DNA of 64,000 nt from an uncultured Fibrobacterota bacterium (GTDB lineage: Bacteria > Fibrobacterota > Chitinivibrionia > Chitinivibrionales > FEN-1185): assembly GCA_963753345.1 (NCBI GenBank), contig CAVWBU010000035.1:128001-192000 (forward strand), written 5' to 3'. The position numbers were made by a program, and so were the translations under genes. The notes beneath the pieces were generated by a model. It did no database searches, had not been told where the DNA came from, and saw only the letters and a list, made by a program, of their open reading frames with translations. Shown piece by piece: positions 1 to 64,000 of this stretch; position 1 is the stretch's first letter, and each line of letters starts with the position of its first letter.

Positions 1-795
1 TATTACGTCAAGTATATCAACGCCATGAAAGACAACGGCATCACGATCTGGGGCTTAACCGTTCAAAACGAACCCCTGGCCGTCCAGACCTGGGAGAGCT
101 GCATTTATTCCTCGCAGCAGGAGCGCGATTTCGTGAAGAATTATCTGGGCCCGACTCTTGCGCAAAACAACGTCGCGCCAAAGCTCATGATCTGGGATCA
201 TAACAAAGACAGCATCGTGAACCGTGCCACCACGGTCCTGAGCGATGTCGGTGCTGCGAAGTACGTATGGGCCACGGCCTATCACCATTACGCGGGCGAT
301 TACTTCGACAACATGAACACCGTGCATGACGCTTTTCCGCAAAAGCTCCTGGTTGGAACGGAAAACAGCGTTCACGCGGGATTCTCCGAGGTCGAGCGCA
401 TGGCGCACGAGATCATCGGCGATTTGAACCACTGGTCGAGCGGGTATCTCACCTGGAACCTTATCACCGATCTCGACGGCGGTCCGTACCACGATCGAAG
501 TCCCGGCGTACCCGGCGATATCGAGGTTGATTCCCTCTCAGGCGCAGTCAATTACATGACCAATTACTATTATATGACCCATTTCAGCAAGTACATCCGG
601 CCGGATGCGGTGAGAATCGCATGCGTGTATCCAGGTACCGACATCGAAGTTACCGCCTGCAAAAACACAAACGGCAGCATCGTGGTAGCGGTGCTGAACA
701 AAACCGCCAATGCGGTGAATTTCAAGATAAAGCAGGGAACGCAGATTGTCAAGCCGACGATTCCTGCGCATTCAATTATGGATTTTATTTACTAA
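1..795 (+). CDS. Glycoside hydrolase family 30 (glucosylceramidase-like), 5' truncated by window
   Basis: TVQNEP acid/base motif, WDHN, W..WNL, YY..HFSKYIRP and C-terminal beta-sandwich typical of GH30. Confidence 0.9.
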   Translation, partial: YYVKYINAMKDNGITIWGLTVQNEPLAVQTWESCIYSSQQERDFVKNYLGPTLAQNNVAPKLMIWDHNKDSIVNRATTVLSDVGAAKYVWATAYHHYAGDYFDNMNTVHDAFPQKLLVGTENSVHAGFSEVERMAHEIIGDLNHWSSGYLTWNLITDLDGGPYHDRSPGVPGDIEVDSLSGAVNYMTNYYYMTHFSKYIRPDAVRIACVYPGTDIEVTACKNTNGSIVVAVLNKTANAVNFKIKQGTQIVKPTIPAHSIMDFIY

Positions 796-810
796 ATCAA
801 AGAAGAAATA

Positions 811-1256
811 CGGGGGAGAGGTTTCTCCCCCGGCCTCGGCCGGCTTCGCCGTCCTCAGCACTCCCCTCTCCTGGGTGCACCCCAAGTAGAAGCAGTTGCA
901 GAACCGGACACTTGTGTGGGGGCACCCACGAGCAATAGTTGATAAAGAAACCTGGTGGATGTTTATCCCGCCCAGAAACCTTGGCTGGCGCAAGAAAAGT
1001 CATTTGACAGAACGGATTTCCGTTGCCGCTGCGTTAGGGACGACGGAGGGTGTGCAAGAGCACATTGCCGGCCGACCCCGGCCGAGCCGGAGCGCCAGAG
1101 GCGCGGAGACCACCGCCGCAGGCGGCCCGCAGGGCGCGAAGCGTGAACGCCATCGGGGCTGACTGGCAACGAGGCCAACGGCCGAGCCCGGAGGATGACC
1201 CTTGGAAGCACCCGAAGGGGTGGAACCGACCCGAGCGCAGCGAGGGGAACGCCCAA
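811..1256 (+). repeat. Dispersed structured element, copy 1 (full length)
   Basis: GGGGGAG..TCCCCC start, CTCCTGGGTGCACCCC/GGGGGCACCCACGAG, TTGACAGAA, GCGTTAGG ... GGGAACGCCCAA end. Confidence 0.9.
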
Positions 1257-1379
1257 GTCTAATTCTTGATTTCCGAGCGCCACGAATCCTGATCATCCCT
1301 GATCGTGTGCCGAATGAAAACGACTCTCCTCATCATGCCTTCTGTTCCAGTTTGATCTTTATGGAAAGAATGTCTATGA

Positions 1380-3083
1380 TCAAGGTTGCTTTATAAGATC
1401 ACGAAAATCTTTCTCGTCCCATAAAATGGAAAGAGACTTGTCTCGTTTCCAAGCCGCGAAATCCTTGAAGCCTTTGTCGATGGCCCTCTTGAGCCAAGCA
1501 AGGGCATCCACGTTATCTTGCTTGAGTGAATAACATTCGGCGATTCGCCAGCAGGACTTGGCAGCAATTGGCGGGAACACGGATGCGTTCTGATAATCGG
1601 CGATAGCCTCATCATATTTGCCTTGAGATCTTAACACGTTGCCCCGATGAAAGTGGGCATAATGATCATCGGGCCTTTGCCGTATCGCCTCATTGAAATC
1701 TTTCAGCGCCGAATCAATCTTTCCTGTGAGACTGTATATCAAGCCTCTGCCGAAATAAGCATGCTCCTGGGCCCCGTTGTATTCCATTGGTGATAGCCAC
1801 GCGATGGCCTTCGTGTACCACACAATGGCGCTGTCGTACCGTCTTGCATCACCAAGGGCAATCGCTTTGTTCAGTGCCGCCAGAGAATGATTGCCCGAAA
1901 GGAACAGGGTACTGTCGAAATCCATAATGGCCTTGGCAAGATCTCCCATCTTGTAGTACACAATTCCCCTGCCGAAATATGCGTTTGCAAAATGGAGCGT
2001 AGGGTCGTATAGGTATGAACTGCTGTCGAGTGTTATCGCTTTCGTGTAATCGGCAATGGCATCCTTTAACTTGCCCAGAGTCTTGTACGTGGCGGCTCTC
2101 TTGGCGTACGCGTCGGCCCACGATGGATTGATCTTTATGGCAAGGTTGTAATCCTTGATCGCCCCTTGGTAGTCGTTGCGGATATCGCGAAGCACTCCGC
2201 GATTCGTCAACGCATCAACGCAGGAACTGTCAAGCATTATCGCGTTTGTGTATTCTGCTATCGCGCTGTCGTACTGCACTTGTACGTACCGCGCCGGATC
2301 GGGAATTTTCATGCGTGCGGCGTAGCGCGGGTTGGCAGCCATGGTCGAAATAAAGTAGCGGGCGGAACCAAGTCCGTTGTGGACAGCGGCGATTCGTGGA
2401 TTCACCTTGAGGGCGGATTCATAAAAGCCGATCGCTGAGTCGAGAAGTCCGGTATAGAGAAACAATTCACCCATACCGGCAAGCGCGGTGACATTGTTCG
2501 GGTCTTGCTTGAGTACCTGCCGAAACGCCGAAAAGGCTTTGGCTCGGTCTCCAATAATCTTGTTTGCATTTCCCAGATTTATGAGACTGGTCTCATCCTT
2601 GGTCATAGCTTCAGTCCGCTGATACGTGAGGCCATCACCTCCTCTGGCTTTAATCTCAACCGGTGTTTGCGTACCGGTTTGCTTCATACGAGGCAGGGGA
2701 GCACCATTTCTTGCGGGTATTTTGCTGTATTTTGCGATTGAGACCGTTTTGGGTTGCGTTGGGGCATACTTCGCGGCCTCAAGCTCCTTGCTCGGTTCAC
2801 TTTCCTTTGTCAAGGAAGGATTCGGTCCGCGCCAGAGCCTTGCCGCTTGTTCTTTTTGAGTATTATGATAGACAGGGGGAGCGGCCTTACCCAACGGAAT
2901 GGTGCAGAGCACTATGCCGAAGACTACGCCGATCACCAGGGCGAGCGCCTCAAAGGTCGCCACCCTGTTCCCTGATTCGATGAGAAAAATATCCCCGCGA
3001 TCTTCCAGAACCCGCAGGAACTCAGCATCGCTCAGGAGCTTTCCCTCATCATCTTCTTCGTTTTCAAGTTGACGAGGATACAT
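1380..3083 (-). CDS. Membrane-anchored tetratricopeptide repeat protein
   Basis: One N-terminal TM segment and many TPRs (AYFGRG..Y..GD..KAI.DF). Confidence 0.85.
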   Translation of the reverse strand: MYPRQLENEEDDEGKLLSDAEFLRVLEDRGDIFLIESGNRVATFEALALVIGVVFGIVLCTIPLGKAAPPVYHNTQKEQAARLWRGPNPSLTKESEPSKELEAAKYAPTQPKTVSIAKYSKIPARNGAPLPRMKQTGTQTPVEIKARGGDGLTYQRTEAMTKDETSLINLGNANKIIGDRAKAFSAFRQVLKQDPNNVTALAGMGELFLYTGLLDSAIGFYESALKVNPRIAAVHNGLGSARYFISTMAANPRYAARMKIPDPARYVQVQYDSAIAEYTNAIMLDSSCVDALTNRGVLRDIRNDYQGAIKDYNLAIKINPSWADAYAKRAATYKTLGKLKDAIADYTKAITLDSSSYLYDPTLHFANAYFGRGIVYYKMGDLAKAIMDFDSTLFLSGNHSLAALNKAIALGDARRYDSAIVWYTKAIAWLSPMEYNGAQEHAYFGRGLIYSLTGKIDSALKDFNEAIRQRPDDHYAHFHRGNVLRSQGKYDEAIADYQNASVFPPIAAKSCWRIAECYSLKQDNVDALAWLKRAIDKGFKDFAAWKRDKSLSILWDEKDFRDLIKQP

Positions 3084-3391
3084 ACATCTTCCCTTCCATC
3101 TCCTTTATTAGAGCAGAAATTTGGGGGAAAGTTCCCAATTATTGGAAATACTTGCCTTGCTCAGTTGTTGCAACGGCCAGCATTGTGGGCGTTTGCAAGC
3201 TTCCCTCGCGTCGTTTATGGAGTCCAAATCTCGATTCGCAACTGAGGAGAACCGAGCATTGACGATAAAGCCAGCAACCCGTTCAGACGTTCTTTGGTCA
3301 AATAGGATGAACGAAGAAAGTCACCAATCGTTGTGGAAAGGAAGATAACATCTTCGGGGCATGGTACTATCCCCAGAAAAAGGAGGCGCAT

Positions 3392-3943
3392 TTGACTTCG
3401 CGAATGTTTTACAGAATTGCAGCGTTCCTTGCAGTCTTTGTCAGTGTTCCGTTTCTTGCCCTTGCGGGTGAGGAGATGTTTGAAGGACTTAAAATCACCA
3501 CCGACAACAAAGGTCACATTGCTTCGATTTCAGTCAGCAATCCCGATTCATATTTAAAGACCGAAGCCGAATTTCTCTTTTCCGTATCCCCCGATGGAAC
3601 TCCCACAAGCTGCACGATTACATTTAAGGACAATGTAAAGCGTCCCATGAAACACGGTGAAGTCGAGCTTCATTTTAAACAATGCGGAGGTCCCAACGCG
3701 GTATGGGACTACTATTCGCAACATGGGAAAACCGTGTCGTATCCGCCTGAAAACGACAAGCTTCCGCCCGAAGCCTATGGGAAAGTGTCCAGGATAATAT
3801 GTGTTGATGGGAGCCGATTCATCGGACGGCTCGCCCAATGGGCCAACAAACCCGAGGGCTTTTCACTTACTATGGAAGGAGCAAGTGGCGGTCCGATTCC
3901 GTTTTTCAACGGCAAGGTAAAAGAGATTCAGCAGATGAAGTAA
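3392..3943 (+). CDS. Secreted hypothetical protein, paralog A
   Basis: Signal peptide, AGGAGG upstream, highly similar to 4210-4773. Confidence 0.8.
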   Translation: MTSRMFYRIAAFLAVFVSVPFLALAGEEMFEGLKITTDNKGHIASISVSNPDSYLKTEAEFLFSVSPDGTPTSCTITFKDNVKRPMKHGEVELHFKQCGGPNAVWDYYSQHGKTVSYPPENDKLPPEAYGKVSRIICVDGSRFIGRLAQWANKPEGFSLTMEGASGGPIPFFNGKVKEIQQMK

Positions 3944-4209
3944 GAATAATGGCGCAATTGGGCAAGCAAAGAATAGTGTGAGATCAGGACAATTGGTTCG
4001 ATAAGGGAAAGTGTGATTCAGCACATCCGGAACAAAACTGTTGGATTGAAGGAAGGCTTCCACTCGATCTTCAGGCCTCTTTGCAAAGAAAACAAGTTCC
4101 CCTCCCACACAATCCCCAGACACCTGTGTGTGGAGGGATAGTCACCGCAGCCCACATGATCTTCGGTAATCCACTACCCCAGAAGCCGTCGACTCCTATT
4201 GGCGAAGGT

Positions 4210-4773
4210 TCATTTCATCTGTTGAATTTCCTTGACGGTTCCGTTGAAAAACTGGATCGGGCCGCAGCATGCGCCCTCTACAGCAAGTGAAAAGCCATCG
4301 GGTTTGTCGGCGAGTTTGGCGAGCCGACCGATGAACTGCTTTCCGTTATTGAGAATCAGCCTGGATATTTTTCCATAAGCGTCATCTGGGACCCTGTCGG
4401 TACCAAGGTTGAATGAGGTAGTTTTTCCATGCTGTGAGTAGTAGTCCCACACCGCAGTTTGACCGCCGTACTGTTGAAAATAGAACGTGAGTTCGCCGTC
4501 CTTCATGGGACGTTGGACCTTGTCTCTGAAAGTAATGGTGCCGCTTGTGGGAGTTCCGCCGGGAGACACGGAAATGAGGAACTCTGATTCGATGTTGAGG
4601 GTAGTGCCGGGATTGCTTATTGAAATCGAAGCAACGTGACCGCTGTAGTCGGTTGTGAGCTTAAGTCCCTCAAATTCCTCCTCTCCGGCGAAAACTACGA
4701 ATGGTATGCCGGCCACGACAGCAAGCGTAGTAACAAATCCGCACCACATTCGTGATTTCATACCTGCCTCCAT
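4210..4773 (-). CDS. Secreted hypothetical protein, paralog B
   Basis: Signal peptide; shares GEE.FEGLK.TTD, AVWDYYSQHGKT and VKEIQQMK with paralog A. Confidence 0.8.
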   Translation of the reverse strand: MEAGMKSRMWCGFVTTLAVVAGIPFVVFAGEEEFEGLKLTTDYSGHVASISISNPGTTLNIESEFLISVSPGGTPTSGTITFRDKVQRPMKDGELTFYFQQYGGQTAVWDYYSQHGKTTSFNLGTDRVPDDAYGKISRLILNNGKQFIGRLAKLADKPDGFSLAVEGACCGPIQFFNGTVKEIQQMK

Positions 4774-5246
4774 TTTTAGGTTGATGGGCCGCGTTAAAAG
4801 AGTCTTTCGCTTTCCGACGCCGGAGTTTGCTTTTGTCTCTTCAATCTATTTGACGCAGGAAACTGCTGATCGGTTGCTTTATATTGCTGTCCTATGTACG
4901 AAACTGCGGACCCGTCTATCGCGATGTTTTTTGGTGGCATAGCCTCATTGATAATATAATATAACGAAGAAGGGTTTGGGCTTGCCATGGAGCTGATGGA
5001 AAATCTCGCGACTATGCCGGGGATTGGATTGTCAGCCTTGAGCGCTTAAGCGTGGCTTGCAAGTGTTCCCCATTAACCTCTGGAGGCAAGATAACGGATT
5101 TTCAATATTTTTGGCGGCAACCTTATCGGGTACTATTGGTCAAAGATAAAGGAAGAGAGGATGCTAATCGGACTAGGATAAATGATCAAAGCAGAGCTAT
5201 TTTGATTACGACAGATCTTCAAAAATCATTTCCAAAGGAGGTTCCC

Positions 5247-5837
5247 ATGAATCTGTTAAGAACCAACGTTAGAACCACCCTCATGACGAACATGTTCATG
5301 GGAGCGTTTCTTCTTGTTGCGCTGGCGCCGCAAACGGGATCTTGTCAAAATAACGTTTGCGCTGTGCACCTCGACGCCAATGGCGTCATGACTTCCATGA
5401 CCGTCACCAATCCGCTCACCTCGCTGCAAATCGAAAAACAATTCGATTTTGATGTGGACAATCAGGGCAATCCGACAAAAGGGATTGTCACCTTCAAGAA
5501 GAGCCTGTATTACGGTGAAGTCCAGCGCGAGCTCAAAGTTCCGATTGAGCTGAACCTCATGTGGGAGCAGTTTGGAGGGCCGCAGGAATTTTGGAACAAC
5601 GCGGAAAAGAACGGGAGAATAGTTGCATACAATTCCGTGGAAGATCTTCCCAATGACGTTTTCGGCAAGAAGGTACGTCTCTTTCTTAAAGCCGCTTCGT
5701 CAGCGCATTTGACGGACTATATTGGGATATTGTCAAAGCCGGCAACCCATCCGGAATCCATCCTGCTCAATACAGGAGGCGCGCAACCGCTGCAAATAGA
5801 TAAAGGACTTATCCGCGAAATCCAGCGGCTTAAGTAG
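5247..5837 (+). CDS. Secreted hypothetical protein, divergent paralog C
   Basis: AGGAGG then ATG at 5247; G.PT.G..TFK, QFGG...W and IREIQRLK align with paralogs A/B. Confidence 0.7.
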   Translation: MNLLRTNVRTTLMTNMFMGAFLLVALAPQTGSCQNNVCAVHLDANGVMTSMTVTNPLTSLQIEKQFDFDVDNQGNPTKGIVTFKKSLYYGEVQRELKVPIELNLMWEQFGGPQEFWNNAEKNGRIVAYNSVEDLPNDVFGKKVRLFLKAASSAHLTDYIGILSKPATHPESILLNTGGAQPLQIDKGLIREIQRLK

Positions 5838-5881
5838 GAAAGGCTCGAATTGCGTCGGGGTGGCGCAGGGGATTTGCATAA

Positions 5882-5996
5882 TTATTTGAGCACCCCCGGT
5901 TCATTCACCTTGAGCCATTCCATTCCTTTCCGGTTGCAATACAGGATGGCCCCGGGCTGGCCGCCTTGACGATCACGATCTCGAGACTGTTCCTTG
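5882..5996 (-). pseudogene. 3'-end remnant of a paralog of the 7827-8246 gene
   Basis: About 110 nt matching 7827-7950, with mostly third-position differences and small indels. Confidence 0.75.
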
Positions 5997-6096
5997 CTTT
6001 GTCTCTATTTTTTTGCCCCCCTCTCCCGCATTTACCATATTTCCTTATCACGCCCAAACCGGAATAATTGTCGCTTCTTCAACAAAGGAGGTCCTC

Positions 6097-6402
6097 ATGA
6101 AATGGTACCATTATGTCGCGTGCTTTTTTGCAGGCCTGTTCCTGGCAAATTTTGTCCCGCATTATATTCACGGGGTATCCGGCGACGCCTTTCCCAGCCC
6201 GTTTGCAAACCCGCCGGGCAAAGGATTGTCCTCCCCCCTGGTCAATGTTCTGTGGGGGCTCGGCAACCTTGTGGTCGGATACATCCTGGCGCGCGCGGGC
6301 AAGCTTACAAAAGCGGACATTTGGGGGCTTCTCGTGTTCTTTGCCGGCGTGGCATTCATAAGCATACAACTGTCCTTTGCATTTGCGGGAAAGATGCATT
6401 AA
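6097..6402 (+). CDS. Small membrane protein (HG.SG..FPSPFA.PPG.GLSSP..NVLWG family)
   Basis: RBS, three hydrophobic segments, distinctive conserved-looking motif. Confidence 0.75.
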   Translation: MKWYHYVACFFAGLFLANFVPHYIHGVSGDAFPSPFANPPGKGLSSPLVNVLWGLGNLVVGYILARAGKLTKADIWGLLVFFAGVAFISIQLSFAFAGKMH

Positions 6403-6448
6403 AAGAAATCGGTCCCGCCGATACAACATTTTTCAGAGGTAGTTTGGC

Positions 6449-7510
6449 ATGAAAATCATTCTTGCCTTATTACTGTTTGTCTTGCCATGCCTTGTCTTTG
6501 CCGCTCCTCCGGCCGATCAAGGGTATAGTCTCACATGGTCCGACGAATTCAACGGCGCCGGCATTGATACCAATACATGGAGTTTCGATACGGGGTGCAC
6601 CTATGATGATAGCTATGAATATTATTCTCCGGGAAAAAATGTTTTCATTGAAAATGGGGCTGTCGTTCTTGAAGCAAGGAAAGAACCGGTCCGGCAGAGG
6701 TGCGGTAATTATTACACTTCCTGCAAAATGAATACCCTGGGAAAGGCGGAATTCAAGTACGGATACATGGAAATCCGGATGAAAAGTCCAAAGGGCGATG
6801 GACCTGTTCCCGAAATCTGGATGATGGGTTCGAACTACTCTCACGTGGCGTGGCCGACATGCGGTGAAATTGACTTATGTATACAAAGGACCGGTTCCCA
6901 ACTATACAACGGAACCCCTGGCGACAATTGTTTCGTCTCCTCATGTGACTTTAGTCATGGTCCCGGTACGGCGGATTACCGTTACCTCCAACATGACTAT
7001 TCAGAATGTCTATGCAACGATTATCATCTCTATGCCATCGAATGGGATTCGCTCAAGATACAGTACTTCTTCGATGACCAGAAATTCTGGGAATACGACT
7101 CGATTTGCCAGAGCGTCAATTTCGCCACATTTCATCAGCCATTCTTTTTTATCGCGAATATCACGATCGGAGGATCATATCAGGGGAATGTTATCGACAC
7201 AACCATTTTCCCCCAACGCATGTACATCGATTACATCCGGGTGTATCAGAAGAGCACCCCGGTAATCAACACACGACAAAAACGCACGCTTCCCGAATTG
7301 GCGCTTTTCAATTCATCCCGAGCCGGCCTTAACGTGTACGACCTGCAAGGCCGTTTTGTGGGCGATCTTTCCGGCTTGTCCGGCATGACTGAACATGATG
7401 GGGTTCTGTTCGTCAAGGCGGTAAAATCCAGGGTCCCGCAAGGAGTATATGTTGCAGCCGTTTCCAGCGGTGGGCAGTTCATCAATGAAAAGGTGGTCAT
7501 TAGGAAGTAA
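6449..7510 (+). CDS. Glycoside hydrolase family 16 with C-terminal sorting domain
   Basis: WSDEFNG, FKYGYMEIRMK, WPTCGEID, YIDYIRVYQ; VYDLQGR...QGVY tail. The third catalytic residue of E-x-D-x-x-E appears as Q (GEIDLCIQ). Confidence 0.85.
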   Translation: MKIILALLLFVLPCLVFAAPPADQGYSLTWSDEFNGAGIDTNTWSFDTGCTYDDSYEYYSPGKNVFIENGAVVLEARKEPVRQRCGNYYTSCKMNTLGKAEFKYGYMEIRMKSPKGDGPVPEIWMMGSNYSHVAWPTCGEIDLCIQRTGSQLYNGTPGDNCFVSSCDFSHGPGTADYRYLQHDYSECLCNDYHLYAIEWDSLKIQYFFDDQKFWEYDSICQSVNFATFHQPFFFIANITIGGSYQGNVIDTTIFPQRMYIDYIRVYQKSTPVINTRQKRTLPELALFNSSRAGLNVYDLQGRFVGDLSGLSGMTEHDGVLFVKAVKSRVPQGVYVAAVSSGGQFINEKVVIRK

Positions 7511-7562
7511 AGCGGGATGGGCCTACGTTTTCTTGATTGACAAAAACAGCGCTACCCTTTGT

Positions 7563-7787
7563 CCAGAAACCTCGGCTGGCGCAAGAAAAGTAATTTGACA
7601 GAACAGATTTCCGTTGCCGCCGCGTTAGGGGCGACTGGAGGCCGCGCAGGAGCGCGGTGCCGCCCGACCACGGCCCGCAGGGCCATCGTGGCAGGCGGCC
7701 CGAGGCCGAAGGCCGACGACCCTTGGAAGCACCCGAAGGGGTGGACCGGAAGGAGAACCGACCCGGCTTTAGCCGGGGAACGCCCAA
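7563..7787 (+). repeat. Dispersed structured element, copy 2 (3' module only)
   Basis: TGGCGCAAGAAA, TTGACAGAA, GCGTTAGGGGCGACTGGAGG ... GGGAACGCCCAA. Confidence 0.9.
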
Positions 7788-7826
7788 ATCTTTTCCTTGG
7801 TATTTAGATTGGGGGGATTTGTATCA

Positions 7827-8246
7827 TTACTTGAGTGTGTCAATGACCCCCGGCTCATTCACTTTGAGCCATTCCATTCCCTTACGGTTGCAATACAGGA
7901 TGGCTCTGGGGCTGGCCGGCTTGACGATCACGATCTCCAGGCTGTCTTTGGTGTTCCATTCCACACGGTAGTAGTATTCCCCTTTTGTCGGTTTCCCGAT
8001 TTTTGTTTCGATGGAGGCCTTCAGGTTGTCGATAACGGCCTTGTTCTTGAGCGGGCAGACCGTGATCATGTCCCGCAGCACCGAATCGATGACCACGTTC
8101 CGCATCGAATAGATGAGCGATAAATTCGTGGTCTCGATAATCGGCCTTCCCACGGAATCCTTGACGATATACGTTACTGCGTGCTGGGCATGGGCGGGGA
8201 CGACAAACGCGACGACGATGCACATAAGGAGCGAATGGTTTTTCAT
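7827..8246 (-). CDS. Secreted hypothetical protein
   Basis: Signal peptide ending AHA; synonymous conservation with the remnant at 5882-5996 supports coding. Confidence 0.7.
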   Translation of the reverse strand: MKNHSLLMCIVVAFVVPAHAQHAVTYIVKDSVGRPIIETTNLSLIYSMRNVVIDSVLRDMITVCPLKNKAVIDNLKASIETKIGKPTKGEYYYRVEWNTKDSLEIVIVKPASPRAILYCNRKGMEWLKVNEPGVIDTLK

Positions 8247-8390
8247 GATGTTCCTTCCGGAAACCGGGCCATGACCGACTTTGAAGAAAATATAGCTATG
8301 CGCGCTCCTTATTGTCAAATCCGACGATAACGCCGCCCTGGAAGAAGACTTCGAGCCGGTAATTTACTCATTGTCAAGATTCGTTATTTC

Positions 8391-9530
8391 CTATTTCATA
8401 AATAAAAACGTCCGGGCAATGTCCTGTCTCCCGCCCGTTGGCCGTGCAATGTAGCTTCCCGCGGGAACAGGCGCGCCGCTGGTATTCGTTCCCCGCCAGA
8501 CGGCCGTAGTGCCCTGCACGGGCACCCGCGCCACGATGCGGCCATGGATGTCGTAAATGTAAAGAGCGGAATACGGATTTTCCTTGGGGAGATTGAACGT
8601 CACCCCGAACGAATTACAATAGACTGCAGTTGCGGGCGTGCCTTCTTTTGTTGCTGCGGACGCTGGCCTGCGAACAGAGGTAAGAACCGTGGCCGGGTCA
8701 ATCAATTGTTTGGTCTTGGCAGCCGATCCCCAATAGCCCACCCCGGGATTCTGGATTCCTCCGGTACTGTCCTGAAACACGCGCGAATAATCTGTTGTCA
8801 AGGTCATCGGCCATATCGTCGAGCTGTTCGGAAGGCCGGGCCAGGATCCGCCTATCGCTACATCGTACATAAGCCACATGAAGTCATTCGTATTGTCGGA
8901 TGAAACGTCGCAATGTTTCGTCGCTATGCCGTCTATGTACCAGGTCACTCCGGAGGATGTCCACAAAAATCCATAGATATGATAGACGTTGTTGTTGCCG
9001 CTGAGCTTGTTGCTGGATAGATCAGCGCAGGTGTCAAGACCTCCCGCGGTTATGTGCGGGGTTTGATAGCACGTCAGGGAATCCGATGCAAACTCGAAGA
9101 TGTCCCACTCCGGCGGCCAGCGGGATGTCGAGCTCAGCCAGTATGCGGGCCACGAGCCCTGGGTCACTTTCATTTTTATCCGGCTTTCAAAATAGCCGTG
9201 CTTGAATGAAGGGACCGCGGAAAAATAACCGGAAGAGGAATCCTTTCTCCCTTCAATGGTGATCGCGCCGTTGCCTGCGACAAGATTGCTTCCGTCCGTG
9301 GTGACATGTTCGATGCCGTAGCTGCCGCCCGGCCAGCTGGCATTCGTTTTCATCCAACGATCGGTGCTGAGAGAGTCGCTGTTGAATTCGTCGCTGAAGA
9401 CAAGGTGATATCCAGACGGAACATATGAAATTCCGGGGTCGGGCTGGTCGGTGGCAGTTGCGATGAATGGGAACAAGACAACTGTTAGAAAGAGGAAGGG
9501 CAGGCCTACAGTGGAAATTTTCTTCTGCAT
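8391..9530 (-). CDS. Glycoside hydrolase family 16 with FlgD-Ig/T9SS-like tail
   Basis: FSDEFN, WPAYWL, WPPEWDIFE catalytic motif, DYSRVFQ; IYDIHGRIV...W.G.N..G.PVPAGSY tail. Confidence 0.88.
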   Translation of the reverse strand: MQKKISTVGLPFLFLTVVLFPFIATATDQPDPGISYVPSGYHLVFSDEFNSDSLSTDRWMKTNASWPGGSYGIEHVTTDGSNLVAGNGAITIEGRKDSSSGYFSAVPSFKHGYFESRIKMKVTQGSWPAYWLSSTSRWPPEWDIFEFASDSLTCYQTPHITAGGLDTCADLSSNKLSGNNNVYHIYGFLWTSSGVTWYIDGIATKHCDVSSDNTNDFMWLMYDVAIGGSWPGLPNSSTIWPMTLTTDYSRVFQDSTGGIQNPGVGYWGSAAKTKQLIDPATVLTSVRRPASAATKEGTPATAVYCNSFGVTFNLPKENPYSALYIYDIHGRIVARVPVQGTTAVWRGTNTSGAPVPAGSYIARPTGGRQDIARTFLFMK

Positions 9531-9794
9531 GACAGGAAAATATGATGCAGTGGGGGAGCAGGTCAAATGGTATTATCTGAGATTCCGGGTCAGGAATGTA
9601 ATATGAATCGCGTATTGTTTTGCACCCCCAAACGAATACCCCGAAAAATCTGGACGAATGTATTTTCTGAGCGTATCTTAATGACTTGAGAGTATTGGTT
9701 TTGAATCCCACAGCGAGCGCATTCCTCGCAGCTTGCTGCGGGGATCTTCAATTCGCTTCAAGTCGATGAGAAGAGAAAACTACCGGACGCCATC

Positions 9795-10139
9795 ATGGAA
9801 ATACTAACTCGGAAAATTACAACCGCCTCTCTCAAATCAATGGCGGAAGAAACGTTCGGCAATCTGGTGAAGGCTGTTGTGGATGTGCGGTTAAGCAAGA
9901 TGGCGGTGGACGCAGAGCTGCATTCGGACGAAGAAGCTTTGCTCCTGGAAAGCGGGTCCCTGCAGCAGGACTTGTGGGGAATCAACATCTACCCAGAGTA
10001 CGAAAAGACAAGCGCCAGCTTTGTCGAATTTGATTCCATGATCAATGTACGTCCCTCGCAGGGAAACAGGAGCCGCGGCGTTGAGAACGCCCAAACCCGT
10101 GAAAAGATACTTGCCGTCGTCCATGAGTGGATTTCATGA
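9795..10139 (+). CDS. DUF5674-like protein
   Basis: VKAVVDV..ELHSDEE..LL..GS.Q.DLWGINIYP..EFDSMIN.RPSQGNRSRGVE. Confidence 0.75.
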   Translation: MEILTRKITTASLKSMAEETFGNLVKAVVDVRLSKMAVDAELHSDEEALLLESGSLQQDLWGINIYPEYEKTSASFVEFDSMINVRPSQGNRSRGVENAQTREKILAVVHEWIS

Positions 10140-10495
10140 ATTATCAGCATAAGCAGCTTGCCCAAGGCCGCTGGAAGGAATTCTCCTTTGTTGAACAGAT
10201 GGGTAATATCGGAAGCGAAATCGAGCGGACGATTCTCTGGAAGGAAAAGGGCAATCCGGATTACAGTAATCTTGCATTTGAGCGGGCGCTTGAGTTGCTC
10301 GATCTGACGATCGACAACGCAAAAACCGGATCTCGCCTGAGGGAACTCACCCGCACGCGTGAAGCGCTTGTAGACCATTTTATCTTTTCCAATGAATACG
10401 GCACAACGGACGAATGCTGGAGGAAATATTTTTTCTGTTTTGCCTATGCGGCCCGGGTGCGGAAAGCAAATGGCGTAATCACGTCGGCCACGTAG
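10136..10495 (+). CDS. Conserved hypothetical helical protein coupled to the DUF5674 gene
   Basis: ATGA overlap with the upstream stop; EQMGNIGSEIER, RALELLDLT motifs. Confidence 0.75.
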   Translation: MNYQHKQLAQGRWKEFSFVEQMGNIGSEIERTILWKEKGNPDYSNLAFERALELLDLTIDNAKTGSRLRELTRTREALVDHFIFSNEYGTTDECWRKYFFCFAYAARVRKANGVITSAT

Positions 10496-10511
10496 AACCT
10501 TGGGAGGTTCC

Positions 10512-10736
10512 ATGCATTTCAAAATCACCTACTGCGGCATGTGAAATTATCGGCCGCAGGCCGCCGGTCTGGCGGCAGAGCTTAAGAAGAAATTCGGCGC
10601 CGACACCGACCTCGTTGAATCGAGGGGTGGCGTTTTCGAAGTGGAACTTGACGGAAAGCTTATCTTTTCGAAGAAGAAGCTGGAAAGGTTCCCCGACAGC
10701 GGCGAGATCGAAGCGATAGTAAGGAAGTCGGTCTGA
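10512..10736 (+). CDS. SelW/SelT/SelH (Rdx) family selenoprotein, in-frame TGA at 10542-10544
   Basis: GGAGG RBS; MHFKITYCGM-U-NYRPQAAGLAAELKKKFG...GGVFEVELDGKLIFSKKKLERFP; hairpin 15 nt after the TGA. Confidence 0.9.
10560..10576 (+). promoter_or_regulatory. Putative bacterial SECIS hairpin
   Basis: GCCGCC-GGTCT-GGCGGC stem-loop just 3' of the Sec TGA. Confidence 0.6.
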
Positions 10737-10767
10737 ACCGTCACAACGGGCCGGCTTGGCAATCCCC

Positions 10768-11376
10768 ATGGTGCATTACAAAATCCATCCGCAGAACCCG
10801 CAGACGAGGATCCTTGACAAGGCGGTGCATGCGCTCATGCACGAGGACGGCATCTGCGTGTATCCCACCGACACGGTCTACGGGCTGGGCGCCTGCGTCA
10901 CCAACCCCAAGGCCCTCGACAGGATCAGCGCGATAATCGACAAGGAGAAATCGCGGCTGTTTTCCTTTATCTGCTCCGATTTTTCGCAGATGAGCAGGTA
11001 TGTTCTCATCGACAACGCCCATTACAAGCTCATGAAGCATTACCTTCCCGGCCCCTATACGTTTATTCTCCCGGCGACAAGCTACGTGCCGAAGAAGGTG
11101 AGCCCCAAGCGCCGCACTGTGGGCGTGCGGATCCCCGACAACAGGGTGTGCCAGGACCTCGTGCGCATGCTCGGCGAGCCGCTCGCCAACGCGTCATTGA
11201 AACTTTCCGGCGAATTACGGGCCGATCCGGAAATCATCGCCACAGCGATACAGCACGAGGTCGATGTCTTTCTCGACATGGGGCCGCTTGACAATCCGAC
11301 AAGCTCGACGATCGTAGACTTGACTGAGAGAGAACCGGTGGTAGTGAGGATCGGAAAAGGGGAGTGGAGAGGATAA
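10768..11376 (+). CDS. Sua5/YciO/YrdC family protein (YciO-like)
   Basis: IHPQNPQ.R, YPTDTVYGLG, LPGPYTFIL, GVRIPD, STIVDLT. Confidence 0.9.
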   Translation: MVHYKIHPQNPQTRILDKAVHALMHEDGICVYPTDTVYGLGACVTNPKALDRISAIIDKEKSRLFSFICSDFSQMSRYVLIDNAHYKLMKHYLPGPYTFILPATSYVPKKVSPKRRTVGVRIPDNRVCQDLVRMLGEPLANASLKLSGELRADPEIIATAIQHEVDVFLDMGPLDNPTSSTIVDLTEREPVVVRIGKGEWRG

Positions 11377-11390
11377 TACAATAATTCTTT

Positions 11391-11814
11391 GAGGGGGGGA
11401 GGTGTCCCCCTAGGGTGCGGCTTCCGGCGCCTCCTTAACAAATGCGCACAAGAATAGAACTCGGAGGCGCCGGCGATCCGCACCCATACCCCCTCGTGGG
11501 TAGCCCCCAAGGAAGTTTATCAGCAAGAAAGAAACATCAGCTGCGGGGGCGCCGAGAAAGAGAGTTGAAAAGTCAAAGATGAAGCCAGACTGATTTGTTA
11601 TACATATAGATTGGCGTGAGAACAAGTAGTTGACTAAATAGATTCCTCCTGCCGCGCGTTAGGGACGACGGAAGGTGTGCTGGAGCACATTGCCGGCCGA
11701 CCCGGCCGAAGGCATAGGGCGGTCCGGCAACGAGGCTGACCAGCCGAGCCTGGAGGAGAACCGACCCCAAGTAGAGCCGCACGGCCGTGCGGCTCTACTT
11801 GGGGGAACGCCCAA
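11391..11814 (+). repeat. Dispersed structured element, copy 3 (full length; 40-bp perfect palindrome at 11765-11804)
   Basis: All conserved boxes present; terminal hairpin is GTAGAGCCGCACGG/CCGTGCGGCTCTAC. Confidence 0.9.
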
Positions 11815-11852
11815 ATGTTTATCTTATTAATAGAAAAGGGAATCTAGCATTC

Positions 11853-12626
11853 ATGGGAAAAGAACTTGACAGATTTGTGAACATCGTCGCGAAACTCCGC
11901 GCCCCGGGCGGATGCCCGTGGGACCGGGAGCAGAACAACAAGAGCATCCTCTCGTGCCTGCTCGACGAGACGTACGAGTTCTTCGAAGCGGTTGACGAAA
12001 ACGACAACCACAAGATGACCGAAGAGCTGGGCGACCTCCTGTTGCAGGTGGTGCTGCATGCGCAGATCGCGCAGGACGAGGGCCGCTTCGACCTCGAAGA
12101 CGTGGCGCGCGACATCGCCGACAAGCTCATCCGCCGCCATCCCCACGTGTTCGGCGACGTCACGGTCGGCTCGTCGACCGAGGTGATTCACAACTGGGAA
12201 CGGATCAAGAAGGACGAAAAGGAACACCGCAAGTACCTCGTCGACGACATCCCCGACGCACTGCCCGCGCTGTTCAAGGCCGAAAAGATCCAGCGCCGCG
12301 TGGCCAAAGTCGGGTTCGACTGGAAGGACATCGGGCCCGTGCTCGACAAAGTGGAAGAGGAGTTCCGTGAGTTCCGCGAGGCGCTCGTTAAGGGCGACCG
12401 CACCAACGCCGAGGAGGAGCTGGGCGACATCCTGTTCGCGCTCGTCAATGTGGGCCGGCACAACCGAATATCGGCCGAAGACGCCCTGCGCGTGACCGTC
12501 AAGAAATTCGCGAAGCGCTTCCGCTATATCGAAGACCGGTACAAGGAGCTGGGAAAAGACATCCACAAGGCGCCGCTTGCGGAAATGGACACGTTCTGGG
12601 AGGAGAGCAAGAAGAAGGTCGGGTGA
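11853..12626 (+). CDS. mazG: Nucleoside triphosphate pyrophosphohydrolase MazG
   Basis: LRAPGGCPWDREQ, EELGDLLLQV, KLIRRHPHVF and a second EELGDILFA domain. Confidence 0.95.
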   Translation: MGKELDRFVNIVAKLRAPGGCPWDREQNNKSILSCLLDETYEFFEAVDENDNHKMTEELGDLLLQVVLHAQIAQDEGRFDLEDVARDIADKLIRRHPHVFGDVTVGSSTEVIHNWERIKKDEKEHRKYLVDDIPDALPALFKAEKIQRRVAKVGFDWKDIGPVLDKVEEEFREFREALVKGDRTNAEEELGDILFALVNVGRHNRISAEDALRVTVKKFAKRFRYIEDRYKELGKDIHKAPLAEMDTFWEESKKKVG

Positions 12627-12638
12627 GGGGAGAGGACG

Positions 12639-13031
12639 TTGTCGTTCATTTCAATCCCGCGTGAATGGCTCGTGATTGCGGCGGGCATTCTGTCCCTGGC
12701 GCTTGGTGTCGTTTATATCGCAAGGAGCGGAGTCGTGGCGCGCGATTTCAAGCTCGTGCTCTCCGACCATAAGAGAGTACTCACGATGGCGCTTGTAAAC
12801 CAGGGGCTTGGACTGTGCTTCATAGGAGCGTTGGTGATCCTTTCCGCAATCTTGGGAAAAGGAAATACGATCAGCAGGATCGTTGAATGGATGAGCGCGG
12901 GAATGCTGTTTGTGCTTACCTTTGTGACCGCGGCAACAGGCGGACGGGGCGAATACGTGATATTCCGCTTTGGTCAATTAGGGCTGATCGTGGCAGCCAT
13001 CTTGATACTGGTAGGGATGGTACCGCGATGA
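12639..13031 (+). CDS. Four-TM membrane protein
   Basis: Hydrophobic ORF with RBS directly after mazG. Confidence 0.65.
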   Translation: MSFISIPREWLVIAAGILSLALGVVYIARSGVVARDFKLVLSDHKRVLTMALVNQGLGLCFIGALVILSAILGKGNTISRIVEWMSAGMLFVLTFVTAATGGRGEYVIFRFGQLGLIVAAILILVGMVPR

Positions 13032-13268
13032 TCCTATTTTGGGGTTGACGGAATTGGACCCCTTTACAAAATGCGCCCGCAGCCGACGTCGCTTGCATCT
13101 TCGAAAATGTTAACAGAAACAAACGAGTTTACACAAATAATGTGAATTACGGTTGAATGTCTCCCCGCGAGGGGAGAAACAGAGGGGCGATACAATAAGC
13201 ATTTTCCTTGGCGGGTCTAAGGGCCGGCCAGGCCCTTCCATCTCTTGAATTTTGTTTTGACTTTTTAT

Positions 13269-13345
13269 CTACCTCATCCTCCACCCGAACATCACCTTCC
13301 CGTCATTCACCACGTACATCGCCGGATCGCTGGTCCACGCCGCCC
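13269..13345 (-). pseudogene. C-terminal remnant of a paralog of the 15456-16674 protein
   Basis: Encodes AAWTSDPAMYVVNDGKVMFGWRMR* versus AAWTSDPAAYIVNDGNVMFQWRMR* at 15456. Confidence 0.8.
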
Positions 13346-13468
13346 CATTTCCCTTTCAGCAATAATCCGCCCACCGCCCCGTAGTTTATTCTCCGTAAAT
13401 CATCCGCGCTTCCAACATTTTTCCGACCGGGTCCTGCTTTTAGTTTCGTGAGGACGAAAAGACTTCGC

Positions 13469-15439
13469 ATGATTCAACACGCGTTTCTTGCCGGTTTAAT
13501 CTTCATGGTCGGTTCGTCATGGGCCAATACCGATTCTTCCGGAACGGTTCCCGACAAACTTGTCGTTGAAGGCAAGAGGAGCCAGGTATCGGAACGGATC
13601 GCGGTTGAAAAAGAGGAAACCAGGACTGGGCTCACCGACGACATTGACAAATTGCTTGTGCTCAAGCCGGGGGTCACCGGCGTTCCGGAGGCGGGATCGT
13701 CCCTTCTGGTGCATGGCGAAAGTCCGCTTGACAATAAGTTTCTTCTCTACGGCGTCCCCATGTTTGCGCCGTCGCATTTTTCAAACAGCACCTTCTGTGA
13801 CCACAGCGCGACCATGATCTCCACGGTCAATGAGGTCCGGATCGTCACCGACGAACTGGGCGGCCGGTTTTCCGGCGCGTCGGGCTCGGTGATCGCATGC
13901 GATCCCGGCGTGTGCCGGCTTGCGGACCCGCGCCTGATTCCCAGGCCGGAACTCTCCGTCGGCATCGGCGCGCTGTGCCAGGATTTTTCCCTGTCGTTTC
14001 CCGCGCGCAAGGGCGCGGACATCTATCAGCTCTCCTTCACCAACACCGATGCATACAGAATCAGTTTTCAGGGTGTCGAACAACTGAGCTCCCAACAGGC
14101 CGCGCTGGGATATGGAATGCCGGCGACATTCGGCGATCTTGTCTACACGGGCGCGCATGCATGGGGCAAATTTGCGCTCAGGGAATATGCCCTTTATGCG
14201 TACGACAAGTACAAGCCGTCGATCCAGGGCGACGGCATGACCGTGCCGTGGGGCGTCGGCGGTTTGATAGCCGAGGACACCCTTGCAAACGGCATACTCA
14301 AGGTTTCCGCTGGCGGGTCCAGACAGCAATACTACGAGGGGAAAAAATATGGGTTGATAATTCCCCTTGTGCATGCTGAAAGGACAAACGGGATTCTGAG
14401 CGCCAGCCTGTACCGGGTGAAGAGCGGGGCTTCGCTTTACGACGCTGCAGTGCAGGTCGAAGGCCTCGATTGGCAGGGAGAACAGACCATACGCGGGAAC
14501 ACGGGGCCGGACTCCGCGAAGATAATAGCGTCCCCGTTTACAAAGGCGGAAACCGGGAAAGAGGCGGAAGTCACCCTTCATGGCGGCGCACAGCGCGGAT
14601 TCGGCAGGACGGGCGTGGGCGCCAATGTCCTTCTCGGCTGCATAGCGCCATGGTACCGCGCCTATGCCGACCCCGGACTCTGGGCGCGGCTGGAGCTGGA
14701 CAGGTGGTCGGCGGGCGTTTGCGCCGGCATAACGACGACACGGCCCGACATCCGCGGGCTGCCCACGCACGATTACCGCGGCACCCTGCAGAAAACCTAT
14801 TCGGTCTCCGTGAACGGACAGGCCGCGCCCGTGCGCTGGCTCGATGCTGGCGCGGATGCCTATGTCAAGCGGAAGGACCGGTGCGCGGCGCTCTCGCTTG
14901 AGCCGGGAAATCTGGTGTGGGATCCGTCGGTCGAAAGCCCGGTGCTCACCGAAGGCATCAACACGACGCTGGCCCTCAGTCCCGTGGAGCACTGGACCCT
15001 CACCATGCTCCAGGATTTTGCCCGGGCAAACCGCATGTATCCCGGCGGCAGACAGCTCTATGAATGGAACGTGCCCTGGTCGCAGAAGTCAATTCTGCGG
15101 TACAGCGTGCTTTCCGACAGGCTCCAGTTTTTTCTCATCGGCATTTTCTCCGCGGGCCTGCCGTACCGGGACGTCGTCCGGCAGGACTCCAGCGTGACCT
15201 TATCTTCCGATTTTTCCAGGGACTCGACGTACAAGCGGATTGATTTCAAGGTGCAGGTCAACCAGAACATCAAGGACAATCGCCTTCTTACGAGGTATGA
15301 CTGCTATGTTGAGGTGACCAATATTGCCGATTGGACGAACATCAGAGAATACTATTGGGATTCGAACATGGAAAAGCTGCCTGTGTTTCTGGATCGGCTC
15401 GGCATCAACCTGGGTGTTCGGCTGGGTTTCCGGTTTTAG
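13469..15439 (+). CDS. TonB-dependent receptor-like outer membrane protein
   Basis: Signal peptide, plug-like DI...L...PGV..L.V.G....N.FLL.GVP, SAGLPY, Y.RID.K, NI....NI..Y, terminal Phe. Confidence 0.75.
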   Translation: MIQHAFLAGLIFMVGSSWANTDSSGTVPDKLVVEGKRSQVSERIAVEKEETRTGLTDDIDKLLVLKPGVTGVPEAGSSLLVHGESPLDNKFLLYGVPMFAPSHFSNSTFCDHSATMISTVNEVRIVTDELGGRFSGASGSVIACDPGVCRLADPRLIPRPELSVGIGALCQDFSLSFPARKGADIYQLSFTNTDAYRISFQGVEQLSSQQAALGYGMPATFGDLVYTGAHAWGKFALREYALYAYDKYKPSIQGDGMTVPWGVGGLIAEDTLANGILKVSAGGSRQQYYEGKKYGLIIPLVHAERTNGILSASLYRVKSGASLYDAAVQVEGLDWQGEQTIRGNTGPDSAKIIASPFTKAETGKEAEVTLHGGAQRGFGRTGVGANVLLGCIAPWYRAYADPGLWARLELDRWSAGVCAGITTTRPDIRGLPTHDYRGTLQKTYSVSVNGQAAPVRWLDAGADAYVKRKDRCAALSLEPGNLVWDPSVESPVLTEGINTTLALSPVEHWTLTMLQDFARANRMYPGGRQLYEWNVPWSQKSILRYSVLSDRLQFFLIGIFSAGLPYRDVVRQDSSVTLSSDFSRDSTYKRIDFKVQVNQNIKDNRLLTRYDCYVEVTNIADWTNIREYYWDSNMEKLPVFLDRLGINLGVRLGFRF

Positions 15440-15455
15440 AAACGTTCCGTTCCCT

Positions 15456-16674
15456 CTACCGCATCCGCCATTGAAACATTACGTTTCCGTCGTTCACAAT
15501 GTATGCCGCGGGATCGCTGGTCCAGGCCGCCGACCACGGCGGATTGTCCTTTACAGGATAGCCGTCAAGCGGCGTGCGGGCGGTAATGAACCACGGGTTC
15601 TTGGGATCAATGGAAAGCAGCTCGAAGCTGTACTGGTCCTGGGCGGTCTGCGGAATTATACTTATAGATCCAGAAAGCCACGAGATTTCCGTCCTTGGAA
15701 AACTCGAAATGATCGCAGTGCGTGCCTCCGTCAAAAGAAAGCACGGGCATCAACGCAGGCTTGTCTCCTCCCCATGTTGCGACCCAGAGCACACAATCGT
15801 CAAAGCAGTCCGGCGCGGATTCCACCAGGAGCACAAACGGCAATGTCGGATGCACATAGAGCTGGTTGAGCTCGCGAAAGACCTTCCTGCTGTCCTTGAA
15901 TACTTTTGAAAGTGGGTGCTCGACTTCTTTCCCTTTTGTATCGAACGCCTTGACGAGTGCGGTTTTCCTGTCGTACACAAAAAACTTGCCGGATTGAATT
16001 CCCCACAAAAGGTCACGGGGGTCCGAAATTTTGTATATGGTGTCGAGCGTCTTGGGATACTCCTTGCCGCTGCAGTCGCACGTGTAAATCCACCTGATGG
16101 TCTGGTCGGCGCTGTCGCCCGTCTCGATGCCCATGAGCTTTTCGAGTTCGAAAGCAAAGATGTTCTTTTTGGCATCGACGGCAGTGCCGCGCTTGGCGGT
16201 GCAATCGAGATCTCCCGTGACAAGGAAATCCTTGACTCCGTGGTTCTTTGTGTCGAGGAGAGCGAAGCGCCGTGTTTGGGTGTATCCGATCTCCCGGTCG
16301 GAGAATAACGGCAGGAAGGATAGCTGGCCTCCGGAAACCTGCTGGAAATAATCGGCCCGGATTTCCTTGATCGCCAACGCGTCGTACTCGAAAACCACCG
16401 CGCTCGCCGCGTTGTTGAGGTCAAGCGTGGCGACTGCGCCGGGCAGGGGAACGGGAAAAATAAATTTGATCTCTTCCCCGCGGGATTGGGAAGGGATCGC
16501 AAACAGGGTTGCGCGGAGGGGAGCGGATTTCGGCAGAAGAAACGTGCCCTGAGTGTTCATCGCAATGTCTCCTTGAAGCGTGCTCTTTTGTTTGTGAAGA
16601 GGTGCTGCATGCGCCGACGCCGCTGTAAAAGCCGCGGCAACCAGGAAACGGATAATAAAGGGCCAGCTCCTCAT
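15456..16674 (-). CDS. Secreted beta-propeller-like protein, putative immunity protein (one +1 frameshift near 15655)
   Basis: Signal peptide; lies directly downstream of the amidohydrolase; two overlapping ORFs join into one protein. Confidence 0.6.
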
Positions 16675-16689
16675 CTCCGGTCCCGGCGG

Positions 16690-19149
16690 TCAGGCGTTCT
16701 TCTTGAGGACGTCGATTTTCTTTTTCATCCTGCCGACCATCTTGTATCCGTCAATCAGTTTTGCGTCGGTTTCCTTGAGGCCCCAGGAAAGCATCACTTT
16801 TTTTATGTCGTCCCGCAGTGCGAAGAAATCGTAGAACTCGAACGGATTCATCATGCTGAACCGCTGCCAGAGTGTGGGGCTGCCGTGTTTGAGATGCCCC
16901 TTTTTCCGGAGCGCATCGTCGAGTTTGGCGATCTGTTCGACATTTGCGTCGTAGAAGGCGCGATAGTTCTTTCCGTCGATTTCGGTGACGTACCAGTCGG
17001 TGCCGAACATGATCCGGCTGAGCAGATGGGCTCCCTTTTCCGCGCTTTTGTCAAAGACGGACTGAATGGTCGACAGAACCTTGTCGTAGTGCTCTGCAAT
17101 CTGAAAACACGAGATATCGGTGTACAGGTTCGGGTATTTGCCGCAGGTTATCATGTCGACAAGGGTGTCGCGCCAGCTGTAGACAAGCGCGTCGCTCTGC
17201 TTGGCGCCGCTGTTCTTTATCGCGGCGTCCTTGTTCCACCCGGCATATAAAATATCGACGCTGGCGTCGCCGCCGCCGGCGAAATGGGCCAGGCACAGTT
17301 TGAGGCCGCCGCATCCGGGAAGGTCCAAAACTTTCTTCCAGCATTGCGGTGCGGCGATGTTCTCCATGAAGAACTGGGCCTGGGGCGAGACGCCGCCGAT
17401 GGTCGATTGATAAATGCCGTACGATTTGTTCTCCGGGGTCCGTGACGGCTTGGCGCTGCGGTAATAGCCGAGATAGTTCTCCCACTCGTGGGTGCGGTAG
17501 CCGCCCGGGCTGCAATGGGCCAGAATGGGGATTCTTTGTTTCGCGCACTCGGCGTAGAAATTGTTCAGGCGCGGCAAGTGCTCGTCGAGAGGATGATAGC
17601 CGAGCGACGGGTACATCTTGAAGCCGAGGAACGCGCGAGGGGAGTGCCTGGGCTCCGGGTCGGCGCTTGCGGTTTGCAGCAACCGTGAAAACGGAAACTT
17701 CCACGAATTGATCCACCGGCGGGGATCGTAGTGGTACAGGGGGAAAAGTTTCCAGGGATTTTTCATGGCAACGCCGACCGAGCGAGTCATCTGCGTCGGA
17801 TAGTTTTCGAACAGCTTGGTCTCTTCGAGGTACATCCACAGGGCGGGACCCTTGGTGCCGGAGGCGTCTCTGTCGTAGCGGTAATAGCGAAACGAATCAA
17901 ATGACTCCGACTGGACGTTCTGCAGCGCATCGTGGCCGGGTTCGTAATCCGGCGGAAGGGAGGCGTTGTTCTGAACCTCGATACCCTCGGAATTGACAAA
18001 AGAGGACTGAACGTAATAGCGTTTGGTCGCCTTTCGGTACACCGGCAGGCCCTGGTAGCCGTCGAGGTGCGCATATTCCATGTCCATGAGCAGACCGACA
18101 AGAGGATTGAAGGCTGCGGCCTTTCCGGGAATGGCTGCGCAGGCCCTTGCACCGATCACGTCCGTTCCGTTCTTCTGGATCGAAAGCAAATGCGAGAGGT
18201 TGACAATGTCATTTTCGGTGCCCTGGACGATGTTCGCCGCGGTCTCGCAGACCGCGGCGGCGGCTCCCGCAACGGCACTGTTTGCCTGGGTTTCCTCTTT
18301 GACAAGGGCCAGAAACGCCTCGGCGCCGGCATGAAAGGCGGCCTGAACGCCATGGTCGAAAAACGATTGTGCCACGGAGGCCGCGCCCTCGCCGATCGAA
18401 TGGGCGAGCTTTTCAAGGCCGCTTGCGCAGCTGCCGGCGATTCCCGTCACCGTCTGTGCGAGCTTGGCCGCGCCCTCGCTTGCCGAGGAAACCGCGCCGA
18501 TGATCCCCTCGGCGACGCTCGCGGCGAGTTCTATGGTGGAAAGCGCGAGCTTTTCCTGAGGCGTGCTCAGGCGGTATTCGCCGACAACCGGCCCGAGCGA
18601 CTGCGCGGCCTTCGAGACCTGCGCGCGCGCCGTTTCCATTTTCGCGCACACGCGCTGGACCACGGCGTCGAGGTCCGACGCAAGGTCGGCCCCCGCCGAA
18701 AGCTCGTCTTTGACAAACTGTAAGATTCCGCAGACCGTGTCCAGCCCCGTGCGCGACTCCTGCGCGACGATCTTCCGCTGGGTCTGCAGTATGTTTTGCG
18801 CGACGCCGACAAGCATGACCGCGCAGCCGTTTTCGGCGGCGTTGAGCGCAGCGCCGGCTTTCTTGGCCAAGCCGCCGAGCTTCGTCGCGATCGCGGAGAT
18901 CTTCTGCACCTGGTCGCGCACGATCGCGCTGTCGGCAAGCTTTGCAGGCAGGGAATCCGCCGAGGCGTTGATGAGCGACCGGGGAGCGAGCTTGAGCCCC
19001 GGAAGGATCGCCTCCGGCATCTGCGCCCAGGCAACGGGCAGGGGCGAGCAGTTGCCGCTCATGATGTGCATGTGCGCGTCGATGACGCCGCAGGAAGGAA
19101 TGACGAACGTCCGCGCTTCGCCGGTAGGGGCTTTCAGCTTCGTGCTCAT
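16690..19149 (-). CDS. Amidohydrolase (Amidohydro_2-like) with a large Ala-rich insertion, putative secreted effector
   Basis: IDAHMH, GFKMYPSLGY, ILAHCS, LCLAHFAG, YTDIS, IMFGTDW. Confidence 0.8.
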   Translation of the reverse strand: MSTKLKAPTGEARTFVIPSCGVIDAHMHIMSGNCSPLPVAWAQMPEAILPGLKLAPRSLINASADSLPAKLADSAIVRDQVQKISAIATKLGGLAKKAGAALNAAENGCAVMLVGVAQNILQTQRKIVAQESRTGLDTVCGILQFVKDELSAGADLASDLDAVVQRVCAKMETARAQVSKAAQSLGPVVGEYRLSTPQEKLALSTIELAASVAEGIIGAVSSASEGAAKLAQTVTGIAGSCASGLEKLAHSIGEGAASVAQSFFDHGVQAAFHAGAEAFLALVKEETQANSAVAGAAAAVCETAANIVQGTENDIVNLSHLLSIQKNGTDVIGARACAAIPGKAAAFNPLVGLLMDMEYAHLDGYQGLPVYRKATKRYYVQSSFVNSEGIEVQNNASLPPDYEPGHDALQNVQSESFDSFRYYRYDRDASGTKGPALWMYLEETKLFENYPTQMTRSVGVAMKNPWKLFPLYHYDPRRWINSWKFPFSRLLQTASADPEPRHSPRAFLGFKMYPSLGYHPLDEHLPRLNNFYAECAKQRIPILAHCSPGGYRTHEWENYLGYYRSAKPSRTPENKSYGIYQSTIGGVSPQAQFFMENIAAPQCWKKVLDLPGCGGLKLCLAHFAGGGDASVDILYAGWNKDAAIKNSGAKQSDALVYSWRDTLVDMITCGKYPNLYTDISCFQIAEHYDKVLSTIQSVFDKSAEKGAHLLSRIMFGTDWYVTEIDGKNYRAFYDANVEQIAKLDDALRKKGHLKHGSPTLWQRFSMMNPFEFYDFFALRDDIKKVMLSWGLKETDAKLIDGYKMVGRMKKKIDVLKKNA

Positions 19150-19213
19150 CGGACAATACCCTTGTTCCCGCAAAGAAACGTGTTTGCAGGGGGTTGAAAA
19201 AGTCTTCTTCATG

Positions 19214-19306
19214 CCGTTCATGGTTCGACACGCTCACCACGAACGGTAAGTTTGTTAAAATTTCGCCACTGAACCGCTCGCCCTGAGCGTGTCGAAGGGC
19301 GAGCGA
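19214..19306. repeat. Inverted REP-like doublet (CCGTTCATGGTTCGACACGCTCACCACGAACGG / CCGCTCGCCCTGAGCGTGTCGAAGGGCGAGCG)
   Basis: Two inverted palindromic units; a related unit lies near 49312-49370. Confidence 0.7.
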
Positions 19307-19325
19307 CAAGTTTTTGAACAGCCTG

Positions 19326-20216
19326 TCAAGACTGTTGTTCGTCTTCGTCCGCAAATTCGACGTCGCACGGGCCAGGAGGAACATCGTCTGCGCGGCAGCG
19401 GCCGTCCTTGTCGAGCGTGATCGATTTCGTCGTGCCGTCCGCAAACGTAACGTTGGCTTTGTAGTCGGCATAGGGCGCACCGTATTCGTCGGTAAACACA
19501 AAATCCGCGAAGTCCCGGAACACGAGCAGTCCGGATTCCCGGTTCACGCCGATTCGTATTCCGTCGAGTGCAACAATGAAAAAGTATTGCGGAGCAGCAT
19601 AGTGTTTTTTGTGTTTGGAAAGCTCTTTCTCGGTGAGGATGCCGTCGGTGCGGTCCGCGTAGGCAAAATGCCACTGCAGTTCGATCTTCATGCCCGAAAC
19701 CTTGGCGGGGATCGAGGTGACCGGGCGGTCCGCGGCATTGGGGTCGTGCTCCTTGACAAGCACAACCGCCTCGTCTCCGTCGGCCGCGCCGCCGTCGAAT
19801 TCGCAGGTGAGCGTGACGTCGTCGCCGCGACGCACCGTGTCCCTGTCCCATTTCATGCTTTTCACGCTCGGCCGGGGCTTCACCGGTATCCGGTTGGATT
19901 CGGCCGTAAGGCCGTGTTTGGGCAGCTTTGCCTCAAAGTAAATTAGGTCGCCGATGTCGACCTTGTCCGGGATGTCAAGCTCGCCCGTATATTCGTTCTG
20001 CTTAATTTTGCCGGTTGCCGTGCCGAGCTTCGTGCCGTTTTCGCTTTTTTCGGTGATTTGGATCTGCGCTCCATCACCCACGAAGGATGTTTTCACCTGT
20101 AATGGTGCCGTGCCGCCGGCGCGGCCTGCGCCGGATAGCCACAGGGCCGAGACAAGGTTTCCCTTGAGGGAAATTTTGTGCTTTGCGTTGGTGGACTTGG
20201 TGTAGGTTGCAGCCAT
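19326..20216 (-). CDS. Hypothetical Ig/transthyretin-like protein resembling the PAAR C-terminal extension
   Basis: Aligns by eye with the C-terminal half of 34895-35983. Confidence 0.7.
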   Translation of the reverse strand: MAATYTKSTNAKHKISLKGNLVSALWLSGAGRAGGTAPLQVKTSFVGDGAQIQITEKSENGTKLGTATGKIKQNEYTGELDIPDKVDIGDLIYFEAKLPKHGLTAESNRIPVKPRPSVKSMKWDRDTVRRGDDVTLTCEFDGGAADGDEAVVLVKEHDPNAADRPVTSIPAKVSGMKIELQWHFAYADRTDGILTEKELSKHKKHYAAPQYFFIVALDGIRIGVNRESGLLVFRDFADFVFTDEYGAPYADYKANVTFADGTTKSITLDKDGRCRADDVPPGPCDVEFADEDEQQS

Positions 20217-20237
20217 AGAAGTATGCGAAGCTCCAGG

Positions 20238-20670
20238 CTATTCCGACTCGACAAGGGCGAGACTTTCAACAATCCTGTCAACGGCATCGGCAACGGTCTG
20301 GATCGTTGCTTTTGAGAAGGTCGACGTGAAGACATAACCCCTGCCGCCGTCGATGATGAAGTACTGCTTCTGATAATACGTCACCAGATCGGCGGGCGTG
20401 TATTGGTATACGGCCACGTACATCCGGCGGCCCGACGGGATGTCGCGCTCCGTCTCGGAAAGCATCTCGAACGCGGGAAGCGCCTTTGCGGAAAGGGAAA
20501 GCTGGTTCCGGGCGAATTCGGCCAGTGTTGCCTTTCTGTCAAGCTCCGGCAGAATCGAGAGCACCAGGTTGTGCTGAACGCCGCTGTCAAGCGGGCCCTC
20601 AAAGGTGTGGACCGTGGTTTCCTTCCAACCCTCAGGGAAGGTCAAGGCGGAAAAGCGAGTTTGAGGGCAT
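20238..20670 (-). CDS. DcrB/DUF1795 (EagR-like) T6SS adaptor family (frameshift near 20632)
   Basis: ATG at 20670 gives MPSNSLFRLDLP and, after one extra base, EGWKETTVHTF; YYQKQYFI...YVFTST. Confidence 0.7.
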
Positions 20671-20776
20671 GGCGGAGCTTTCTCCTTGGATAAGCTTGTA
20701 AAGTACAGTTTCAAAATAGCAATCGCAGGGAAGGGATAACAATAGTAAAATATTTGCGGATAATTATGATGTTGTT

Positions 20777-21191
20777 GGAGGGGGAAGTATCCCCCTGGGG
20801 TCCAGCCAGCCGGCGCAATTTAGCGACACATCATGATGTGCCATTTTTTTTCGGCCGCCGGTTGTCTGGACCCACACCCCCTCCTGGGTGGCCCCCAAGA
20901 GAGTTGGTCGGCAAGATGGTAACTTCTGACGCGGGGGCACGGAGAAAGAGAGCTGGAAGTTGACAGTTGAAAGTTGAAGGCTGGCGCGAGAAATAACAAT
21001 TGACTGAATACATTTCTTATGCCGTGCGTTAGGGGCGACTGGAGGTCCCGCCAAAGCGGGATGCCGCCCGGACCCGGCCCTGCGGGCCATAGGGCCGTGG
21101 CGGCCCGAGGCCTACGGCCGACGACCCTTGGAAGCACCCGAAGGGGTGGACCGGAAGGAGAACCGACCCCGCGAAGCGGGGGAACGCCCAA
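20777..21191 (+). repeat. Dispersed structured element, copy 4 (full length)
   Basis: GGGGGAAGTATCCCCC start, AGTTGA linker, TTGACTGAATA, GCGTTAGG ... GGGAACGCCCAA. Confidence 0.9.
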
Positions 21192-21204
21192 CTCTTACTC
21201 CTTA

Positions 21205-22367
21205 CTAAGGAACAAGCACCTTCCTGCACGCAACAATATCATTCCCTTTAAGCAATTGCGCAACGTAGAAACCGGCCGGCGCGCGACCCGCCGGGCCCGT
21301 GTACTTCCAGGTGAAGTTCGTGCCCGAACCGAGCTTGGCCACGCAATGGCCTTGAGCGTCGAGAATCCGCAATTCTCCAGGCTCCGGAAACGAGAAGGCG
21401 ATTGAACCGGGCAGTGCGGTCACGCGAAAAAGCTGGCTGGGCGATGATGTGACGCTTTGCCGCACGCCAAGAATCGGGTCGAAGCTGCCTGTTAAGGTGG
21501 CCTTGCCCTGTCCGCCCGAGAACGAGATAGTGTCGCCCACGGCAATGGTCGGCGCGGAGACGGTGGTGGAGAGCGTGATCAGCAATTTTACATAATTCGG
21601 GTTCCACACCGCGCTGCCGATGGTGCCGAAACCGCTGAGCCATGTGTGGCCGTTTGACAAGGGGAAAATCGAATCCACGTTGAGTGCGGTCACGGTAACA
21701 TTGTTGACCGCCTTGTCGAACGTGAGCAGCACGTAATCGTCGTTGTCGATACCCGCCTGCTGGATTGCATTGTCGCTCGCGACCGCGGAAATAAGGGTGG
21801 GAGGATTCGCCACATGGACCTGGAAAGACAAGGTCGTCGAACCAGGCAGTGCCGGCGTCGCCGGCGACCGCGGTACATTCCAGGTATACCTGGGCAAAGC
21901 TGCAGGAGTCCGGCGCGACCAAGGTTCGGGACAGGTTTGTCCAATCATTAGTCCCCCAAAGTTTGCCCAACGTATCGATTCTGATGAAATTGGTCGGCAC
22001 TTGATTGTTCTGACCAACCGTATCGTCGAAACCACAGAACCATGATCTGGGCAGTGGATGCCGTAATGGCATCGGTCTTTAGCCATCCGGAGACGTCATA
22101 CGAGACGCCGGGCATGACCATTACGTTCTGCCATACCGCGCGCGGGAAAGCCACGCCGGGAAGGACCATCTGCTCGCTGTGGGTTCCGGTGTGGGCGACG
22201 TTGTTGACAATTGAGCGTCCGCCGCTGGTGTTCATCTGCCACGCGGAACCCCCGTTTTCAAAACCGGGGTCGATGAGAAGGTTCTGGGCTCCGGCCGCAA
22301 GGGCGAAAAACCCGATAAACAGGAATATCGAGATACGGCAGAATGAATTGAAACGTGAGGAGATCAT
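21205..22367 (-). CDS. Secreted CBM4/9-like carbohydrate-binding protein with Ig-like and sorting domains (two frameshifts, about 21.85-22.05 kb)
   Basis: QNLLIDPGFENG, PGVSYDVSGWLKT, GTNDWT, TAWFDDL in successive frames; ILDAQG...PAGFY tail. Confidence 0.7.
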
Positions 22368-22482
22368 GACACCCCCTTGATGGAAGAAGACCGACGATGT
22401 TTTACAATGTGTAATTATTATACCATGAATGAGGCATTCGGGCAAGGTTGTTTCAAGAGGCAAATTTTGATGGAGGCGCCCA

Positions 22483-22608
22483 TTGAGAATTGTTGATTGA
22501 TGATTGCGAAATGCGGATTGAAGAGGTAAAAATCATTCCACTAAAGATGTTTTCAAATCCGCAATCCGAATTCCGCAATCTGCAATCTACATTCTACAAT
22601 CTACAATT
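22483..22608. repeat. Inverted arrays of degenerate heptamer (AATCYRC-like) tandem repeats
   Basis: GATTGCGAAATGCGGATTG ... AAATCCGCAATCCGAATTCCGCAATCTGCAATCTACATTCTACAATCTACAA. Confidence 0.7.
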
Positions 22609-22619
22609 TAAATTCTTCC

Positions 22620-23696
22620 TCACCCCGCCGCTCTATCCGCGAACTCCTCAAAAATTTCCCCGAACTTTTCATGGTTCTTCTTGAACGCATCGAAAATGAC
22701 CGGATCAAAATGCTCGGGCATAGTGCGGCCGTCGCCTTTGGTGATGATTTCGGTTGCTTTTGCGTGATCGAGCGCGGGTTTGTACGGACGCTTGCTGCGG
22801 AGAGCATCGTAGATGTCGCAGATGTTCAAGATGCGCGCCGACAGGGGAATTGCCGATCCTTTAACCCCGTGGGGGTATCCTTTGCCGTCCCAGCGCTCGT
22901 GGTGGTTCACCGCAATTTCCGCGCCCATGGTGAGGTAGGGCGACCTGCAGTTGCCGAGGATGTTGCCGCCGAGCGTGGTATGGCCCTTCATGATTTCCAT
23001 TTCCTGGGGCGTAAAGCTGCCGGGCTTGAGAAGAATATGGTCCGGAATGCCTATCTTGCCGATGTCGTGCATGGGACTTGCGAAAAAAATCCTGTCGGCA
23101 AAGTCCGCATCGCAGCCGAGCATGCCCGCAAGCTCCTTGGAGAAGAAACTCATGCGCTCAAGGTGGTCGCCGGTGTCCGTGTCCTTGTATTCGGCCGCGC
23201 GGGTCATGGCCACGATAGTCTCAAGGTAGCTCAGCTTCAGGTCGGTGGTGCGCTTGACCACTTCCTGCTCCAGGGACTCGTTGTAATTGTGCAGTTCCTT
23301 GTGCAACAGCCTCACTTCCAGCATGTTGTACACCCGCATCAGCAGTTCGTCGGGCTCAAAGGGCTTGGAGATGAAGTCCTTTGCGCCTGACTGCAGGGCG
23401 AGGATCTTTTTGTCGAGTTCGCCGGTTATCACCACCACGGGAAGGTAGCCCGCCGTCTCGACCTCCCTGAGCTTTTTCATCACGCCGAAACCGTCCATGC
23501 CCGGCATCATAAGGTCGAGCAGGATAAGGTCGTAGTTGTTTTCGGCGTGGAGCGACGCCACCGCCAGCGGCTTCCCGGAGGAGCTCACCGACGTATAGCC
23601 AGCATCGCCGAGGATGCGCTTTATCAAATCAACTTCCATTTCTTCATCGTCAACGATCAGGATCTTGCTCTTGAGGACCTCGGGTTTTTGGATCAT
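22620..23696 (-). CDS. Response regulator with HD-GYP c-di-GMP phosphodiesterase (RpfG family)
   Basis: REC domain (ILIVDDE, DLILLDLMMP); HDIGKIGIPD, HHERWDGKGYP. Confidence 0.95.
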   Translation of the reverse strand: MIQKPEVLKSKILIVDDEEMEVDLIKRILGDAGYTSVSSSGKPLAVASLHAENNYDLILLDLMMPGMDGFGVMKKLREVETAGYLPVVVITGELDKKILALQSGAKDFISKPFEPDELLMRVYNMLEVRLLHKELHNYNESLEQEVVKRTTDLKLSYLETIVAMTRAAEYKDTDTGDHLERMSFFSKELAGMLGCDADFADRIFFASPMHDIGKIGIPDHILLKPGSFTPQEMEIMKGHTTLGGNILGNCRSPYLTMGAEIAVNHHERWDGKGYPHGVKGSAIPLSARILNICDIYDALRSKRPYKPALDHAKATEIITKGDGRTMPEHFDPVIFDAFKKNHEKFGEIFEEFADRAAG

Positions 23697-23746
23697 AGGG
23701 TGTTCCTTTGTTTTTGGGTCTTTAGATTTATTCAATATGAAAAGAC

Positions 23747-24183
23747 TTGGGCGTTCCCCCGCTCCGCGGGGTCGGTCTCCCTACAGGCTCGGCCGTTCGG
23801 CCTCGTTGCCGGACCGCCCTAGTCGCCTGCGGCGAGGGTCGGCCGGCAATTCGCTTTTGCTCACCCTCCGGTCCACCTAACGCGCGGCAGAAGAAATCTA
23901 TTCAGTCAATCTACATCGTTGCGCCGTCCGGAATCCTTGGGGAGGCTAATTTTTTGACCGTCAACTCCTCAGGAGATCGCTTCGTCGCTTCGCTCCTCGC
24001 AATGACATGTTTTCTTCACACAATCCATGCTCTGAATTCCACAATCCTTCTCGGTGCCCCCGCAGCCCAAGCTTCTTTCTCGCAAATCAACTTGCTGGGG
24101 GGCTACCCACGAGGGGGTGTGCCCCGAGACCCCGCAGACCTTAGGTCGAGGAGGCTCGGGGCCAGGGGGACGCTTCCCCCACC
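23747..24183 (-). repeat. Dispersed structured element, copy 5 (full length, nested REP-like unit at 23973-24006)
   Basis: Reverse complement of the conserved boxes; contains GAGATCGCTTCGTCGCTTCGCTCCTCGCAATGAC. Confidence 0.9.
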
Positions 24184-24199
24184 AACATTTACTTATCCG

Positions 24200-26797
24200 T
24201 CACCTCTTTTTCCCGTCCAATACTTCCTTTACCGCCGAAAGCAGATCGGGAATGGAAAACGGCTTGCGCAGGAAACGGAAGTCTTTGGTTTTTATATAAT
24301 CCCAGTTTGATTTTTCGTCGGTGTAGCCGCTGCAAAACAGCACCGGCATGTTCGCGCGCTTGAGAAGCTCTTCAACCAGCCACACCCCGCTCTTGTCGGG
24401 GAGGCCCACATCGGTGAGCACCAGGTCGAATCCTCCGTTTTCCTTTTCGTACGCCGCCAGCGCATCTTTCGCGCAGGAAACGGCGAACACCGAGTAGCCG
24501 TTTGTCGAAAGGATCTCGTTCGTAAGAAAGCGGACTTCCTGATGGTCTTCCACGAGAAGGATGCGCTCGCCGTTTCCCCTGAGCGACGATAGCGGGACAG
24601 CCTCCGTGCCTTTCTGTTCGGTCTTGACGGATGAGCAAGGGAAATACACCATGAACGTGCTGCCCTTGCCGGGCTCGCTATGCACCTCGATCCATCCTTC
24701 GTGCTGCTGGACTATGCCGAGCACCACGGACAATCCGAGTCCTGTTCCTTTGCCCGCCGCCTTGGTGGTGAAAAACGGTTCGAAAATGTGTTCCTGCACC
24801 AGCTCGTCCATGCCGGTGCCGGTGTCGGCTATTGAAAGGCAGACAAAACGTCCGGGGCGGCCTGCGCTGTGTTTGCGGCAATACTCCAGATCGGTGGTCA
24901 CGTTCTCGGTTGTAATCGACAGGGTCCCGCCGCTTTGCATGGCGTCTCGTGCATTGACGGCAAGGTTCATAAGCACCTGTTCGATGCTTCCTTCGTCGCC
25001 CCGAATGGGCCACAGTTCCTTGCCGAGGCCGAGCTCGATGGCGATGTCCTCTCCGATGACGCGCTCCAGCATTTTCACCAGCGACTTTATCGCGTTGTTG
25101 AGATTGACAGGCACGAGTTCCATCGGGTGCTTCCGGCTGAAGAGAAGAAGCTGGCGCACCACGCCCGCCGCGCGAGCCGCGGCGTTGCTCACCTGCGTAA
25201 GGTCCCTGTGCAGCGGATCGGATTCGGGCACTTTCGCCATTGCCAGGGACGTATAGCCGGAAATTGCCGAAAGAAGGTTGTTGAAATCGTGGGCAACGCC
25301 TCCGGCCAGGGCGCCGATGGCCTCCATTTTCTGCGCCTGCAAAAGCTGGGACAGGAGTTTTTCCTTTTCATTTTCAAGATGTTTGCGCTCGGCGATGTCG
25401 GTGAGAAAACTCAGCGCGGCGGGCTTGCCGTTCCAATCGATAAGGACCGAGTTTATGTTCACCCATCGTGTGCTTTTGTCAACAGTCAACAGCCTGAATT
25501 CATAGCGCGACGGTACCTGCTCGCCTTTCATCCGCCTCGTATAGTTGTCGACCACCATTGCACGGTCGTCCGGAAAAATGAATTCCGAAAAAGGTTTTGA
25601 CAGGAGCTCCTGTTCCGAATAGCCCGAAAGTTCCGCGGTCTTGTGATTGACGAATCTGATCATGCCGTCCTGGGCCACTAAAATGGCTTCGTTGGCGCCG
25701 TCCACCAGGCTCCGGTATTTTTCCTCGCTTGCGCGCAATGCCTCCTCGCTGAGCTTGCGGTCGGTGATGTCGCGGAACACACCAAGAAGGTAACGGCGGC
25801 CTTCAATTTCGGCCGGGCCAGTGCTTATTTCTACGGGAATCTCTTTTCCGCTTTTGGAAAGAAGCAGATCCTGGTGGGTCCGTTCCGCGGTGGCCGCATC
25901 CGACTCGGCAAAGCCTGCGGTGAAACCGTTTTTAAGCTCCTGCGGCGGATGAAGAGCCGACTGAGGTTTTCCAATAATCTCCGACTGTTCCCTCTCCACC
26001 ATGTCGCAGAGTGCCTTGTTGCAATCGACTATGAGGCCGGTCTTTGCATCGGCAAGGGCAATGCCGTCCTTGGCGTGATCGAAAACCATGCGGTAGCGCA
26101 TCTCATTTTCACCGAGCGCAGTCTCGGCCTTCCTCCTGGCGATGGCCATGGCGGCCTGGGCTGCAAGCCCTTCAAGCACCGACGGATTGGCAATGGAGCT
26201 TTCGCCCCGGAGAAAGATGCAAAGCCCGCCCAAAATCTTTCCTTCCTTGACAAAGCCGACCACATAAAACGCGGTAACGCCGATAAGCTTTGCCAGCGGC
26301 GTCAGGATGCTCTCCGGGAACAGGTGAGCAAAGTCCTGCAGGCCGGCGCGGATTTTGTGCAGTTTTCCGGTCGACACCGCCTGTCGCGCCTCAGGCCCGA
26401 AATCGCCGCGGATTTGCATGGGGTCACGGCCGAGAATCTTTTTGATCATCCCCATGATTTTATCCAATCCCATGAGGGACTGCGGAAGAAATGTATTGGC
26501 GGTTTCATCGAATTCGCACACCGCCAGGATGGCGCCGGGCGGCGTTATCTGTTCGAGCTGTTCGCCGATGAGCTGGTACACATCCTTTTCCCGCGGCAAT
26601 TCGACAAGGTCCATTGCCGAGTGCGAAATAAAGAGCAGGTCGCGGACAAGTTGCTGCAACGTCTCCTCGCCCTGTTTGTGCTTCCCGGAATCGCGGTTGG
26701 AGGCACGCGCCTTTGCGGCATGGCGCCATGTCTTTGCTGCGGCCGCAGCACGCAGGGATTTATTCCTTCCAAGTATTCTTTTTGATTTCAATGCCAT
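24200..26797 (-). CDS. GAF/PAS/PAS hybrid sensor histidine kinase
   Basis: AGGVAHDFNNLL H-box, NLAVNARDAM, GTGLGL, C-terminal REC domain. Confidence 0.95.
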   Translation of the reverse strand: MALKSKRILGRNKSLRAAAAAKTWRHAAKARASNRDSGKHKQGEETLQQLVRDLLFISHSAMDLVELPREKDVYQLIGEQLEQITPPGAILAVCEFDETANTFLPQSLMGLDKIMGMIKKILGRDPMQIRGDFGPEARQAVSTGKLHKIRAGLQDFAHLFPESILTPLAKLIGVTAFYVVGFVKEGKILGGLCIFLRGESSIANPSVLEGLAAQAAMAIARRKAETALGENEMRYRMVFDHAKDGIALADAKTGLIVDCNKALCDMVEREQSEIIGKPQSALHPPQELKNGFTAGFAESDAATAERTHQDLLLSKSGKEIPVEISTGPAEIEGRRYLLGVFRDITDRKLSEEALRASEEKYRSLVDGANEAILVAQDGMIRFVNHKTAELSGYSEQELLSKPFSEFIFPDDRAMVVDNYTRRMKGEQVPSRYEFRLLTVDKSTRWVNINSVLIDWNGKPAALSFLTDIAERKHLENEKEKLLSQLLQAQKMEAIGALAGGVAHDFNNLLSAISGYTSLAMAKVPESDPLHRDLTQVSNAAARAAGVVRQLLLFSRKHPMELVPVNLNNAIKSLVKMLERVIGEDIAIELGLGKELWPIRGDEGSIEQVLMNLAVNARDAMQSGGTLSITTENVTTDLEYCRKHSAGRPGRFVCLSIADTGTGMDELVQEHIFEPFFTTKAAGKGTGLGLSVVLGIVQQHEGWIEVHSEPGKGSTFMVYFPCSSVKTEQKGTEAVPLSSLRGNGERILLVEDHQEVRFLTNEILSTNGYSVFAVSCAKDALAAYEKENGGFDLVLTDVGLPDKSGVWLVEELLKRANMPVLFCSGYTDEKSNWDYIKTKDFRFLRKPFSIPDLLSAVKEVLDGKKR

Positions 26798-26974
26798 GAC
26801 AATTGCTTCCGGACCAGACGACAAACGGTCAGCACGGGTACAGAACAATAACGACATGCCCATACCACAGTGTATTTGGACAGATATGCCTTGAGTATAC
26901 CACGGCTTAAGCAGTTTTACAACGAAATCGATTTTGTTCGTCAATATGGGGGGGTAAGTCTCAAAGGCTTTGTT

Positions 26975-27071
26975 GGGGGAAGTATCCCCCTGCCTGAGGC
27001 ACCCGAAGGGGTGGACCTTAAGGAGGGCCGACCCGAGCCTGAGCGCTCGCAAGGGCGAGGGGAACGCCCAA
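26975..27071 (+). repeat. Dispersed structured element, copy 6 (internally deleted, both ends fused)
   Basis: GGGGGAAGTATCCCCC joined directly to GCACCCGAAGGGGTGG...GGGAACGCCCAA. Confidence 0.85.
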
Positions 27072-27098
27072 TACATTTAGCATAGCAGGAAGAGACAC

Positions 27099-28100
27099 CT
27101 AGCGCGCAAGAAACGGCGCCAGCGCAAGGTAGGCAAGGCCGGCGAACATCGCCGACGCGGGGATGGTGAGGATCCACGCCCATACAATCTTGCGGGCAAC
27201 GATCCACCTGACGCTCGCGGCGTGCTCAACCGCCCCCACGCCCATGATGGAGCCGGCAATCACATGCGTGGTGCTTACCGGAATGCCGAAATGCGCTGTT
27301 CCGATGAGGACGAGCGCGGACGCGGAGCTCGAGCAGAACCCTTCCATTTCCCGGATCTTGGTGATGCTCGTGCCCATGGTCTTGACAATGCGCCAACCGC
27401 CGAACACGGTGCCGAGGGAAATGGCCGTATAGGCCGAAAAAACGACCCAATCCGGGATCACAAAGGACGACGTAACGCCCCCGGTGAAAAGAGCAAGCGC
27501 AATGATGCCCATGGTCTTCTGGGCATCGTTGGTGCCGTGTCCGATACTGGAGAATATCGACGCGATAAGCTGGAGCGCCTTGAACCTTCTGGCGTTTTTT
27601 GCCGGATGTGATTTCCTGAAAATCCATAATGTCAAGGTCGTGAATATGGCGGCGCCGATGCCGCCGAGTACAGGCGCAATGAAAATAAAAAGGAATATTT
27701 TCAATACGCCGCCCCATATCACGACGTTTGTTCCGACCGCCGCTATGCCGCTGCCCACAAGCCCTCCAATGAGCGCATGGCTGCTGGAGGTGGGCAGACC
27801 GATCAGCCAGGTACAGATGTCCCACAATACGGCGCCAAGGAGCGAGGCCAAAAGCAGCGGCAGCGTTACCTGGTCGAAATGGACAACGCCTTTCCCGATC
27901 ATGGTGGCAACGGCAAGACCGAACGTGAAGTATCCTATGAAGTTCGCGGCGCCGGCAAGGATCACGGCCTGCAGGGGCGTAAGGGTCTTGGAGACGACGA
28001 TGGTGGCAATCGCGTTGGCCGCATCGTGGAACCCATTGACAAAATCGAACAGGAGCGCGACGACGACGACGATTACAACAAGGGTGAATGAGGATGCCAC
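27099..28100 (-). CDS. Inorganic phosphate transporter, PiT family
   Basis: NGFHDAANAIAT, GLPTSSSHALIG, HGTNDAQK, PVSTTH. Confidence 0.95.
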   Translation of the reverse strand: MASSFTLVVIVVVVALLFDFVNGFHDAANAIATIVVSKTLTPLQAVILAGAANFIGYFTFGLAVATMIGKGVVHFDQVTLPLLLASLLGAVLWDICTWLIGLPTSSSHALIGGLVGSGIAAVGTNVVIWGGVLKIFLFIFIAPVLGGIGAAIFTTLTLWIFRKSHPAKNARRFKALQLIASIFSSIGHGTNDAQKTMGIIALALFTGGVTSSFVIPDWVVFSAYTAISLGTVFGGWRIVKTMGTSITKIREMEGFCSSSASALVLIGTAHFGIPVSTTHVIAGSIMGVGAVEHAASVRWIVARKIVWAWILTIPASAMFAGLAYLALAPFLAR

Positions 28101-28104
28101 GGGC

Positions 28105-28746
28105 CTATCCCTGCTTCACCTTGATGCCGCGTATCAGCTTGCCCACATAGTCGATGGCGTCCACCACCGATTCAAGGTGCTCGTACACTTCCTTGAATTT
28201 GATGATGTGGATGGGATCCTTCTCCTTGAACAGCTCGGCCATGCTCACATGAAACAGCTCGTCCGCCTCTATTTCGAGTTCATGCATGCGGGTTGCGACT
28301 TCCCCGATGCTTTTGTGCGTCTTGAGCTGCCGGACGGCGTTGTTCATTTCCGCCGCGATTTTCACGATGATGTCGGCGAATTTCCACACGTTGGCGGGAA
28401 CGTTGCGGATCTGGTAAATTTCGATTTTTCGTGATATGCTGTTGAGGATGTCGAGCGCGCGATCCACGTTGATCGCGAGAGTGTGGATGTCTTCCCTGTC
28501 AATGGGCGTGATGAAGGTCTTGTTGAGCTCCTCAATGATGGTCCGCTCGACCACGTCGCCGCTGGACTCGCAGTCCTTGATGACCAGCAGTTCCTTCTTG
28601 ATCGCGTCTTCGGAAAGCGTTTCAATCTTGCCCACGAGTTCCTTAAAGGTAAAGCACCCCTTTTCCAGCAATCCCACCTGCTGCTCCATGTAGGTGAAAA
28701 ACTTGGTCTCGCGTGGAAGCAGCAGGTCGAAGATGTTAAAGCCCAT
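28105..28746 (-). CDS. DUF47 (PhoU-like) PiT accessory protein
   Basis: LNKTFITPIDREDI, E.EAD, adjacent to the PiT gene. Confidence 0.9.
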   Translation of the reverse strand: MGFNIFDLLLPRETKFFTYMEQQVGLLEKGCFTFKELVGKIETLSEDAIKKELLVIKDCESSGDVVERTIIEELNKTFITPIDREDIHTLAINVDRALDILNSISRKIEIYQIRNVPANVWKFADIIVKIAAEMNNAVRQLKTHKSIGEVATRMHELEIEADELFHVSMAELFKEKDPIHIIKFKEVYEHLESVVDAIDYVGKLIRGIKVKQG

Positions 28747-28865
28747 GTGAGGTCCCTTTCAATGAAGAATTGCGGGCGGCTAAAAGCCAAGTAATATAAT
28801 AAAAAACTAATCAAAATCAAACGAAGGGCTAATAGATTATAGATAGGTAGAAAAGAGAAGAAGAG

Positions 28866-29311
28866 TTGGGCGTTCCCCGCAAATGCAGAGACGTAGCGCG
28901 CTACGTCTCTGCATTTGCGGGTCGGTCTCCCTTCGGGCTCGGCTATTCGCCTCGTTGCCGCCTGTCCCAACCGCCTTCGGCGAGGGATCAGGCGGCAATT
29001 TGCTCCTGCTCACCCTCCGGTCCACCTAACGCGCGGCAACCGGAATTCTATTCTGTCAACAACTTCTTCTCGCGCCAATCGGCAAGCCAGTAAATCAGTT
29101 ATGGTCTTTCTTTTCAACCTTTTCTCTTCTCAACTTTTTTCGCTTCAACTATTCGACGTTTTTTCTTCCCAACTACGCTCCATGGGTGCCGCCACAACAA
29201 TGCATGGTCTCGCAGCCGCTTTGTCAAGGCGGCTACCCAGGAGGGGGTAGCGCAGGACACCGCAGGCCGAAGGCCGAGGAGGCCGGAGCGAGGGGGAGAC
29301 TTCCCCCGCCC
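28866..29311 (-). repeat. Dispersed structured element, copy 7 (full length; 46-bp perfect palindrome at 28876-28921)
   Basis: Conserved boxes on the minus strand; terminal hairpin GCAGAGACGTAGCG/CGCTACGTCTCTGC. Confidence 0.9.
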
Positions 29312-29322
29312 AGGGAATCTCT

Positions 29323-32052
29323 TTATTTTACCTTAGTACCCAACTCTTTTATTATCCTCTGCACCTCATTCATCGCCTGCCCATATCCCGCCCAGTTCTT
29401 CTTTGACAACTCCTCCTGCGCCTTTTCGAACTCGCGGTTCGCCTCCGCGATAAGCTTCTTTACCGATGCGGATTCCGGCTCCTGCGCCGCGGCGGCCTGC
29501 TTCGGCGTTTCGACATGCTGCTCCTGGGACGCACCGCCGAAAATAGCCGACAGCGACCGCTCAAGGGTTTCCTCCATGGCGATGCTCTTGCCGAACGAGA
29601 CGATGACGCGCTTGAGCTCGGGCACGCCTCCCCCGTTTTCCGCGGCAAGGTACAGCGGCTGGACATACAGGAGTGCTTGCTCAACGGGAATGACGAGCAG
29701 GCTCCCCCAGATCACGCGCGATCCGCCCTGGTTCCACAGCGTGATCTGCTTTGAGATATCCGGGTCCTGGTTGATGCGCGATTCGATCTGCTGGGGCCCG
29801 TACACGAGCTGCTGCTTGGGAAAATCGAACACCAGAAGCTTGCCGTAATTGGGCTCGTCGCACCGTGCGGCGAGCCACGCGATCATGTTTTCCTTCTTGG
29901 CGGGAGAGAACGGCACCATGAGGATGAACTCCTCCTGCTTCCCCACCTCGGCGAGTTTCATGATGGTGTAGTAGGGCACCATCTGGTCGGTCTGGCCCTC
30001 GGCAAAGCTTTCCGGGATGCGCCACAGGTCTTCCTTGTTGTAAAACACCTGAGGGTCGGTCATATGGTACAGGGCATACACCCTGGCCTGGATGCCGAAG
30101 TAAGACTGCGGGTAGCGGATATGGCGACGCAGGTCCGGTGGCATGTCGGAAAGCGGCTTGAACACGCCGGGAAAAATGTTCCGGTATGCCCGGATGATCG
30201 GGTCCTTGGGATCGGCGACGTAGTACGACACCGTGCCGTTGTAGGCGTCAACCGTTACCTTCACGGAGTTGCGGATGTAATTGCCCACATTGCCGACGTA
30301 GGCCGAATACGGATACCGAGACGTGGTGGTGTAGGCATCGATGAACCAGAAGAGCCTGCCGTCCTCCGCGATCACCATGTAGGGGTCGCCGTCGTAGTCG
30401 AGGAACGGCATGGCCTTTTTCACCCGTTCGCCGATCCTGCGGTAATACATGATTCTGCTTTGTGAAGAAATATCCGTGGAAAGAAAGATCTTGATTTCCC
30501 CGAACCGCGTTACGAACAGCAGTTTCTTGATGAAGCCCCCCATGGGAACCCCGCCGGTCCCCGTGTAGGTGGTGTACACGTTCTGGTCGCCCGACGGATA
30601 GTCGAACTCCTTGGAGCGGGTGTTGACAATTGCGTACCCGGCGTCCGACTCGCCGTAGTAGATCTCGGGACGCCGCACGGCGACATCGCCGTTGGAGGCG
30701 GGCGGTATGTTCTGGACAAAGAACTCGGGGAGCCCCTCGGCGGTGACGTTGTTCACCGGCCCCATGCACAGGCCGTACCCGTGCGTGTACGAAAGGTGCT
30801 CGTTGATCCAGATGCGGCTGGGAAGGCTTGCCGGCACCAGTTCGCGCGACGCAAGCATCACCTGACGGTATTTGCCGTTGATCATGTAGCGGTCGTTGTC
30901 TACATCAAGGAATTTGTAGTAGGTGCGGATCTCCTGGAGCTGCGAAAACGTGGTGAGCAGGGGCGCGTTGTCCCACAGCCGTATGTTCTTGACGGTGAGG
31001 TCGTTCTTCTGCAGCATCTCGCGCGTGAGACTGTCGGTGGGGAAAAAATGCCGCTGTTCTATTTCGTCAAGATTGTAGGCGGCGCGGGTGTTTGCGATGC
31101 TCCATTTGATGTAGGGCGTCTCCTTGGACACCTCGTTGGGCGCCACCACGAACTTCTGCACGAGGCCGCTCGCTCCCCTGCCGATAAGGTTGAGCACGAA
31201 CACCAGCAGGATGCCAGCCACCGCAAACTTGAGCGTCTTGGTCCAGATGTTGATCCACACGAGCAGCGCGGCCGCGAGGCAGATGTAGCGCATGATCCTG
31301 AGGAACGGCAGGTAATAGTGGATGTCGGCAAAGCCCGCGCCGTTGACAATGTGGCTGCCGCCCGTGACCATGCCGTACATGCGGAACTGGAAGAAGAAGA
31401 ACAGCGAACCCACCACGAGGCCCGTGAGCACCAGGATGTGCGCCTTTGCCGCGCCTGCCGCGGATATCCACCGGCCCGTGAACGTGATGTTCTGCCGCAG
31501 AAAGTACACGATAAAACTGCCCGCGAGTGAGAACACTGCGATGGCAAGCGCGCCGTTGTAGAGAAGACGGTAAAACGGCAGCCTGAACACGTAGAAACTT
31601 ATGTCTTTTCCCAAAAGCGGGTCGGCCGCGCCGAACGCCACCGCGCCTCTGTACTTGAGAAACAGGTCCCAGTATCCGCTGGCCACGCTGCCGATGAAAA
31701 ATGCCGCAACCACTGCCGCCGCCGGAAGTATGTACTTTACAAAAGGCATGACGCCGTACGCTTCCACATACGCAAGGAGCGGCGATTGCCGCGCATGCGA
31801 CAGCGGTTTGGACAGCGCCTGCGCCAGCAGCAGGTTGCCGTAGATCACCACGAGCGCCACAAGCCCGGCGCACACCGAAACGCCCACCTGCGCCGAGAGC
31901 ATGGTGACGAACACCTGGGACAGGCGGAGCTCCGAATACCAGAAGTAATCGGTGACAAGCGCGGCGATCTGCCCGGCGAACACCATCACGATCAGGACGA
32001 CGAACGCGACTACGAGCCAGCCGATGTGTTTGGGTTTCAGCAGAGAGGGCAT
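29323..32052 (-). CDS. UPF0182 family membrane protein
   Basis: DPLLGKDISFYVF.LP, NIRLWD, YTHGYG, NYIRNSVK.TVDAY.G, YVQPLYL. Confidence 0.95.
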   Translation of the reverse strand: MPSLLKPKHIGWLVVAFVVLIVMVFAGQIAALVTDYFWYSELRLSQVFVTMLSAQVGVSVCAGLVALVVIYGNLLLAQALSKPLSHARQSPLLAYVEAYGVMPFVKYILPAAAVVAAFFIGSVASGYWDLFLKYRGAVAFGAADPLLGKDISFYVFRLPFYRLLYNGALAIAVFSLAGSFIVYFLRQNITFTGRWISAAGAAKAHILVLTGLVVGSLFFFFQFRMYGMVTGGSHIVNGAGFADIHYYLPFLRIMRYICLAAALLVWINIWTKTLKFAVAGILLVFVLNLIGRGASGLVQKFVVAPNEVSKETPYIKWSIANTRAAYNLDEIEQRHFFPTDSLTREMLQKNDLTVKNIRLWDNAPLLTTFSQLQEIRTYYKFLDVDNDRYMINGKYRQVMLASRELVPASLPSRIWINEHLSYTHGYGLCMGPVNNVTAEGLPEFFVQNIPPASNGDVAVRRPEIYYGESDAGYAIVNTRSKEFDYPSGDQNVYTTYTGTGGVPMGGFIKKLLFVTRFGEIKIFLSTDISSQSRIMYYRRIGERVKKAMPFLDYDGDPYMVIAEDGRLFWFIDAYTTTSRYPYSAYVGNVGNYIRNSVKVTVDAYNGTVSYYVADPKDPIIRAYRNIFPGVFKPLSDMPPDLRRHIRYPQSYFGIQARVYALYHMTDPQVFYNKEDLWRIPESFAEGQTDQMVPYYTIMKLAEVGKQEEFILMVPFSPAKKENMIAWLAARCDEPNYGKLLVFDFPKQQLVYGPQQIESRINQDPDISKQITLWNQGGSRVIWGSLLVIPVEQALLYVQPLYLAAENGGGVPELKRVIVSFGKSIAMEETLERSLSAIFGGASQEQHVETPKQAAAAQEPESASVKKLIAEANREFEKAQEELSKKNWAGYGQAMNEVQRIIKELGTKVK

Positions 32053-32088
32053 GGATTCTCCTTTGTTGACAAGACTATTACCTAAGAT

Positions 32089-32237
32089 TCACCGCAGAGG
32101 CGTGCCCTCGACCTGATCGGGGGCACGGAGGACACGGAGAAAACAAGTTGACAGTTGACAGCAAGACAAGCCAAACGTGACTTTCTTGGTATTACTTGAC
32201 TTGGCTTCTTCTCTGTGCTCTCTGTGTCTCTGTGGTG
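32089..32237. repeat. CACCRCAGAG/CTCTGTGGTG inverted repeat element
   Basis: TCACCGCAGAGG...CACGGAGGACACGGAG facing CTCTGTGCTCTCTGTGTCTCTGTGGTGA. Confidence 0.6.
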
Positions 32238-32301
32238 ATTTTTCATTTTGTGCAACCAGAAAGGATTTTTGCGGTATGCCTACGGCGTTTTCTCGAAAAG
32301 A

Positions 32302-32412
32302 GACCACGCCCTTAGGGCGTGGTGCACAATGTTACGCTAAAGCGCTGACGCGCTTTTCTTTGATTTCGGGGGTTACACCCCCTCATCAAAGCCACGGCCT
32401 ATGGCCGTGGTT
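32302..32412. repeat. Pair of palindromes resembling IS200/IS605-type ends (possible non-autonomous remnant)
   Basis: ACCACGCCCTTAGGGCGTGGT and CCACGGCCTATGGCCGTGG about 70 nt apart, no transposase between them. Confidence 0.45.
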
Positions 32413-32420
32413 CTTTACTG

Positions 32421-34148
32421 CTATTTCTTCTTTTCCTCTTCCGCCGGCGGGGTCTTGGGCTTTATCTTCGGCGCGCAGAGCTCGCATGCGGCCGGAACGG
32501 ATATTCCTTCAACGTCCCAGCGCGCCCGCGCCTCCACCGTGTCCGGGAAGATCCTGTATTCTTCGGGCGGCACCCAGGGAACAAGGCTTCCCGGCGTTGG
32601 TTTGCCGTCGCGGTTGACATCAAGGAAGTACGCGATTTTCCCCTTTCCGGACGGTATCGTGTCGAACCTGAACGATCCGGCCCTGTCGGCCGTCAGGTAC
32701 GCCTTCTGCTTCCCGAACGGCAGAAACTGCCACGTGCGGAGGCTGTCGCCCTTGAGGCACGACGCCCCGCCGCTCAGGCTGAGGCACAGATCCTGGTCCG
32801 ATGTGGTGCGGAACTTGACGGTTACGCCGGCCGTGTCTTTCGGCATGTTGCCGGCGGCGTCTGCGAACAGCGAGTCGGGCATCGAGACTTCGTATGCCAT
32901 GCCGGGCGTCAGACTCCGCTTTGCAAAAAGGAACGTTGTGTCGCAGAACCGCTCCGAAACACCGAGGTCGACCCTGGCGCCGAGCGTGTCTTCGCAGTAC
33001 CATTTCGACGCCCGGCAGGTGACCGGCTTCGACCAGAATATCCTCACCGCCGGCCGTACGTCCGCGCCGGACTGCGGGTCCGATCCCTTTATAACAGGAA
33101 CCGCGGTGTCCGCAGCGGCAAGGCCGTTAAAAAGGATGGTGTCGTTTTGCGCAACGCCCTTGCCGGACAAAAGCGGCGACTGTTTGCGGCACACGAGCCG
33201 GAACGGCGCAAGGCCGAGCGTATCGGACAGCAGGAGCACAAACCGCTGCGTATGATACACCGGCAGATACTGTTTTATCGAAACCTGCCGTTTCGACTCG
33301 GTGCCTTCTACGCGCCACGCGTCCGCGTACGCGGAGTCCGGCATGCCGGTTCCGCCGATCCATTCGCCGCCGATGCAGGTGGCGGAAAGCGGCCGAAGCG
33401 TGGCAACGTGCCGAGTTGTGGTGTCGCAGACAACGCCGAACAGCACGAGCGGCCCCACCACCTTGTCGAGCGTGAAACGCTTGGTGATGGGAGCAAACAC
33501 CGCCTCACGCAGCGGGTCGATCTTGTTGTTGCCGTTGTCGTCTAAAAACGCAAGCGCTTCGTAGGTCCCGCGGTGAATGTTGTCAAACGAGAACACGCCC
33601 GCGCTGTCGGTCTGGGTGAGGTAGCTGGGCATGCCGAACAGCACCGTGTCGCTCGTCTGCGCTTCGCTCCGCGCAAACAGTGCGACCTTGGGCTGGATCG
33701 CCTTGCCCTCGCCCACGACCACGCACCCGAACACCCGGCCGCTGTCGATGGTGGGACCGGTGGAGAAATAGTACTGGTACGGCGTACCGATGGAGTTGCC
33801 GCGCAGATCGGAAAGCGTGGTGTTGAAAACAATGTGATAGGTCGTGGAATCCGAAAACGCGCGCTTGGGTTTGACGAGCACCTTTCTTCCCGACACGGAG
33901 ATCTTGACGCCCCCTTTCAACGTGGGAAATACGGCAAGGCATTTGTCCGCGTTCTGGGTGTTGATCCATTTTGTAAACTTGAATACGATGACGCTTTTGA
34001 CCGGGACCAGCCTGGAACCCAGCGGCGGCGAGGCCCACGCCACCTTCGGCGGCGTCTTGTCGTCGGGCCCGCCCGTGGGAGGGACCTGGTGGGCGCAGCA
34101 AACGATAAGGCAAGCTATCGTAGATGAAATAATGATGATTCTATTCAT
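32421..34148 (-). CDS. Ig-like (Big_5) domain lipoprotein
   Basis: Lipobox-like C, CA...PTGGP.DKTPP, YYFSTG..IDSG. Confidence 0.85.
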   Translation of the reverse strand: MNRIIIISSTIACLIVCCAHQVPPTGGPDDKTPPKVAWASPPLGSRLVPVKSVIVFKFTKWINTQNADKCLAVFPTLKGGVKISVSGRKVLVKPKRAFSDSTTYHIVFNTTLSDLRGNSIGTPYQYYFSTGPTIDSGRVFGCVVVGEGKAIQPKVALFARSEAQTSDTVLFGMPSYLTQTDSAGVFSFDNIHRGTYEALAFLDDNGNNKIDPLREAVFAPITKRFTLDKVVGPLVLFGVVCDTTTRHVATLRPLSATCIGGEWIGGTGMPDSAYADAWRVEGTESKRQVSIKQYLPVYHTQRFVLLLSDTLGLAPFRLVCRKQSPLLSGKGVAQNDTILFNGLAAADTAVPVIKGSDPQSGADVRPAVRIFWSKPVTCRASKWYCEDTLGARVDLGVSERFCDTTFLFAKRSLTPGMAYEVSMPDSLFADAAGNMPKDTAGVTVKFRTTSDQDLCLSLSGGASCLKGDSLRTWQFLPFGKQKAYLTADRAGSFRFDTIPSGKGKIAYFLDVNRDGKPTPGSLVPWVPPEEYRIFPDTVEARARWDVEGISVPAACELCAPKIKPKTPPAEEEKKK

Positions 34149-34287
34149 TATTATTGATAGAAGTCTCTATTTCTGGTAGTGGTTAATGCAAAAAGGAATG
34201 TTTCAACCGGAATAGAAGAAATTACAATACTGCCATGGATGATATGGAGAGGAATTGGCGGGGATTATTGCAACAATGCTTAATAAA

Positions 34288-34764
34288 TCAGAAAGAGATG
34301 GGCGTTCCTGCCGCGTCCAATGCCCCGCCCATACGGTCGGATATGTCAATTTCATTGTCCAAATGATGTTCGAAACCCGTTGTCCAATTGGCAGGATTGT
34401 TCTTGATGTATTGACAAATGGCATATCTGGATTTGCCATCACGGATGATATGATCGTAATAATTGCGTTGCCATATTTTTTCAATCCCGTGTTGTCGAAT
34501 CGCGTTGATTTGTTTGGACGCGGACGCGCGAATAACAATGATCCCGTGAATGTGGTTCGGCATAACGATGAATTCGTCCAAACGGATGCGGGGATAATGT
34601 GACGGCGAATCGTTCCAACATTTACGAACAATATTTCCATAATCGTTTTGGACAATGATCCCGCCAACCACGTCCCCGAATAATTTTTGGTTCCGATCGT
34701 GAATGCAAACCGTGATGAAATACGCGCCGGGCAGGGAATAATCGTACCCGCGCAGACGAGCCAT
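34288..34764 (-). mobile_element. RAYT-like / Y1 HUH tyrosine transposase, probably internally shortened
   Basis: RLRGYDYS..GAYFITVC, MPNHIHGII (HUH), WQRNYYDHIIR, YI.NNP.NW (catalytic Tyr). Confidence 0.85.
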
Positions 34765-34894
34765 CCAATTTTAGAATGTAGATTTGAAATGCGAAATCAA
34801 TCCTACCTATGTCCTGACTGCACCTTCCGTTCTCTTGTCTGCAATCCGCATTCTACAATCCACAATTAATTGGCGGGGCGCCCATATTAATATT

Positions 34895-35983
34895 TCACGA
34901 TTCCAATTCAATCTCCACGTTTCCCGGCGCAATGTCCCTGAGCTTCGCCGTGCCCGAACCGTCGGCGGTCCCGTGCCTTGTTTCTCCCGATGCAAGACGT
35001 GCCGTGAACTTCCTGTTAGCGGCAGCCTTGCCGTCCTTGTCGTTAAGCTGGATTTCCACATCGCCGTGAAGGTAGAGCGGCCCGGATTGCCCGGAAAGCT
35101 CGCCGATGCCGGCCTTGAAAAAGAAGAACGGAAGGCTGTACAGGCCCTTTTTGGTTTTTGCATTGCATATCGTCAGGAATTTTCCGTCGGCCTTCATGGT
35201 CCACTGCCGCCGCACCTGATTGTTTTGTACCACAGCCTCGATTGTTTCGAGCAGGTGATCTCCGTAATTGCCGTCGCGGACATAAATATCGAGCACCGCC
35301 TTTTCCCCGTTGTCAACGCCCTCCGTATCCACCTCAAGAGAAACCGGCTTTCCCGCATCGGCCTCCCGCGCCGACCACGCGACGTTGACAATTGCGCGAA
35401 GCGTCACGGCGTAGCTGCCCTCGGGAACGGAGGTCATGGCGATGCGGCCGCCGAGCACGCCGCTCCGTTTCGCCTTGTCCGGGTATTCGAGCGTATAGCG
35501 CATGCCGCCCACGGGCAGGTTGGCGTCGTCCACAAAACTCATGTCGAGGAAATGGTCGCCCTGCTTGTTTGTCTGAGGGGATTGATGGGACATGGCGGCG
35601 CTTGCGAGCGCGCCTGCCGTTGCGGTTCCTCCGCCGCCACCGCCGCCCGCGCCGGCGCCCCCGCTTCCTCCGCCCGCGCCCGCTTCACCGATGAGAACGG
35701 TCATGCATCCCACAATGATGGAGCTGGGCGGACCCACGCACATGGCCATGTCGCCCATGCGTGCGGCGGGCATGCCGCCGATGAACACGCCGGTGCTGCC
35801 GAGGAGAATGGATCCGCCCACGTGGGGAATGGGCGGCGTGCCGGGAGTCGCCATGGGGCACACGTGCATGTCGCCCATGCGGGCCGCGGGCATGCCGCCG
35901 ATGAGCACGGTGGGGCAGCCGGGCCCGGTAATCACCCCGCCGTGGCAGGTGGAATCGCCGAGTCGCGCAGCGGGTTTACCCAT
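34895..35983 (-). CDS. PAAR domain protein with Gly-rich linker and C-terminal extension
   Basis: Three PAAR motifs (KPAARLGD, two MPAARMGD) with Zn-binding His/Cys. Confidence 0.95.
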   Translation of the reverse strand: MGKPAARLGDSTCHGGVITGPGCPTVLIGGMPAARMGDMHVCPMATPGTPPIPHVGGSILLGSTGVFIGGMPAARMGDMAMCVGPPSSIIVGCMTVLIGEAGAGGGSGGAGAGGGGGGGTATAGALASAAMSHQSPQTNKQGDHFLDMSFVDDANLPVGGMRYTLEYPDKAKRSGVLGGRIAMTSVPEGSYAVTLRAIVNVAWSAREADAGKPVSLEVDTEGVDNGEKAVLDIYVRDGNYGDHLLETIEAVVQNNQVRRQWTMKADGKFLTICNAKTKKGLYSLPFFFFKAGIGELSGQSGPLYLHGDVEIQLNDKDGKAAANRKFTARLASGETRHGTADGSGTAKLRDIAPGNVEIELES

Positions 35984-36001
35984 GCTTCTTCTCTGTGTCT
36001 T

Positions 36002-37060
36002 TTAGTTTGCAAACGGGACATACCTTATTGTCAACTCGAGCCCCTTTGAGATCCTGATGGACGAGATGAACCGCCAGATGTCCCACTGCTTTCCGCCAAG
36101 GGAAACGGTGCCCGCCTGCAGCATGTAGGTGGTGACGCGGCCTTCCTGGCGAAACCGTATCATCCTGCAGTCCTTGATAAGGAGTTGCTTGAGCACGCCG
36201 ATCAGCGCGGAAATCTGGTCGCCGTCGGTGATGGCATGCATGCCGGCGTTGAGCCCGGCATCAATCTGCGCGGAGTCATTTTTCCAGTCGTCCGATCCCT
36301 TGCCGCCGTTCACGCTGTCAACGAAATCCTTGATGCGCGAGGGGCCGTCGTCTCCGATGAGGAGGCCCGGCGAGTTGATCACGCCGAGGTCGTTGGGATT
36401 TATGGTGAGGGGCGATAGGATGTCGAAGAGCTCGAAGCGCGTGTCCGTGTCGTCTATAAATTCGAAATCGGACATGGCGAGCTTGTCGTAGCGCGCGCCC
36501 TTGCGCACCTCCGCGTACTTAATCTGGAACACCGTCGAGCTGAACGCCGTGTCGGTGTTGAACCAGAAGAAGCACTTGCGCATGTTGACTTCCTCATGGG
36601 TGAGCGGGCCGCGCGTGCCTTCGCGCGCGTCCCAGTCGAACGTGAACTGGAAGGCGGGTTTTTCGTCAAGTTTCACCGTGATCATTTTGGGCACGCTGTT
36701 GTCCTCGAGGCAAATGAAGTCTTTCCTGCATCCCGGTCCGAGCACCATGCCCTTGATCTTCTTCTTGTCCGGAAACCTGATCTCCATCCATTGCCCTTCG
36801 CCGCTAGTCTGGCTGCCCTCAACCCATGTAGTGGTGGAATCGGTATCGAACATGTGCAGGAGAACGTTGGAAGTCGGATCGTTCCTGCTCCCCATGAGCT
36901 CCGAGGACCCGCGCACGATGGCGGTCCTTCCGTCGATGACCAGGGTGTCGTTGACGATGTAGACGGTTGCGGCGGCCGAAAACGGCGCGACACAGAGCGT
37001 CGGGAGAACAAGCAGGCGCGCGAGCGCAGAAACCGGACGGCTGAGGCGGCAAGGGTTCAT
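36002..37060 (-). CDS. Secreted protein with discoidin/NADase-type glycan-binding domain
   Basis: Signal peptide; FD.D.TT.WVEG....GEGQWMEI. Confidence 0.65.
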   Translation of the reverse strand: MNPCRLSRPVSALARLLVLPTLCVAPFSAAATVYIVNDTLVIDGRTAIVRGSSELMGSRNDPTSNVLLHMFDTDSTTTWVEGSQTSGEGQWMEIRFPDKKKIKGMVLGPGCRKDFICLEDNSVPKMITVKLDEKPAFQFTFDWDAREGTRGPLTHEEVNMRKCFFWFNTDTAFSSTVFQIKYAEVRKGARYDKLAMSDFEFIDDTDTRFELFDILSPLTINPNDLGVINSPGLLIGDDGPSRIKDFVDSVNGGKGSDDWKNDSAQIDAGLNAGMHAITDGDQISALIGVLKQLLIKDCRMIRFRQEGRVTTYMLQAGTVSLGGKQWDIWRFISSIRISKGLELTIRYVPFAN

Positions 37061-37133
37061 AATGGTTCCTTTGAAAAAATTGGTCTGCAGGGGCACCTCT
37101 CAAAAATGGCATTTCGCAGGGCAGGGGAGCACG

Positions 37134-39305
37134 TTAGTTTATCATCACCATGGTTCCCTTGACTTTTGCCATCACGTCGCCCGACACCTCGGTCATCATT
37201 CCTTCGAGTTTTGCCTGCATGCTTCCCTTGACCGATGCGTTCATCTGGGCCTCCAAGGTCACGTTCATGCCCTTGACTTCCACGTCCGTGTCCGCTTTTT
37301 CGCTGATTTTCATTCCCGCCATGGTGAAATCGGTGGTCGCCTTCTGTTCGATTTTTCCTTGTGACGACAGCGAGATGTTCGCCGCCTTTATCGTAAGGTC
37401 TTTTGCCGCGCTTATGGTGATTTCGCCCTGCGAATCGAGGAGCAGCTTGCCGCTGTTGCCGTCGAGCGTCACGGTATTTTTTCCCGCGGCGTCGGTGAGG
37501 CCGATCTTCTTTCCGTTGTCGTCCATTTCGAGGAGGTTGCCCGCCTTGGTCTGAATTGTCAATTTCTTGTTTGTGTCGTCTATCCTGATAACGTGGCCGC
37601 CGTCCGTTGTAATAACGATGCCTTCGCTGCCGCTCTTATAGGTCATGGTGATGGAGTGGCTCTTCGCGTTCCACGACGCGCATTCGTTCTTGTCGTCGAG
37701 CATGAGCTTGTTTTTGTCCTTGGTCTGGACAAACGCGCATTTGAGGTCGTCGTCCATTTCGAGGGTGTGCTGCGCGTTGGTGGTGAGCCGCACCTTCTGC
37801 TTGGCGTCGGTGTCGTCGAGCAGAAGCTCGTTGCCGCCCGCGGTGCGGATCACGTTCTGCTCCTTGTTCGCGCTTGCCACCGGGGAGACCGTGTTGGCGT
37901 TGGGAACCGTGGCGAGGCCCAAGGGCCGGTCCGGGTTGCCGTCGATGCACGCCCACACCATCTCCGTGCCCTCGTGGGAGGGAAAGTGCATGCCGTAGTT
38001 CGATCCGGCATAGGGCTGCGCGAGCCGGATATAGCGCGATGCATCGTAGTTCTTCGCGTTCGACACATCGAACGGCATCCGGACCTTGTAGCGCCCCATG
38101 TCGTCGAGGCCGGCGTAGCTGGAGCCGCTCGCCTCTATGGCGGCGGTCATGATGCCGCTTATGCGCGGGGCGGGCGTCACCGGAATGGGCCGGAAGGCGT
38201 CCGCCTGTGCGGCCGGGATGCAACAGAAGCGGTTGGCATAGGTGTATACGTTCGCGCTCTCGCCTTCCATGGTGTGGCTTCCCTGGTGCTCCACCCGCGT
38301 GAGCACGTATTTGCCGTTGACGGCATCGAGAAAGTGCTCGGTGAGCGTGAACCGTTTCGCCGCGCGCATGCCGCGGCAGTTGCCGCTTCCCTCGTACACG
38401 AGCCTGTGCGCCGCATACCGGTTGGCGGTTATTTCGGCGAGCCTGTCGGCCTCGGTGGTGTTCTTGAAATGGCCGCCGTATTCGTACACGGTGCCGGTGT
38501 CGCCGCTCTTTACCGGCTTGCGGGCCGAAAGGTTGATTTCGGGCGTGCGGTAATTGTAGTCCCTGAGGAGCACCTCCCTCGGCACGATCCGCCGTAGCGA
38601 CTCGAAGCCGTGGATGGACTCCTTGTCGTCTTTGTCAATCTGCTCGGCCATGCCCGAGACGGAGCGGTACAGGACGTCGGAGGAGGTCGCCACGAAATCG
38701 AACGACGACGGCTTGTCGGAAACAACGAGTTTCTCCGCGCCGCAGCTGCCGTCGAGCTCCTCGGCCAGAATGGGATTCTCGTTGAAGAAGTACCAGAGGC
38801 CCGCCGCCTCCATGAGGCGCGCGATGAAATTGAGATCCGATTCCCGGTACTGCACCACGTACTCAAGTTCCGGGTATTTCCCTTCGTCAACCTGTAGTGT
38901 GCAGTAGTCTGAGAGGCCTGCGGCGTCGAGCACCTGCTTGACAATCCGGCTCACCTTTATCTTCTGGAAGATGCGGGTCTGCACGTTGAGGTTGAGGAGC
39001 CACAGGCGCGGGACGAGCGTGAGCACGTAGGTGGCGCGGTCGAGGCTCTTGCCCACGAACCGGAACTCCGAGACGATGCCCGAATAGGGGTAGTATTCGC
39101 CGTCGCGGAAGATGTACAGGGTTGCCGCCTTGTTCACTACGCTGTCGGGCGAGAGGTCGGCCTTCTGCGCAATGAGCATGATGTTGAATTGGTACACCGA
39201 GGAAATCCTGTCGGTGCCGGCAAAATTCATCACCTCGAACGACTCGGCCGGCAGGCCTGCCGAAAAGAAGTAGAACTGGGCGCGGTTGGCTTTTTGCAAG
39301 GGCAT
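37134..39305 (-). CDS. vgrG: Type VI secretion spike protein VgrG
   Basis: LVPRLWLL, QYRESDLNFI.RLME..G, DYNYRTP, GRYKVR.PFD, RLAQPYAG..YGMHFP, GNPDRP, gp5-like beta-repeat tail. Confidence 0.95.
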   Translation of the reverse strand: MPLQKANRAQFYFFSAGLPAESFEVMNFAGTDRISSVYQFNIMLIAQKADLSPDSVVNKAATLYIFRDGEYYPYSGIVSEFRFVGKSLDRATYVLTLVPRLWLLNLNVQTRIFQKIKVSRIVKQVLDAAGLSDYCTLQVDEGKYPELEYVVQYRESDLNFIARLMEAAGLWYFFNENPILAEELDGSCGAEKLVVSDKPSSFDFVATSSDVLYRSVSGMAEQIDKDDKESIHGFESLRRIVPREVLLRDYNYRTPEINLSARKPVKSGDTGTVYEYGGHFKNTTEADRLAEITANRYAAHRLVYEGSGNCRGMRAAKRFTLTEHFLDAVNGKYVLTRVEHQGSHTMEGESANVYTYANRFCCIPAAQADAFRPIPVTPAPRISGIMTAAIEASGSSYAGLDDMGRYKVRMPFDVSNAKNYDASRYIRLAQPYAGSNYGMHFPSHEGTEMVWACIDGNPDRPLGLATVPNANTVSPVASANKEQNVIRTAGGNELLLDDTDAKQKVRLTTNAQHTLEMDDDLKCAFVQTKDKNKLMLDDKNECASWNAKSHSITMTYKSGSEGIVITTDGGHVIRIDDTNKKLTIQTKAGNLLEMDDNGKKIGLTDAAGKNTVTLDGNSGKLLLDSQGEITISAAKDLTIKAANISLSSQGKIEQKATTDFTMAGMKISEKADTDVEVKGMNVTLEAQMNASVKGSMQAKLEGMMTEVSGDVMAKVKGTMVMIN

Positions 39306-39329
39306 GGAAGTCTCCTTATGTATGATAGA

Positions 39330-41486
39330 TCAAAGATTCACTATTTTTCCCGCCGCGTTCTTTGCGTCCTTTTCCGCGTTCGGGTCGATCGACTTTGCAA
39401 GGTCTGCCGCCGCGCCCGCGCCCGCGGGCAGAAACGACGAGAGGTCGACCGAAAGGCTCGAAAACAGGTTGTTCACAAACGCATCCGCCTCCGCGCCCGA
39501 TGCGGTGAACGCCACGTTCCCGTTTACGTTTTTGCCGATGCCGGGAATTGCCTTGAGCGAGATGATGCCGCTCAGGTTTCCGCTCTTGTGCTCAAGAGCG
39601 AATGGAACGGCCATGGTCGCTCCCGCCATTGCCGACAGCGCGCCCATGGACTGCACGCTGCCGAGTTTCCGAAACTCCCCGCTCTCCGAAGCGCGCCATT
39701 CCACGGTCGCCGCAAGCGTACCCTGTCCTGCAACGGCGGCGCCCACCGACGGGATCCCGCCCGGCAGGGATCCTCCCGCCGTTTTCGAGCCGAACGCGTA
39801 GCCGGAAAGCTCGATGTGCATCCGCACAAAGCAATGGGCGCCAGGCTTGACAAGGCGCGAGAGAAGGGGCACGGCCTTGACTACGGCAACGAGGTCGAAC
39901 CCCTGGTTGTCCGGAACGTCCCATTTTGCGTTCGCAATGCCGTCGACGACCGAGCCATTGTTGAACCACGAAAGAAACGACTGCGCCGCGCTCGTCACCT
40001 CGCCGGTTTTCTTTTCGATGAAATCGATGACGTTTGTGAACTGCGACGAGACGAGCGACGAAAACCCGTCCTGGGATCCGGTCAGGTCGGAGCAGTACTT
40101 GTGCACCACGCACGCGAACACGTACTCGATGAGCCGCATGCCCTCGTCCGATTGCACGTCGAACGCCAGCGAGCCGCTCCCGGACAGTCCCTTTACGTAT
40201 TTGAGCGGCACGGAGACTCGGAGCGTTTTGTCCGAGAAAGCAACCGAGAGCTGAGAAGCGGTGCCGAGCGGCGCAGTGAGGTCGACGGTGGCGAGATCGG
40301 CGAACTCCTGTTGTTCGCCCTTGCTCCAGCTTATTGCGCCGGAAAGTTTGCCCTGTGCCTGCGCGGAGCCGGCAGCGCCGAGATTGGCTTGGGGAACCGG
40401 CGGAACGCCGCTGCCGAAGGAAAGTCCGGGCAGGGAAATAAAATGCGAGAGCTCGCCTTCAGCGCAGGCATAGCCTTTTGCCGCAATCGAAAGCCGCAGC
40501 AGACAGGCGGGCGAAGCTCCCTGCTTCGATTGCGCAACGCCGAACAGATCGAACAGGTTGACCCCGGATTCGCCGGGAAGGTACCATGCGCCCGACAATG
40601 TGCCTGTGTCAAGCGCGAACCCGAGATTGCCCGCGTCGCCGAGCGGGATCTTCTTTTCCAGTTCGTCAAGTTTGTCGGAAAGCCCGCACCCGGCAACGAA
40701 CCGCACGAACCGCGCCGTGACGGCCGAGGAGAACGTCTGGGCTGCACCCGATGCGGCTGCCTGCGCATCGGCGAATTTCCACTGCCACGGCCATGCGCCT
40801 TTTTCCTGCGCGCCGGGGCAGAGCGCCGAGAGCGCGTCGCTTGCCAGGCCGGTGTCGCCGTCGCTTTCCCTGAGGCTGTCGAGCATGTCGCGCACCGAAG
40901 CGTCGGCCGCGTCTTTCCAGGTTCCTGTGCCTGAAATGCGTTTGGGCCGTACAAAGAGCCGGGCAAGCGATTCGTCCCAGTCCGGGTGCTTGGTGACCGC
41001 AATGAGTTCGTCGATTGCGTCCTTTGGCGCGCTTTTGAGCCCTTCGAAAAAGGTCTCCGCCTCGCGGGAGAGGTCCTGCATGGCGGTGAGCATCGCCGCG
41101 AAGTCCTGCCCTTGCCATCCGTCAAGTATCTTCTGCGCCAGGTCTTTGGCCGCGTTCGCCTCGTCGCTGAGCGCGGCAAAGGCGTTGTCCTTTGCGGCTT
41201 CCAGAACGCAATATTTCTTGAGCGCCGGCGAAAAGAATATCATGACGTCGGTTGCCTTTTTTGCAAAGAGCGTAAGCGTGACGGTCGATTTCCCGCCGCT
41301 TGACTCGCGCGATTTCTCGCCGTACAGCCGCGGCGGGATGGACAGCGCCGTGCCTTGTGCGGGAGGCTGGGAATCGTCCTTGACCTTGTTGAATGAGGCA
41401 AGCGGCTTTGCCGCAGCCTCGTCGCCGAAGAACTTCTTTGCCAGCGATGAGAACGTGTCGCCCGATGCAACCGTGTAGTCGGCCAT
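39330..41486 (-). CDS. LysM-domain protein with duplicated C-terminal domain
   Basis: YTVASGDTFSSLAKKFFG...G..LSIP N-terminal LysM; lies upstream of vgrG. Confidence 0.75.
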   Translation of the reverse strand: MADYTVASGDTFSSLAKKFFGDEAAAKPLASFNKVKDDSQPPAQGTALSIPPRLYGEKSRESSGGKSTVTLTLFAKKATDVMIFFSPALKKYCVLEAAKDNAFAALSDEANAAKDLAQKILDGWQGQDFAAMLTAMQDLSREAETFFEGLKSAPKDAIDELIAVTKHPDWDESLARLFVRPKRISGTGTWKDAADASVRDMLDSLRESDGDTGLASDALSALCPGAQEKGAWPWQWKFADAQAAASGAAQTFSSAVTARFVRFVAGCGLSDKLDELEKKIPLGDAGNLGFALDTGTLSGAWYLPGESGVNLFDLFGVAQSKQGASPACLLRLSIAAKGYACAEGELSHFISLPGLSFGSGVPPVPQANLGAAGSAQAQGKLSGAISWSKGEQQEFADLATVDLTAPLGTASQLSVAFSDKTLRVSVPLKYVKGLSGSGSLAFDVQSDEGMRLIEYVFACVVHKYCSDLTGSQDGFSSLVSSQFTNVIDFIEKKTGEVTSAAQSFLSWFNNGSVVDGIANAKWDVPDNQGFDLVAVVKAVPLLSRLVKPGAHCFVRMHIELSGYAFGSKTAGGSLPGGIPSVGAAVAGQGTLAATVEWRASESGEFRKLGSVQSMGALSAMAGATMAVPFALEHKSGNLSGIISLKAIPGIGKNVNGNVAFTASGAEADAFVNNLFSSLSVDLSSFLPAGAGAAADLAKSIDPNAEKDAKNAAGKIVNL

Positions 41487-41497
41487 TGCCGGTCCTT

Positions 41498-41935
41498 TCA
41501 CTGTCCGAGTGATTCATTGCCGTGGAGCCACGCCGCAAGCGGCCCCTTTGCGCGAACCTCTTCCGGAACGCGCACCGCCGCGAGCGCGCCGGCATCCCAC
41601 AGGGCTTCGAGAAAATGCAGCCTGCCTTCGATGTCGCCGTATTCCGTAACGAAAAACTCCTGCCGCACCGAAAGGTATTCCTCCGCGGAAAGCTGCGAGA
41701 CGATGTCTTCCACCGTGCCAACAAGGTCGACAAGGGACTCGCGGTCGATAAGCCGCCGCACCTCGTCGAATGAGGCGGGGAGAAAGGGGCACTCCTGCGG
41801 CGACGCTCCCATATGCCGTTTGTGGACAAACAGTAATTTTCCCGGAAACACATATCCGAACCTGAGGCGCTCGCACGGCTTTGACAGGCAGCTTTTGCAG
41901 CCGGGAAAAGAAAGAATGGCTTTGGATTCGTGCAT
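41498..41935 (-). CDS. Hypothetical protein with Cys motif (C..C...PC...CP)
   Basis: ORF in operon orientation, ends just before the LysM gene. Confidence 0.5.
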   Translation of the reverse strand: MHESKAILSFPGCKSCLSKPCERLRFGYVFPGKLLFVHKRHMGASPQECPFLPASFDEVRRLIDRESLVDLVGTVEDIVSQLSAEEYLSVRQEFFVTEYGDIEGRLHFLEALWDAGALAAVRVPEEVRAKGPLAAWLHGNESLGQ

Positions 41936-42499
41936 GGCGCGGTCCTGGGGGATGAATAGATAGAATATAAATACGGGGGAAAGGATGATTTGTGACATGA
42001 GTCACAAAAAAATGTAGATTGTGGAATGAAGAATGTAGATTGATCAGGTGCAGTTAGGACACAGAGTCAACGTGGTGGACCGTGCAAGGCCGGAAATGTT
42101 CAGCCCTCGAAGGGCCGTTATTCAGTGCCATAGAGCAGACATCTGCTTGACGTTAAGCTCGTCAATACACATATAAATTGAATGGCTAGGTCGTTCACCC
42201 ACGCTTTCCAGGGGGGTGGCGGCGCTTTGGCCGCCGGGGGTTGTGGTATAGACAAGCATGGTTTGTCATTTCATTTCTTAAGGGTAAGGTAGTGGCGCTT
42301 CGCGCCATTTATTATGTCATTTTGCCCTTTCCTTGCCGGTCTTAGGGCCGGCGAGGCCCTACCAGTATTTTATCTTTTATTGGATTTTGTATTTCTCCTT
42401 TTCTCCCGATATATTTTTAAGCATGGATACCGTCGACCATCATCATGCACTTCCGGACTCTCCGGGGTGCATTTTTGTTATCTGCAAAGCGAGGTGACT

Positions 42500-44005
42500 G
42501 TGGCAAAAATCCTGGGCGAAGTGTCAAGGACCTTTTCGGAGTTCCTCATCATACCCGGCCTTACCACGACCCGTACCGTGCCGGCGAACGTCGATCTGCG
42601 CACGCCCATGACCAAATTCAGGAAAGGGTCGAAGCCGTCCTTCGAGCTCAACATCCCGTTCGTGTCCGCAAGCATGCAGGCGGTGTCGGGCGCGGACCTC
42701 GCCATCGCCCTTGCCCGAAAAGGCGGGCTCGCGTTCATCTACTGCTCGCAGTCCATAGAGAGCCAGGCCGAGATGGTTGTGCGCGTCAAGCAGCACAAGG
42801 CCGGGTTCGTGCCCAGCGATTCCAACCTCAGGCCCGACAGCACGCTCGCCGAGGCGGTGGCGCTCAGCAAAAAAACCGGGCACTCCACCATGCCGGTCAC
42901 CCACGACGGCACCGGAACCGGCATGTTCCTCGGCATCCTCACCGACAAGGATTTCTGGGAATTCGAGGACGACCTGAACGCGCCCGTGTCCAAGTCTATG
43001 ACGGCGAAGGAAAATGTCGTATTCGGCAGGACGGGAATTTCGCTGCACGAGGCGAACCGGCTCCTCCGGAAACGCAAGAAGGAATGTCTGCCCATTCTTG
43101 ACAGAAAGGGACGGCTTCAGTCGCTGGTGTTCAAGAAGGACTACATCGACCATATCAAAAACCCCAACGAAGTGCTCGACGAGAAGAAGCGGCTAGCCGT
43201 GGGGTGCGGCATCAACACCCACGACTACAAGCAACGGGTGCCCGCGCTTATCGAGGCCGGCGCGGACGTGCTGTGCTTCGATTCGTCGGACGGCTACACC
43301 GAGTTCCAGCGCGACGCGGCACTGTGGACGCGCGCGCACTTCGGGAAGCGGGTAGTGATCGGCGGCGGCAACGTGGTGGATGCCGAGGCGTTTCACTTTC
43401 TGGTGAAAAAGGCGAAAGTTGATTTTGTAAAGGTCGGCATCGGCGGCGGCTCCATCTGCATCACCCGCGAGCAGAAGGGCATCGGCCGCGGCCAGGCCTC
43501 GGCCCTCATGGACGTGGTTGCAGCGCGGAACGCACACTTCAAGAAAACCGGCCTGTACATTCCGGTGTGCTCCGACGGCGGACTCGCCAACGACACGCAG
43601 ATCATCATCGCGCTTGCCATGGGCGCCGATTTCGTGATGATGGGCCGCTACTTCGCAATGACAAACGAGAGCCCCACGCCCAAGGTGTCCATCGGCGGCA
43701 GGTTGTACAAGCCGTACTGGGGCGAGGGCAGCAACCGGGCGAGGAACTGGCAGCGCTACGGCGTCGAGAGCGAAAGCGAGTTCAAGTTCGAGGAAGGCGT
43801 GGACGGGTACGTGCCGGTGGTGGGATCGCTGTCCGACGTGCTCGCGGTCACCATCGCAAAGCTCAAGTCCACCATGTGCAACGCGGGCGCGGTCACCCTG
43901 GCGGATTTCCGGAAAAAGGCCCTGCTCACGCGCGTATCGGAACAGTCGTTCGTTGAAGGCGGGACCTCCACCATCAAGACCATGGACCAGGAAATCCTGA
44001 AATAG
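42500..44005 (+). CDS. guaB: IMP dehydrogenase
   Basis: NIPFVSASMQAVS, CBS pair, KVGIGGGSICITRE, SDGG, EEGVDGYVP. Confidence 0.95.
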   Translation: MAKILGEVSRTFSEFLIIPGLTTTRTVPANVDLRTPMTKFRKGSKPSFELNIPFVSASMQAVSGADLAIALARKGGLAFIYCSQSIESQAEMVVRVKQHKAGFVPSDSNLRPDSTLAEAVALSKKTGHSTMPVTHDGTGTGMFLGILTDKDFWEFEDDLNAPVSKSMTAKENVVFGRTGISLHEANRLLRKRKKECLPILDRKGRLQSLVFKKDYIDHIKNPNEVLDEKKRLAVGCGINTHDYKQRVPALIEAGADVLCFDSSDGYTEFQRDAALWTRAHFGKRVVIGGGNVVDAEAFHFLVKKAKVDFVKVGIGGGSICITREQKGIGRGQASALMDVVAARNAHFKKTGLYIPVCSDGGLANDTQIIIALAMGADFVMMGRYFAMTNESPTPKVSIGGRLYKPYWGEGSNRARNWQRYGVESESEFKFEEGVDGYVPVVGSLSDVLAVTIAKLKSTMCNAGAVTLADFRKKALLTRVSEQSFVEGGTSTIKTMDQEILK

Positions 44006-44141
44006 GCCTGTGGGCCGGGCGGCCTCTCCGCAATTTTTTTTCTTCAGAATCGAAATCTTTGCGCCTTGTAAAATATGGGCGAAAGGCGGCCGCGACCGCG
44101 CGCCGTTCCCTTGCACACAACGCAGGAAAGGACTTTTTCCC

Positions 44142-45731
<1,590 letters not shown>

Positions 45732-45746
45732 TAATAAAGAGAAAAA

Positions 45747-45909
45747 TTGGGCGTTTCCCTCGCCCTCGTAAAGACTCAGGCTCGGGTCGGCCCTCCTTCC
45801 GGTCTCGGCCTTCGGCCTCGGGCCGCCACGGCCCTATGCCGCGGTAGCGGCGGGTCCGGGCGGCATCCCGCTTTGGCGGGACCTCCAGTCCTGCCTAACG
45901 CGCGGGCAT
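45747..45909 (-). repeat. Dispersed structured element, copy 8a (3' module)
   Basis: TTGGGCGTTTCCC ... CCTAACGCGC on the plus strand. Confidence 0.85.
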
Positions 45910-45981
45910 CGGATAGTGTGCCGGTGACCTCAAGGTCGGCAGGGAGAAGCGACTGTTTGGAGCGTGCAAAGGGAATCCCAA

Positions 45982-46164
45982 TTGGCGCGAGAAATACTTG
46001 TTGACTGAATAGATTCCCTATGCCGCGCGCCAGGCAGGACTGCAAGGTGCGCTGGAGCGCATTGCCGCCTGACCACGGCCCGCAGGGCCCTCGTGGCAGG
46101 CGGCAACGAGGCCTTGTGCCGAGCCTGGAAGGAGGGCCGCCGCCGCAAAGCGGCGGGGCGCCCA
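45982..46164 (+). repeat. Dispersed structured element, copy 8b (3' module, GCGCC/GGCGC variant)
   Basis: TTGACTGAATAGATT, GCGCCAGG ... GGGGCGCCCA. Confidence 0.85.
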
Positions 46165-46295
46165 TCTCTTTATTTATTTAGCCTTTTATCCACTTCTTCC
46201 TCCGGAATATTCTTGACATCAAACCATACATATCTTATTTCTATATCCTGATAGCCCATCATTCCCTTTTCCGCTTTTCTGTGGGAGGACTGCAT

Positions 46296-47198
46296 ATGAA
46301 AAGACCGGTACTACTGGGTTCCCTCGCCTTAAGCGTTATATTTCTTGTCGGCGGATGCGGCGTAAGCCAGCGCGCCATCGACGACGCCCAGGGCCGCATC
46401 AACGCGCTCAAAACAAAAGGCGTTCCGGACAGCTCCCTTTCCGATGCCGTAAAGTACCTGTACGGTGCGACGTATGCAAAGGAAAAAGACGACAAGACCC
46501 TTGCCAGAAAATCGCTCGATTCGGCGCGGATACTCATTGCGCAGTCCGAAGCGCAGTACTCGGAAAATGCCGCGCGGCTCAAGCCCTACAGCGACTCGGT
46601 GATCGGCGTCCTCACCAACGCTAAGTCCAAGTTCACGGGCATGCAGCTCAAGGCCCTTGACAGCGCCCTTGCGGTGATCGACGGCTTTGTCCAGAAGAAC
46701 TGGATCTACCAGATCGAAGACAACTGCAACAAAGCGGTTGCACTGCTGCCCACGCTCAAGTTCAACGAAGACCGGGCAAAGGAACTCAAAGAAAGGCTGC
46801 CGGGCGTGTGGGTGTGCACTAACACCACCAAGAGCGACGCCGACAAGGCCGTCCACGCGGTGGAGACGAAGACGTTCACGTTCGGCAAGGACGGCAAGGT
46901 TACCCTCGTGGAAACCAAGAAAGGCCAGAGCGCTAAGAACCTCAAGGAAGACTGGGAGTTCGACTCGTTCGGCTCCTGGGACTGCCGCGGCGACACCATC
47001 CATATCTTTGTGGACCGTTTCGCCTGCAAGCGCCAGAACTTCGAGACCCTTCTCGAAAAAGACAACAAGAAGACGTGGGAAAAGAAGTCCGAAAAGACCT
47101 ACGATTCCCTCATCACCGACCACAGCCAGGACCGGTGGGTGCCCTTCAGCGGAGAGGGCGGAATGGCGGAGGATTTCAAGCAGCAGAAGAAGTTCTGA
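46296..47198 (+). CDS. Hypothetical lipoprotein
   Basis: Lipobox LVGGC, RBS, coding-like codon usage. Confidence 0.8.
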   Translation: MKRPVLLGSLALSVIFLVGGCGVSQRAIDDAQGRINALKTKGVPDSSLSDAVKYLYGATYAKEKDDKTLARKSLDSARILIAQSEAQYSENAARLKPYSDSVIGVLTNAKSKFTGMQLKALDSALAVIDGFVQKNWIYQIEDNCNKAVALLPTLKFNEDRAKELKERLPGVWVCTNTTKSDADKAVHAVETKTFTFGKDGKVTLVETKKGQSAKNLKEDWEFDSFGSWDCRGDTIHIFVDRFACKRQNFETLLEKDNKKTWEKKSEKTYDSLITDHSQDRWVPFSGEGGMAEDFKQQKKF

Positions 47199-47237
47199 TA
47201 ATAAGTTCTTTCGTATATCTTTTATTAGTTTGATTTG

Positions 47238-47277
47238 TAAAGGCGCTCTACGAAAATAGAGCGCCTTTAGTTTTTTT
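47238..47277 (+). terminator. Rho-independent terminator
   Basis: TAAAGGCGCTCTA-CGAAAA-TAGAGCGCCTTTA followed by GTTTTTTT. Confidence 0.8.
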
Positions 47278-47336
47278 ACTTTTAAGATTTATACATGGGT
47301 GGAAGTCCAGCCTGTCTCAAAACTCAAGAGAAGATC

Positions 47337-47472
47337 TGGGCGCCCCGCCGAAGACGGCGGCGGCCGTCCTTCCGGTCTCGGCCTTCGGCCTCGGGCTGCC
47401 TGCCACGAGGGCCCTGCGGGCCGTGGTCAGGCAGCACCGCACTTTGGCGCGGCCTCCAGTCCTGCCTGGCGC
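47337..47472 (-). repeat. Dispersed structured element, copy 9 (3' module, GCGCC/GGCGC variant); 5'-module fragment near 47567-47590 on the plus strand
   Basis: TGGGCGCCCC ... CCTGGCGC; GTTGTGGCGGCACCCACGAG nearby. Confidence 0.8.
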
Positions 47473-47724
47473 AAATACCACCATTCGGGTATCAGGTGAA
47501 TTTCACTATTCCGCTTGCGCAAGACCATATCTTCCGCAACTTGTCAACCTGCGCAACCAATACTGCGTTGTGGCGGCACCCACGAGCTATAGGTGACAAA
47601 AGATTCAATTTCGGTTTTTTTCGTCATCAGCGCCGAACCTGAGGCCGGAGGATAGTCCCTCGTGCTGTCCGAGCCGGGGCCCCACGAACGAGGGATCAGG
47701 CGACGCCGTTTGTTGTCTGAAGCT

Positions 47725-49089
47725 TTACCTGGCGAGAACGAATCTGCCGGTGCAGAAATGCCCGTCGATCGCGGTGATATGCAACAAATAGAGGCCTTTT
47801 GAAAGCGATTTTGTTGAAATTGTCAATAATTCGTCTGATGGAGATAAACTTTCAGAATACACTTTTCTTCCGTTGACGGCAAACAGCTCCACGCTGATCA
47901 AACCCTGATTCCGCAGCTTGGGCAATCTGATCGACAGAAACCCCCTTTGCGAATTGAGCACAGAGAGCCCCAAGTCAGAGCTTGTGTTTATCATGCGGTC
48001 CTTAACTTCCATGGGAGGAACCGTTGCAAAGTACGGCCCTCCGTCACAAACAACGAGTTGGCCGTTTCCATAAGCGGAAGAGTAAAACTCAATAGAAGAA
48101 GGAGGGTTTGGGTCCCGATGCCAGACTGCCCCGTCTGAAGAATAGAGTAAGATGCCGGTTGTATTTGTACCTAAGTCCCCCTGTGACCCGGCCGCCACGA
48201 ACATGCCGTTTTCAAAATTTATGGAACGAAAAATCGTTAGAGAGAGGGAATCGCTTTTAGTCCATACGACCCCGTCGGTCGACCTTAACATATAGGAATA
48301 CAACAGTCCGCCGCCGGACCCTCCTGCGACAAAGCAATTGTTTCCGTATGCAACCGATAGCAGGCTGCCGCCCTGGTTGGGCGGCGGCGCAGAGATACCC
48401 GACGCTCTATTTGTCCAATTGATGGCATCAGGGGATGTTAGAATCACACCATTGTTTCCAACAACGACATATAGGCCTTTGCCATAGCATACGGCGTTAA
48501 ACATATAGGAACTGGAATCGACAGTACTCCAAACCAAGCCGTCCTGAGAAACCCCCATATACCTTGGGCCCACTGCTACAAATTGACCGTTGCCATACAT
48601 GACAGATATGAAACGTGAAATCTGAAGGTTGTTTCCCGTCAGCATGACGGGCTGCATATCCGGCTCCCGGGCTGCAAATACCGCCCCCTGGGAATTGAAC
48701 TTTACCTGTTCGCTGCCTACCGCAACGAACAAACTATCTCCGTAAACAACGGAATAAAGGCCGCAGTCAGTGAGACTGTAACCAAAACAAGTGTCGTTGC
48801 CCCCGAAGCTTCTCAATTCCCAGGTAATGCCGTCGGAAGAGGTAAGCATCGCGCTGATAGTAATGGATCCATTTGCTCCATTATAATTGCTAACACCATA
48901 ATCCCCAACAGCAAGAAATCGCCCATTGCCAAATGTAACGGAGTTGATGTGAAAGCTTCCGGGATATCCCGGAGGAGGTATCAATGCGGAGAGATCGGGT
49001 AGAACGCCTTTTTGCCAGTTATATTGACCGAAACAAAGGAAAGAAATCACGTATATGAACATTGTCGTCTTCGCAAGAATATTTTTCAT
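47725..49089 (-). CDS. Secreted WD40/YVTN/BNR-like repeat protein with T9SS-like C-terminal domain
   Basis: Repeated YGNG.FVAVG and S.DG..W; FAVNGRKVY...LSKGLYLL tail; lower GC. Confidence 0.8.
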   Translation of the reverse strand: MKNILAKTTMFIYVISFLCFGQYNWQKGVLPDLSALIPPPGYPGSFHINSVTFGNGRFLAVGDYGVSNYNGANGSITISAMLTSSDGITWELRSFGGNDTCFGYSLTDCGLYSVVYGDSLFVAVGSEQVKFNSQGAVFAAREPDMQPVMLTGNNLQISRFISVMYGNGQFVAVGPRYMGVSQDGLVWSTVDSSSYMFNAVCYGKGLYVVVGNNGVILTSPDAINWTNRASGISAPPPNQGGSLLSVAYGNNCFVAGGSGGGLLYSYMLRSTDGVVWTKSDSLSLTIFRSINFENGMFVAAGSQGDLGTNTTGILLYSSDGAVWHRDPNPPSSIEFYSSAYGNGQLVVCDGGPYFATVPPMEVKDRMINTSSDLGLSVLNSQRGFLSIRLPKLRNQGLISVELFAVNGRKVYSESLSPSDELLTISTKSLSKGLYLLHITAIDGHFCTGRFVLAR

Positions 49090-49435
49090 TGTCTGCTCCC
49101 ACTCGTTAGTCGGTTTCGCTCACCCTGCTCCCATCATCCCTAATTATACTTAATTTATGGTCACAAAGTTGAACCATCACTAAGATTTCGTATACTATTG
49201 GAATACGGCAAGATTGCTTTTGGGTCCTATTTCGTAGACATTTGTTGAAAGGAATTGGTACTTTCCCTCTGCTTTGCATTGGGGCAGGCTGTTTAAAGAG
49301 TCGCTCTTACGGCGTCCATGGTTCGACACTCTTCGTTAGACTTCGGCGTAGGTGCTCACCGCGAACGGCGATTGTAGAAGACGACAGTGGAGAATTTTCT
49401 GTGTCAGTCGCCTATGGGTCTGATTCCTAATCTGC

Positions 49436-49618
49436 TTGGCGGAACATTGGATTGTGCAAATTCCCCTCTGCCAAGCGTTAGGGGCGACTGGAGGCCGCGC
49501 TGGAGCGTGGTGCCGCCCGGACCCGGCCGCTACCGCGGCTTAGGGCCAGGCGGCCCGAGGCCAGAGCCCGAGACCGGAGGGAGAACCGACCGCGTCCTCA
49601 TGGACGCGGGAACGCCCA
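49436..49618 (+). repeat. Dispersed structured element, copy 10 (3' module)
   Basis: GCGTTAGGGGCGACTGGAGG ... GGACGCGGGAACGCCCA. Confidence 0.85.
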
Positions 49619-49637
49619 TCTGAAGTAATAACTCTAT

Positions 49638-50222
49638 TTACTTCTCTCTTTCCAACTGTCTTATCCCGTCAAGCAGATATTGCACCGCCGACGCGCCGGT
49701 GAAAAACGCCGCGGCGCCGAGCATCCATGCGAGCGGGGCCGCGGGCAGGCCGAAAAGCACCCACAGGATTGATGTGCCCTGGAGGAACGTGGTGATTTTG
49801 CCGAGCATCCTGGGCTGCACTCTCACGCTGCCCGTGATGCTCTGGATGATGAGCACGCCGAGAACAAGAATGGCGTCGCGGCTGATTGCAACGAGAGCGA
49901 ACCATACGGGAAGGTGGGGGACAAATGCTTTCTCGGCGCTGTGGCCGGACAGAAGGATGAGGGCCGAGATCAGGGCCGCCTTGTCGGCAAGCGGGTCGAG
50001 CAGCGTGCCAAGGGCCGAGATTTCCCGCCGCATTCGGGCAAGGTACCCGTCCACTGCGTCAAGGAGGAAAATGCCGAGAAATACGGCGAGGCCTGTCCAT
50101 CGGAGAATCATGTGCGGCTCGCCCTTTGCCACGCTCATCGCATAGTAGAGGATAGCAAGGACGAACAGGGGAACGGCGAAGATCCGGGCAATGGTGATTC
50201 TGTTTGCCAATGTCAAGGGCAT
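49638..50222 (-). CDS. CDP-alcohol phosphatidyltransferase (PgsA-like)
   Basis: NRITIAR, DAVDGYLAR...G.LLDPLADK. Confidence 0.9.
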   Translation of the reverse strand: MPLTLANRITIARIFAVPLFVLAILYYAMSVAKGEPHMILRWTGLAVFLGIFLLDAVDGYLARMRREISALGTLLDPLADKAALISALILLSGHSAEKAFVPHLPVWFALVAISRDAILVLGVLIIQSITGSVRVQPRMLGKITTFLQGTSILWVLFGLPAAPLAWMLGAAAFFTGASAVQYLLDGIRQLEREK

Positions 50223-50330
50223 GATTGGCGCGCGGTTCCGGGAGGAAGTGGCGGACCGGCGGTATGATCAATATAATAATTTGTTGCGTCAGGGGTAAAA
50301 TCGCATTTGTTAAGAAAAGGAAATTATCAT

Positions 50331-50751
50331 GTGGGGGAGGTATACTCCGTCGGGTACTTCCAAGGGTCGTCCTCCTCGCTTCAGCCCGGCGCGCCTCCTC
50401 ATGTTGTGGCTCATTGTCAATGGCGCACCGGTCTTCCGCTACCCCCTCCTGGGTGCACCCCTTGAAGGGACAGTTGCAAGATCAAACACCTGTGCGGGGG
50501 CACCCGTGGAGAGCAGTTGAGAAATTCAAAGAGAAATAGATGATTCTATTCCATGAGGATTCGGGGTGGCGGGAGCAATAATCTTGACTGAGTAGACTTC
50601 TTCTGCCGCGCGTTAGGCCGGAACGGAGGTCGCGCTGGAGCGCGATGCTGCCTGACCACGGCCCGCAGGGCCTTTGTGGCAGGCAGCCCGAGGCCGAAGG
50701 CCGAGACCGGAGCGAGGGCCGCCCGCGTCCCATGGACGCGGGAACGGCCAA
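50331..50751 (+). repeat. Dispersed structured element, copy 11 (full length)
   Basis: CTCCTGGGTGCACCC/GGGGGCACCCGTGGAG, TTGACTGAGTAGA, GCGTTAGG ... GGGAACGGCCAA. Confidence 0.9.
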
Positions 50752-50767
50752 GTCTTTTCTTTGACTT

Positions 50768-51244
50768 TTAAGTATTATCAGGTAGCCCTAGATCTATATC
50801 CCTCGACATCACAATAGCATCATCACCATCGTCAGAATAGTATTTCCTGCGTATCCAGCGGATTTCGAATCCGAGTTTGACGTACAAATCAAAGGCAAGA
50901 CGGTTTTTCGACCGGACTTCAAGGTGGACCGATTCTGCGCCGCGGCGGCGGGCCGCGTCTGCCGCTGCCGCCAGGAGGCGGCGCGCCACGCCTCGGCGCC
51001 GGTGGTCGGGATGAACGGCGATGGTGTTGATCTCAAGTTCGTCTGCGGCGAGAACGGCGAACACGAAGCCGCATGCCGTGCCGTCTTCGCGCTGCGCAAC
51101 CAGATTGACGGCGTTGTCGGCGGAAAGCTCCGAGGAAAATGCGGCGGCCGACCAGGTGACCGTGCGGCACGAATGTTCTATGTCAAGGATGGCGGGAAGA
51201 TCGCACTTCACGGCGGGCCTGATCGTCGAAAGGCGGTGACTCAC
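50768..51244 (-). CDS. rimI: Ribosomal protein S18 alanine N-acetyltransferase
   Basis: IAVHPDHRRRGVA, LEVRSKN..A..LY.K.GF..RRKYY..GDDA. Confidence 0.9.
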   Translation of the reverse strand: MSHRLSTIRPAVKCDLPAILDIEHSCRTVTWSAAAFSSELSADNAVNLVAQREDGTACGFVFAVLAADELEINTIAVHPDHRRRGVARRLLAAAADAARRRGAESVHLEVRSKNRLAFDLYVKLGFEIRWIRRKYYSDDGDDAIVMSRDIDLGLPDNT

Positions 51245-52239
51245 GGCACATCCTCCGTCAGGTCGTTGTCGCGCCGCGCTTCGTCAACCATCCGCGTGAG
51301 CCTCGCCACCACTGCATTGACGCCGCGGCCGGTGACCGCCGACATGGAACGCCAGCCCTTCGGCAGCGCAAGGCCCTTTGTTCCTTCGACAAGGTCGCTT
51401 TTCGACAAGATGAAAAGCGCGGGCTTCTGCGCAAGAAGCGGGCTGTACGCGGAAAGCTCGCTCACCAGAAGCGCGGCCTCGGCCCTCGGGTCCGGGGAAT
51501 CGGCCGGGACCAGAATCGCAAGTACGGCCGTGCGTTCGATATGCTTGAGGAACGTGATGCCGAGCCCTTTTCCAAGGTGCGAACCTTCGATGAGGCCCGG
51601 AATGTCGGCTGCGACAAACGACCGGTAGCCTTTGCATCTGACAATTCCCAGGTATGGCTGGGTCGTGGTGAATGGATACGCCGCGATCTTCGGCCGCGCC
51701 GAGGAGATGCTCGAAAGAAACGTGGACTTGCCTGCGTTGGGGCGTCCCACGATTCCCACGTCGGCCAGCATCTTGAGCACGAGCCGCAGCTTTCTGTATT
51801 GGCCGTCTTTTCCCTTCTCGGCATGGTCGGGCAGGGGGTTTGTGCGGGTCTTGAGCTCTGCGTTTCCGCGGCCGCCCGCTCCGCCCCGAGCTGCGCAGAA
51901 TGATTGCGTATCGTCAACCGCATCGAAAAGGAGGTCGCCCGAATCCGCGTCATACACCACCGTGCCGAGCGGGATCGGCACCATGATGTCTTCGGCGTCC
52001 TTGCCGTGCTTGTTGCCGCCTTTGCCGTTTGCGCCGCTTTGGGCCCTGCAGTGGCGGTGGAAGTGAAGGTCTTGAAGCGTGCGGAGATGATGGGAGCCCC
52101 TGAGAAAAATGCTCCCGCCCCTGCCGCCGCTGCCGCCGCTCGGGCCGCCCCGCGGCCGGTATTTTTCGCGGAGATAGGCGAAGCAGCCGTCGCCGCCGCT
52201 GCCCGCCTGTGCTTCGATGGTTGTTTCGTCGATGAACAT
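51241..52239 (-). CDS. obgE: GTPase Obg/CgtA
   Basis: MFIDE..GSGGDG, GRPNAGKST, YPFTT, DIPGLIEG. Confidence 0.95.
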   Translation of the reverse strand: MFIDETTIEAQAGSGGDGCFAYLREKYRPRGGPSGGSGGRGGSIFLRGSHHLRTLQDLHFHRHCRAQSGANGKGGNKHGKDAEDIMVPIPLGTVVYDADSGDLLFDAVDDTQSFCAARGGAGGRGNAELKTRTNPLPDHAEKGKDGQYRKLRLVLKMLADVGIVGRPNAGKSTFLSSISSARPKIAAYPFTTTQPYLGIVRCKGYRSFVAADIPGLIEGSHLGKGLGITFLKHIERTAVLAILVPADSPDPRAEAALLVSELSAYSPLLAQKPALFILSKSDLVEGTKGLALPKGWRSMSAVTGRGVNAVVARLTRMVDEARRDNDLTEDVP

Positions 52240-52257
52240 TGGAGAGTCCGGTGGAAG

Positions 52258-52392
52258 AGGAAGTTTGCAAAGTTACAAAGTAACAAAGTCAAGAGAAGTT
52301 ACAAAGTGACAAAGTAGCAAAGTGACAAAATCAAGATTCCAGCCTGACCGTTCTGAACTCTGTCACTCTGTCACTTTGTTACTCTTGCACTT
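52258..52392. repeat. Inverted arrays of octamer (AAAGTKAC-like) tandem repeats
   Basis: AAAGTTACAAAGTAACAAAG...GTGACAAAG facing CTGTCACTCTGTCACTTTGTTACT. Confidence 0.7.
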
Positions 52393-52660
52393 TCTTGCTC
52401 TTCCCCGTGTCGGCTGGCGGCGGGGTTGCGGGGGCGGCCGGAGCATCGTTCTTTGCCTGCTTCTTGTACGAATCGGAACGGTAGTCGGTGCTGTAGAAGC
52501 CGCTTCCCTTGAACAGGAATCCCCCGCCGGAGGAAATCAGTCGCTTTACCGCGCCGCCGCAGCCCGGTTTTTTGCATAGGGTGAGCGGCGGTTCCGAGAT
52601 ACGCTGGTATTCCTCAAAGATGAGCCCGCATTTTTCGCATTCGTATTCGTACGTCGGCAT
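52379..52660 (-). CDS. FmdB family zinc-ribbon protein
   Basis: MPTYEYEC..CG...C...GCG, FKGSGFYSTDY. Confidence 0.9.
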   Translation of the reverse strand: MPTYEYECEKCGLIFEEYQRISEPPLTLCKKPGCGGAVKRLISSGGGFLFKGSGFYSTDYRSDSYKKQAKNDAPAAPATPPPADTGKSKKVQE

Positions 52661-52756
52661 GGAGAAACTGCTCCGAGGCGATGAAAATCAGTCAATCGTT
52701 GAGATATGCTTGGGTGCAAAGAACGCCCCCAAATTACATCATGTTGGAGAAACAGG

Positions 52757-54085
52757 TCAACGCGCCGCGGGCACGGCGGTGAGGTCGTAATCAGATGCGG
52801 AGATGATTTTCACCGGAACAATGGAGCCGATCCTTGCGTTTCCCCGGGGAAGGAGGACCGTGCCGTCGACCTCGGGCGCGTCCCATACGGTTCTGCCTTC
52901 AAGAGCCGCCCGCTTTTTTTTTGCGACCCCCGGGCTTCCGTGCAACACCGCAACCCCGTGTTCCTGAGCAGGCCCGTCCACGATTATGTCAAGCGTTTTC
53001 CCCACGAGCGAGGCGCACCGGGCCGCGCTTATCCCGCGCTGGAGCGACATAATGCGTTCGCACCTGAAAAGCGCGGTTCGGTTCAGCGGCCTTTTCGGGA
53101 GTGAAAACGCGCGCGTTCCCTCTTCCGGTGAAAACGGAAATACGCCGAGGCGCTCGAACCGCGTCTCCTCCACAAAGTCAAGCAATTCGCGGAACTGCCG
53201 CTCGGTTTCGCCGGGATACCCGGCAATGAACGTGGTGCGTATGGCGGCATCGGACATTGCGGTGCGGATGCTCCTGATGAGGGCGCGGACGCCTTTCGAC
53301 AGCGGCCGGCGGTTCATGGACCGCAGAATGTCGTCGCTGATGTGCTGGAGTGGAACGTCGAAGTAGGGAAGAAGCCGCTTTTCTTGCGCGAAAAGATACA
53401 GCAGTTCGTCGCTTACGAGCTGCGGATGCAGATACATGAGCCGGATCCACGGGAATTCCGTTTCGGCAAGAAAATGCTTGAGGAGCCGCACAAGCGAGCC
53501 GCCGCGGTCGCATCCGTAGGACGTAGTGTCCTGGGAAACCAGGATGCATTCCTTTACGCCGCGGGAAAACAGCCAGCGCGCCTCGCAAATAATATCCTTT
53601 TCAGCACGGCTTTTATACGGTCCGCGGATGGCGGGAATGGCGCAGAAACTGCACTGCCGCGAACATCCTTCTGCTATCTTGAGATACTGGGTGGCGCGGG
53701 GCGGAAAAAGCACGCGCCCGGCCGGGGCTTTGCGGTGCGCGCCGAACGACGACGCAAGCACCGCGGGCCAGTCGTGCACGCCGAGCCACGCGTCAACCTC
53801 GGGGAAATGAACCCTCGCTTGGTTCCTGAAGCGCTCCGAAAAACAGCCGGCGACCGCGAGCGTGGCGCAGACGCCGGATTTCTTGAAGCGCGCCATGGTC
53901 AGGATGGCTTCTATCGCCTCTTGCCGGGCTTCCTTGATAAATGCGCATGTGTTGACGAGGATCGTATTCGCGCGGGAAAAATCGGACACCGCAGTATACC
54001 CCGATGCACAGAGCCGGGCGAGCATGCGCTCGCCGTCTATCTGGTTCTTGCTGCATCCGAGGTTCAACAGTGCAACGGTTCGCAT
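52757..54085 (-). CDS. rimO: Ribosomal protein S12 methylthiotransferase
   Basis: LGCSKN.ID, NTCAFI..A..E, YLKIAEGC...CSFCAIP, DAPEVDG. Confidence 0.93.
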   Translation of the reverse strand: MRTVALLNLGCSKNQIDGERMLARLCASGYTAVSDFSRANTILVNTCAFIKEARQEAIEAILTMARFKKSGVCATLAVAGCFSERFRNQARVHFPEVDAWLGVHDWPAVLASSFGAHRKAPAGRVLFPPRATQYLKIAEGCSRQCSFCAIPAIRGPYKSRAEKDIICEARWLFSRGVKECILVSQDTTSYGCDRGGSLVRLLKHFLAETEFPWIRLMYLHPQLVSDELLYLFAQEKRLLPYFDVPLQHISDDILRSMNRRPLSKGVRALIRSIRTAMSDAAIRTTFIAGYPGETERQFRELLDFVEETRFERLGVFPFSPEEGTRAFSLPKRPLNRTALFRCERIMSLQRGISAARCASLVGKTLDIIVDGPAQEHGVAVLHGSPGVAKKKRAALEGRTVWDAPEVDGTVLLPRGNARIGSIVPVKIISASDYDLTAVPAAR

Positions 54086-54136
54086 GCGTGGCCCTCAACA
54101 AATCGTTGTGTTACAGAAGAAAATTCTGCAGTATTC

Positions 54137-54167
54137 AAAAAAAACGGGCCGGTCGCGCCGGCCCGTT
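54137..54167 (-). terminator. Rho-independent terminator of the SPOR gene
   Basis: AACGGGCCGG/CCGGCCCGTT stem followed by a U-tract on the minus strand. Confidence 0.75.
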
Positions 54168-54190
54168 ACAACCTTTGTCGGATTACGGTT

Positions 54191-55207
54191 CTACCATCCG
54201 CCCGATGAGGAATCCTTTCCCGAGCCTGTTGTGCCGGTGCCCTGCGTGCCGCTTGTTCCGGTCGAGCTGCCGGTGCTTGGAGAACTGCTTGCAGCGGCAG
54301 AGCCCGTTGAGCCGGTTGCCGCCGACGAACCGGAAGCGCCGCTTGTTGACGGTTCGGAAGAGAACGAGGATGACCCGGTTGTCGTGCCGCTCGCCGAGGA
54401 GGACGACCCGGATGCCGGCGTTGTCGAAAAGGAACTGCTGTTTTGACTTGATGAAGAGCCGGAGAACGAAGACGATCCTGAAGATTCGGTACCGGATGAT
54501 GGAGTTGAGGATGGTGTTGAAGACGGTGTTGTCGAAAAGGAACTTTCCGTGGAGCCGGAGGACGAAGGCGACGGCGTGGCGGCCGGCGCGGGCGCGCTCT
54601 GGTAGCTTCCCGCGGCGCTGCCGCCGCCCGAGCCGAGCCCGTAGCCTTCCATGCCGACGTTGTCGTTGGACTTTTTGTCAACCCAGAATTCGTAGCCGTC
54701 GGTTGCAAGGGTGTTCTGTCCGAACGATTTCGCGTCGGCCACGACCTTGAAACCGCCGATGCGCACGCGGTAGAAGGTGCCGCTCAGGCTGGGGGTCGGG
54801 TTCTGGACTTCCGCGACATATGCGGGGAAACCCTTGTCTTTGAGCTTTGCGACCATGGAATTTGCAAAGGATTGAGACTTTACACACGACACCTGCACCG
54901 TATACCTGCCGTTTTCGGCAAATTCTCCCGAGAAGGAAGACGCCGCCGGCTTCTGTTCGGCTGCCGCGGCCTGCTTGCCCGTCTTCTTCGCGCCAGCTTT
55001 TCCCTTCTTTGCGGACGAGTCTTCCGAATAGAATTCCTTGAATATGTCGCCCGTGTCGGCGGCCGCCGAAGGTTCCTTGGCGAGCTGCGATGCCGGGGCC
55101 GCGCCTTTCCCCTGCTGGGGCTGCTTTGCCTTTCCGCATCCTGAAAGCGAAACGATGAGCATGCATCCAAGAACCGCGCCAACGACCGTGAGAAGTTTAC
55201 CGTGCAT
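54191..55207 (-). CDS. SPOR domain lipoprotein with Ser/Gly/Thr-rich tail
   Basis: Lipobox LSGC; YTVQV...A....KL...G..AY...YRVRIGGF. Confidence 0.85.
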   Translation of the reverse strand: MHGKLLTVVGAVLGCMLIVSLSGCGKAKQPQQGKGAAPASQLAKEPSAAADTGDIFKEFYSEDSSAKKGKAGAKKTGKQAAAAEQKPAASSFSGEFAENGRYTVQVSCVKSQSFANSMVAKLKDKGFPAYVAEVQNPTPSLSGTFYRVRIGGFKVVADAKSFGQNTLATDGYEFWVDKKSNDNVGMEGYGLGSGGGSAAGSYQSAPAPAATPSPSSSGSTESSFSTTPSSTPSSTPSSGTESSGSSSFSGSSSSQNSSSFSTTPASGSSSSASGTTTGSSSFSSEPSTSGASGSSAATGSTGSAAASSSPSTGSSTGTSGTQGTGTTGSGKDSSSGGW

Positions 55208-55396
55208 ATATCCTCCTTGAAGGGAAACCGTATCCTCCGCCCCGCTTCCTCTCGCGCATCATCGGCGGCTGCGCGGCAAAAAAAGTATTTGCGCGCGCCC
55301 GGACGCAATGGTTTACAATATGCGCCGGTTTACAATATATATAGAATCTACAATACTGTAACCCAAAAATCCATACTTTTTTCCAACGCGGGCCGG

Positions 55397-56530
55397 TTAC
55401 TTTCCGCCTGGCAAGCCGTCAAGCAGCCTTCGCGCCTCGACCGCCTGCGGCGTTTCCGGAAAATCCGCAACCACTTTCTTGAGAGTCCGGATGGCGGCGT
55501 CGATATCGCCTTTCCTGAGAAGGTCCAGCGCGGAGCGCGAGAGCTGCGCGGCTTTTTCCAGGTTCTGCGCGTAGCGGTCGGGATTGAGCGTCTGCTTGAG
55601 CGACGGAGGCACGGCATTGAGCCGGTAGGGGCCGTAGGTCATCAGGAGGCACTGTGGTCCGGCATTCGGGTTTGCGGCGTTGAAATAGGAGATCTTTCTC
55701 GTGTCAAATACCATATACCTGCCGTCCCATCGGTATGTCGCCTCGAGCGTGAGCGAGCGGACGCCGTTCACCGCGAGGGTGAGGCCTGCGGGGAGCGTAA
55801 CCCCGTCGAACACGGCGTAGGTGAAGGTGTATGAAAGGATTGAACTGTCGACGGGCGGTTTTCTGGTCTGGTCGGCGGCAAAGGTTCTGCTGTTCTTGCG
55901 CAGGGTGAGTTCGTACACGCAGCGGGTTGCGCTGTCCATCACGCACACGAGGCTGCTCAGCCACGATTCCCGGACAAACGCGCCCATGTCATCGTACGAG
56001 TAGGCGAAGTACTTTCCTTTGGGCGCAAGCTCGAACCTGAGCGTCGCCCTGTCGCCCTGTCGCCCCGGCGCGCACGTGATGGTCGTCTCATCGGCGATGG
56101 TGCGGAACCGGTCTTCCTGCCGGTACCTGAGCACGGAGGAAACCACGATATCGATCATTTCCCCCGGATTGAGAACGCCCGAAAGCAGGTCGCGCGTTTC
56201 GAGGGAATAGCTGCGGTTTGCAAGCAGGAGGTGGAACTGATGGTTTTTGTCAAGGACTTCCTCGTAGCGGGGCGCTTCGAGGTTGACGCTGCGAAGGGTC
56301 TTTTCCATCTCGTCGGCAATGTCGCCTGACAGCGTTACCGGCACGGTGTACTGCGGCGGCATGCGGGAAAAAACCATACGATCGGGTGACTGCACATTGC
56401 GGAGTTTTTCATAGGCATCCGGAAGCGGCGCCTTACGGCCCGCGGCGGCGCTCCACAGGAGCGCAAGGCAGAACGCGGCGGCAGGAACCGCGGAACCTAA
56501 CGACACAACGTGATCAAAACCGATTTTCAC
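55397..56530 (-). CDS. Hypothetical exported protein with C-terminal TPR
   Basis: GTG overlapping the hisB stop; AI..L..VV..FP.T..A..A. Confidence 0.65.
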   Translation of the reverse strand: MKIGFDHVVSLGSAVPAAAFCLALLWSAAAGRKAPLPDAYEKLRNVQSPDRMVFSRMPPQYTVPVTLSGDIADEMEKTLRSVNLEAPRYEEVLDKNHQFHLLLANRSYSLETRDLLSGVLNPGEMIDIVVSSVLRYRQEDRFRTIADETTITCAPGRQGDRATLRFELAPKGKYFAYSYDDMGAFVRESWLSSLVCVMDSATRCVYELTLRKNSRTFAADQTRKPPVDSSILSYTFTYAVFDGVTLPAGLTLAVNGVRSLTLEATYRWDGRYMVFDTRKISYFNAANPNAGPQCLLMTYGPYRLNAVPPSLKQTLNPDRYAQNLEKAAQLSRSALDLLRKGDIDAAIRTLKKVVADFPETPQAVEARRLLDGLPGGK

Positions 56531-57120
56531 ACGAGCGTTCCCTTTGAAGAGGGGATGTCGCGGCCGGCCCTTGGATTTATGCCGCAGGCCTGCGACAGGG
56601 CTCGGCCGAAGGCCTTGAAGACCGCTTCGAGGGAGTGGTGGCTGTTCCTGCCGCGCAGCAGATCGACATGCATGGTGAACAGGCCATGATCGGTGAACGC
56701 CTTGAAGAAGTCGTGCGCGAGGTCGCATTCGAAATCGTTGACATGCGTGGTTGCAAGTTCCACATTGTAAATAAGGTTCGGCCTCCCGCTCAGGTCCACG
56801 CACACGCGCGCGAGCGATTCGTCCATGGGAACGTGGCTTTCGCCGAAGCGCACGATGCCCGCGTGGTCGCCGAGCGCTTTATGGAGCGCCTGCCCAAGGC
56901 AGATGCCGATGTCCTCGGCGCTGTGGTGGAAATCCACGTCGGTGTCGCCGGCGCAGGCGATGGTGCAGTCGAACAGCCCGTGCTTGGCGAAGAGCGTGAG
57001 CATGTGGTCCATGAAGGCGTTGCCGCTCGCCGCCTTCGATACGCCGGAGCCGTCGATGGACAGTTCGCAGCTGATGTCGGTCTCCTTTGTCTTCCTTTTT
57101 ATCAAGGTTTTTCTTGCCAT
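56527..57120 (-). CDS. hisB: Imidazoleglycerol-phosphate dehydratase
   Basis: R.TKETDI, FMDHML, DFHHSAED, NSHH..EAVFKAFGRAL, PSSKG. Confidence 0.97.
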   Translation of the reverse strand: MARKTLIKRKTKETDISCELSIDGSGVSKAASGNAFMDHMLTLFAKHGLFDCTIACAGDTDVDFHHSAEDIGICLGQALHKALGDHAGIVRFGESHVPMDESLARVCVDLSGRPNLIYNVELATTHVNDFECDLAHDFFKAFTDHGLFTMHVDLLRGRNSHHSLEAVFKAFGRALSQACGINPRAGRDIPSSKGTLV

Positions 57121-57154
57121 GGTCGGTCCTTTCCCGTGCCTGTGCACGCGCCAA

Positions 57155-58238
57155 TTAGGCCGCGGCGGTTTTGAAAAAGTCCTTCACCGCGGATTCAAAC
57201 GCCTTTGTTTCATCGTCCGTCCCCACGTTGACGCGGAGGCAGTTGTCGAGCATCTGATACTGCGACACGTCGCGTACCAGGATGTTTTTTTTCTTGAGGA
57301 ACGAAAAGAGCTCGTTCTTGCGTTTTGTCCGCATCAGGATGAAATTCGCCGCGCTCGGATACACCGCGTCGAACGGCATTGACGCCAGAAACGCAAACAG
57401 CGAATCGCGCCTGTCCGAAAGCTCCTGTACCCGGGGCCTGAGCTTGTCTGCATTGTCCAGAAGCACCCCGGCCACCTGTTCGGAAAAAAAGTTGATGTTG
57501 TACGGGAGCTTGATCTTATACATTTCCTGCACGACGTCGGGCGTGCCCAGCATATAGCCGAGCCGCAGGCCCGCACCAGAAAACGCCTTTGAAAAGGTCC
57601 GCGTGATGATCAAGTTGGGATTTTCTTTAAGCAGCGGCACGGCGCTGTACCCGCCGAATTCCACATACGCCTGGTCGAGCACGAGAAAACCGGTGTGCGC
57701 CTTGAGGATCGCCCTGATGTCGGATTCGCTTAGCGAGCAGCCGGTCGGATTGTTGGGCGAGCACAGCACCATAAGCGAGCGCGGGTACTGCGACGCGGCC
57801 TCGCAGATCTTTTTCACGTTGAACGTAAGGTCGTTGGTGAGAAACACGGTGCGCTCAACGGCGCCGAGGCCGGTCGCGAGCAGCCGGTACACGGTGAAGG
57901 TTGGTTGACAAAGAATAACATCCTTCCCCTGTCCCGCGAGCGCAAGCAGCAGCACGAGCAGCATCTCGTTCGATCCGTTGCCCACCATGATCCCGCCGTC
58001 CGGCACTCCGCTGTAGGCCGACAGCTTCGCCTTGAGCGCCTCCGGGACAAAGTTCGGGTACCGGTTGAACGGCCGCTTCCGGCAGAATGCCGCGATCTCG
58101 TCCTTGATGGCAGGCCGGAAGATCGTACGGGTTCTCGTTCTGGTTGAGCTTGATGTCCGCGGCCTCGGGTTCGAGATGGTACCGGGTGAGGTTGCGGATT
58201 CGTTCGTTGACAAGAAGGAGTGAGTCGCTCAGGTTCAT
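57155..58238 (-). CDS. hisC: Histidinol-phosphate aminotransferase (frameshift near 58112)
   Basis: KLNQNENPY in one frame; NRYP, GNGSNE, SPNNPTG, RTFSKAF.GAGLRLGY in the next. Confidence 0.9.
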
Positions 58239-58392
58239 GAGTGCTTTTTGATTGCCGATGCAAGGGCGATGATTTTCCGCGGCCACATTTCCGTACGTCG
58301 CGCCGGCCCCGGACTTGATATTCATTCATTTACAATATAAATTAGTACGGGTTGGTGCGGGTACAGGCTGTAGAAACAGGGTGAGAATGAGG

Positions 58393-60048
58393 CTATTTGA
58401 CCACCGTAAACCCCTTCACCGTCTCGCTTTTCTCGTAAATCGCTTTTGCAAAGTACCTGCCAGCCGCATGGCTGGGAAGCCAGACAGCTTGATTATTACA
58501 GATAGACAAATTCTCCAGCAACTGGCCTCGCATGTCGAACACACGAAGTGATGATGTTCCGGCAGGAAGCGAGAAGCGGACTTTTTTGGAAGAGAACTGG
58601 TTGATGGAAATATCATTTTGTGAATGATTCGTTTGACGGGAAACCGGGTTGGCAGTTTTGGTCGGATAGTCTTTGCTGTTCACGAAGATATTAAATGTCA
58701 AGGTGTCCTTATTGCCGAAATCGTCGGACACGAGGAATTCAACATGGTCCATATATGAGGAATCTGTTGTCGGTGTCCAGGATATTGTTCCGCCCACGGA
58801 GACAGTCATGCCGGAGGGGACTTTGAGGGGAGTATAGCCGTGGTTGATCGAGTCGCCGGAGACGGGGATCTTGAAAGTAAAGGAAAAGGACTTGTAGGCG
58901 TAGCGGTCGGATATGATTGAGAGGAGGCAGGCAAGATCTCCGCGACCCGAAGTAGGTGCTCCCCGTCGCGATGAAATTGCCATCACTTGTCGGAGTGATG
59001 TCATCTGCATAAACGTCACTGGTGACTGTTTGGGTCCATACCGTATCGCCATCAGGGGTTATCTTGAAAATGTATGCCTTTGAAGATCCCGTGCCAATAG
59101 ACTCCGTATACGCTGTGACAATAAAGTTTCCGTCCGTACTTGACGTGATTGATTTCGCGCCGGCTACGCCTATACCAGTGAATGTTCTGGTCCATACCGT
59201 ATCGCCGTTGGGTTTGATTTTCAGAAGATAGGCCTTTGAAAATCCGGTGTCATACGGGAATGCATGCCCTGCGACAATAAAGTTTCCATCTGCATCTGCC
59301 GTGATTGCCCAAGCGACATTAAAGTCGCTCCGGCCGTATTTTCTTGTCCACAGCGTATCGCCGTTTGGGGTGACCTTGAGCAGGCAAACCTGGGAATACC
59401 CGTTTCCGTTTGTGGTTGATCCGGCAATAATGAAATTTCCTTCAGGTGCCGGCGCGATGGCACAGCCCGTGTTAAAGTCGCCAAGGCTGTATTTTTTAGT
59501 CCACAGCGTGTCGCCGTTCGGGGTGACCTTGAGAAGGTAAACATCAGAAGGTTCTCCGTTGAAAGAGAGGCCTCGCCCGCGACAAGGAAATTTCCGTCGG
59601 GCGTGGCGTTGACGGCAAAAGCAGTCCCTCCGACGGGGATTGTTCTTGTCCATATCGTATCACCATTTGAATTGATTTTCAGAATATATACATAGGGCTG
59701 TTCGCCGTATTTACTTGTTGTCCCGGCAACGATGAATTTTCCGTCTCCGGCCGCTGCAATGCCATTTGCGCAGGCTTCCCCTGTGCCGTTATATGTTTTG
59801 GTCCATACCGGATTGCCGAAGGCGTCGGTTTTGAGCAGGTACATTTTCATGGGGCTGCCGGTTGTATAGGTGTTCCCCGCGCCAACCAGGTGGCCGTCCG
59901 CAGTCGCTGAAATGGCGGAAAGCGCACAGTAATCCTCCGGAGTGCTGCAGGTTCTCTTCCAGTATGTCTGGCCTGCACAGTCACTCGCCAATGTCAACGC
60001 CGCAAGCGCGAACATCACCATCTTTATTGCCGATTTTTTGTAAGTCAT
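58393..60048 (-). CDS. Secreted beta-propeller repeat protein with Ig and sorting domains (frameshifts near 59.57 and 58.95 kb)
   Basis: Tandem YLLK..PNGDTLWT..Y repeats across three frames; VFDMRGQLL tail. Confidence 0.7.
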
Positions 60049-60073
60049 AAAGAACTCCTTGTTCCTCCGTTGA

Positions 60074-60300
60074 CCTCACCCCTGTTTCCCCTCTCCGATA
60101 GGAGAGGGGATGAAGGTGGCTATTTTACTCTCCCCTCTCCGGGCGGAGAGGGGAGAGGGAGGGGTGAGGTCTATCTTGATTTCACACCCAATAATATATG
60201 TAAGGAAACCCGAAAGTGAAGCTTGCCGTAGAGAAAGTGTTTTCTTGCAGAAAATACTAGCGGTTCCCCTCTCCCCGTGGGAGAGGGGTCGGGGGTGAGG
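60074..60300. repeat. Cluster of three CCTCACCCC..CCCTCTCC/GGAGAGGG REP-like palindromes
   Basis: Units at about 60074-60110, 60130-60170 and 60264-60300; the last overlaps the tatD 3' end. Confidence 0.75.
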
Positions 60301-61057
60301 TCCCGAACGCCCTGTTAAAATTCCTCTCCGTCGCCGCGGCGAATTCCTCTTCGTCCATCTTCCTGATCTCCGCGATCTTCTTTCCCACAAGGGCCACCCA
60401 TGCAGGCTGATTCGGCTTCCCGCGGTGGGGAACAGGGGCGAGATAGGGCGTGTCGGTTTCAATGAGGATCGAAGCGAGGGGGGCGCAAGCGACAACTGAA
60501 GCGAGTGAGGATTTTGCGAACGTGACGATGCCCGAGAACGAGACAAAATACCCCGCGTCGGCAAGTGCCTTCAGGGTCGTTGCATCGCCGGTGTAGCAGT
60601 GGAACACGGCCCGCTTCACGCCCGCGGCTGCGCACATGTCAAGCGCGCGGTGCTCGCAGCCGCGTGAGTGTACGATGACCGGTTTGTCGAGCCGTTTGGC
60701 AAGTGCAAGGTGCTTTTCGAAAAAGGATGATTGCAGTTCGAAAGAAGGATAGGCGGGGTTTGTTGCGTCAATGCCGGTTTCGCCGACCGCGATGACGCGA
60801 GGATCGGCGAACAGTGCAGCAAGTTGCTCTTCCCACAACGGTGGTGCATCGTTCACGTCAAACGGTGAAATCCCCACCGCGGCAAACAGGCCTGGATGGC
60901 CGGCGCATTGCGAAATGACGGTGTTGCTTGACGAAAGGGATGTTGCGGCATTGAGGATGCGGTGCACGCCGTTTGCGCGGGCATGATCAACGGTTGCTTT
61001 GAGCGCGGCGTCATCGCAACGGTAAAGGTGGGCGTGTGAGTCGGTCCACTGGATCAT
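60257..61057 (-). CDS. tatD: TatD family DNase
   Basis: DSHAHL, AVGETGID, VHSR, FHCYTG, ETDTPYLAPVPHRGK.NQP. Confidence 0.93.
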   Translation of the reverse strand: MIQWTDSHAHLYRCDDAALKATVDHARANGVHRILNAATSLSSSNTVISQCAGHPGLFAAVGISPFDVNDAPPLWEEQLAALFADPRVIAVGETGIDATNPAYPSFELQSSFFEKHLALAKRLDKPVIVHSRGCEHRALDMCAAAGVKRAVFHCYTGDATTLKALADAGYFVSFSGIVTFAKSSLASVVACAPLASILIETDTPYLAPVPHRGKPNQPAWVALVGKKIAEIRKMDEEEFAAATERNFNRAFGTSPPTPLPRGEGNR

Positions 61058-61069
61058 GGCCCGATTGCG

Positions 61070-62056
61070 TCAGGTCCGGTTCTTGAACACGGCGGCCCAC
61101 TTTGCCAGGTTCCAGATTTCGGGTTTCTTCATGCCGCGCCCGATCTTGAAAATCACCACGTCTTTGGCCTCGATATGGAAGGGCTTGCCGTTGAAGGTAT
61201 ACTCGAGAAGGCTGTTGTTGCCAACGCAGACGTCAAAACTGTCGCGGGCGACGCACCGCTTGGTCTGGTTTGCCTTGAGCCAGTTCTTCCAGGACACGCC
61301 ATCCGAAAAGATCTGGATCCACACCGAGTCTTTTTTCGCTTTTATTTCCAGCGAAAGAATTCCGCGTCCCATGGAAATGCTGTCAACGGCTATTGCCGCG
61401 GGAGAGCCGGTGTCCGGCGCAGTCGCAGCCTTGGGTGCGGGGATGGGGGCGGGCGCGGGGATGGGGGAGGGCACGGCGGCGACCGTGTCGTGCCGCACCA
61501 TTTTTCCGATCAAGCTGTCTTCCGCCGCGTCTGTCGGGGCGGCCTTATGAACGGCCGGTTTTGAAGTATCGGTGCGCGCCGAAACCGCGGCCGGAGCCGC
61601 GCGGGGAGCAATCCCCGGCGCACCGGCCTTCCTGTTTGCAAAGAAGCTTACAACGCCGAGAACGACGATGACGCCCACGATGATCATCCACGGCTTGAGC
61701 TCCTTTTTTCCGGGCTTTTTTGCCATGGTGATGACGATTTGCGTGTCGCTGCCTTTGCGGAAATTTTCGTCGTGGATGCCGCGCTCCTCATAGAATTTTT
61801 TGAGGACCGCCTCGGGATCGAGGAGAAGATACTTGGCAAGCGAGCGAAGGTAGACGCGTATGTACGGGTCGGCAGGGAGGTTGGTGTAATCGTTCACTTC
61901 GAGCGAACGCACGTACTGGACGCTCAGCTTGAGGTCCTTGGCGATGGTTTCGAGGGCAATGCGCCGGGCAATGCGTTCTCTGCGGAGGATGTCGCCCACG
62001 CGCTCGGGCCCGGTCTCCTCTTTCGCCTGCCCGCCGGCTTCATTTTCTTCAGACAT
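61070..62056 (-). CDS. RodZ-like HTH / DUF4115 membrane protein
   Basis: G.ILRRER, YIRVYLRSLAKYL.LD, TM segment, VWIQI..DG. Confidence 0.85.
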   Translation of the reverse strand: MSEENEAGGQAKEETGPERVGDILRRERIARRIALETIAKDLKLSVQYVRSLEVNDYTNLPADPYIRVYLRSLAKYLLLDPEAVLKKFYEERGIHDENFRKGSDTQIVITMAKKPGKKELKPWMIIVGVIVVLGVVSFFANRKAGAPGIAPRAAPAAVSARTDTSKPAVHKAAPTDAAEDSLIGKMVRHDTVAAVPSPIPAPAPIPAPKAATAPDTGSPAAIAVDSISMGRGILSLEIKAKKDSVWIQIFSDGVSWKNWLKANQTKRCVARDSFDVCVGNNSLLEYTFNGKPFHIEAKDVVIFKIGRGMKKPEIWNLAKWAAVFKNRT

Positions 62057-62660
62057 TCGGTGCGCCCTTTCGATCGGCGTATGACGCAAACAGATCAATG
62101 GTTTTTCTCACCGGCAGCCCCACCACATTGTAGTAGCAGCCGTCAATCCTGTCGATAAATGCCATGGCCCTGCCCTGGATGGCATACGCTCCGGCTTTGT
62201 CGCAATACTCCCCGCGGCTGAGGTACTCGTCGATTTCCCATTGCGCAAGGGACCTGAACTGCACCGCGGTGGTCTCGATAGCGCCGGCCGCAAACCCGCA
62301 TTCGCCGCACACGAGCGCCACCGACGTCAGCACCGTGTGCCTGCGGCCGGAAAGCCGCCTGAGCATGGTCGCGGCGTCGCTCTTGGTCGTCGGCTTCCCG
62401 AGTGCCACCCCGTCAATTGAGACGACGGTGTCCGCGCCGAGCACCAGCGCGTCGGGTCGCGATACCGACACCGATTGCGCCTTGGCAACGGCAAGTGCCG
62501 CAAGCTCTTTGTCAAGCTGACGCCCGGAGAAAAAGTCGGCCTCATTTTCCACTGACGGTCGCACGACATCAAACTCGAAACCCAGGGCCGAGAGAATCTC
62601 GCGCCGGCGAGGGGATTGCGAAGCAAGAATAATGCGCCTATCGGGATTTCTCCACACCAT
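62049..62660 (-). CDS. maf: Maf nucleotide pyrophosphatase
   Basis: ILASQSPRRREIL, GADTVV, DKAGAYAIQG, NVVGLP. Confidence 0.95.
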   Translation of the reverse strand: MVWRNPDRRIILASQSPRRREILSALGFEFDVVRPSVENEADFFSGRQLDKELAALAVAKAQSVSVSRPDALVLGADTVVSIDGVALGKPTTKSDAATMLRRLSGRRHTVLTSVALVCGECGFAAGAIETTAVQFRSLAQWEIDEYLSRGEYCDKAGAYAIQGRAMAFIDRIDGCYYNVVGLPVRKTIDLFASYADRKGAPNV

Positions 62661-62740
62661 GGTAAATATACTTATCCTTCGGCATGCGCGGCAATGGGCC
62701 GTAGTTCTAGTGGGGTTATATGAAAATCAAAAATAACAAA

Positions 62741-63195
62741 TTGGGCGTTCCCCTCGGCCTCGCATGGGCGCGGCCTCGGGTCGGTTCTCCCTCCGGTCTC
62801 GTCCTTCGTTCTCGGGCCGCCTCGGCCCTATGGCCCACAGGGCCGGGTCCGGGCGGCACCGCGCTCTGGCGCGGCCTCCGGTCGCCCCTAACGCGCGGCA
62901 GTGGAAATCTATTCTGTCAACTTCTTTTTTTGCGCCAATCGGCATCCGCTTGAAATCTACTGTCAACTGCCAACTGTTTACGCCTTTTCTTCTCAATCTC
63001 TCAACTGCTCAACTTCTCAACTATTCAACCGCTCTCCGTGGGTGCCCCCACACAGGTGCTTGATTCTTGCCACTACCTTCACTTGGGGTGCACCCAGGAG
63101 GGGATTGCGCCCGCCCAACAGGAAGGGCGGAAAGCGCCGCAGGACACCGCAGGCCGAAGGCCGAGGAGGCCGGAGCGAGGGGGATACTTCCCCTC
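62741..63195 (-). repeat. Dispersed structured element, copy 12 (full length)
   Basis: All boxes on the minus strand, with a TCAACT-repeat linker. Confidence 0.9.
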
Positions 63196-63221
63196 TCAAA
63201 TACAATGAAATAGCTTGAAAT

Positions 63222-64000
63222 CTAGCCGAAATCAACAACGGAAGAATCGCCGAGGTTCAGGGTGATTTTCTTTCCCTTGAGCACCGCGTTCGGGCCGATG
63301 ATGGAGTTCTCCAGAACGCAATCGCTTACCGATGCGTTGTTCTCGACAATGCTGTCCGTGATCTGGCACTTGGTGATTTTCGCGCCTTCGGCGATGGTGA
63401 CGTTCGGCCCGATGATCGACTGGAATATCTCGCATGATTCGTGGATGTTTACCGGCTGTATCACGATATTGTCCTTGAGCATGCGCCGGGGAGTGTGCGA
63501 ATTTGAATTGCGGGGGAGCATGTACCGGTTGGTCGCGAGCAGTGCCTTCATCCCGCCGCAGTCGAACCATCCGTCGATGAGCGCCGTCGTGAAAACATGA
63601 CCATCGTCAATCATCTGCTGAAGCGCATCGGTAAGCTGGTACTCGCGGGCGGTCTTCTTCCTGCCAGCGATCATCGATGCAAGCGTTTTTGCAAGCAGGG
63701 CGCCGTCGCGGATCAGGTACAGGCCCACCACCGCGAGCCCCGATTCGACGTCGGGTTTTTCCACGATCCTAAGAACCCTGCCGTTCTTACCCGTAAAGAC
63801 GATGCCGAACTGCCGGGCGTCGGATTCAAGGTGCTTCACGCCAAGGACCGAGGTTCGCAGACTCGCAAATTTTGTAAGATCGAAATCGAGAATGGTGTCG
63901 CCCAGGATGATAAGAACGGGCGAATGGGTGAAGTACGGAGCGGCGCAGCTGATTGCATGGCCGAGCCCCAGCGGCTCCTTCTGATCCACGAACCGGGTGG
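63222..64000 (-). CDS. Sugar-phosphate nucleotidyltransferase (G1P thymidylyltransferase-like), 5' truncated
   Basis: Q.EPLGLGHAI, ILGDTI, EKP, EYQLTDAL, WFDCG, hexapeptide tail. Confidence 0.88.
   Translation of the reverse strand, partial: TRFVDQKEPLGLGHAISCAAPYFTHSPVLIILGDTILDFDLTKFASLRTSVLGVKHLESDARQFGIVFTGKNGRVLRIVEKPDVESGLAVVGLYLIRDGALLAKTLASMIAGRKKTAREYQLTDALQQMIDDGHVFTTALIDGWFDCGGMKALLATNRYMLPRNSNSHTPRRMLKDNIVIQPVNIHESCEIFQSIIGPNVTIAEGAKITKCQITDSIVENNASVSDCVLENSIIGPNAVLKGKKITLNLGDSSVVDFG

Follow-up and report, generated by a model that had tools for sequence, protein, structure and literature searches.

A composite non-coding element with a structured, putatively RNA-forming 3' module in an uncultured Fibrobacterota genome

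Introduction

A 64,000-nt stretch of the genome of an uncultured Fibrobacterota bacterium (the window) carries many diverged copies of a long, foldable non-coding sequence. An earlier note, made from the letters of the window alone, had counted 13 copies and could assign them to no known family. The question raised by this locus is what kind of element it is, and whether its fold acts as RNA or as DNA. The reading that we favour, and to which we give an even chance, is that the copies form a genus-specific composite family, an old non-autonomous mobile element with a structured putative RNA.

Architecture of the unit and its copies in the window

The full unit is non-coding, about 420 nt long, and consists in order of a 5' module, a linker, a box, and a 3' module. 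The fixed box order described in the earlier note was visible both in the alignment of the seven full window copies and in the consensus of the 173 full copies of the genome. In that consensus, a GGGGG-AAGTAT-CCCCC hairpin, a variable hairpin, and a helix of CTCCTGGGTG.CCCC with GGGGGCACCCA were followed by the AGTTGA-rich linker, TGGCGCRAGAA, TTGACWGAATAGATT, GCGTTAGG, the hairpins, and GGGAACGCCCA. The 5' module comprised three hairpins (H1, the variable H2, and the long H3 helix). The linker, ahead of the 3' module, was built of 8-nt (A)GTTGA(A) tandem repeats, and the conserved box, TGGCGC...TTGAC..., lay between the two. The 3' module, about 145-170 nt, was a closed multi-helix junction with conserved junction sequences, in which P1 (GCGUU/AACGC) surrounded P1b, P2, P3, and P4, with P5 alongside, and in which the joints AGG, GGAC.GGAG, and GAAGGAG..CCGAC were kept. 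Apical loops were often triloops of the C(GNA)G type (GCGAAGC, CCGAAGG, CCGCAGG), which are extra-stable in DNA. The 3' boundary of the unit read ...AACGC-CCA in 289 of 351 3' modules (43 of the remainder were uncovered there), and the CGCCCA end was retained in distant relatives. Read outwards, the ends of both modules were alike, with a G+C hairpin, CCCA(C), a few A, and then a T-rich tract. Modules were found alone as well as joined, and many lone 3' modules (131/343) lacked the box altogether.

A profile HMM was made from the alignment of the seven full window copies and used with a cut-off of E<1e-3. It recovered the same 13 loci, exactly 13 in the window, and seven of them were borne out as full length. 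The loci stood as first described, with four partial copies beginning somewhat earlier or later than had been given. The nhmmer bounds were 812-1162, 7530-7787, 11393-11814, 20778-21191, 27003-27071, 45970-46152, 49342-49618, and 50365-50751 on the plus strand, and 23747-24182, 28866-29309, 45747-45913, 47352-47467, and 62741-63194 on the minus strand. Covariance models of the 3' module (R1) and the 5' module (R2) gave the bit scores quoted below.

Four full copies lay on the plus strand. Copy 1 (810..1256) had its 5' module at 810-934 (R2, 110.7 bits), linker and box, and a 3' module with extra inserted hairpins at 1028-1256, which R1 (37.6 bits, E 1.1e-5) extended to 1256 from the nhmmer match at 812-1162. 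Copy 3 (11391..11814) carried the 5' module at 11392-11561 and the 3' module at 11653-11814 (R1 98.3, R2 114.7 bits), and copy 4 (20777..21191) carried them at 20777-20949 and 21023-21191 (R1 120.1, R2 108.8 bits). Copy 12 (50330..50751; 5' module 50330-50512, 3' module 50607-50751; R1 138.9, R2 96.1 bits) had an insertion within hairpin 1 of its 5' module. On the minus strand, copy 5 (23747..24183) had its 5' module at 24045-24183 and its 3' module at 23747-23886 (R1 108.5, R2 121.7 bits); the start of a downstream ORF lay 12 nt past its 3' end. Copy 7 (28866..29310; 5' module 29177-29310, 3' module 28866-29035; R1 117.2, R2 126.9 bits) was distinguished by a long inserted P5 hairpin in the 3' module. 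The best profile match, at 335.9 bits, was copy 13 (62741..63197), with the 5' module at 63033-63197, an octamer-repeat linker, the box, and the 3' module at 62741-62897 (R1 107.2, R2 123 bits).

The other six copies were partial. Copy 2 (7530..7787, plus strand; HMM 189-421 by nhmmer) retained part of the linker, the box, and the 3' module at 7619-7787 (R1 123.1 bits), and copy 11 (49342..49619, plus) retained the linker, a variant box, and the 3' module at 49472-49619 (R1 114.7 bits). Copy 9 (45970..46165, plus) consisted of the box and the 3' module (R1 span 46024-46165, 128.1 bits). Two minus-strand copies were 3' modules only, namely copy 8 (45747..45913; R1 span 45747-45904, 123.5 bits) and copy 10 (47336..47475; R1 131 bits). 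Copy 6 (27003..27071, plus; HMM 356-421 by nhmmer) was a fragment of the last ~65 nt or so of the 3' module.

Covariation and strand preference of the two modules

The compensatory changes reported from the window were base-exact in the alignments. The closing helix GCGTT/AACGC became GCGCC/GGCGC in copies 9 and 10 (46024-46165 and 47336-47475), GCCGCC/GGCGGC (7659/7694) stood against GCTGCC/GGCAGC (50647/50682), and CCCC/GGGG became CCGCC/GGCGG in copy 7. RNAalifold returned almost no structure when given the 173 copies as aligned by hmmalign, and mutual information was swamped by subfamily signal; the covariance models were therefore built. In 126 copies of the 3' module, 92.5% of cells were paired versus 77.4% after shuffling, and none of 500 shuffles reached the observed value; with slid partners, 30.1-47.5% of cells were paired. 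Both sides changed in 31 of the 41 pairs (692 cells), a cell count that, like the others here, is inflated because covariance-model alignments lean towards the model and the copies form subfamilies. A set of eight distant relatives outside the genus, taken from other genera and a viral contig, had 92.2% of cells paired versus 65.1% in shuffles, and 33 of 41 pairs changed on both sides. For the 5' module, paired cells reached 85.2% versus 82.3% in shuffles, and 5 of 20 pairs changed on both sides. Support for the structural selection proposed earlier for the whole element was thus strong in the 3' module and weak in the 5' module.

The pairing of the 3' module was plus-strand-specific, with 232 G-U versus 35 A-C cells among the 126 copies. 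The base pair of P2 was G-U in 123 of the 126, the next pair alternated among G-U (50), U-A (44), and C-G (28), and the plus strand gave the more stable fold in 99. In the 5' module, A-C cells (105) exceeded G-U cells (40), and the plus strand was the more stable in 23 of 82 copies, the minus strand in 59. The hairpins of the 5' module are conserved as a set, covary weakly, and do not share the strand preference of the 3' module. Because the 5' module lacks a plus-strand signal, one plus-strand RNA over both modules is unsupported.

Distribution in the genome and among relatives

In the whole genome, which was 94% complete, 509 profile matches resolved into 491 element loci on 49 of 55 contigs, far above chance. 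They comprised 173 full copies, 100 copies limited to the 5' part, 186 limited to the 3' part, and 32 internal pieces, and together contained 351 3' modules and 272 5' modules. The loci covered 132,971 bp, which is 2.9% of the genome, and element sequence accounted for 17% of the DNA outside ORFs. Elements were present in 224 of the 650 intergenic regions measuring 300-599 bp and in 109 of the 239 measuring 600 bp or more. Full copies had a nearest-neighbour identity of 0.78, and truncation points of the profile hits were concentrated at the module border (HMM 260-279, 77 hits).

Other species of the genus gave strong matches in four of five cases and none in the fifth. When orthologous sites were compared, both filled and empty ones were found. 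At the copy-7 site, a 3' module occupied the same intergenic position in congeners G004, G002, and G005. The copy-6 site, a fragment here, held a whole 3' module in one congener; the copy-8 site was filled in G004 on the same strand, and the copy-9 site in G004 and G005; the copy-12 site was empty in three congeners. Further away, the 3' module was kept across families of the order Chitinivibrionales with different helix sequences. Ten pattern matches were obtained in viral contigs, of which one (L104) was a 45-bit relative and the nine without an R1 match are probably chance. Single matches, at pattern level only, also occurred in records titled Elusimicrobiales, Gemmatimonadota, and Terriglobus.

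These data bear on whether the element is a selfish relic without host function, whose pairing was needed only by master copies for mobilisation and whose copies now decay neutrally. The copies were divided into subfamilies, many non-pairing columns co-varied, and one congener lacked the element. In addition, same-site copies from two species often resembled each other less than did paralogues of a single genome, so that selection may have acted on master copies and not on each locus. However, in 44 disjoint nearest paralogue pairs, 3'-module stems differed at 0.075 per site versus 0.131 in unpaired columns, and 101 of 172 changed pairs (59%) stayed canonical, versus 20% (maximum 30%) in a neutral simulation. 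The fold and the unusual P5 insert at the copy-7 site were also kept in the three other species, where the surrounding spacer was unalignable, and retention of the fold across families speaks against neutral decay as well. We consider the relic reading unlikely.

Genomic context and transcription signals

Elements lay just behind genes, with a median gap of 24-28 nt to the facing stop codon. The flanks were A-rich on the 5' side and T-rich on the 3' side, independently of the orientation of the neighbouring gene, and the 3' flank was as conserved as the 5' flank. Between tandem gene pairs, co-oriented copies outnumbered antisense ones 61:30, and the upstream gene of full copies was co-oriented in 102 cases versus 64.

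The opposite strand preferences of the two modules, their similar outward-read ends, and their occurrence alone would fit two small genes for structured RNAs that diverge from the A/T-rich centre of the unit, its linker and box. Plus-strand transcription would then cover the 3' module and minus-strand transcription the 5' module, and each transcript would stop at the T-rich tract immediately beyond the unit. At the 5' end of copy 7, a terminator-like hairpin with a T-tail was called on the outward strand (29301-29317), which also agrees with this arrangement. We nevertheless regard it as very unlikely, since a sigma-70 and terminator scan of four copies stayed at shuffle level, with no central promoter-like match on either strand beyond shuffles, and many lone 3' modules lacked the box. 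The internal box was rejected as a promoter: tRNA genes of this organism carry the upstream pattern TTGAC-N18-19-TAnnTTT, which the box matched poorly, the strict TA..TTT being present in only 14% of boxes with TTGAC.

Search for known families and mobilising enzymes

The earlier failure to assign the element to a known family was borne out. In Rfam 15, the whole window gave no match at gathering score, and one copy searched at E up to 10 gave only SNORD75, at 16 bits versus a gathering score of 50; no relation to an IS or MITE was found in the comparisons of ends, flanks, and enzyme genes given below. A literature search, mostly short of full text, turned up no account of such repeats, or of others, in either Chitinivibrionia or Fibrobacteres. 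Among 140 copies, inverted flank matches were no longer than in shuffled pairings; the longest direct match in 15-nt windows was 3.79 versus 3.72 nt shuffled, with no excess at 7 nt or more, and by eye the ends shared only TGGG(G/C)G. No parent IS with the element ends was seen in this genome: apart from duplicated housekeeping genes on small contigs, the only multi-copy protein of this genome belonged to an IS5-family IS with other ends. The ORFs between far-separated 5' and 3' modules (10 cases) formed no common family.

No Y1 transposase (PF01797) was matched in this genome or in congener G001, and no TnpB in this genome; Y1 genes were present in three congeners. No module was adjacent to congener Y1 or TnpB genes, and neither the 553-bp IS200 unit from G002 nor the TnpB locus from G001 gave an nhmmer, R1, or R2 match. 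No IscB (RRXRR) was found in this genome, a weak negative because the control matched nowhere. Several families were rejected on these grounds: REP/BIME (REPIN), given a unit of ~420 nt and no RAYT/Y1 gene; a PATE derived from a resident IS200/IS605, given no Y1 or TnpB here and unrelated congener units; a group II intron, ORF-less forms included, given no Rfam intron match and no RVT_1 in this genome; and an IS110 bridge RNA, given one PF01548 gene in this genome versus ~490 loci. Of the PF01548 genes in the genus, one of three had an R1 match nearby (40 bits), and this was not in the present genome.

The lack of terminal inverted repeats (TIR) and target-site duplications (TSD) above shuffled controls is what would be expected if the modules were the left and right termini of an ssDNA element, a relic of IS200/IS605 type (PATE-like) or REP/BIME-like, moved by an HUH/Y1 enzyme. 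On this view the folds would form in DNA, as hairpins, and recognition at each terminus would be of the strand that has its 3' end there. Hairpins at both termini, the opposite strand bias of the two ends (3' module plus, 5' module minus), the many C(GNA)G-type triloops, and the Y1 genes of congeners all point this way, and the element shares the PATE traits of subterminal hairpins and strand specificity with neither TIR nor TSD. Known ssDNA recognition sites, however, are simple hairpins, whereas the 3' module folds into a junction of five helices and 41 pairs whose single-stranded joints are conserved, and this junction persists from family to family. With no Y1 gene in this genome or G001, a G002 IS200 unit dissimilar to the element, and a 3' flank as conserved as the 5' flank, we hold this alternative to be rather unlikely.

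A SINE-like retro-element or small-RNA gene was also considered, in which the 3' module, with a tRNA-like end of P5 stacked on P1 and then CCA, would be transcribed, trimmed to stem-plus-CCA, and returned to DNA by a reverse transcriptase (RT) acting in trans. We judge it quite unlikely, because no RT (RVT_1) was found in this genome, nor an RT in G001 or G005, and the RT genes of G002 and G004 had no module nearby; no TSD or A-tail was present, no discriminator base stood between stem and CCA, and truncations clustered at the module border, whereas aborted reverse transcription would spread them. Element 3' ends (GGGGAACGCCCA) did occur upstream of two of the 53 tRNA genes called by ARAGORN, but as flanking sequence. 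In its favour are the prevalent AACGC-CCA boundary and its CGCCCA core in distant relatives, the T-rich tract that follows, as it does behind several tRNA genes of this genome, the excess of 3'-part-only (186) over 5'-part-only copies (100), and an RNA-like structure.

Discussion

According to the favoured reading of an old non-autonomous mobile element, the units would have spread in the ancestor of the genus by insertion into A-rich|T-rich spots behind genes, through a mechanism leaving neither TIR nor TSD. The mobilising enzyme would have been supplied in trans and would now be unlinked to the units, and most present copies would be immobile. The 3' module may act as RNA from the element's plus strand, either within a neighbouring mRNA, in keeping with the 61:30 excess of co-oriented copies, or as a short separate transcript with its end at the CCA/T-tract. 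It might there fold compactly at a 3' end or between cistrons and so serve stability, processing, or termination. A bolder proposal, which we put forward as a doubtful possibility, is that the 3' module represents a new class of mobile-element RNA, with a five-helix junction, invariant joints, and a stem-CCA end, and that the RNA drives or guides the spread; it would then be a candidate ribozyme, a primer or tag resembling tRNA, or a scaffold that guides an unlinked enzyme. If true, bacteria would have their own equivalent of SINEs or retrozymes, spread through an entire order of Fibrobacterota.

Several known systems resemble the element in part. REP/BIME sequences (REPINs) of proteobacteria occur in hundreds of extragenic copies behind genes, are hairpin-forming, mosaic, and modular, and can be co-transcribed with neighbours; the REPs themselves are palindromes of 20-40 nt that go together with a RAYT (Y1) gene. 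The element likewise has hundreds of hairpin-forming modular copies just behind genes, but a unit of ~420 nt with a five-helix junction makes it larger and more ordered than REPs, as had been claimed, and its genome has no Y1 gene. Correia/CREE, BOX, ERIC, and RUP repeats are non-coding and non-autonomous, make up 1-3% of a genome, and fold as RNA, and BOX is built from modules in the order A-B-C, with internal units that vary. These families have TIRs and duplicate their target, or they measure 100-200 nt, whereas the element, although similarly non-coding, modular, and at 2.9% of its genome, has no TIR or TSD, is larger and strongly covarying, and has a 3' module kept across the order. IS200/IS605 ends and PATEs lack TIR and TSD, have end hairpins, and are strand-specific, with the omega/reRNA ending exactly at the right boundary. 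Unlike these, the element resides in a genome without TnpA, TnpB, or IscB (the IscB control being silent), and the Y1/TnpB genes of congeners have no module beside them. Like tRNA-derived SINEs, it has a 3' boundary formed by a stem and CCA, the T-rich tract, and many 5'-shortened copies, but it has no cloverleaf, RT partner in the genome, TSD, or tail. The TwoAYGGAY RNA of Pseudomonas (RF01731) is reported to be a multi-copy structured intergenic RNA, with tens to ~200 copies per genome, often paired loci, a fixed-orientation short-tandem-repeat array ahead, and a function that is not known (bioRxiv 10.64898/2026.09.22.753630). The 8-nt repeat array ahead of the 3' module is similar; the element had no RF01731 match, differs from that RNA in fold, repeat motif, and phylum, and adds a 5' module.

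About one sixth of the non-coding DNA of this organism is therefore a single structured element without an Rfam match. Should the 3' module prove to be an RNA, it would be a new large motif with rich covariation, with hundreds of variants per genome and relatives across the order, well suited to structure probing and to ribozyme, tRNA-mimic, and protein-partner tests. If the element moves without TIR, TSD, or a linked gene, the mechanism itself would be of interest. The copies also have a practical consequence, in that short-read assemblies of these bacteria, which come from peat and sediment, are broken by them. Among contigs of four DNA runs aligned to 44001-64000 of the window, none bridged an empty site, the joints being cross-matches between copies; the contigs ended at elements, and depth was piled up there. 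Spurious ORFs of >100 codons also arose over elements.

An abundant, modular and non-coding repeat

A profile HMM built from an alignment of the seven full copies in the window (contig C35:128001-192000 of the source assembly; 4.52 Mb, 55 contigs) recovered exactly the 13 loci listed in the earlier note, with agreeing limits except for small shifts at four partial copies, and the seven full copies aligned end to end in the box order described there. Searching the whole assembly gave 509 matches at E<1e-3 on 49 of the 55 contigs, which together spanned 132,971 bp and made up 2.9% of the genome. After chaining, these formed 491 loci, comprising 173 full units, 100 5' parts only, 186 3' parts only, and 32 internal pieces, and the module tally was 351 3' modules and 272 5' modules; such copy counts were slightly inflated, since housekeeping genes (including an Asp/Lys/Asn-type tRNA synthetase, thioredoxin, and a DEAD helicase) were present in two or three copies, 93-100% identical, on small contigs (C4, C5, C9, C10, C13, C38, C39, C42-C45, and C53) and the assembly therefore contains strain duplicates. 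The length of full units was 329-673 nt (median 422), and 80 of the 100 lone 5' parts lacked a 3' part on their own strand within 3 kb. ORFs were mapped crudely (3415, covering 84% of the assembly), and the element made up 17% of the DNA outside them. Of 650 intergenic regions measuring 300-599 bp, 224 contained it, as did 109 of the 239 that measured at least 600 bp. The element was thus a very abundant, modular, non-coding repeat. ORFs of at least 100 codons overlapping it (such as 963-1283, 23747-24310, and 45776-46165 in the window) were probably spurious. Ordinary genes lay between the elements of the window, all on the minus strand, and encoded a PAS hybrid histidine kinase (24200-27076), a UPF0182-type membrane protein (29323-32052), and a VgrG/TssI-like type VI secretion tip protein (37134-39305). 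A Fib_succ_major domain protein was also encoded in the assembly, consistent with the phylum Fibrobacterota.

The anatomy of the unit was derived from the consensus of the 173 full copies and from folds. The 5' module consisted of hairpin H1 (GGGGG-AAGUAU-CCCCC), hairpin H2, which was variable in both length and sequence, and helix H3 (CUCC-UGGGUG.CCCC ... GGGG.CACCCA.GGAG). It was followed by a linker of tandem octamers (median 82 nt), in which TTGA recurred at 8-nt intervals 168 times, at 7-nt intervals 28 times, and at 16-nt intervals 25 times, and then by a box, TGGCGCRAGAA...TTGACWGAATAGATTTC. In the 3' module, P1 (GCGUU/AACGC) enclosed P1b, P2, a long three-part P3, and P4, while P5 adjoined P1 and CCA stood directly 3' of P1. 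Nested hairpins were optional and recurrent, with CACCCGAAGGGGTG occurring 56 times in the assembly. Small hairpins were seen both as nested inserts of the 3' module and elsewhere in the genome (for example at window 21125-21150 and 7720-7745); one of them, GAGACG...CGTCTC, occurred 38 times. In a subfamily of lone 3' modules, another kind of upstream box, with the sequence TTGTCAAG...GATTGTG...CTGCC, stood in place of the TGGCGC/TTGAC box (examples at window 49436-49475, C16:179923, C18:98700, and C19:104238).

Covariation and strand specificity

A covariance model of the 3' module (R1; 145 positions, 41 pairs) was built from 11 window copies with the structure set by hand, and a search of the window plus 20 further stretches of the assembly (460,665 b) gave 126 complete 3' modules. 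Standard pairs were found in 92.5% of 5028 cells, compared to 77.4% in shuffles (0 of 500 attained the observed value) and 30.1-47.5% with slid partners. Two-sided changes occurred at 31 of the 41 pairs in 692 cells, a count that overstates independent events because the alignment was fitted to R1 and the copies are related, with obvious subfamilies. The compensatory changes noted earlier were base-exact in alignments of the 3' modules and of the seven full copies: GCGTT/AACGC to GCGCC/GGCGC in 46024-46165 and 47336-47475, GCCGCC/GGCGGC at 7659/7694 versus GCTGCC/GGCAGC at 50647/50682, and CCCC/GGGG to CCGCC/GGCGG in copy 7 (28866-29310, minus strand).

Two comparisons less exposed to model fit and kinship were made. 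In eight weak relatives of the 3' module, from seven genomes of other genera and one viral contig, pairing was 92.2% versus 65.1% shuffled and 38-43% slid, 33 of 41 pairs were double-changed, and the joints and the CGCCCA end were invariant. Among 44 disjoint nearest-paralogue pairs (identity 0.85-0.999), divergence per site was 0.075 in stems versus 0.131 in unpaired model columns, and 101 of 172 changed pairs were canonical in both paralogues (76 via double change), compared to 20% in a neutral simulation (S.D. 2.6, maximum 30%). That the copies are relics, with pairing important to master copies only, was in our judgment rather improbable.

G-U cells outnumbered A-C cells by 232 to 35 in the 3' module, an excess due to the basal pair of P2, which is invariantly G-U (123 of 126), and to the pair adjacent to it (G-U 50, U-A 44, C-G 28, A-C none); when those two columns were removed, the counts were 59 versus 35. 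By arithmetic from the cell counts, pairing on the complement strand was 88.6%, and the folding energy was lower on the plus strand in 99 of 126 modules. The G-U excess and the lower plus-strand energy indicated that the fold is strand-specific, which suits RNA or single-stranded DNA better than a duplex signal. The 3'-module fold was strand-specific, strongly covarying, and conserved across the order.

The corresponding model of the 5' module (R2; 137 positions, 20 pairs in H1 and H3) found 82 modules in the same DNA. Pairing in these modules was 85.2%, compared to 82.3% in shuffles and 58-64.5% with slid partners. Only 5 of the 20 pairs showed two-sided changes (27 cells), A-C cells (105) exceeded G-U cells (40), and the complement strand folded better in 59 of 82 copies. 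The 5' module was a conserved hairpin set with weak covariation, and it lacked the strand signal seen in the 3' module. The structural selection claimed in the earlier note for the element was strongly supported for the 3' module and weakly supported for the 5' module.

Genomic placement and the search for a linked enzyme

The element sat just behind genes, at A-rich/T-rich spots. On the crude ORF map, it was held by 118 of 664 convergent, 224 of 2037 tandem, and 81 of 659 divergent gaps. The upstream gene of full copies was co-oriented in 102 cases versus 64, and in tandem gaps 61 full copies were sense versus 30 antisense. The distance from a facing stop codon to either end of the unit had a median of 24-28 nt and was at most 40 nt in 69-74% of cases, compared to a median of 54-77 nt for a facing start codon. 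In the 5' flank, an A-rich stretch (0.53 over -20 to -8) gave way to T-rich positions with a G after them, and the 3' flank was A, N, and then T-rich (0.57-0.60), with each base at 25% in the remaining non-ORF DNA. This signature was unaffected by the orientation of the neighboring gene. Among 140 copies, direct or inverted matches between a copy's own flanks were no longer than those between flanks of different copies, and thus there was no TSD and no flank-level TIR.

Having neither TIR nor TSD, and a strand bias that is opposite at its two ends, the element could be read as a single-stranded DNA hairpin element of the IS200/REP kind, which we considered unlikely. No RVT_1, Y1_Tnp, or TnpB-type domains were found in the source assembly, and it held one IS110-type gene. 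Its congeners encoded RT genes (G002, G004), Y1 matches (G004, G005), and one TnpB (G001), and no module lay beside the RT, Y1/IS200, or TnpB genes of these species. A single R1 match (40 bits) near the IS110 gene of G005 was unremarkable given the copy density of the module. A search for RRXRR (IscB) gave no matches, and its control was silent as well. Of the RT, Y1, TnpB, and IS110-type enzymes searched for, none was linked to the element. An IS200-type unit of 553 bp with a 144-aa Y1 transposase was present in about 6-8 copies in G002 (six identical; C5:146106-146658 and five other places) and absent from the source assembly.

Distribution and history

Strong matches to both modules were found in four of the five other species of the genus, G003 being the element-free exception, and were absent from the two other genera of the family. 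In other families, matches to the 3' module were weak and multi-copy. Among 81 genomes of the order, R1 matched in 18 and R2 in 16. A motif scan of one genome per species returned at least 41 stretches; among the matches listed, 36 were in one Chitinivibrionales record, two in Fibrobacteres/Fibrobacterota records, and three were singles from other phyla. Ten viral contigs had the anchor pattern, and only one was a real, distant relative: a simplified 3' module at 12366-12527 of a contig filed as viral, with P1, joints, and CGCCCA end as in the 3' module and a single long hairpin instead of P2-P4.

Within the source assembly, full units had a median nearest-neighbor identity of 0.78, and the 3' and 5' cores had medians of 0.91 and 0.86, respectively; nine full copies at identity of at least 0.95 probably reflect duplicated contigs. 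Between-species gains or losses were evident in two syntenic blocks, where the pattern of filled and empty sites was mixed across congeners. At the copy-7 site, a 3' module was also present in G004, G002, and G005, and the unusual P5 insert of copy 7 was common to G004 and G002; the G005 spacer at this site also contained the GAGACG...CGTCTC hairpin. The adjacent pair of 3' modules at 45747-45913 (minus) and 45970-46165 (plus) was kept in G004, reduced to one member in G005, and missing from G003. A module upstream of IMP dehydrogenase was found in G004 and not in the others. The earlier note had suggested looking for empty orthologous sites, and the site of copy 12 (50330-50751, plus) was empty in G004 (112 bp), G005 (181 bp), and G003 (17 bp). 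The empty G004 site (...aaagtaac/gttctttc...) was already T-rich, so the T-rich 3' flank of copy 12 predates the insertion. When copies occupying one site in two species were compared (seven comparisons), 178 pairs were unchanged, 45 had changed on both sides yet were canonical, four had a one-sided change and were still canonical, and 37 were broken in one copy. Several of these copies were nearer to paralogues than to their cross-species counterparts, so replacement or re-insertion may have occurred at those sites.

Expression signals, known systems and other repeats

In the source assembly, the DNA ahead of 53 tRNA genes and of IMP dehydrogenase (window ~42290-42313) showed, by eye, TTGAC-N18-19-TAnnTTT(T). 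This apparent promoter pattern of the genus looked, again by eye, like the Bacteroidota -7 box joined to a -35 box similar to that of sigma-70. The element box contained TTGAC in 212 of 343 modules plus a TAGATTT-like stretch; it matched the promoter pattern poorly, in that the spacing misfits and a strict TA..TTT was present in only 14% of TTGAC-bearing boxes. A sigma-70 and terminator scan of four element copies gave no excess over shuffles, and two small RNA genes facing outward was a reading that we held to be very unlikely. Beyond CCA lay a T-rich tract that was similar to the sequence 3' of several tRNA genes; that the element is a CCA-ended SINE-like RNA element seemed to us decidedly improbable.

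The earlier note had assigned the element to no known family, and Rfam indeed gave no match. No published description was found in literature text searches, with supplements and ISfinder outside their scope. REP/BIME, BOX, and Correia repeats behave in the genome like this element, and TwoAYGGAY loci, as described in a preprint, have a short-repeat array 5' of a multi-copy structured RNA (bioRxiv 10.64898/2026.09.22.753630), a build similar to the repeat array and structured module here. By the defining tests of each, the element was a member of none of these four. We placed it among bacterial interspersed structured repeats or multi-copy RNA motifs. Judged from sequence, there is about an even chance that it is an old non-autonomous mobile element carrying a putative structured RNA, which would act at gene 3' ends or between cistrons.

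Two other repeats were observed. An IS5-family IS of ~935 bp, unrelated to the structured element, was present in four copies in the source assembly (C18:84589-85529, C32:215191-216120, C49:51028-51967, and C35:54412-55346, the last outside the window). The copies were 97.8-100% alike, with the terminal inverted repeat GAGCTTATCCATAAATAA and a transposase in two overlapping frames (184 and 160 aa). A second short repeat consisted of tandem TGTAGAT(T) units (such as tgtagattgtagaatgtagattg; window 42005-42060) and was located beside tRNA-Gln, tRNA-Glu, and tRNA-Ser genes (C7, C21, and C26); it also preceded the IMP dehydrogenase region.
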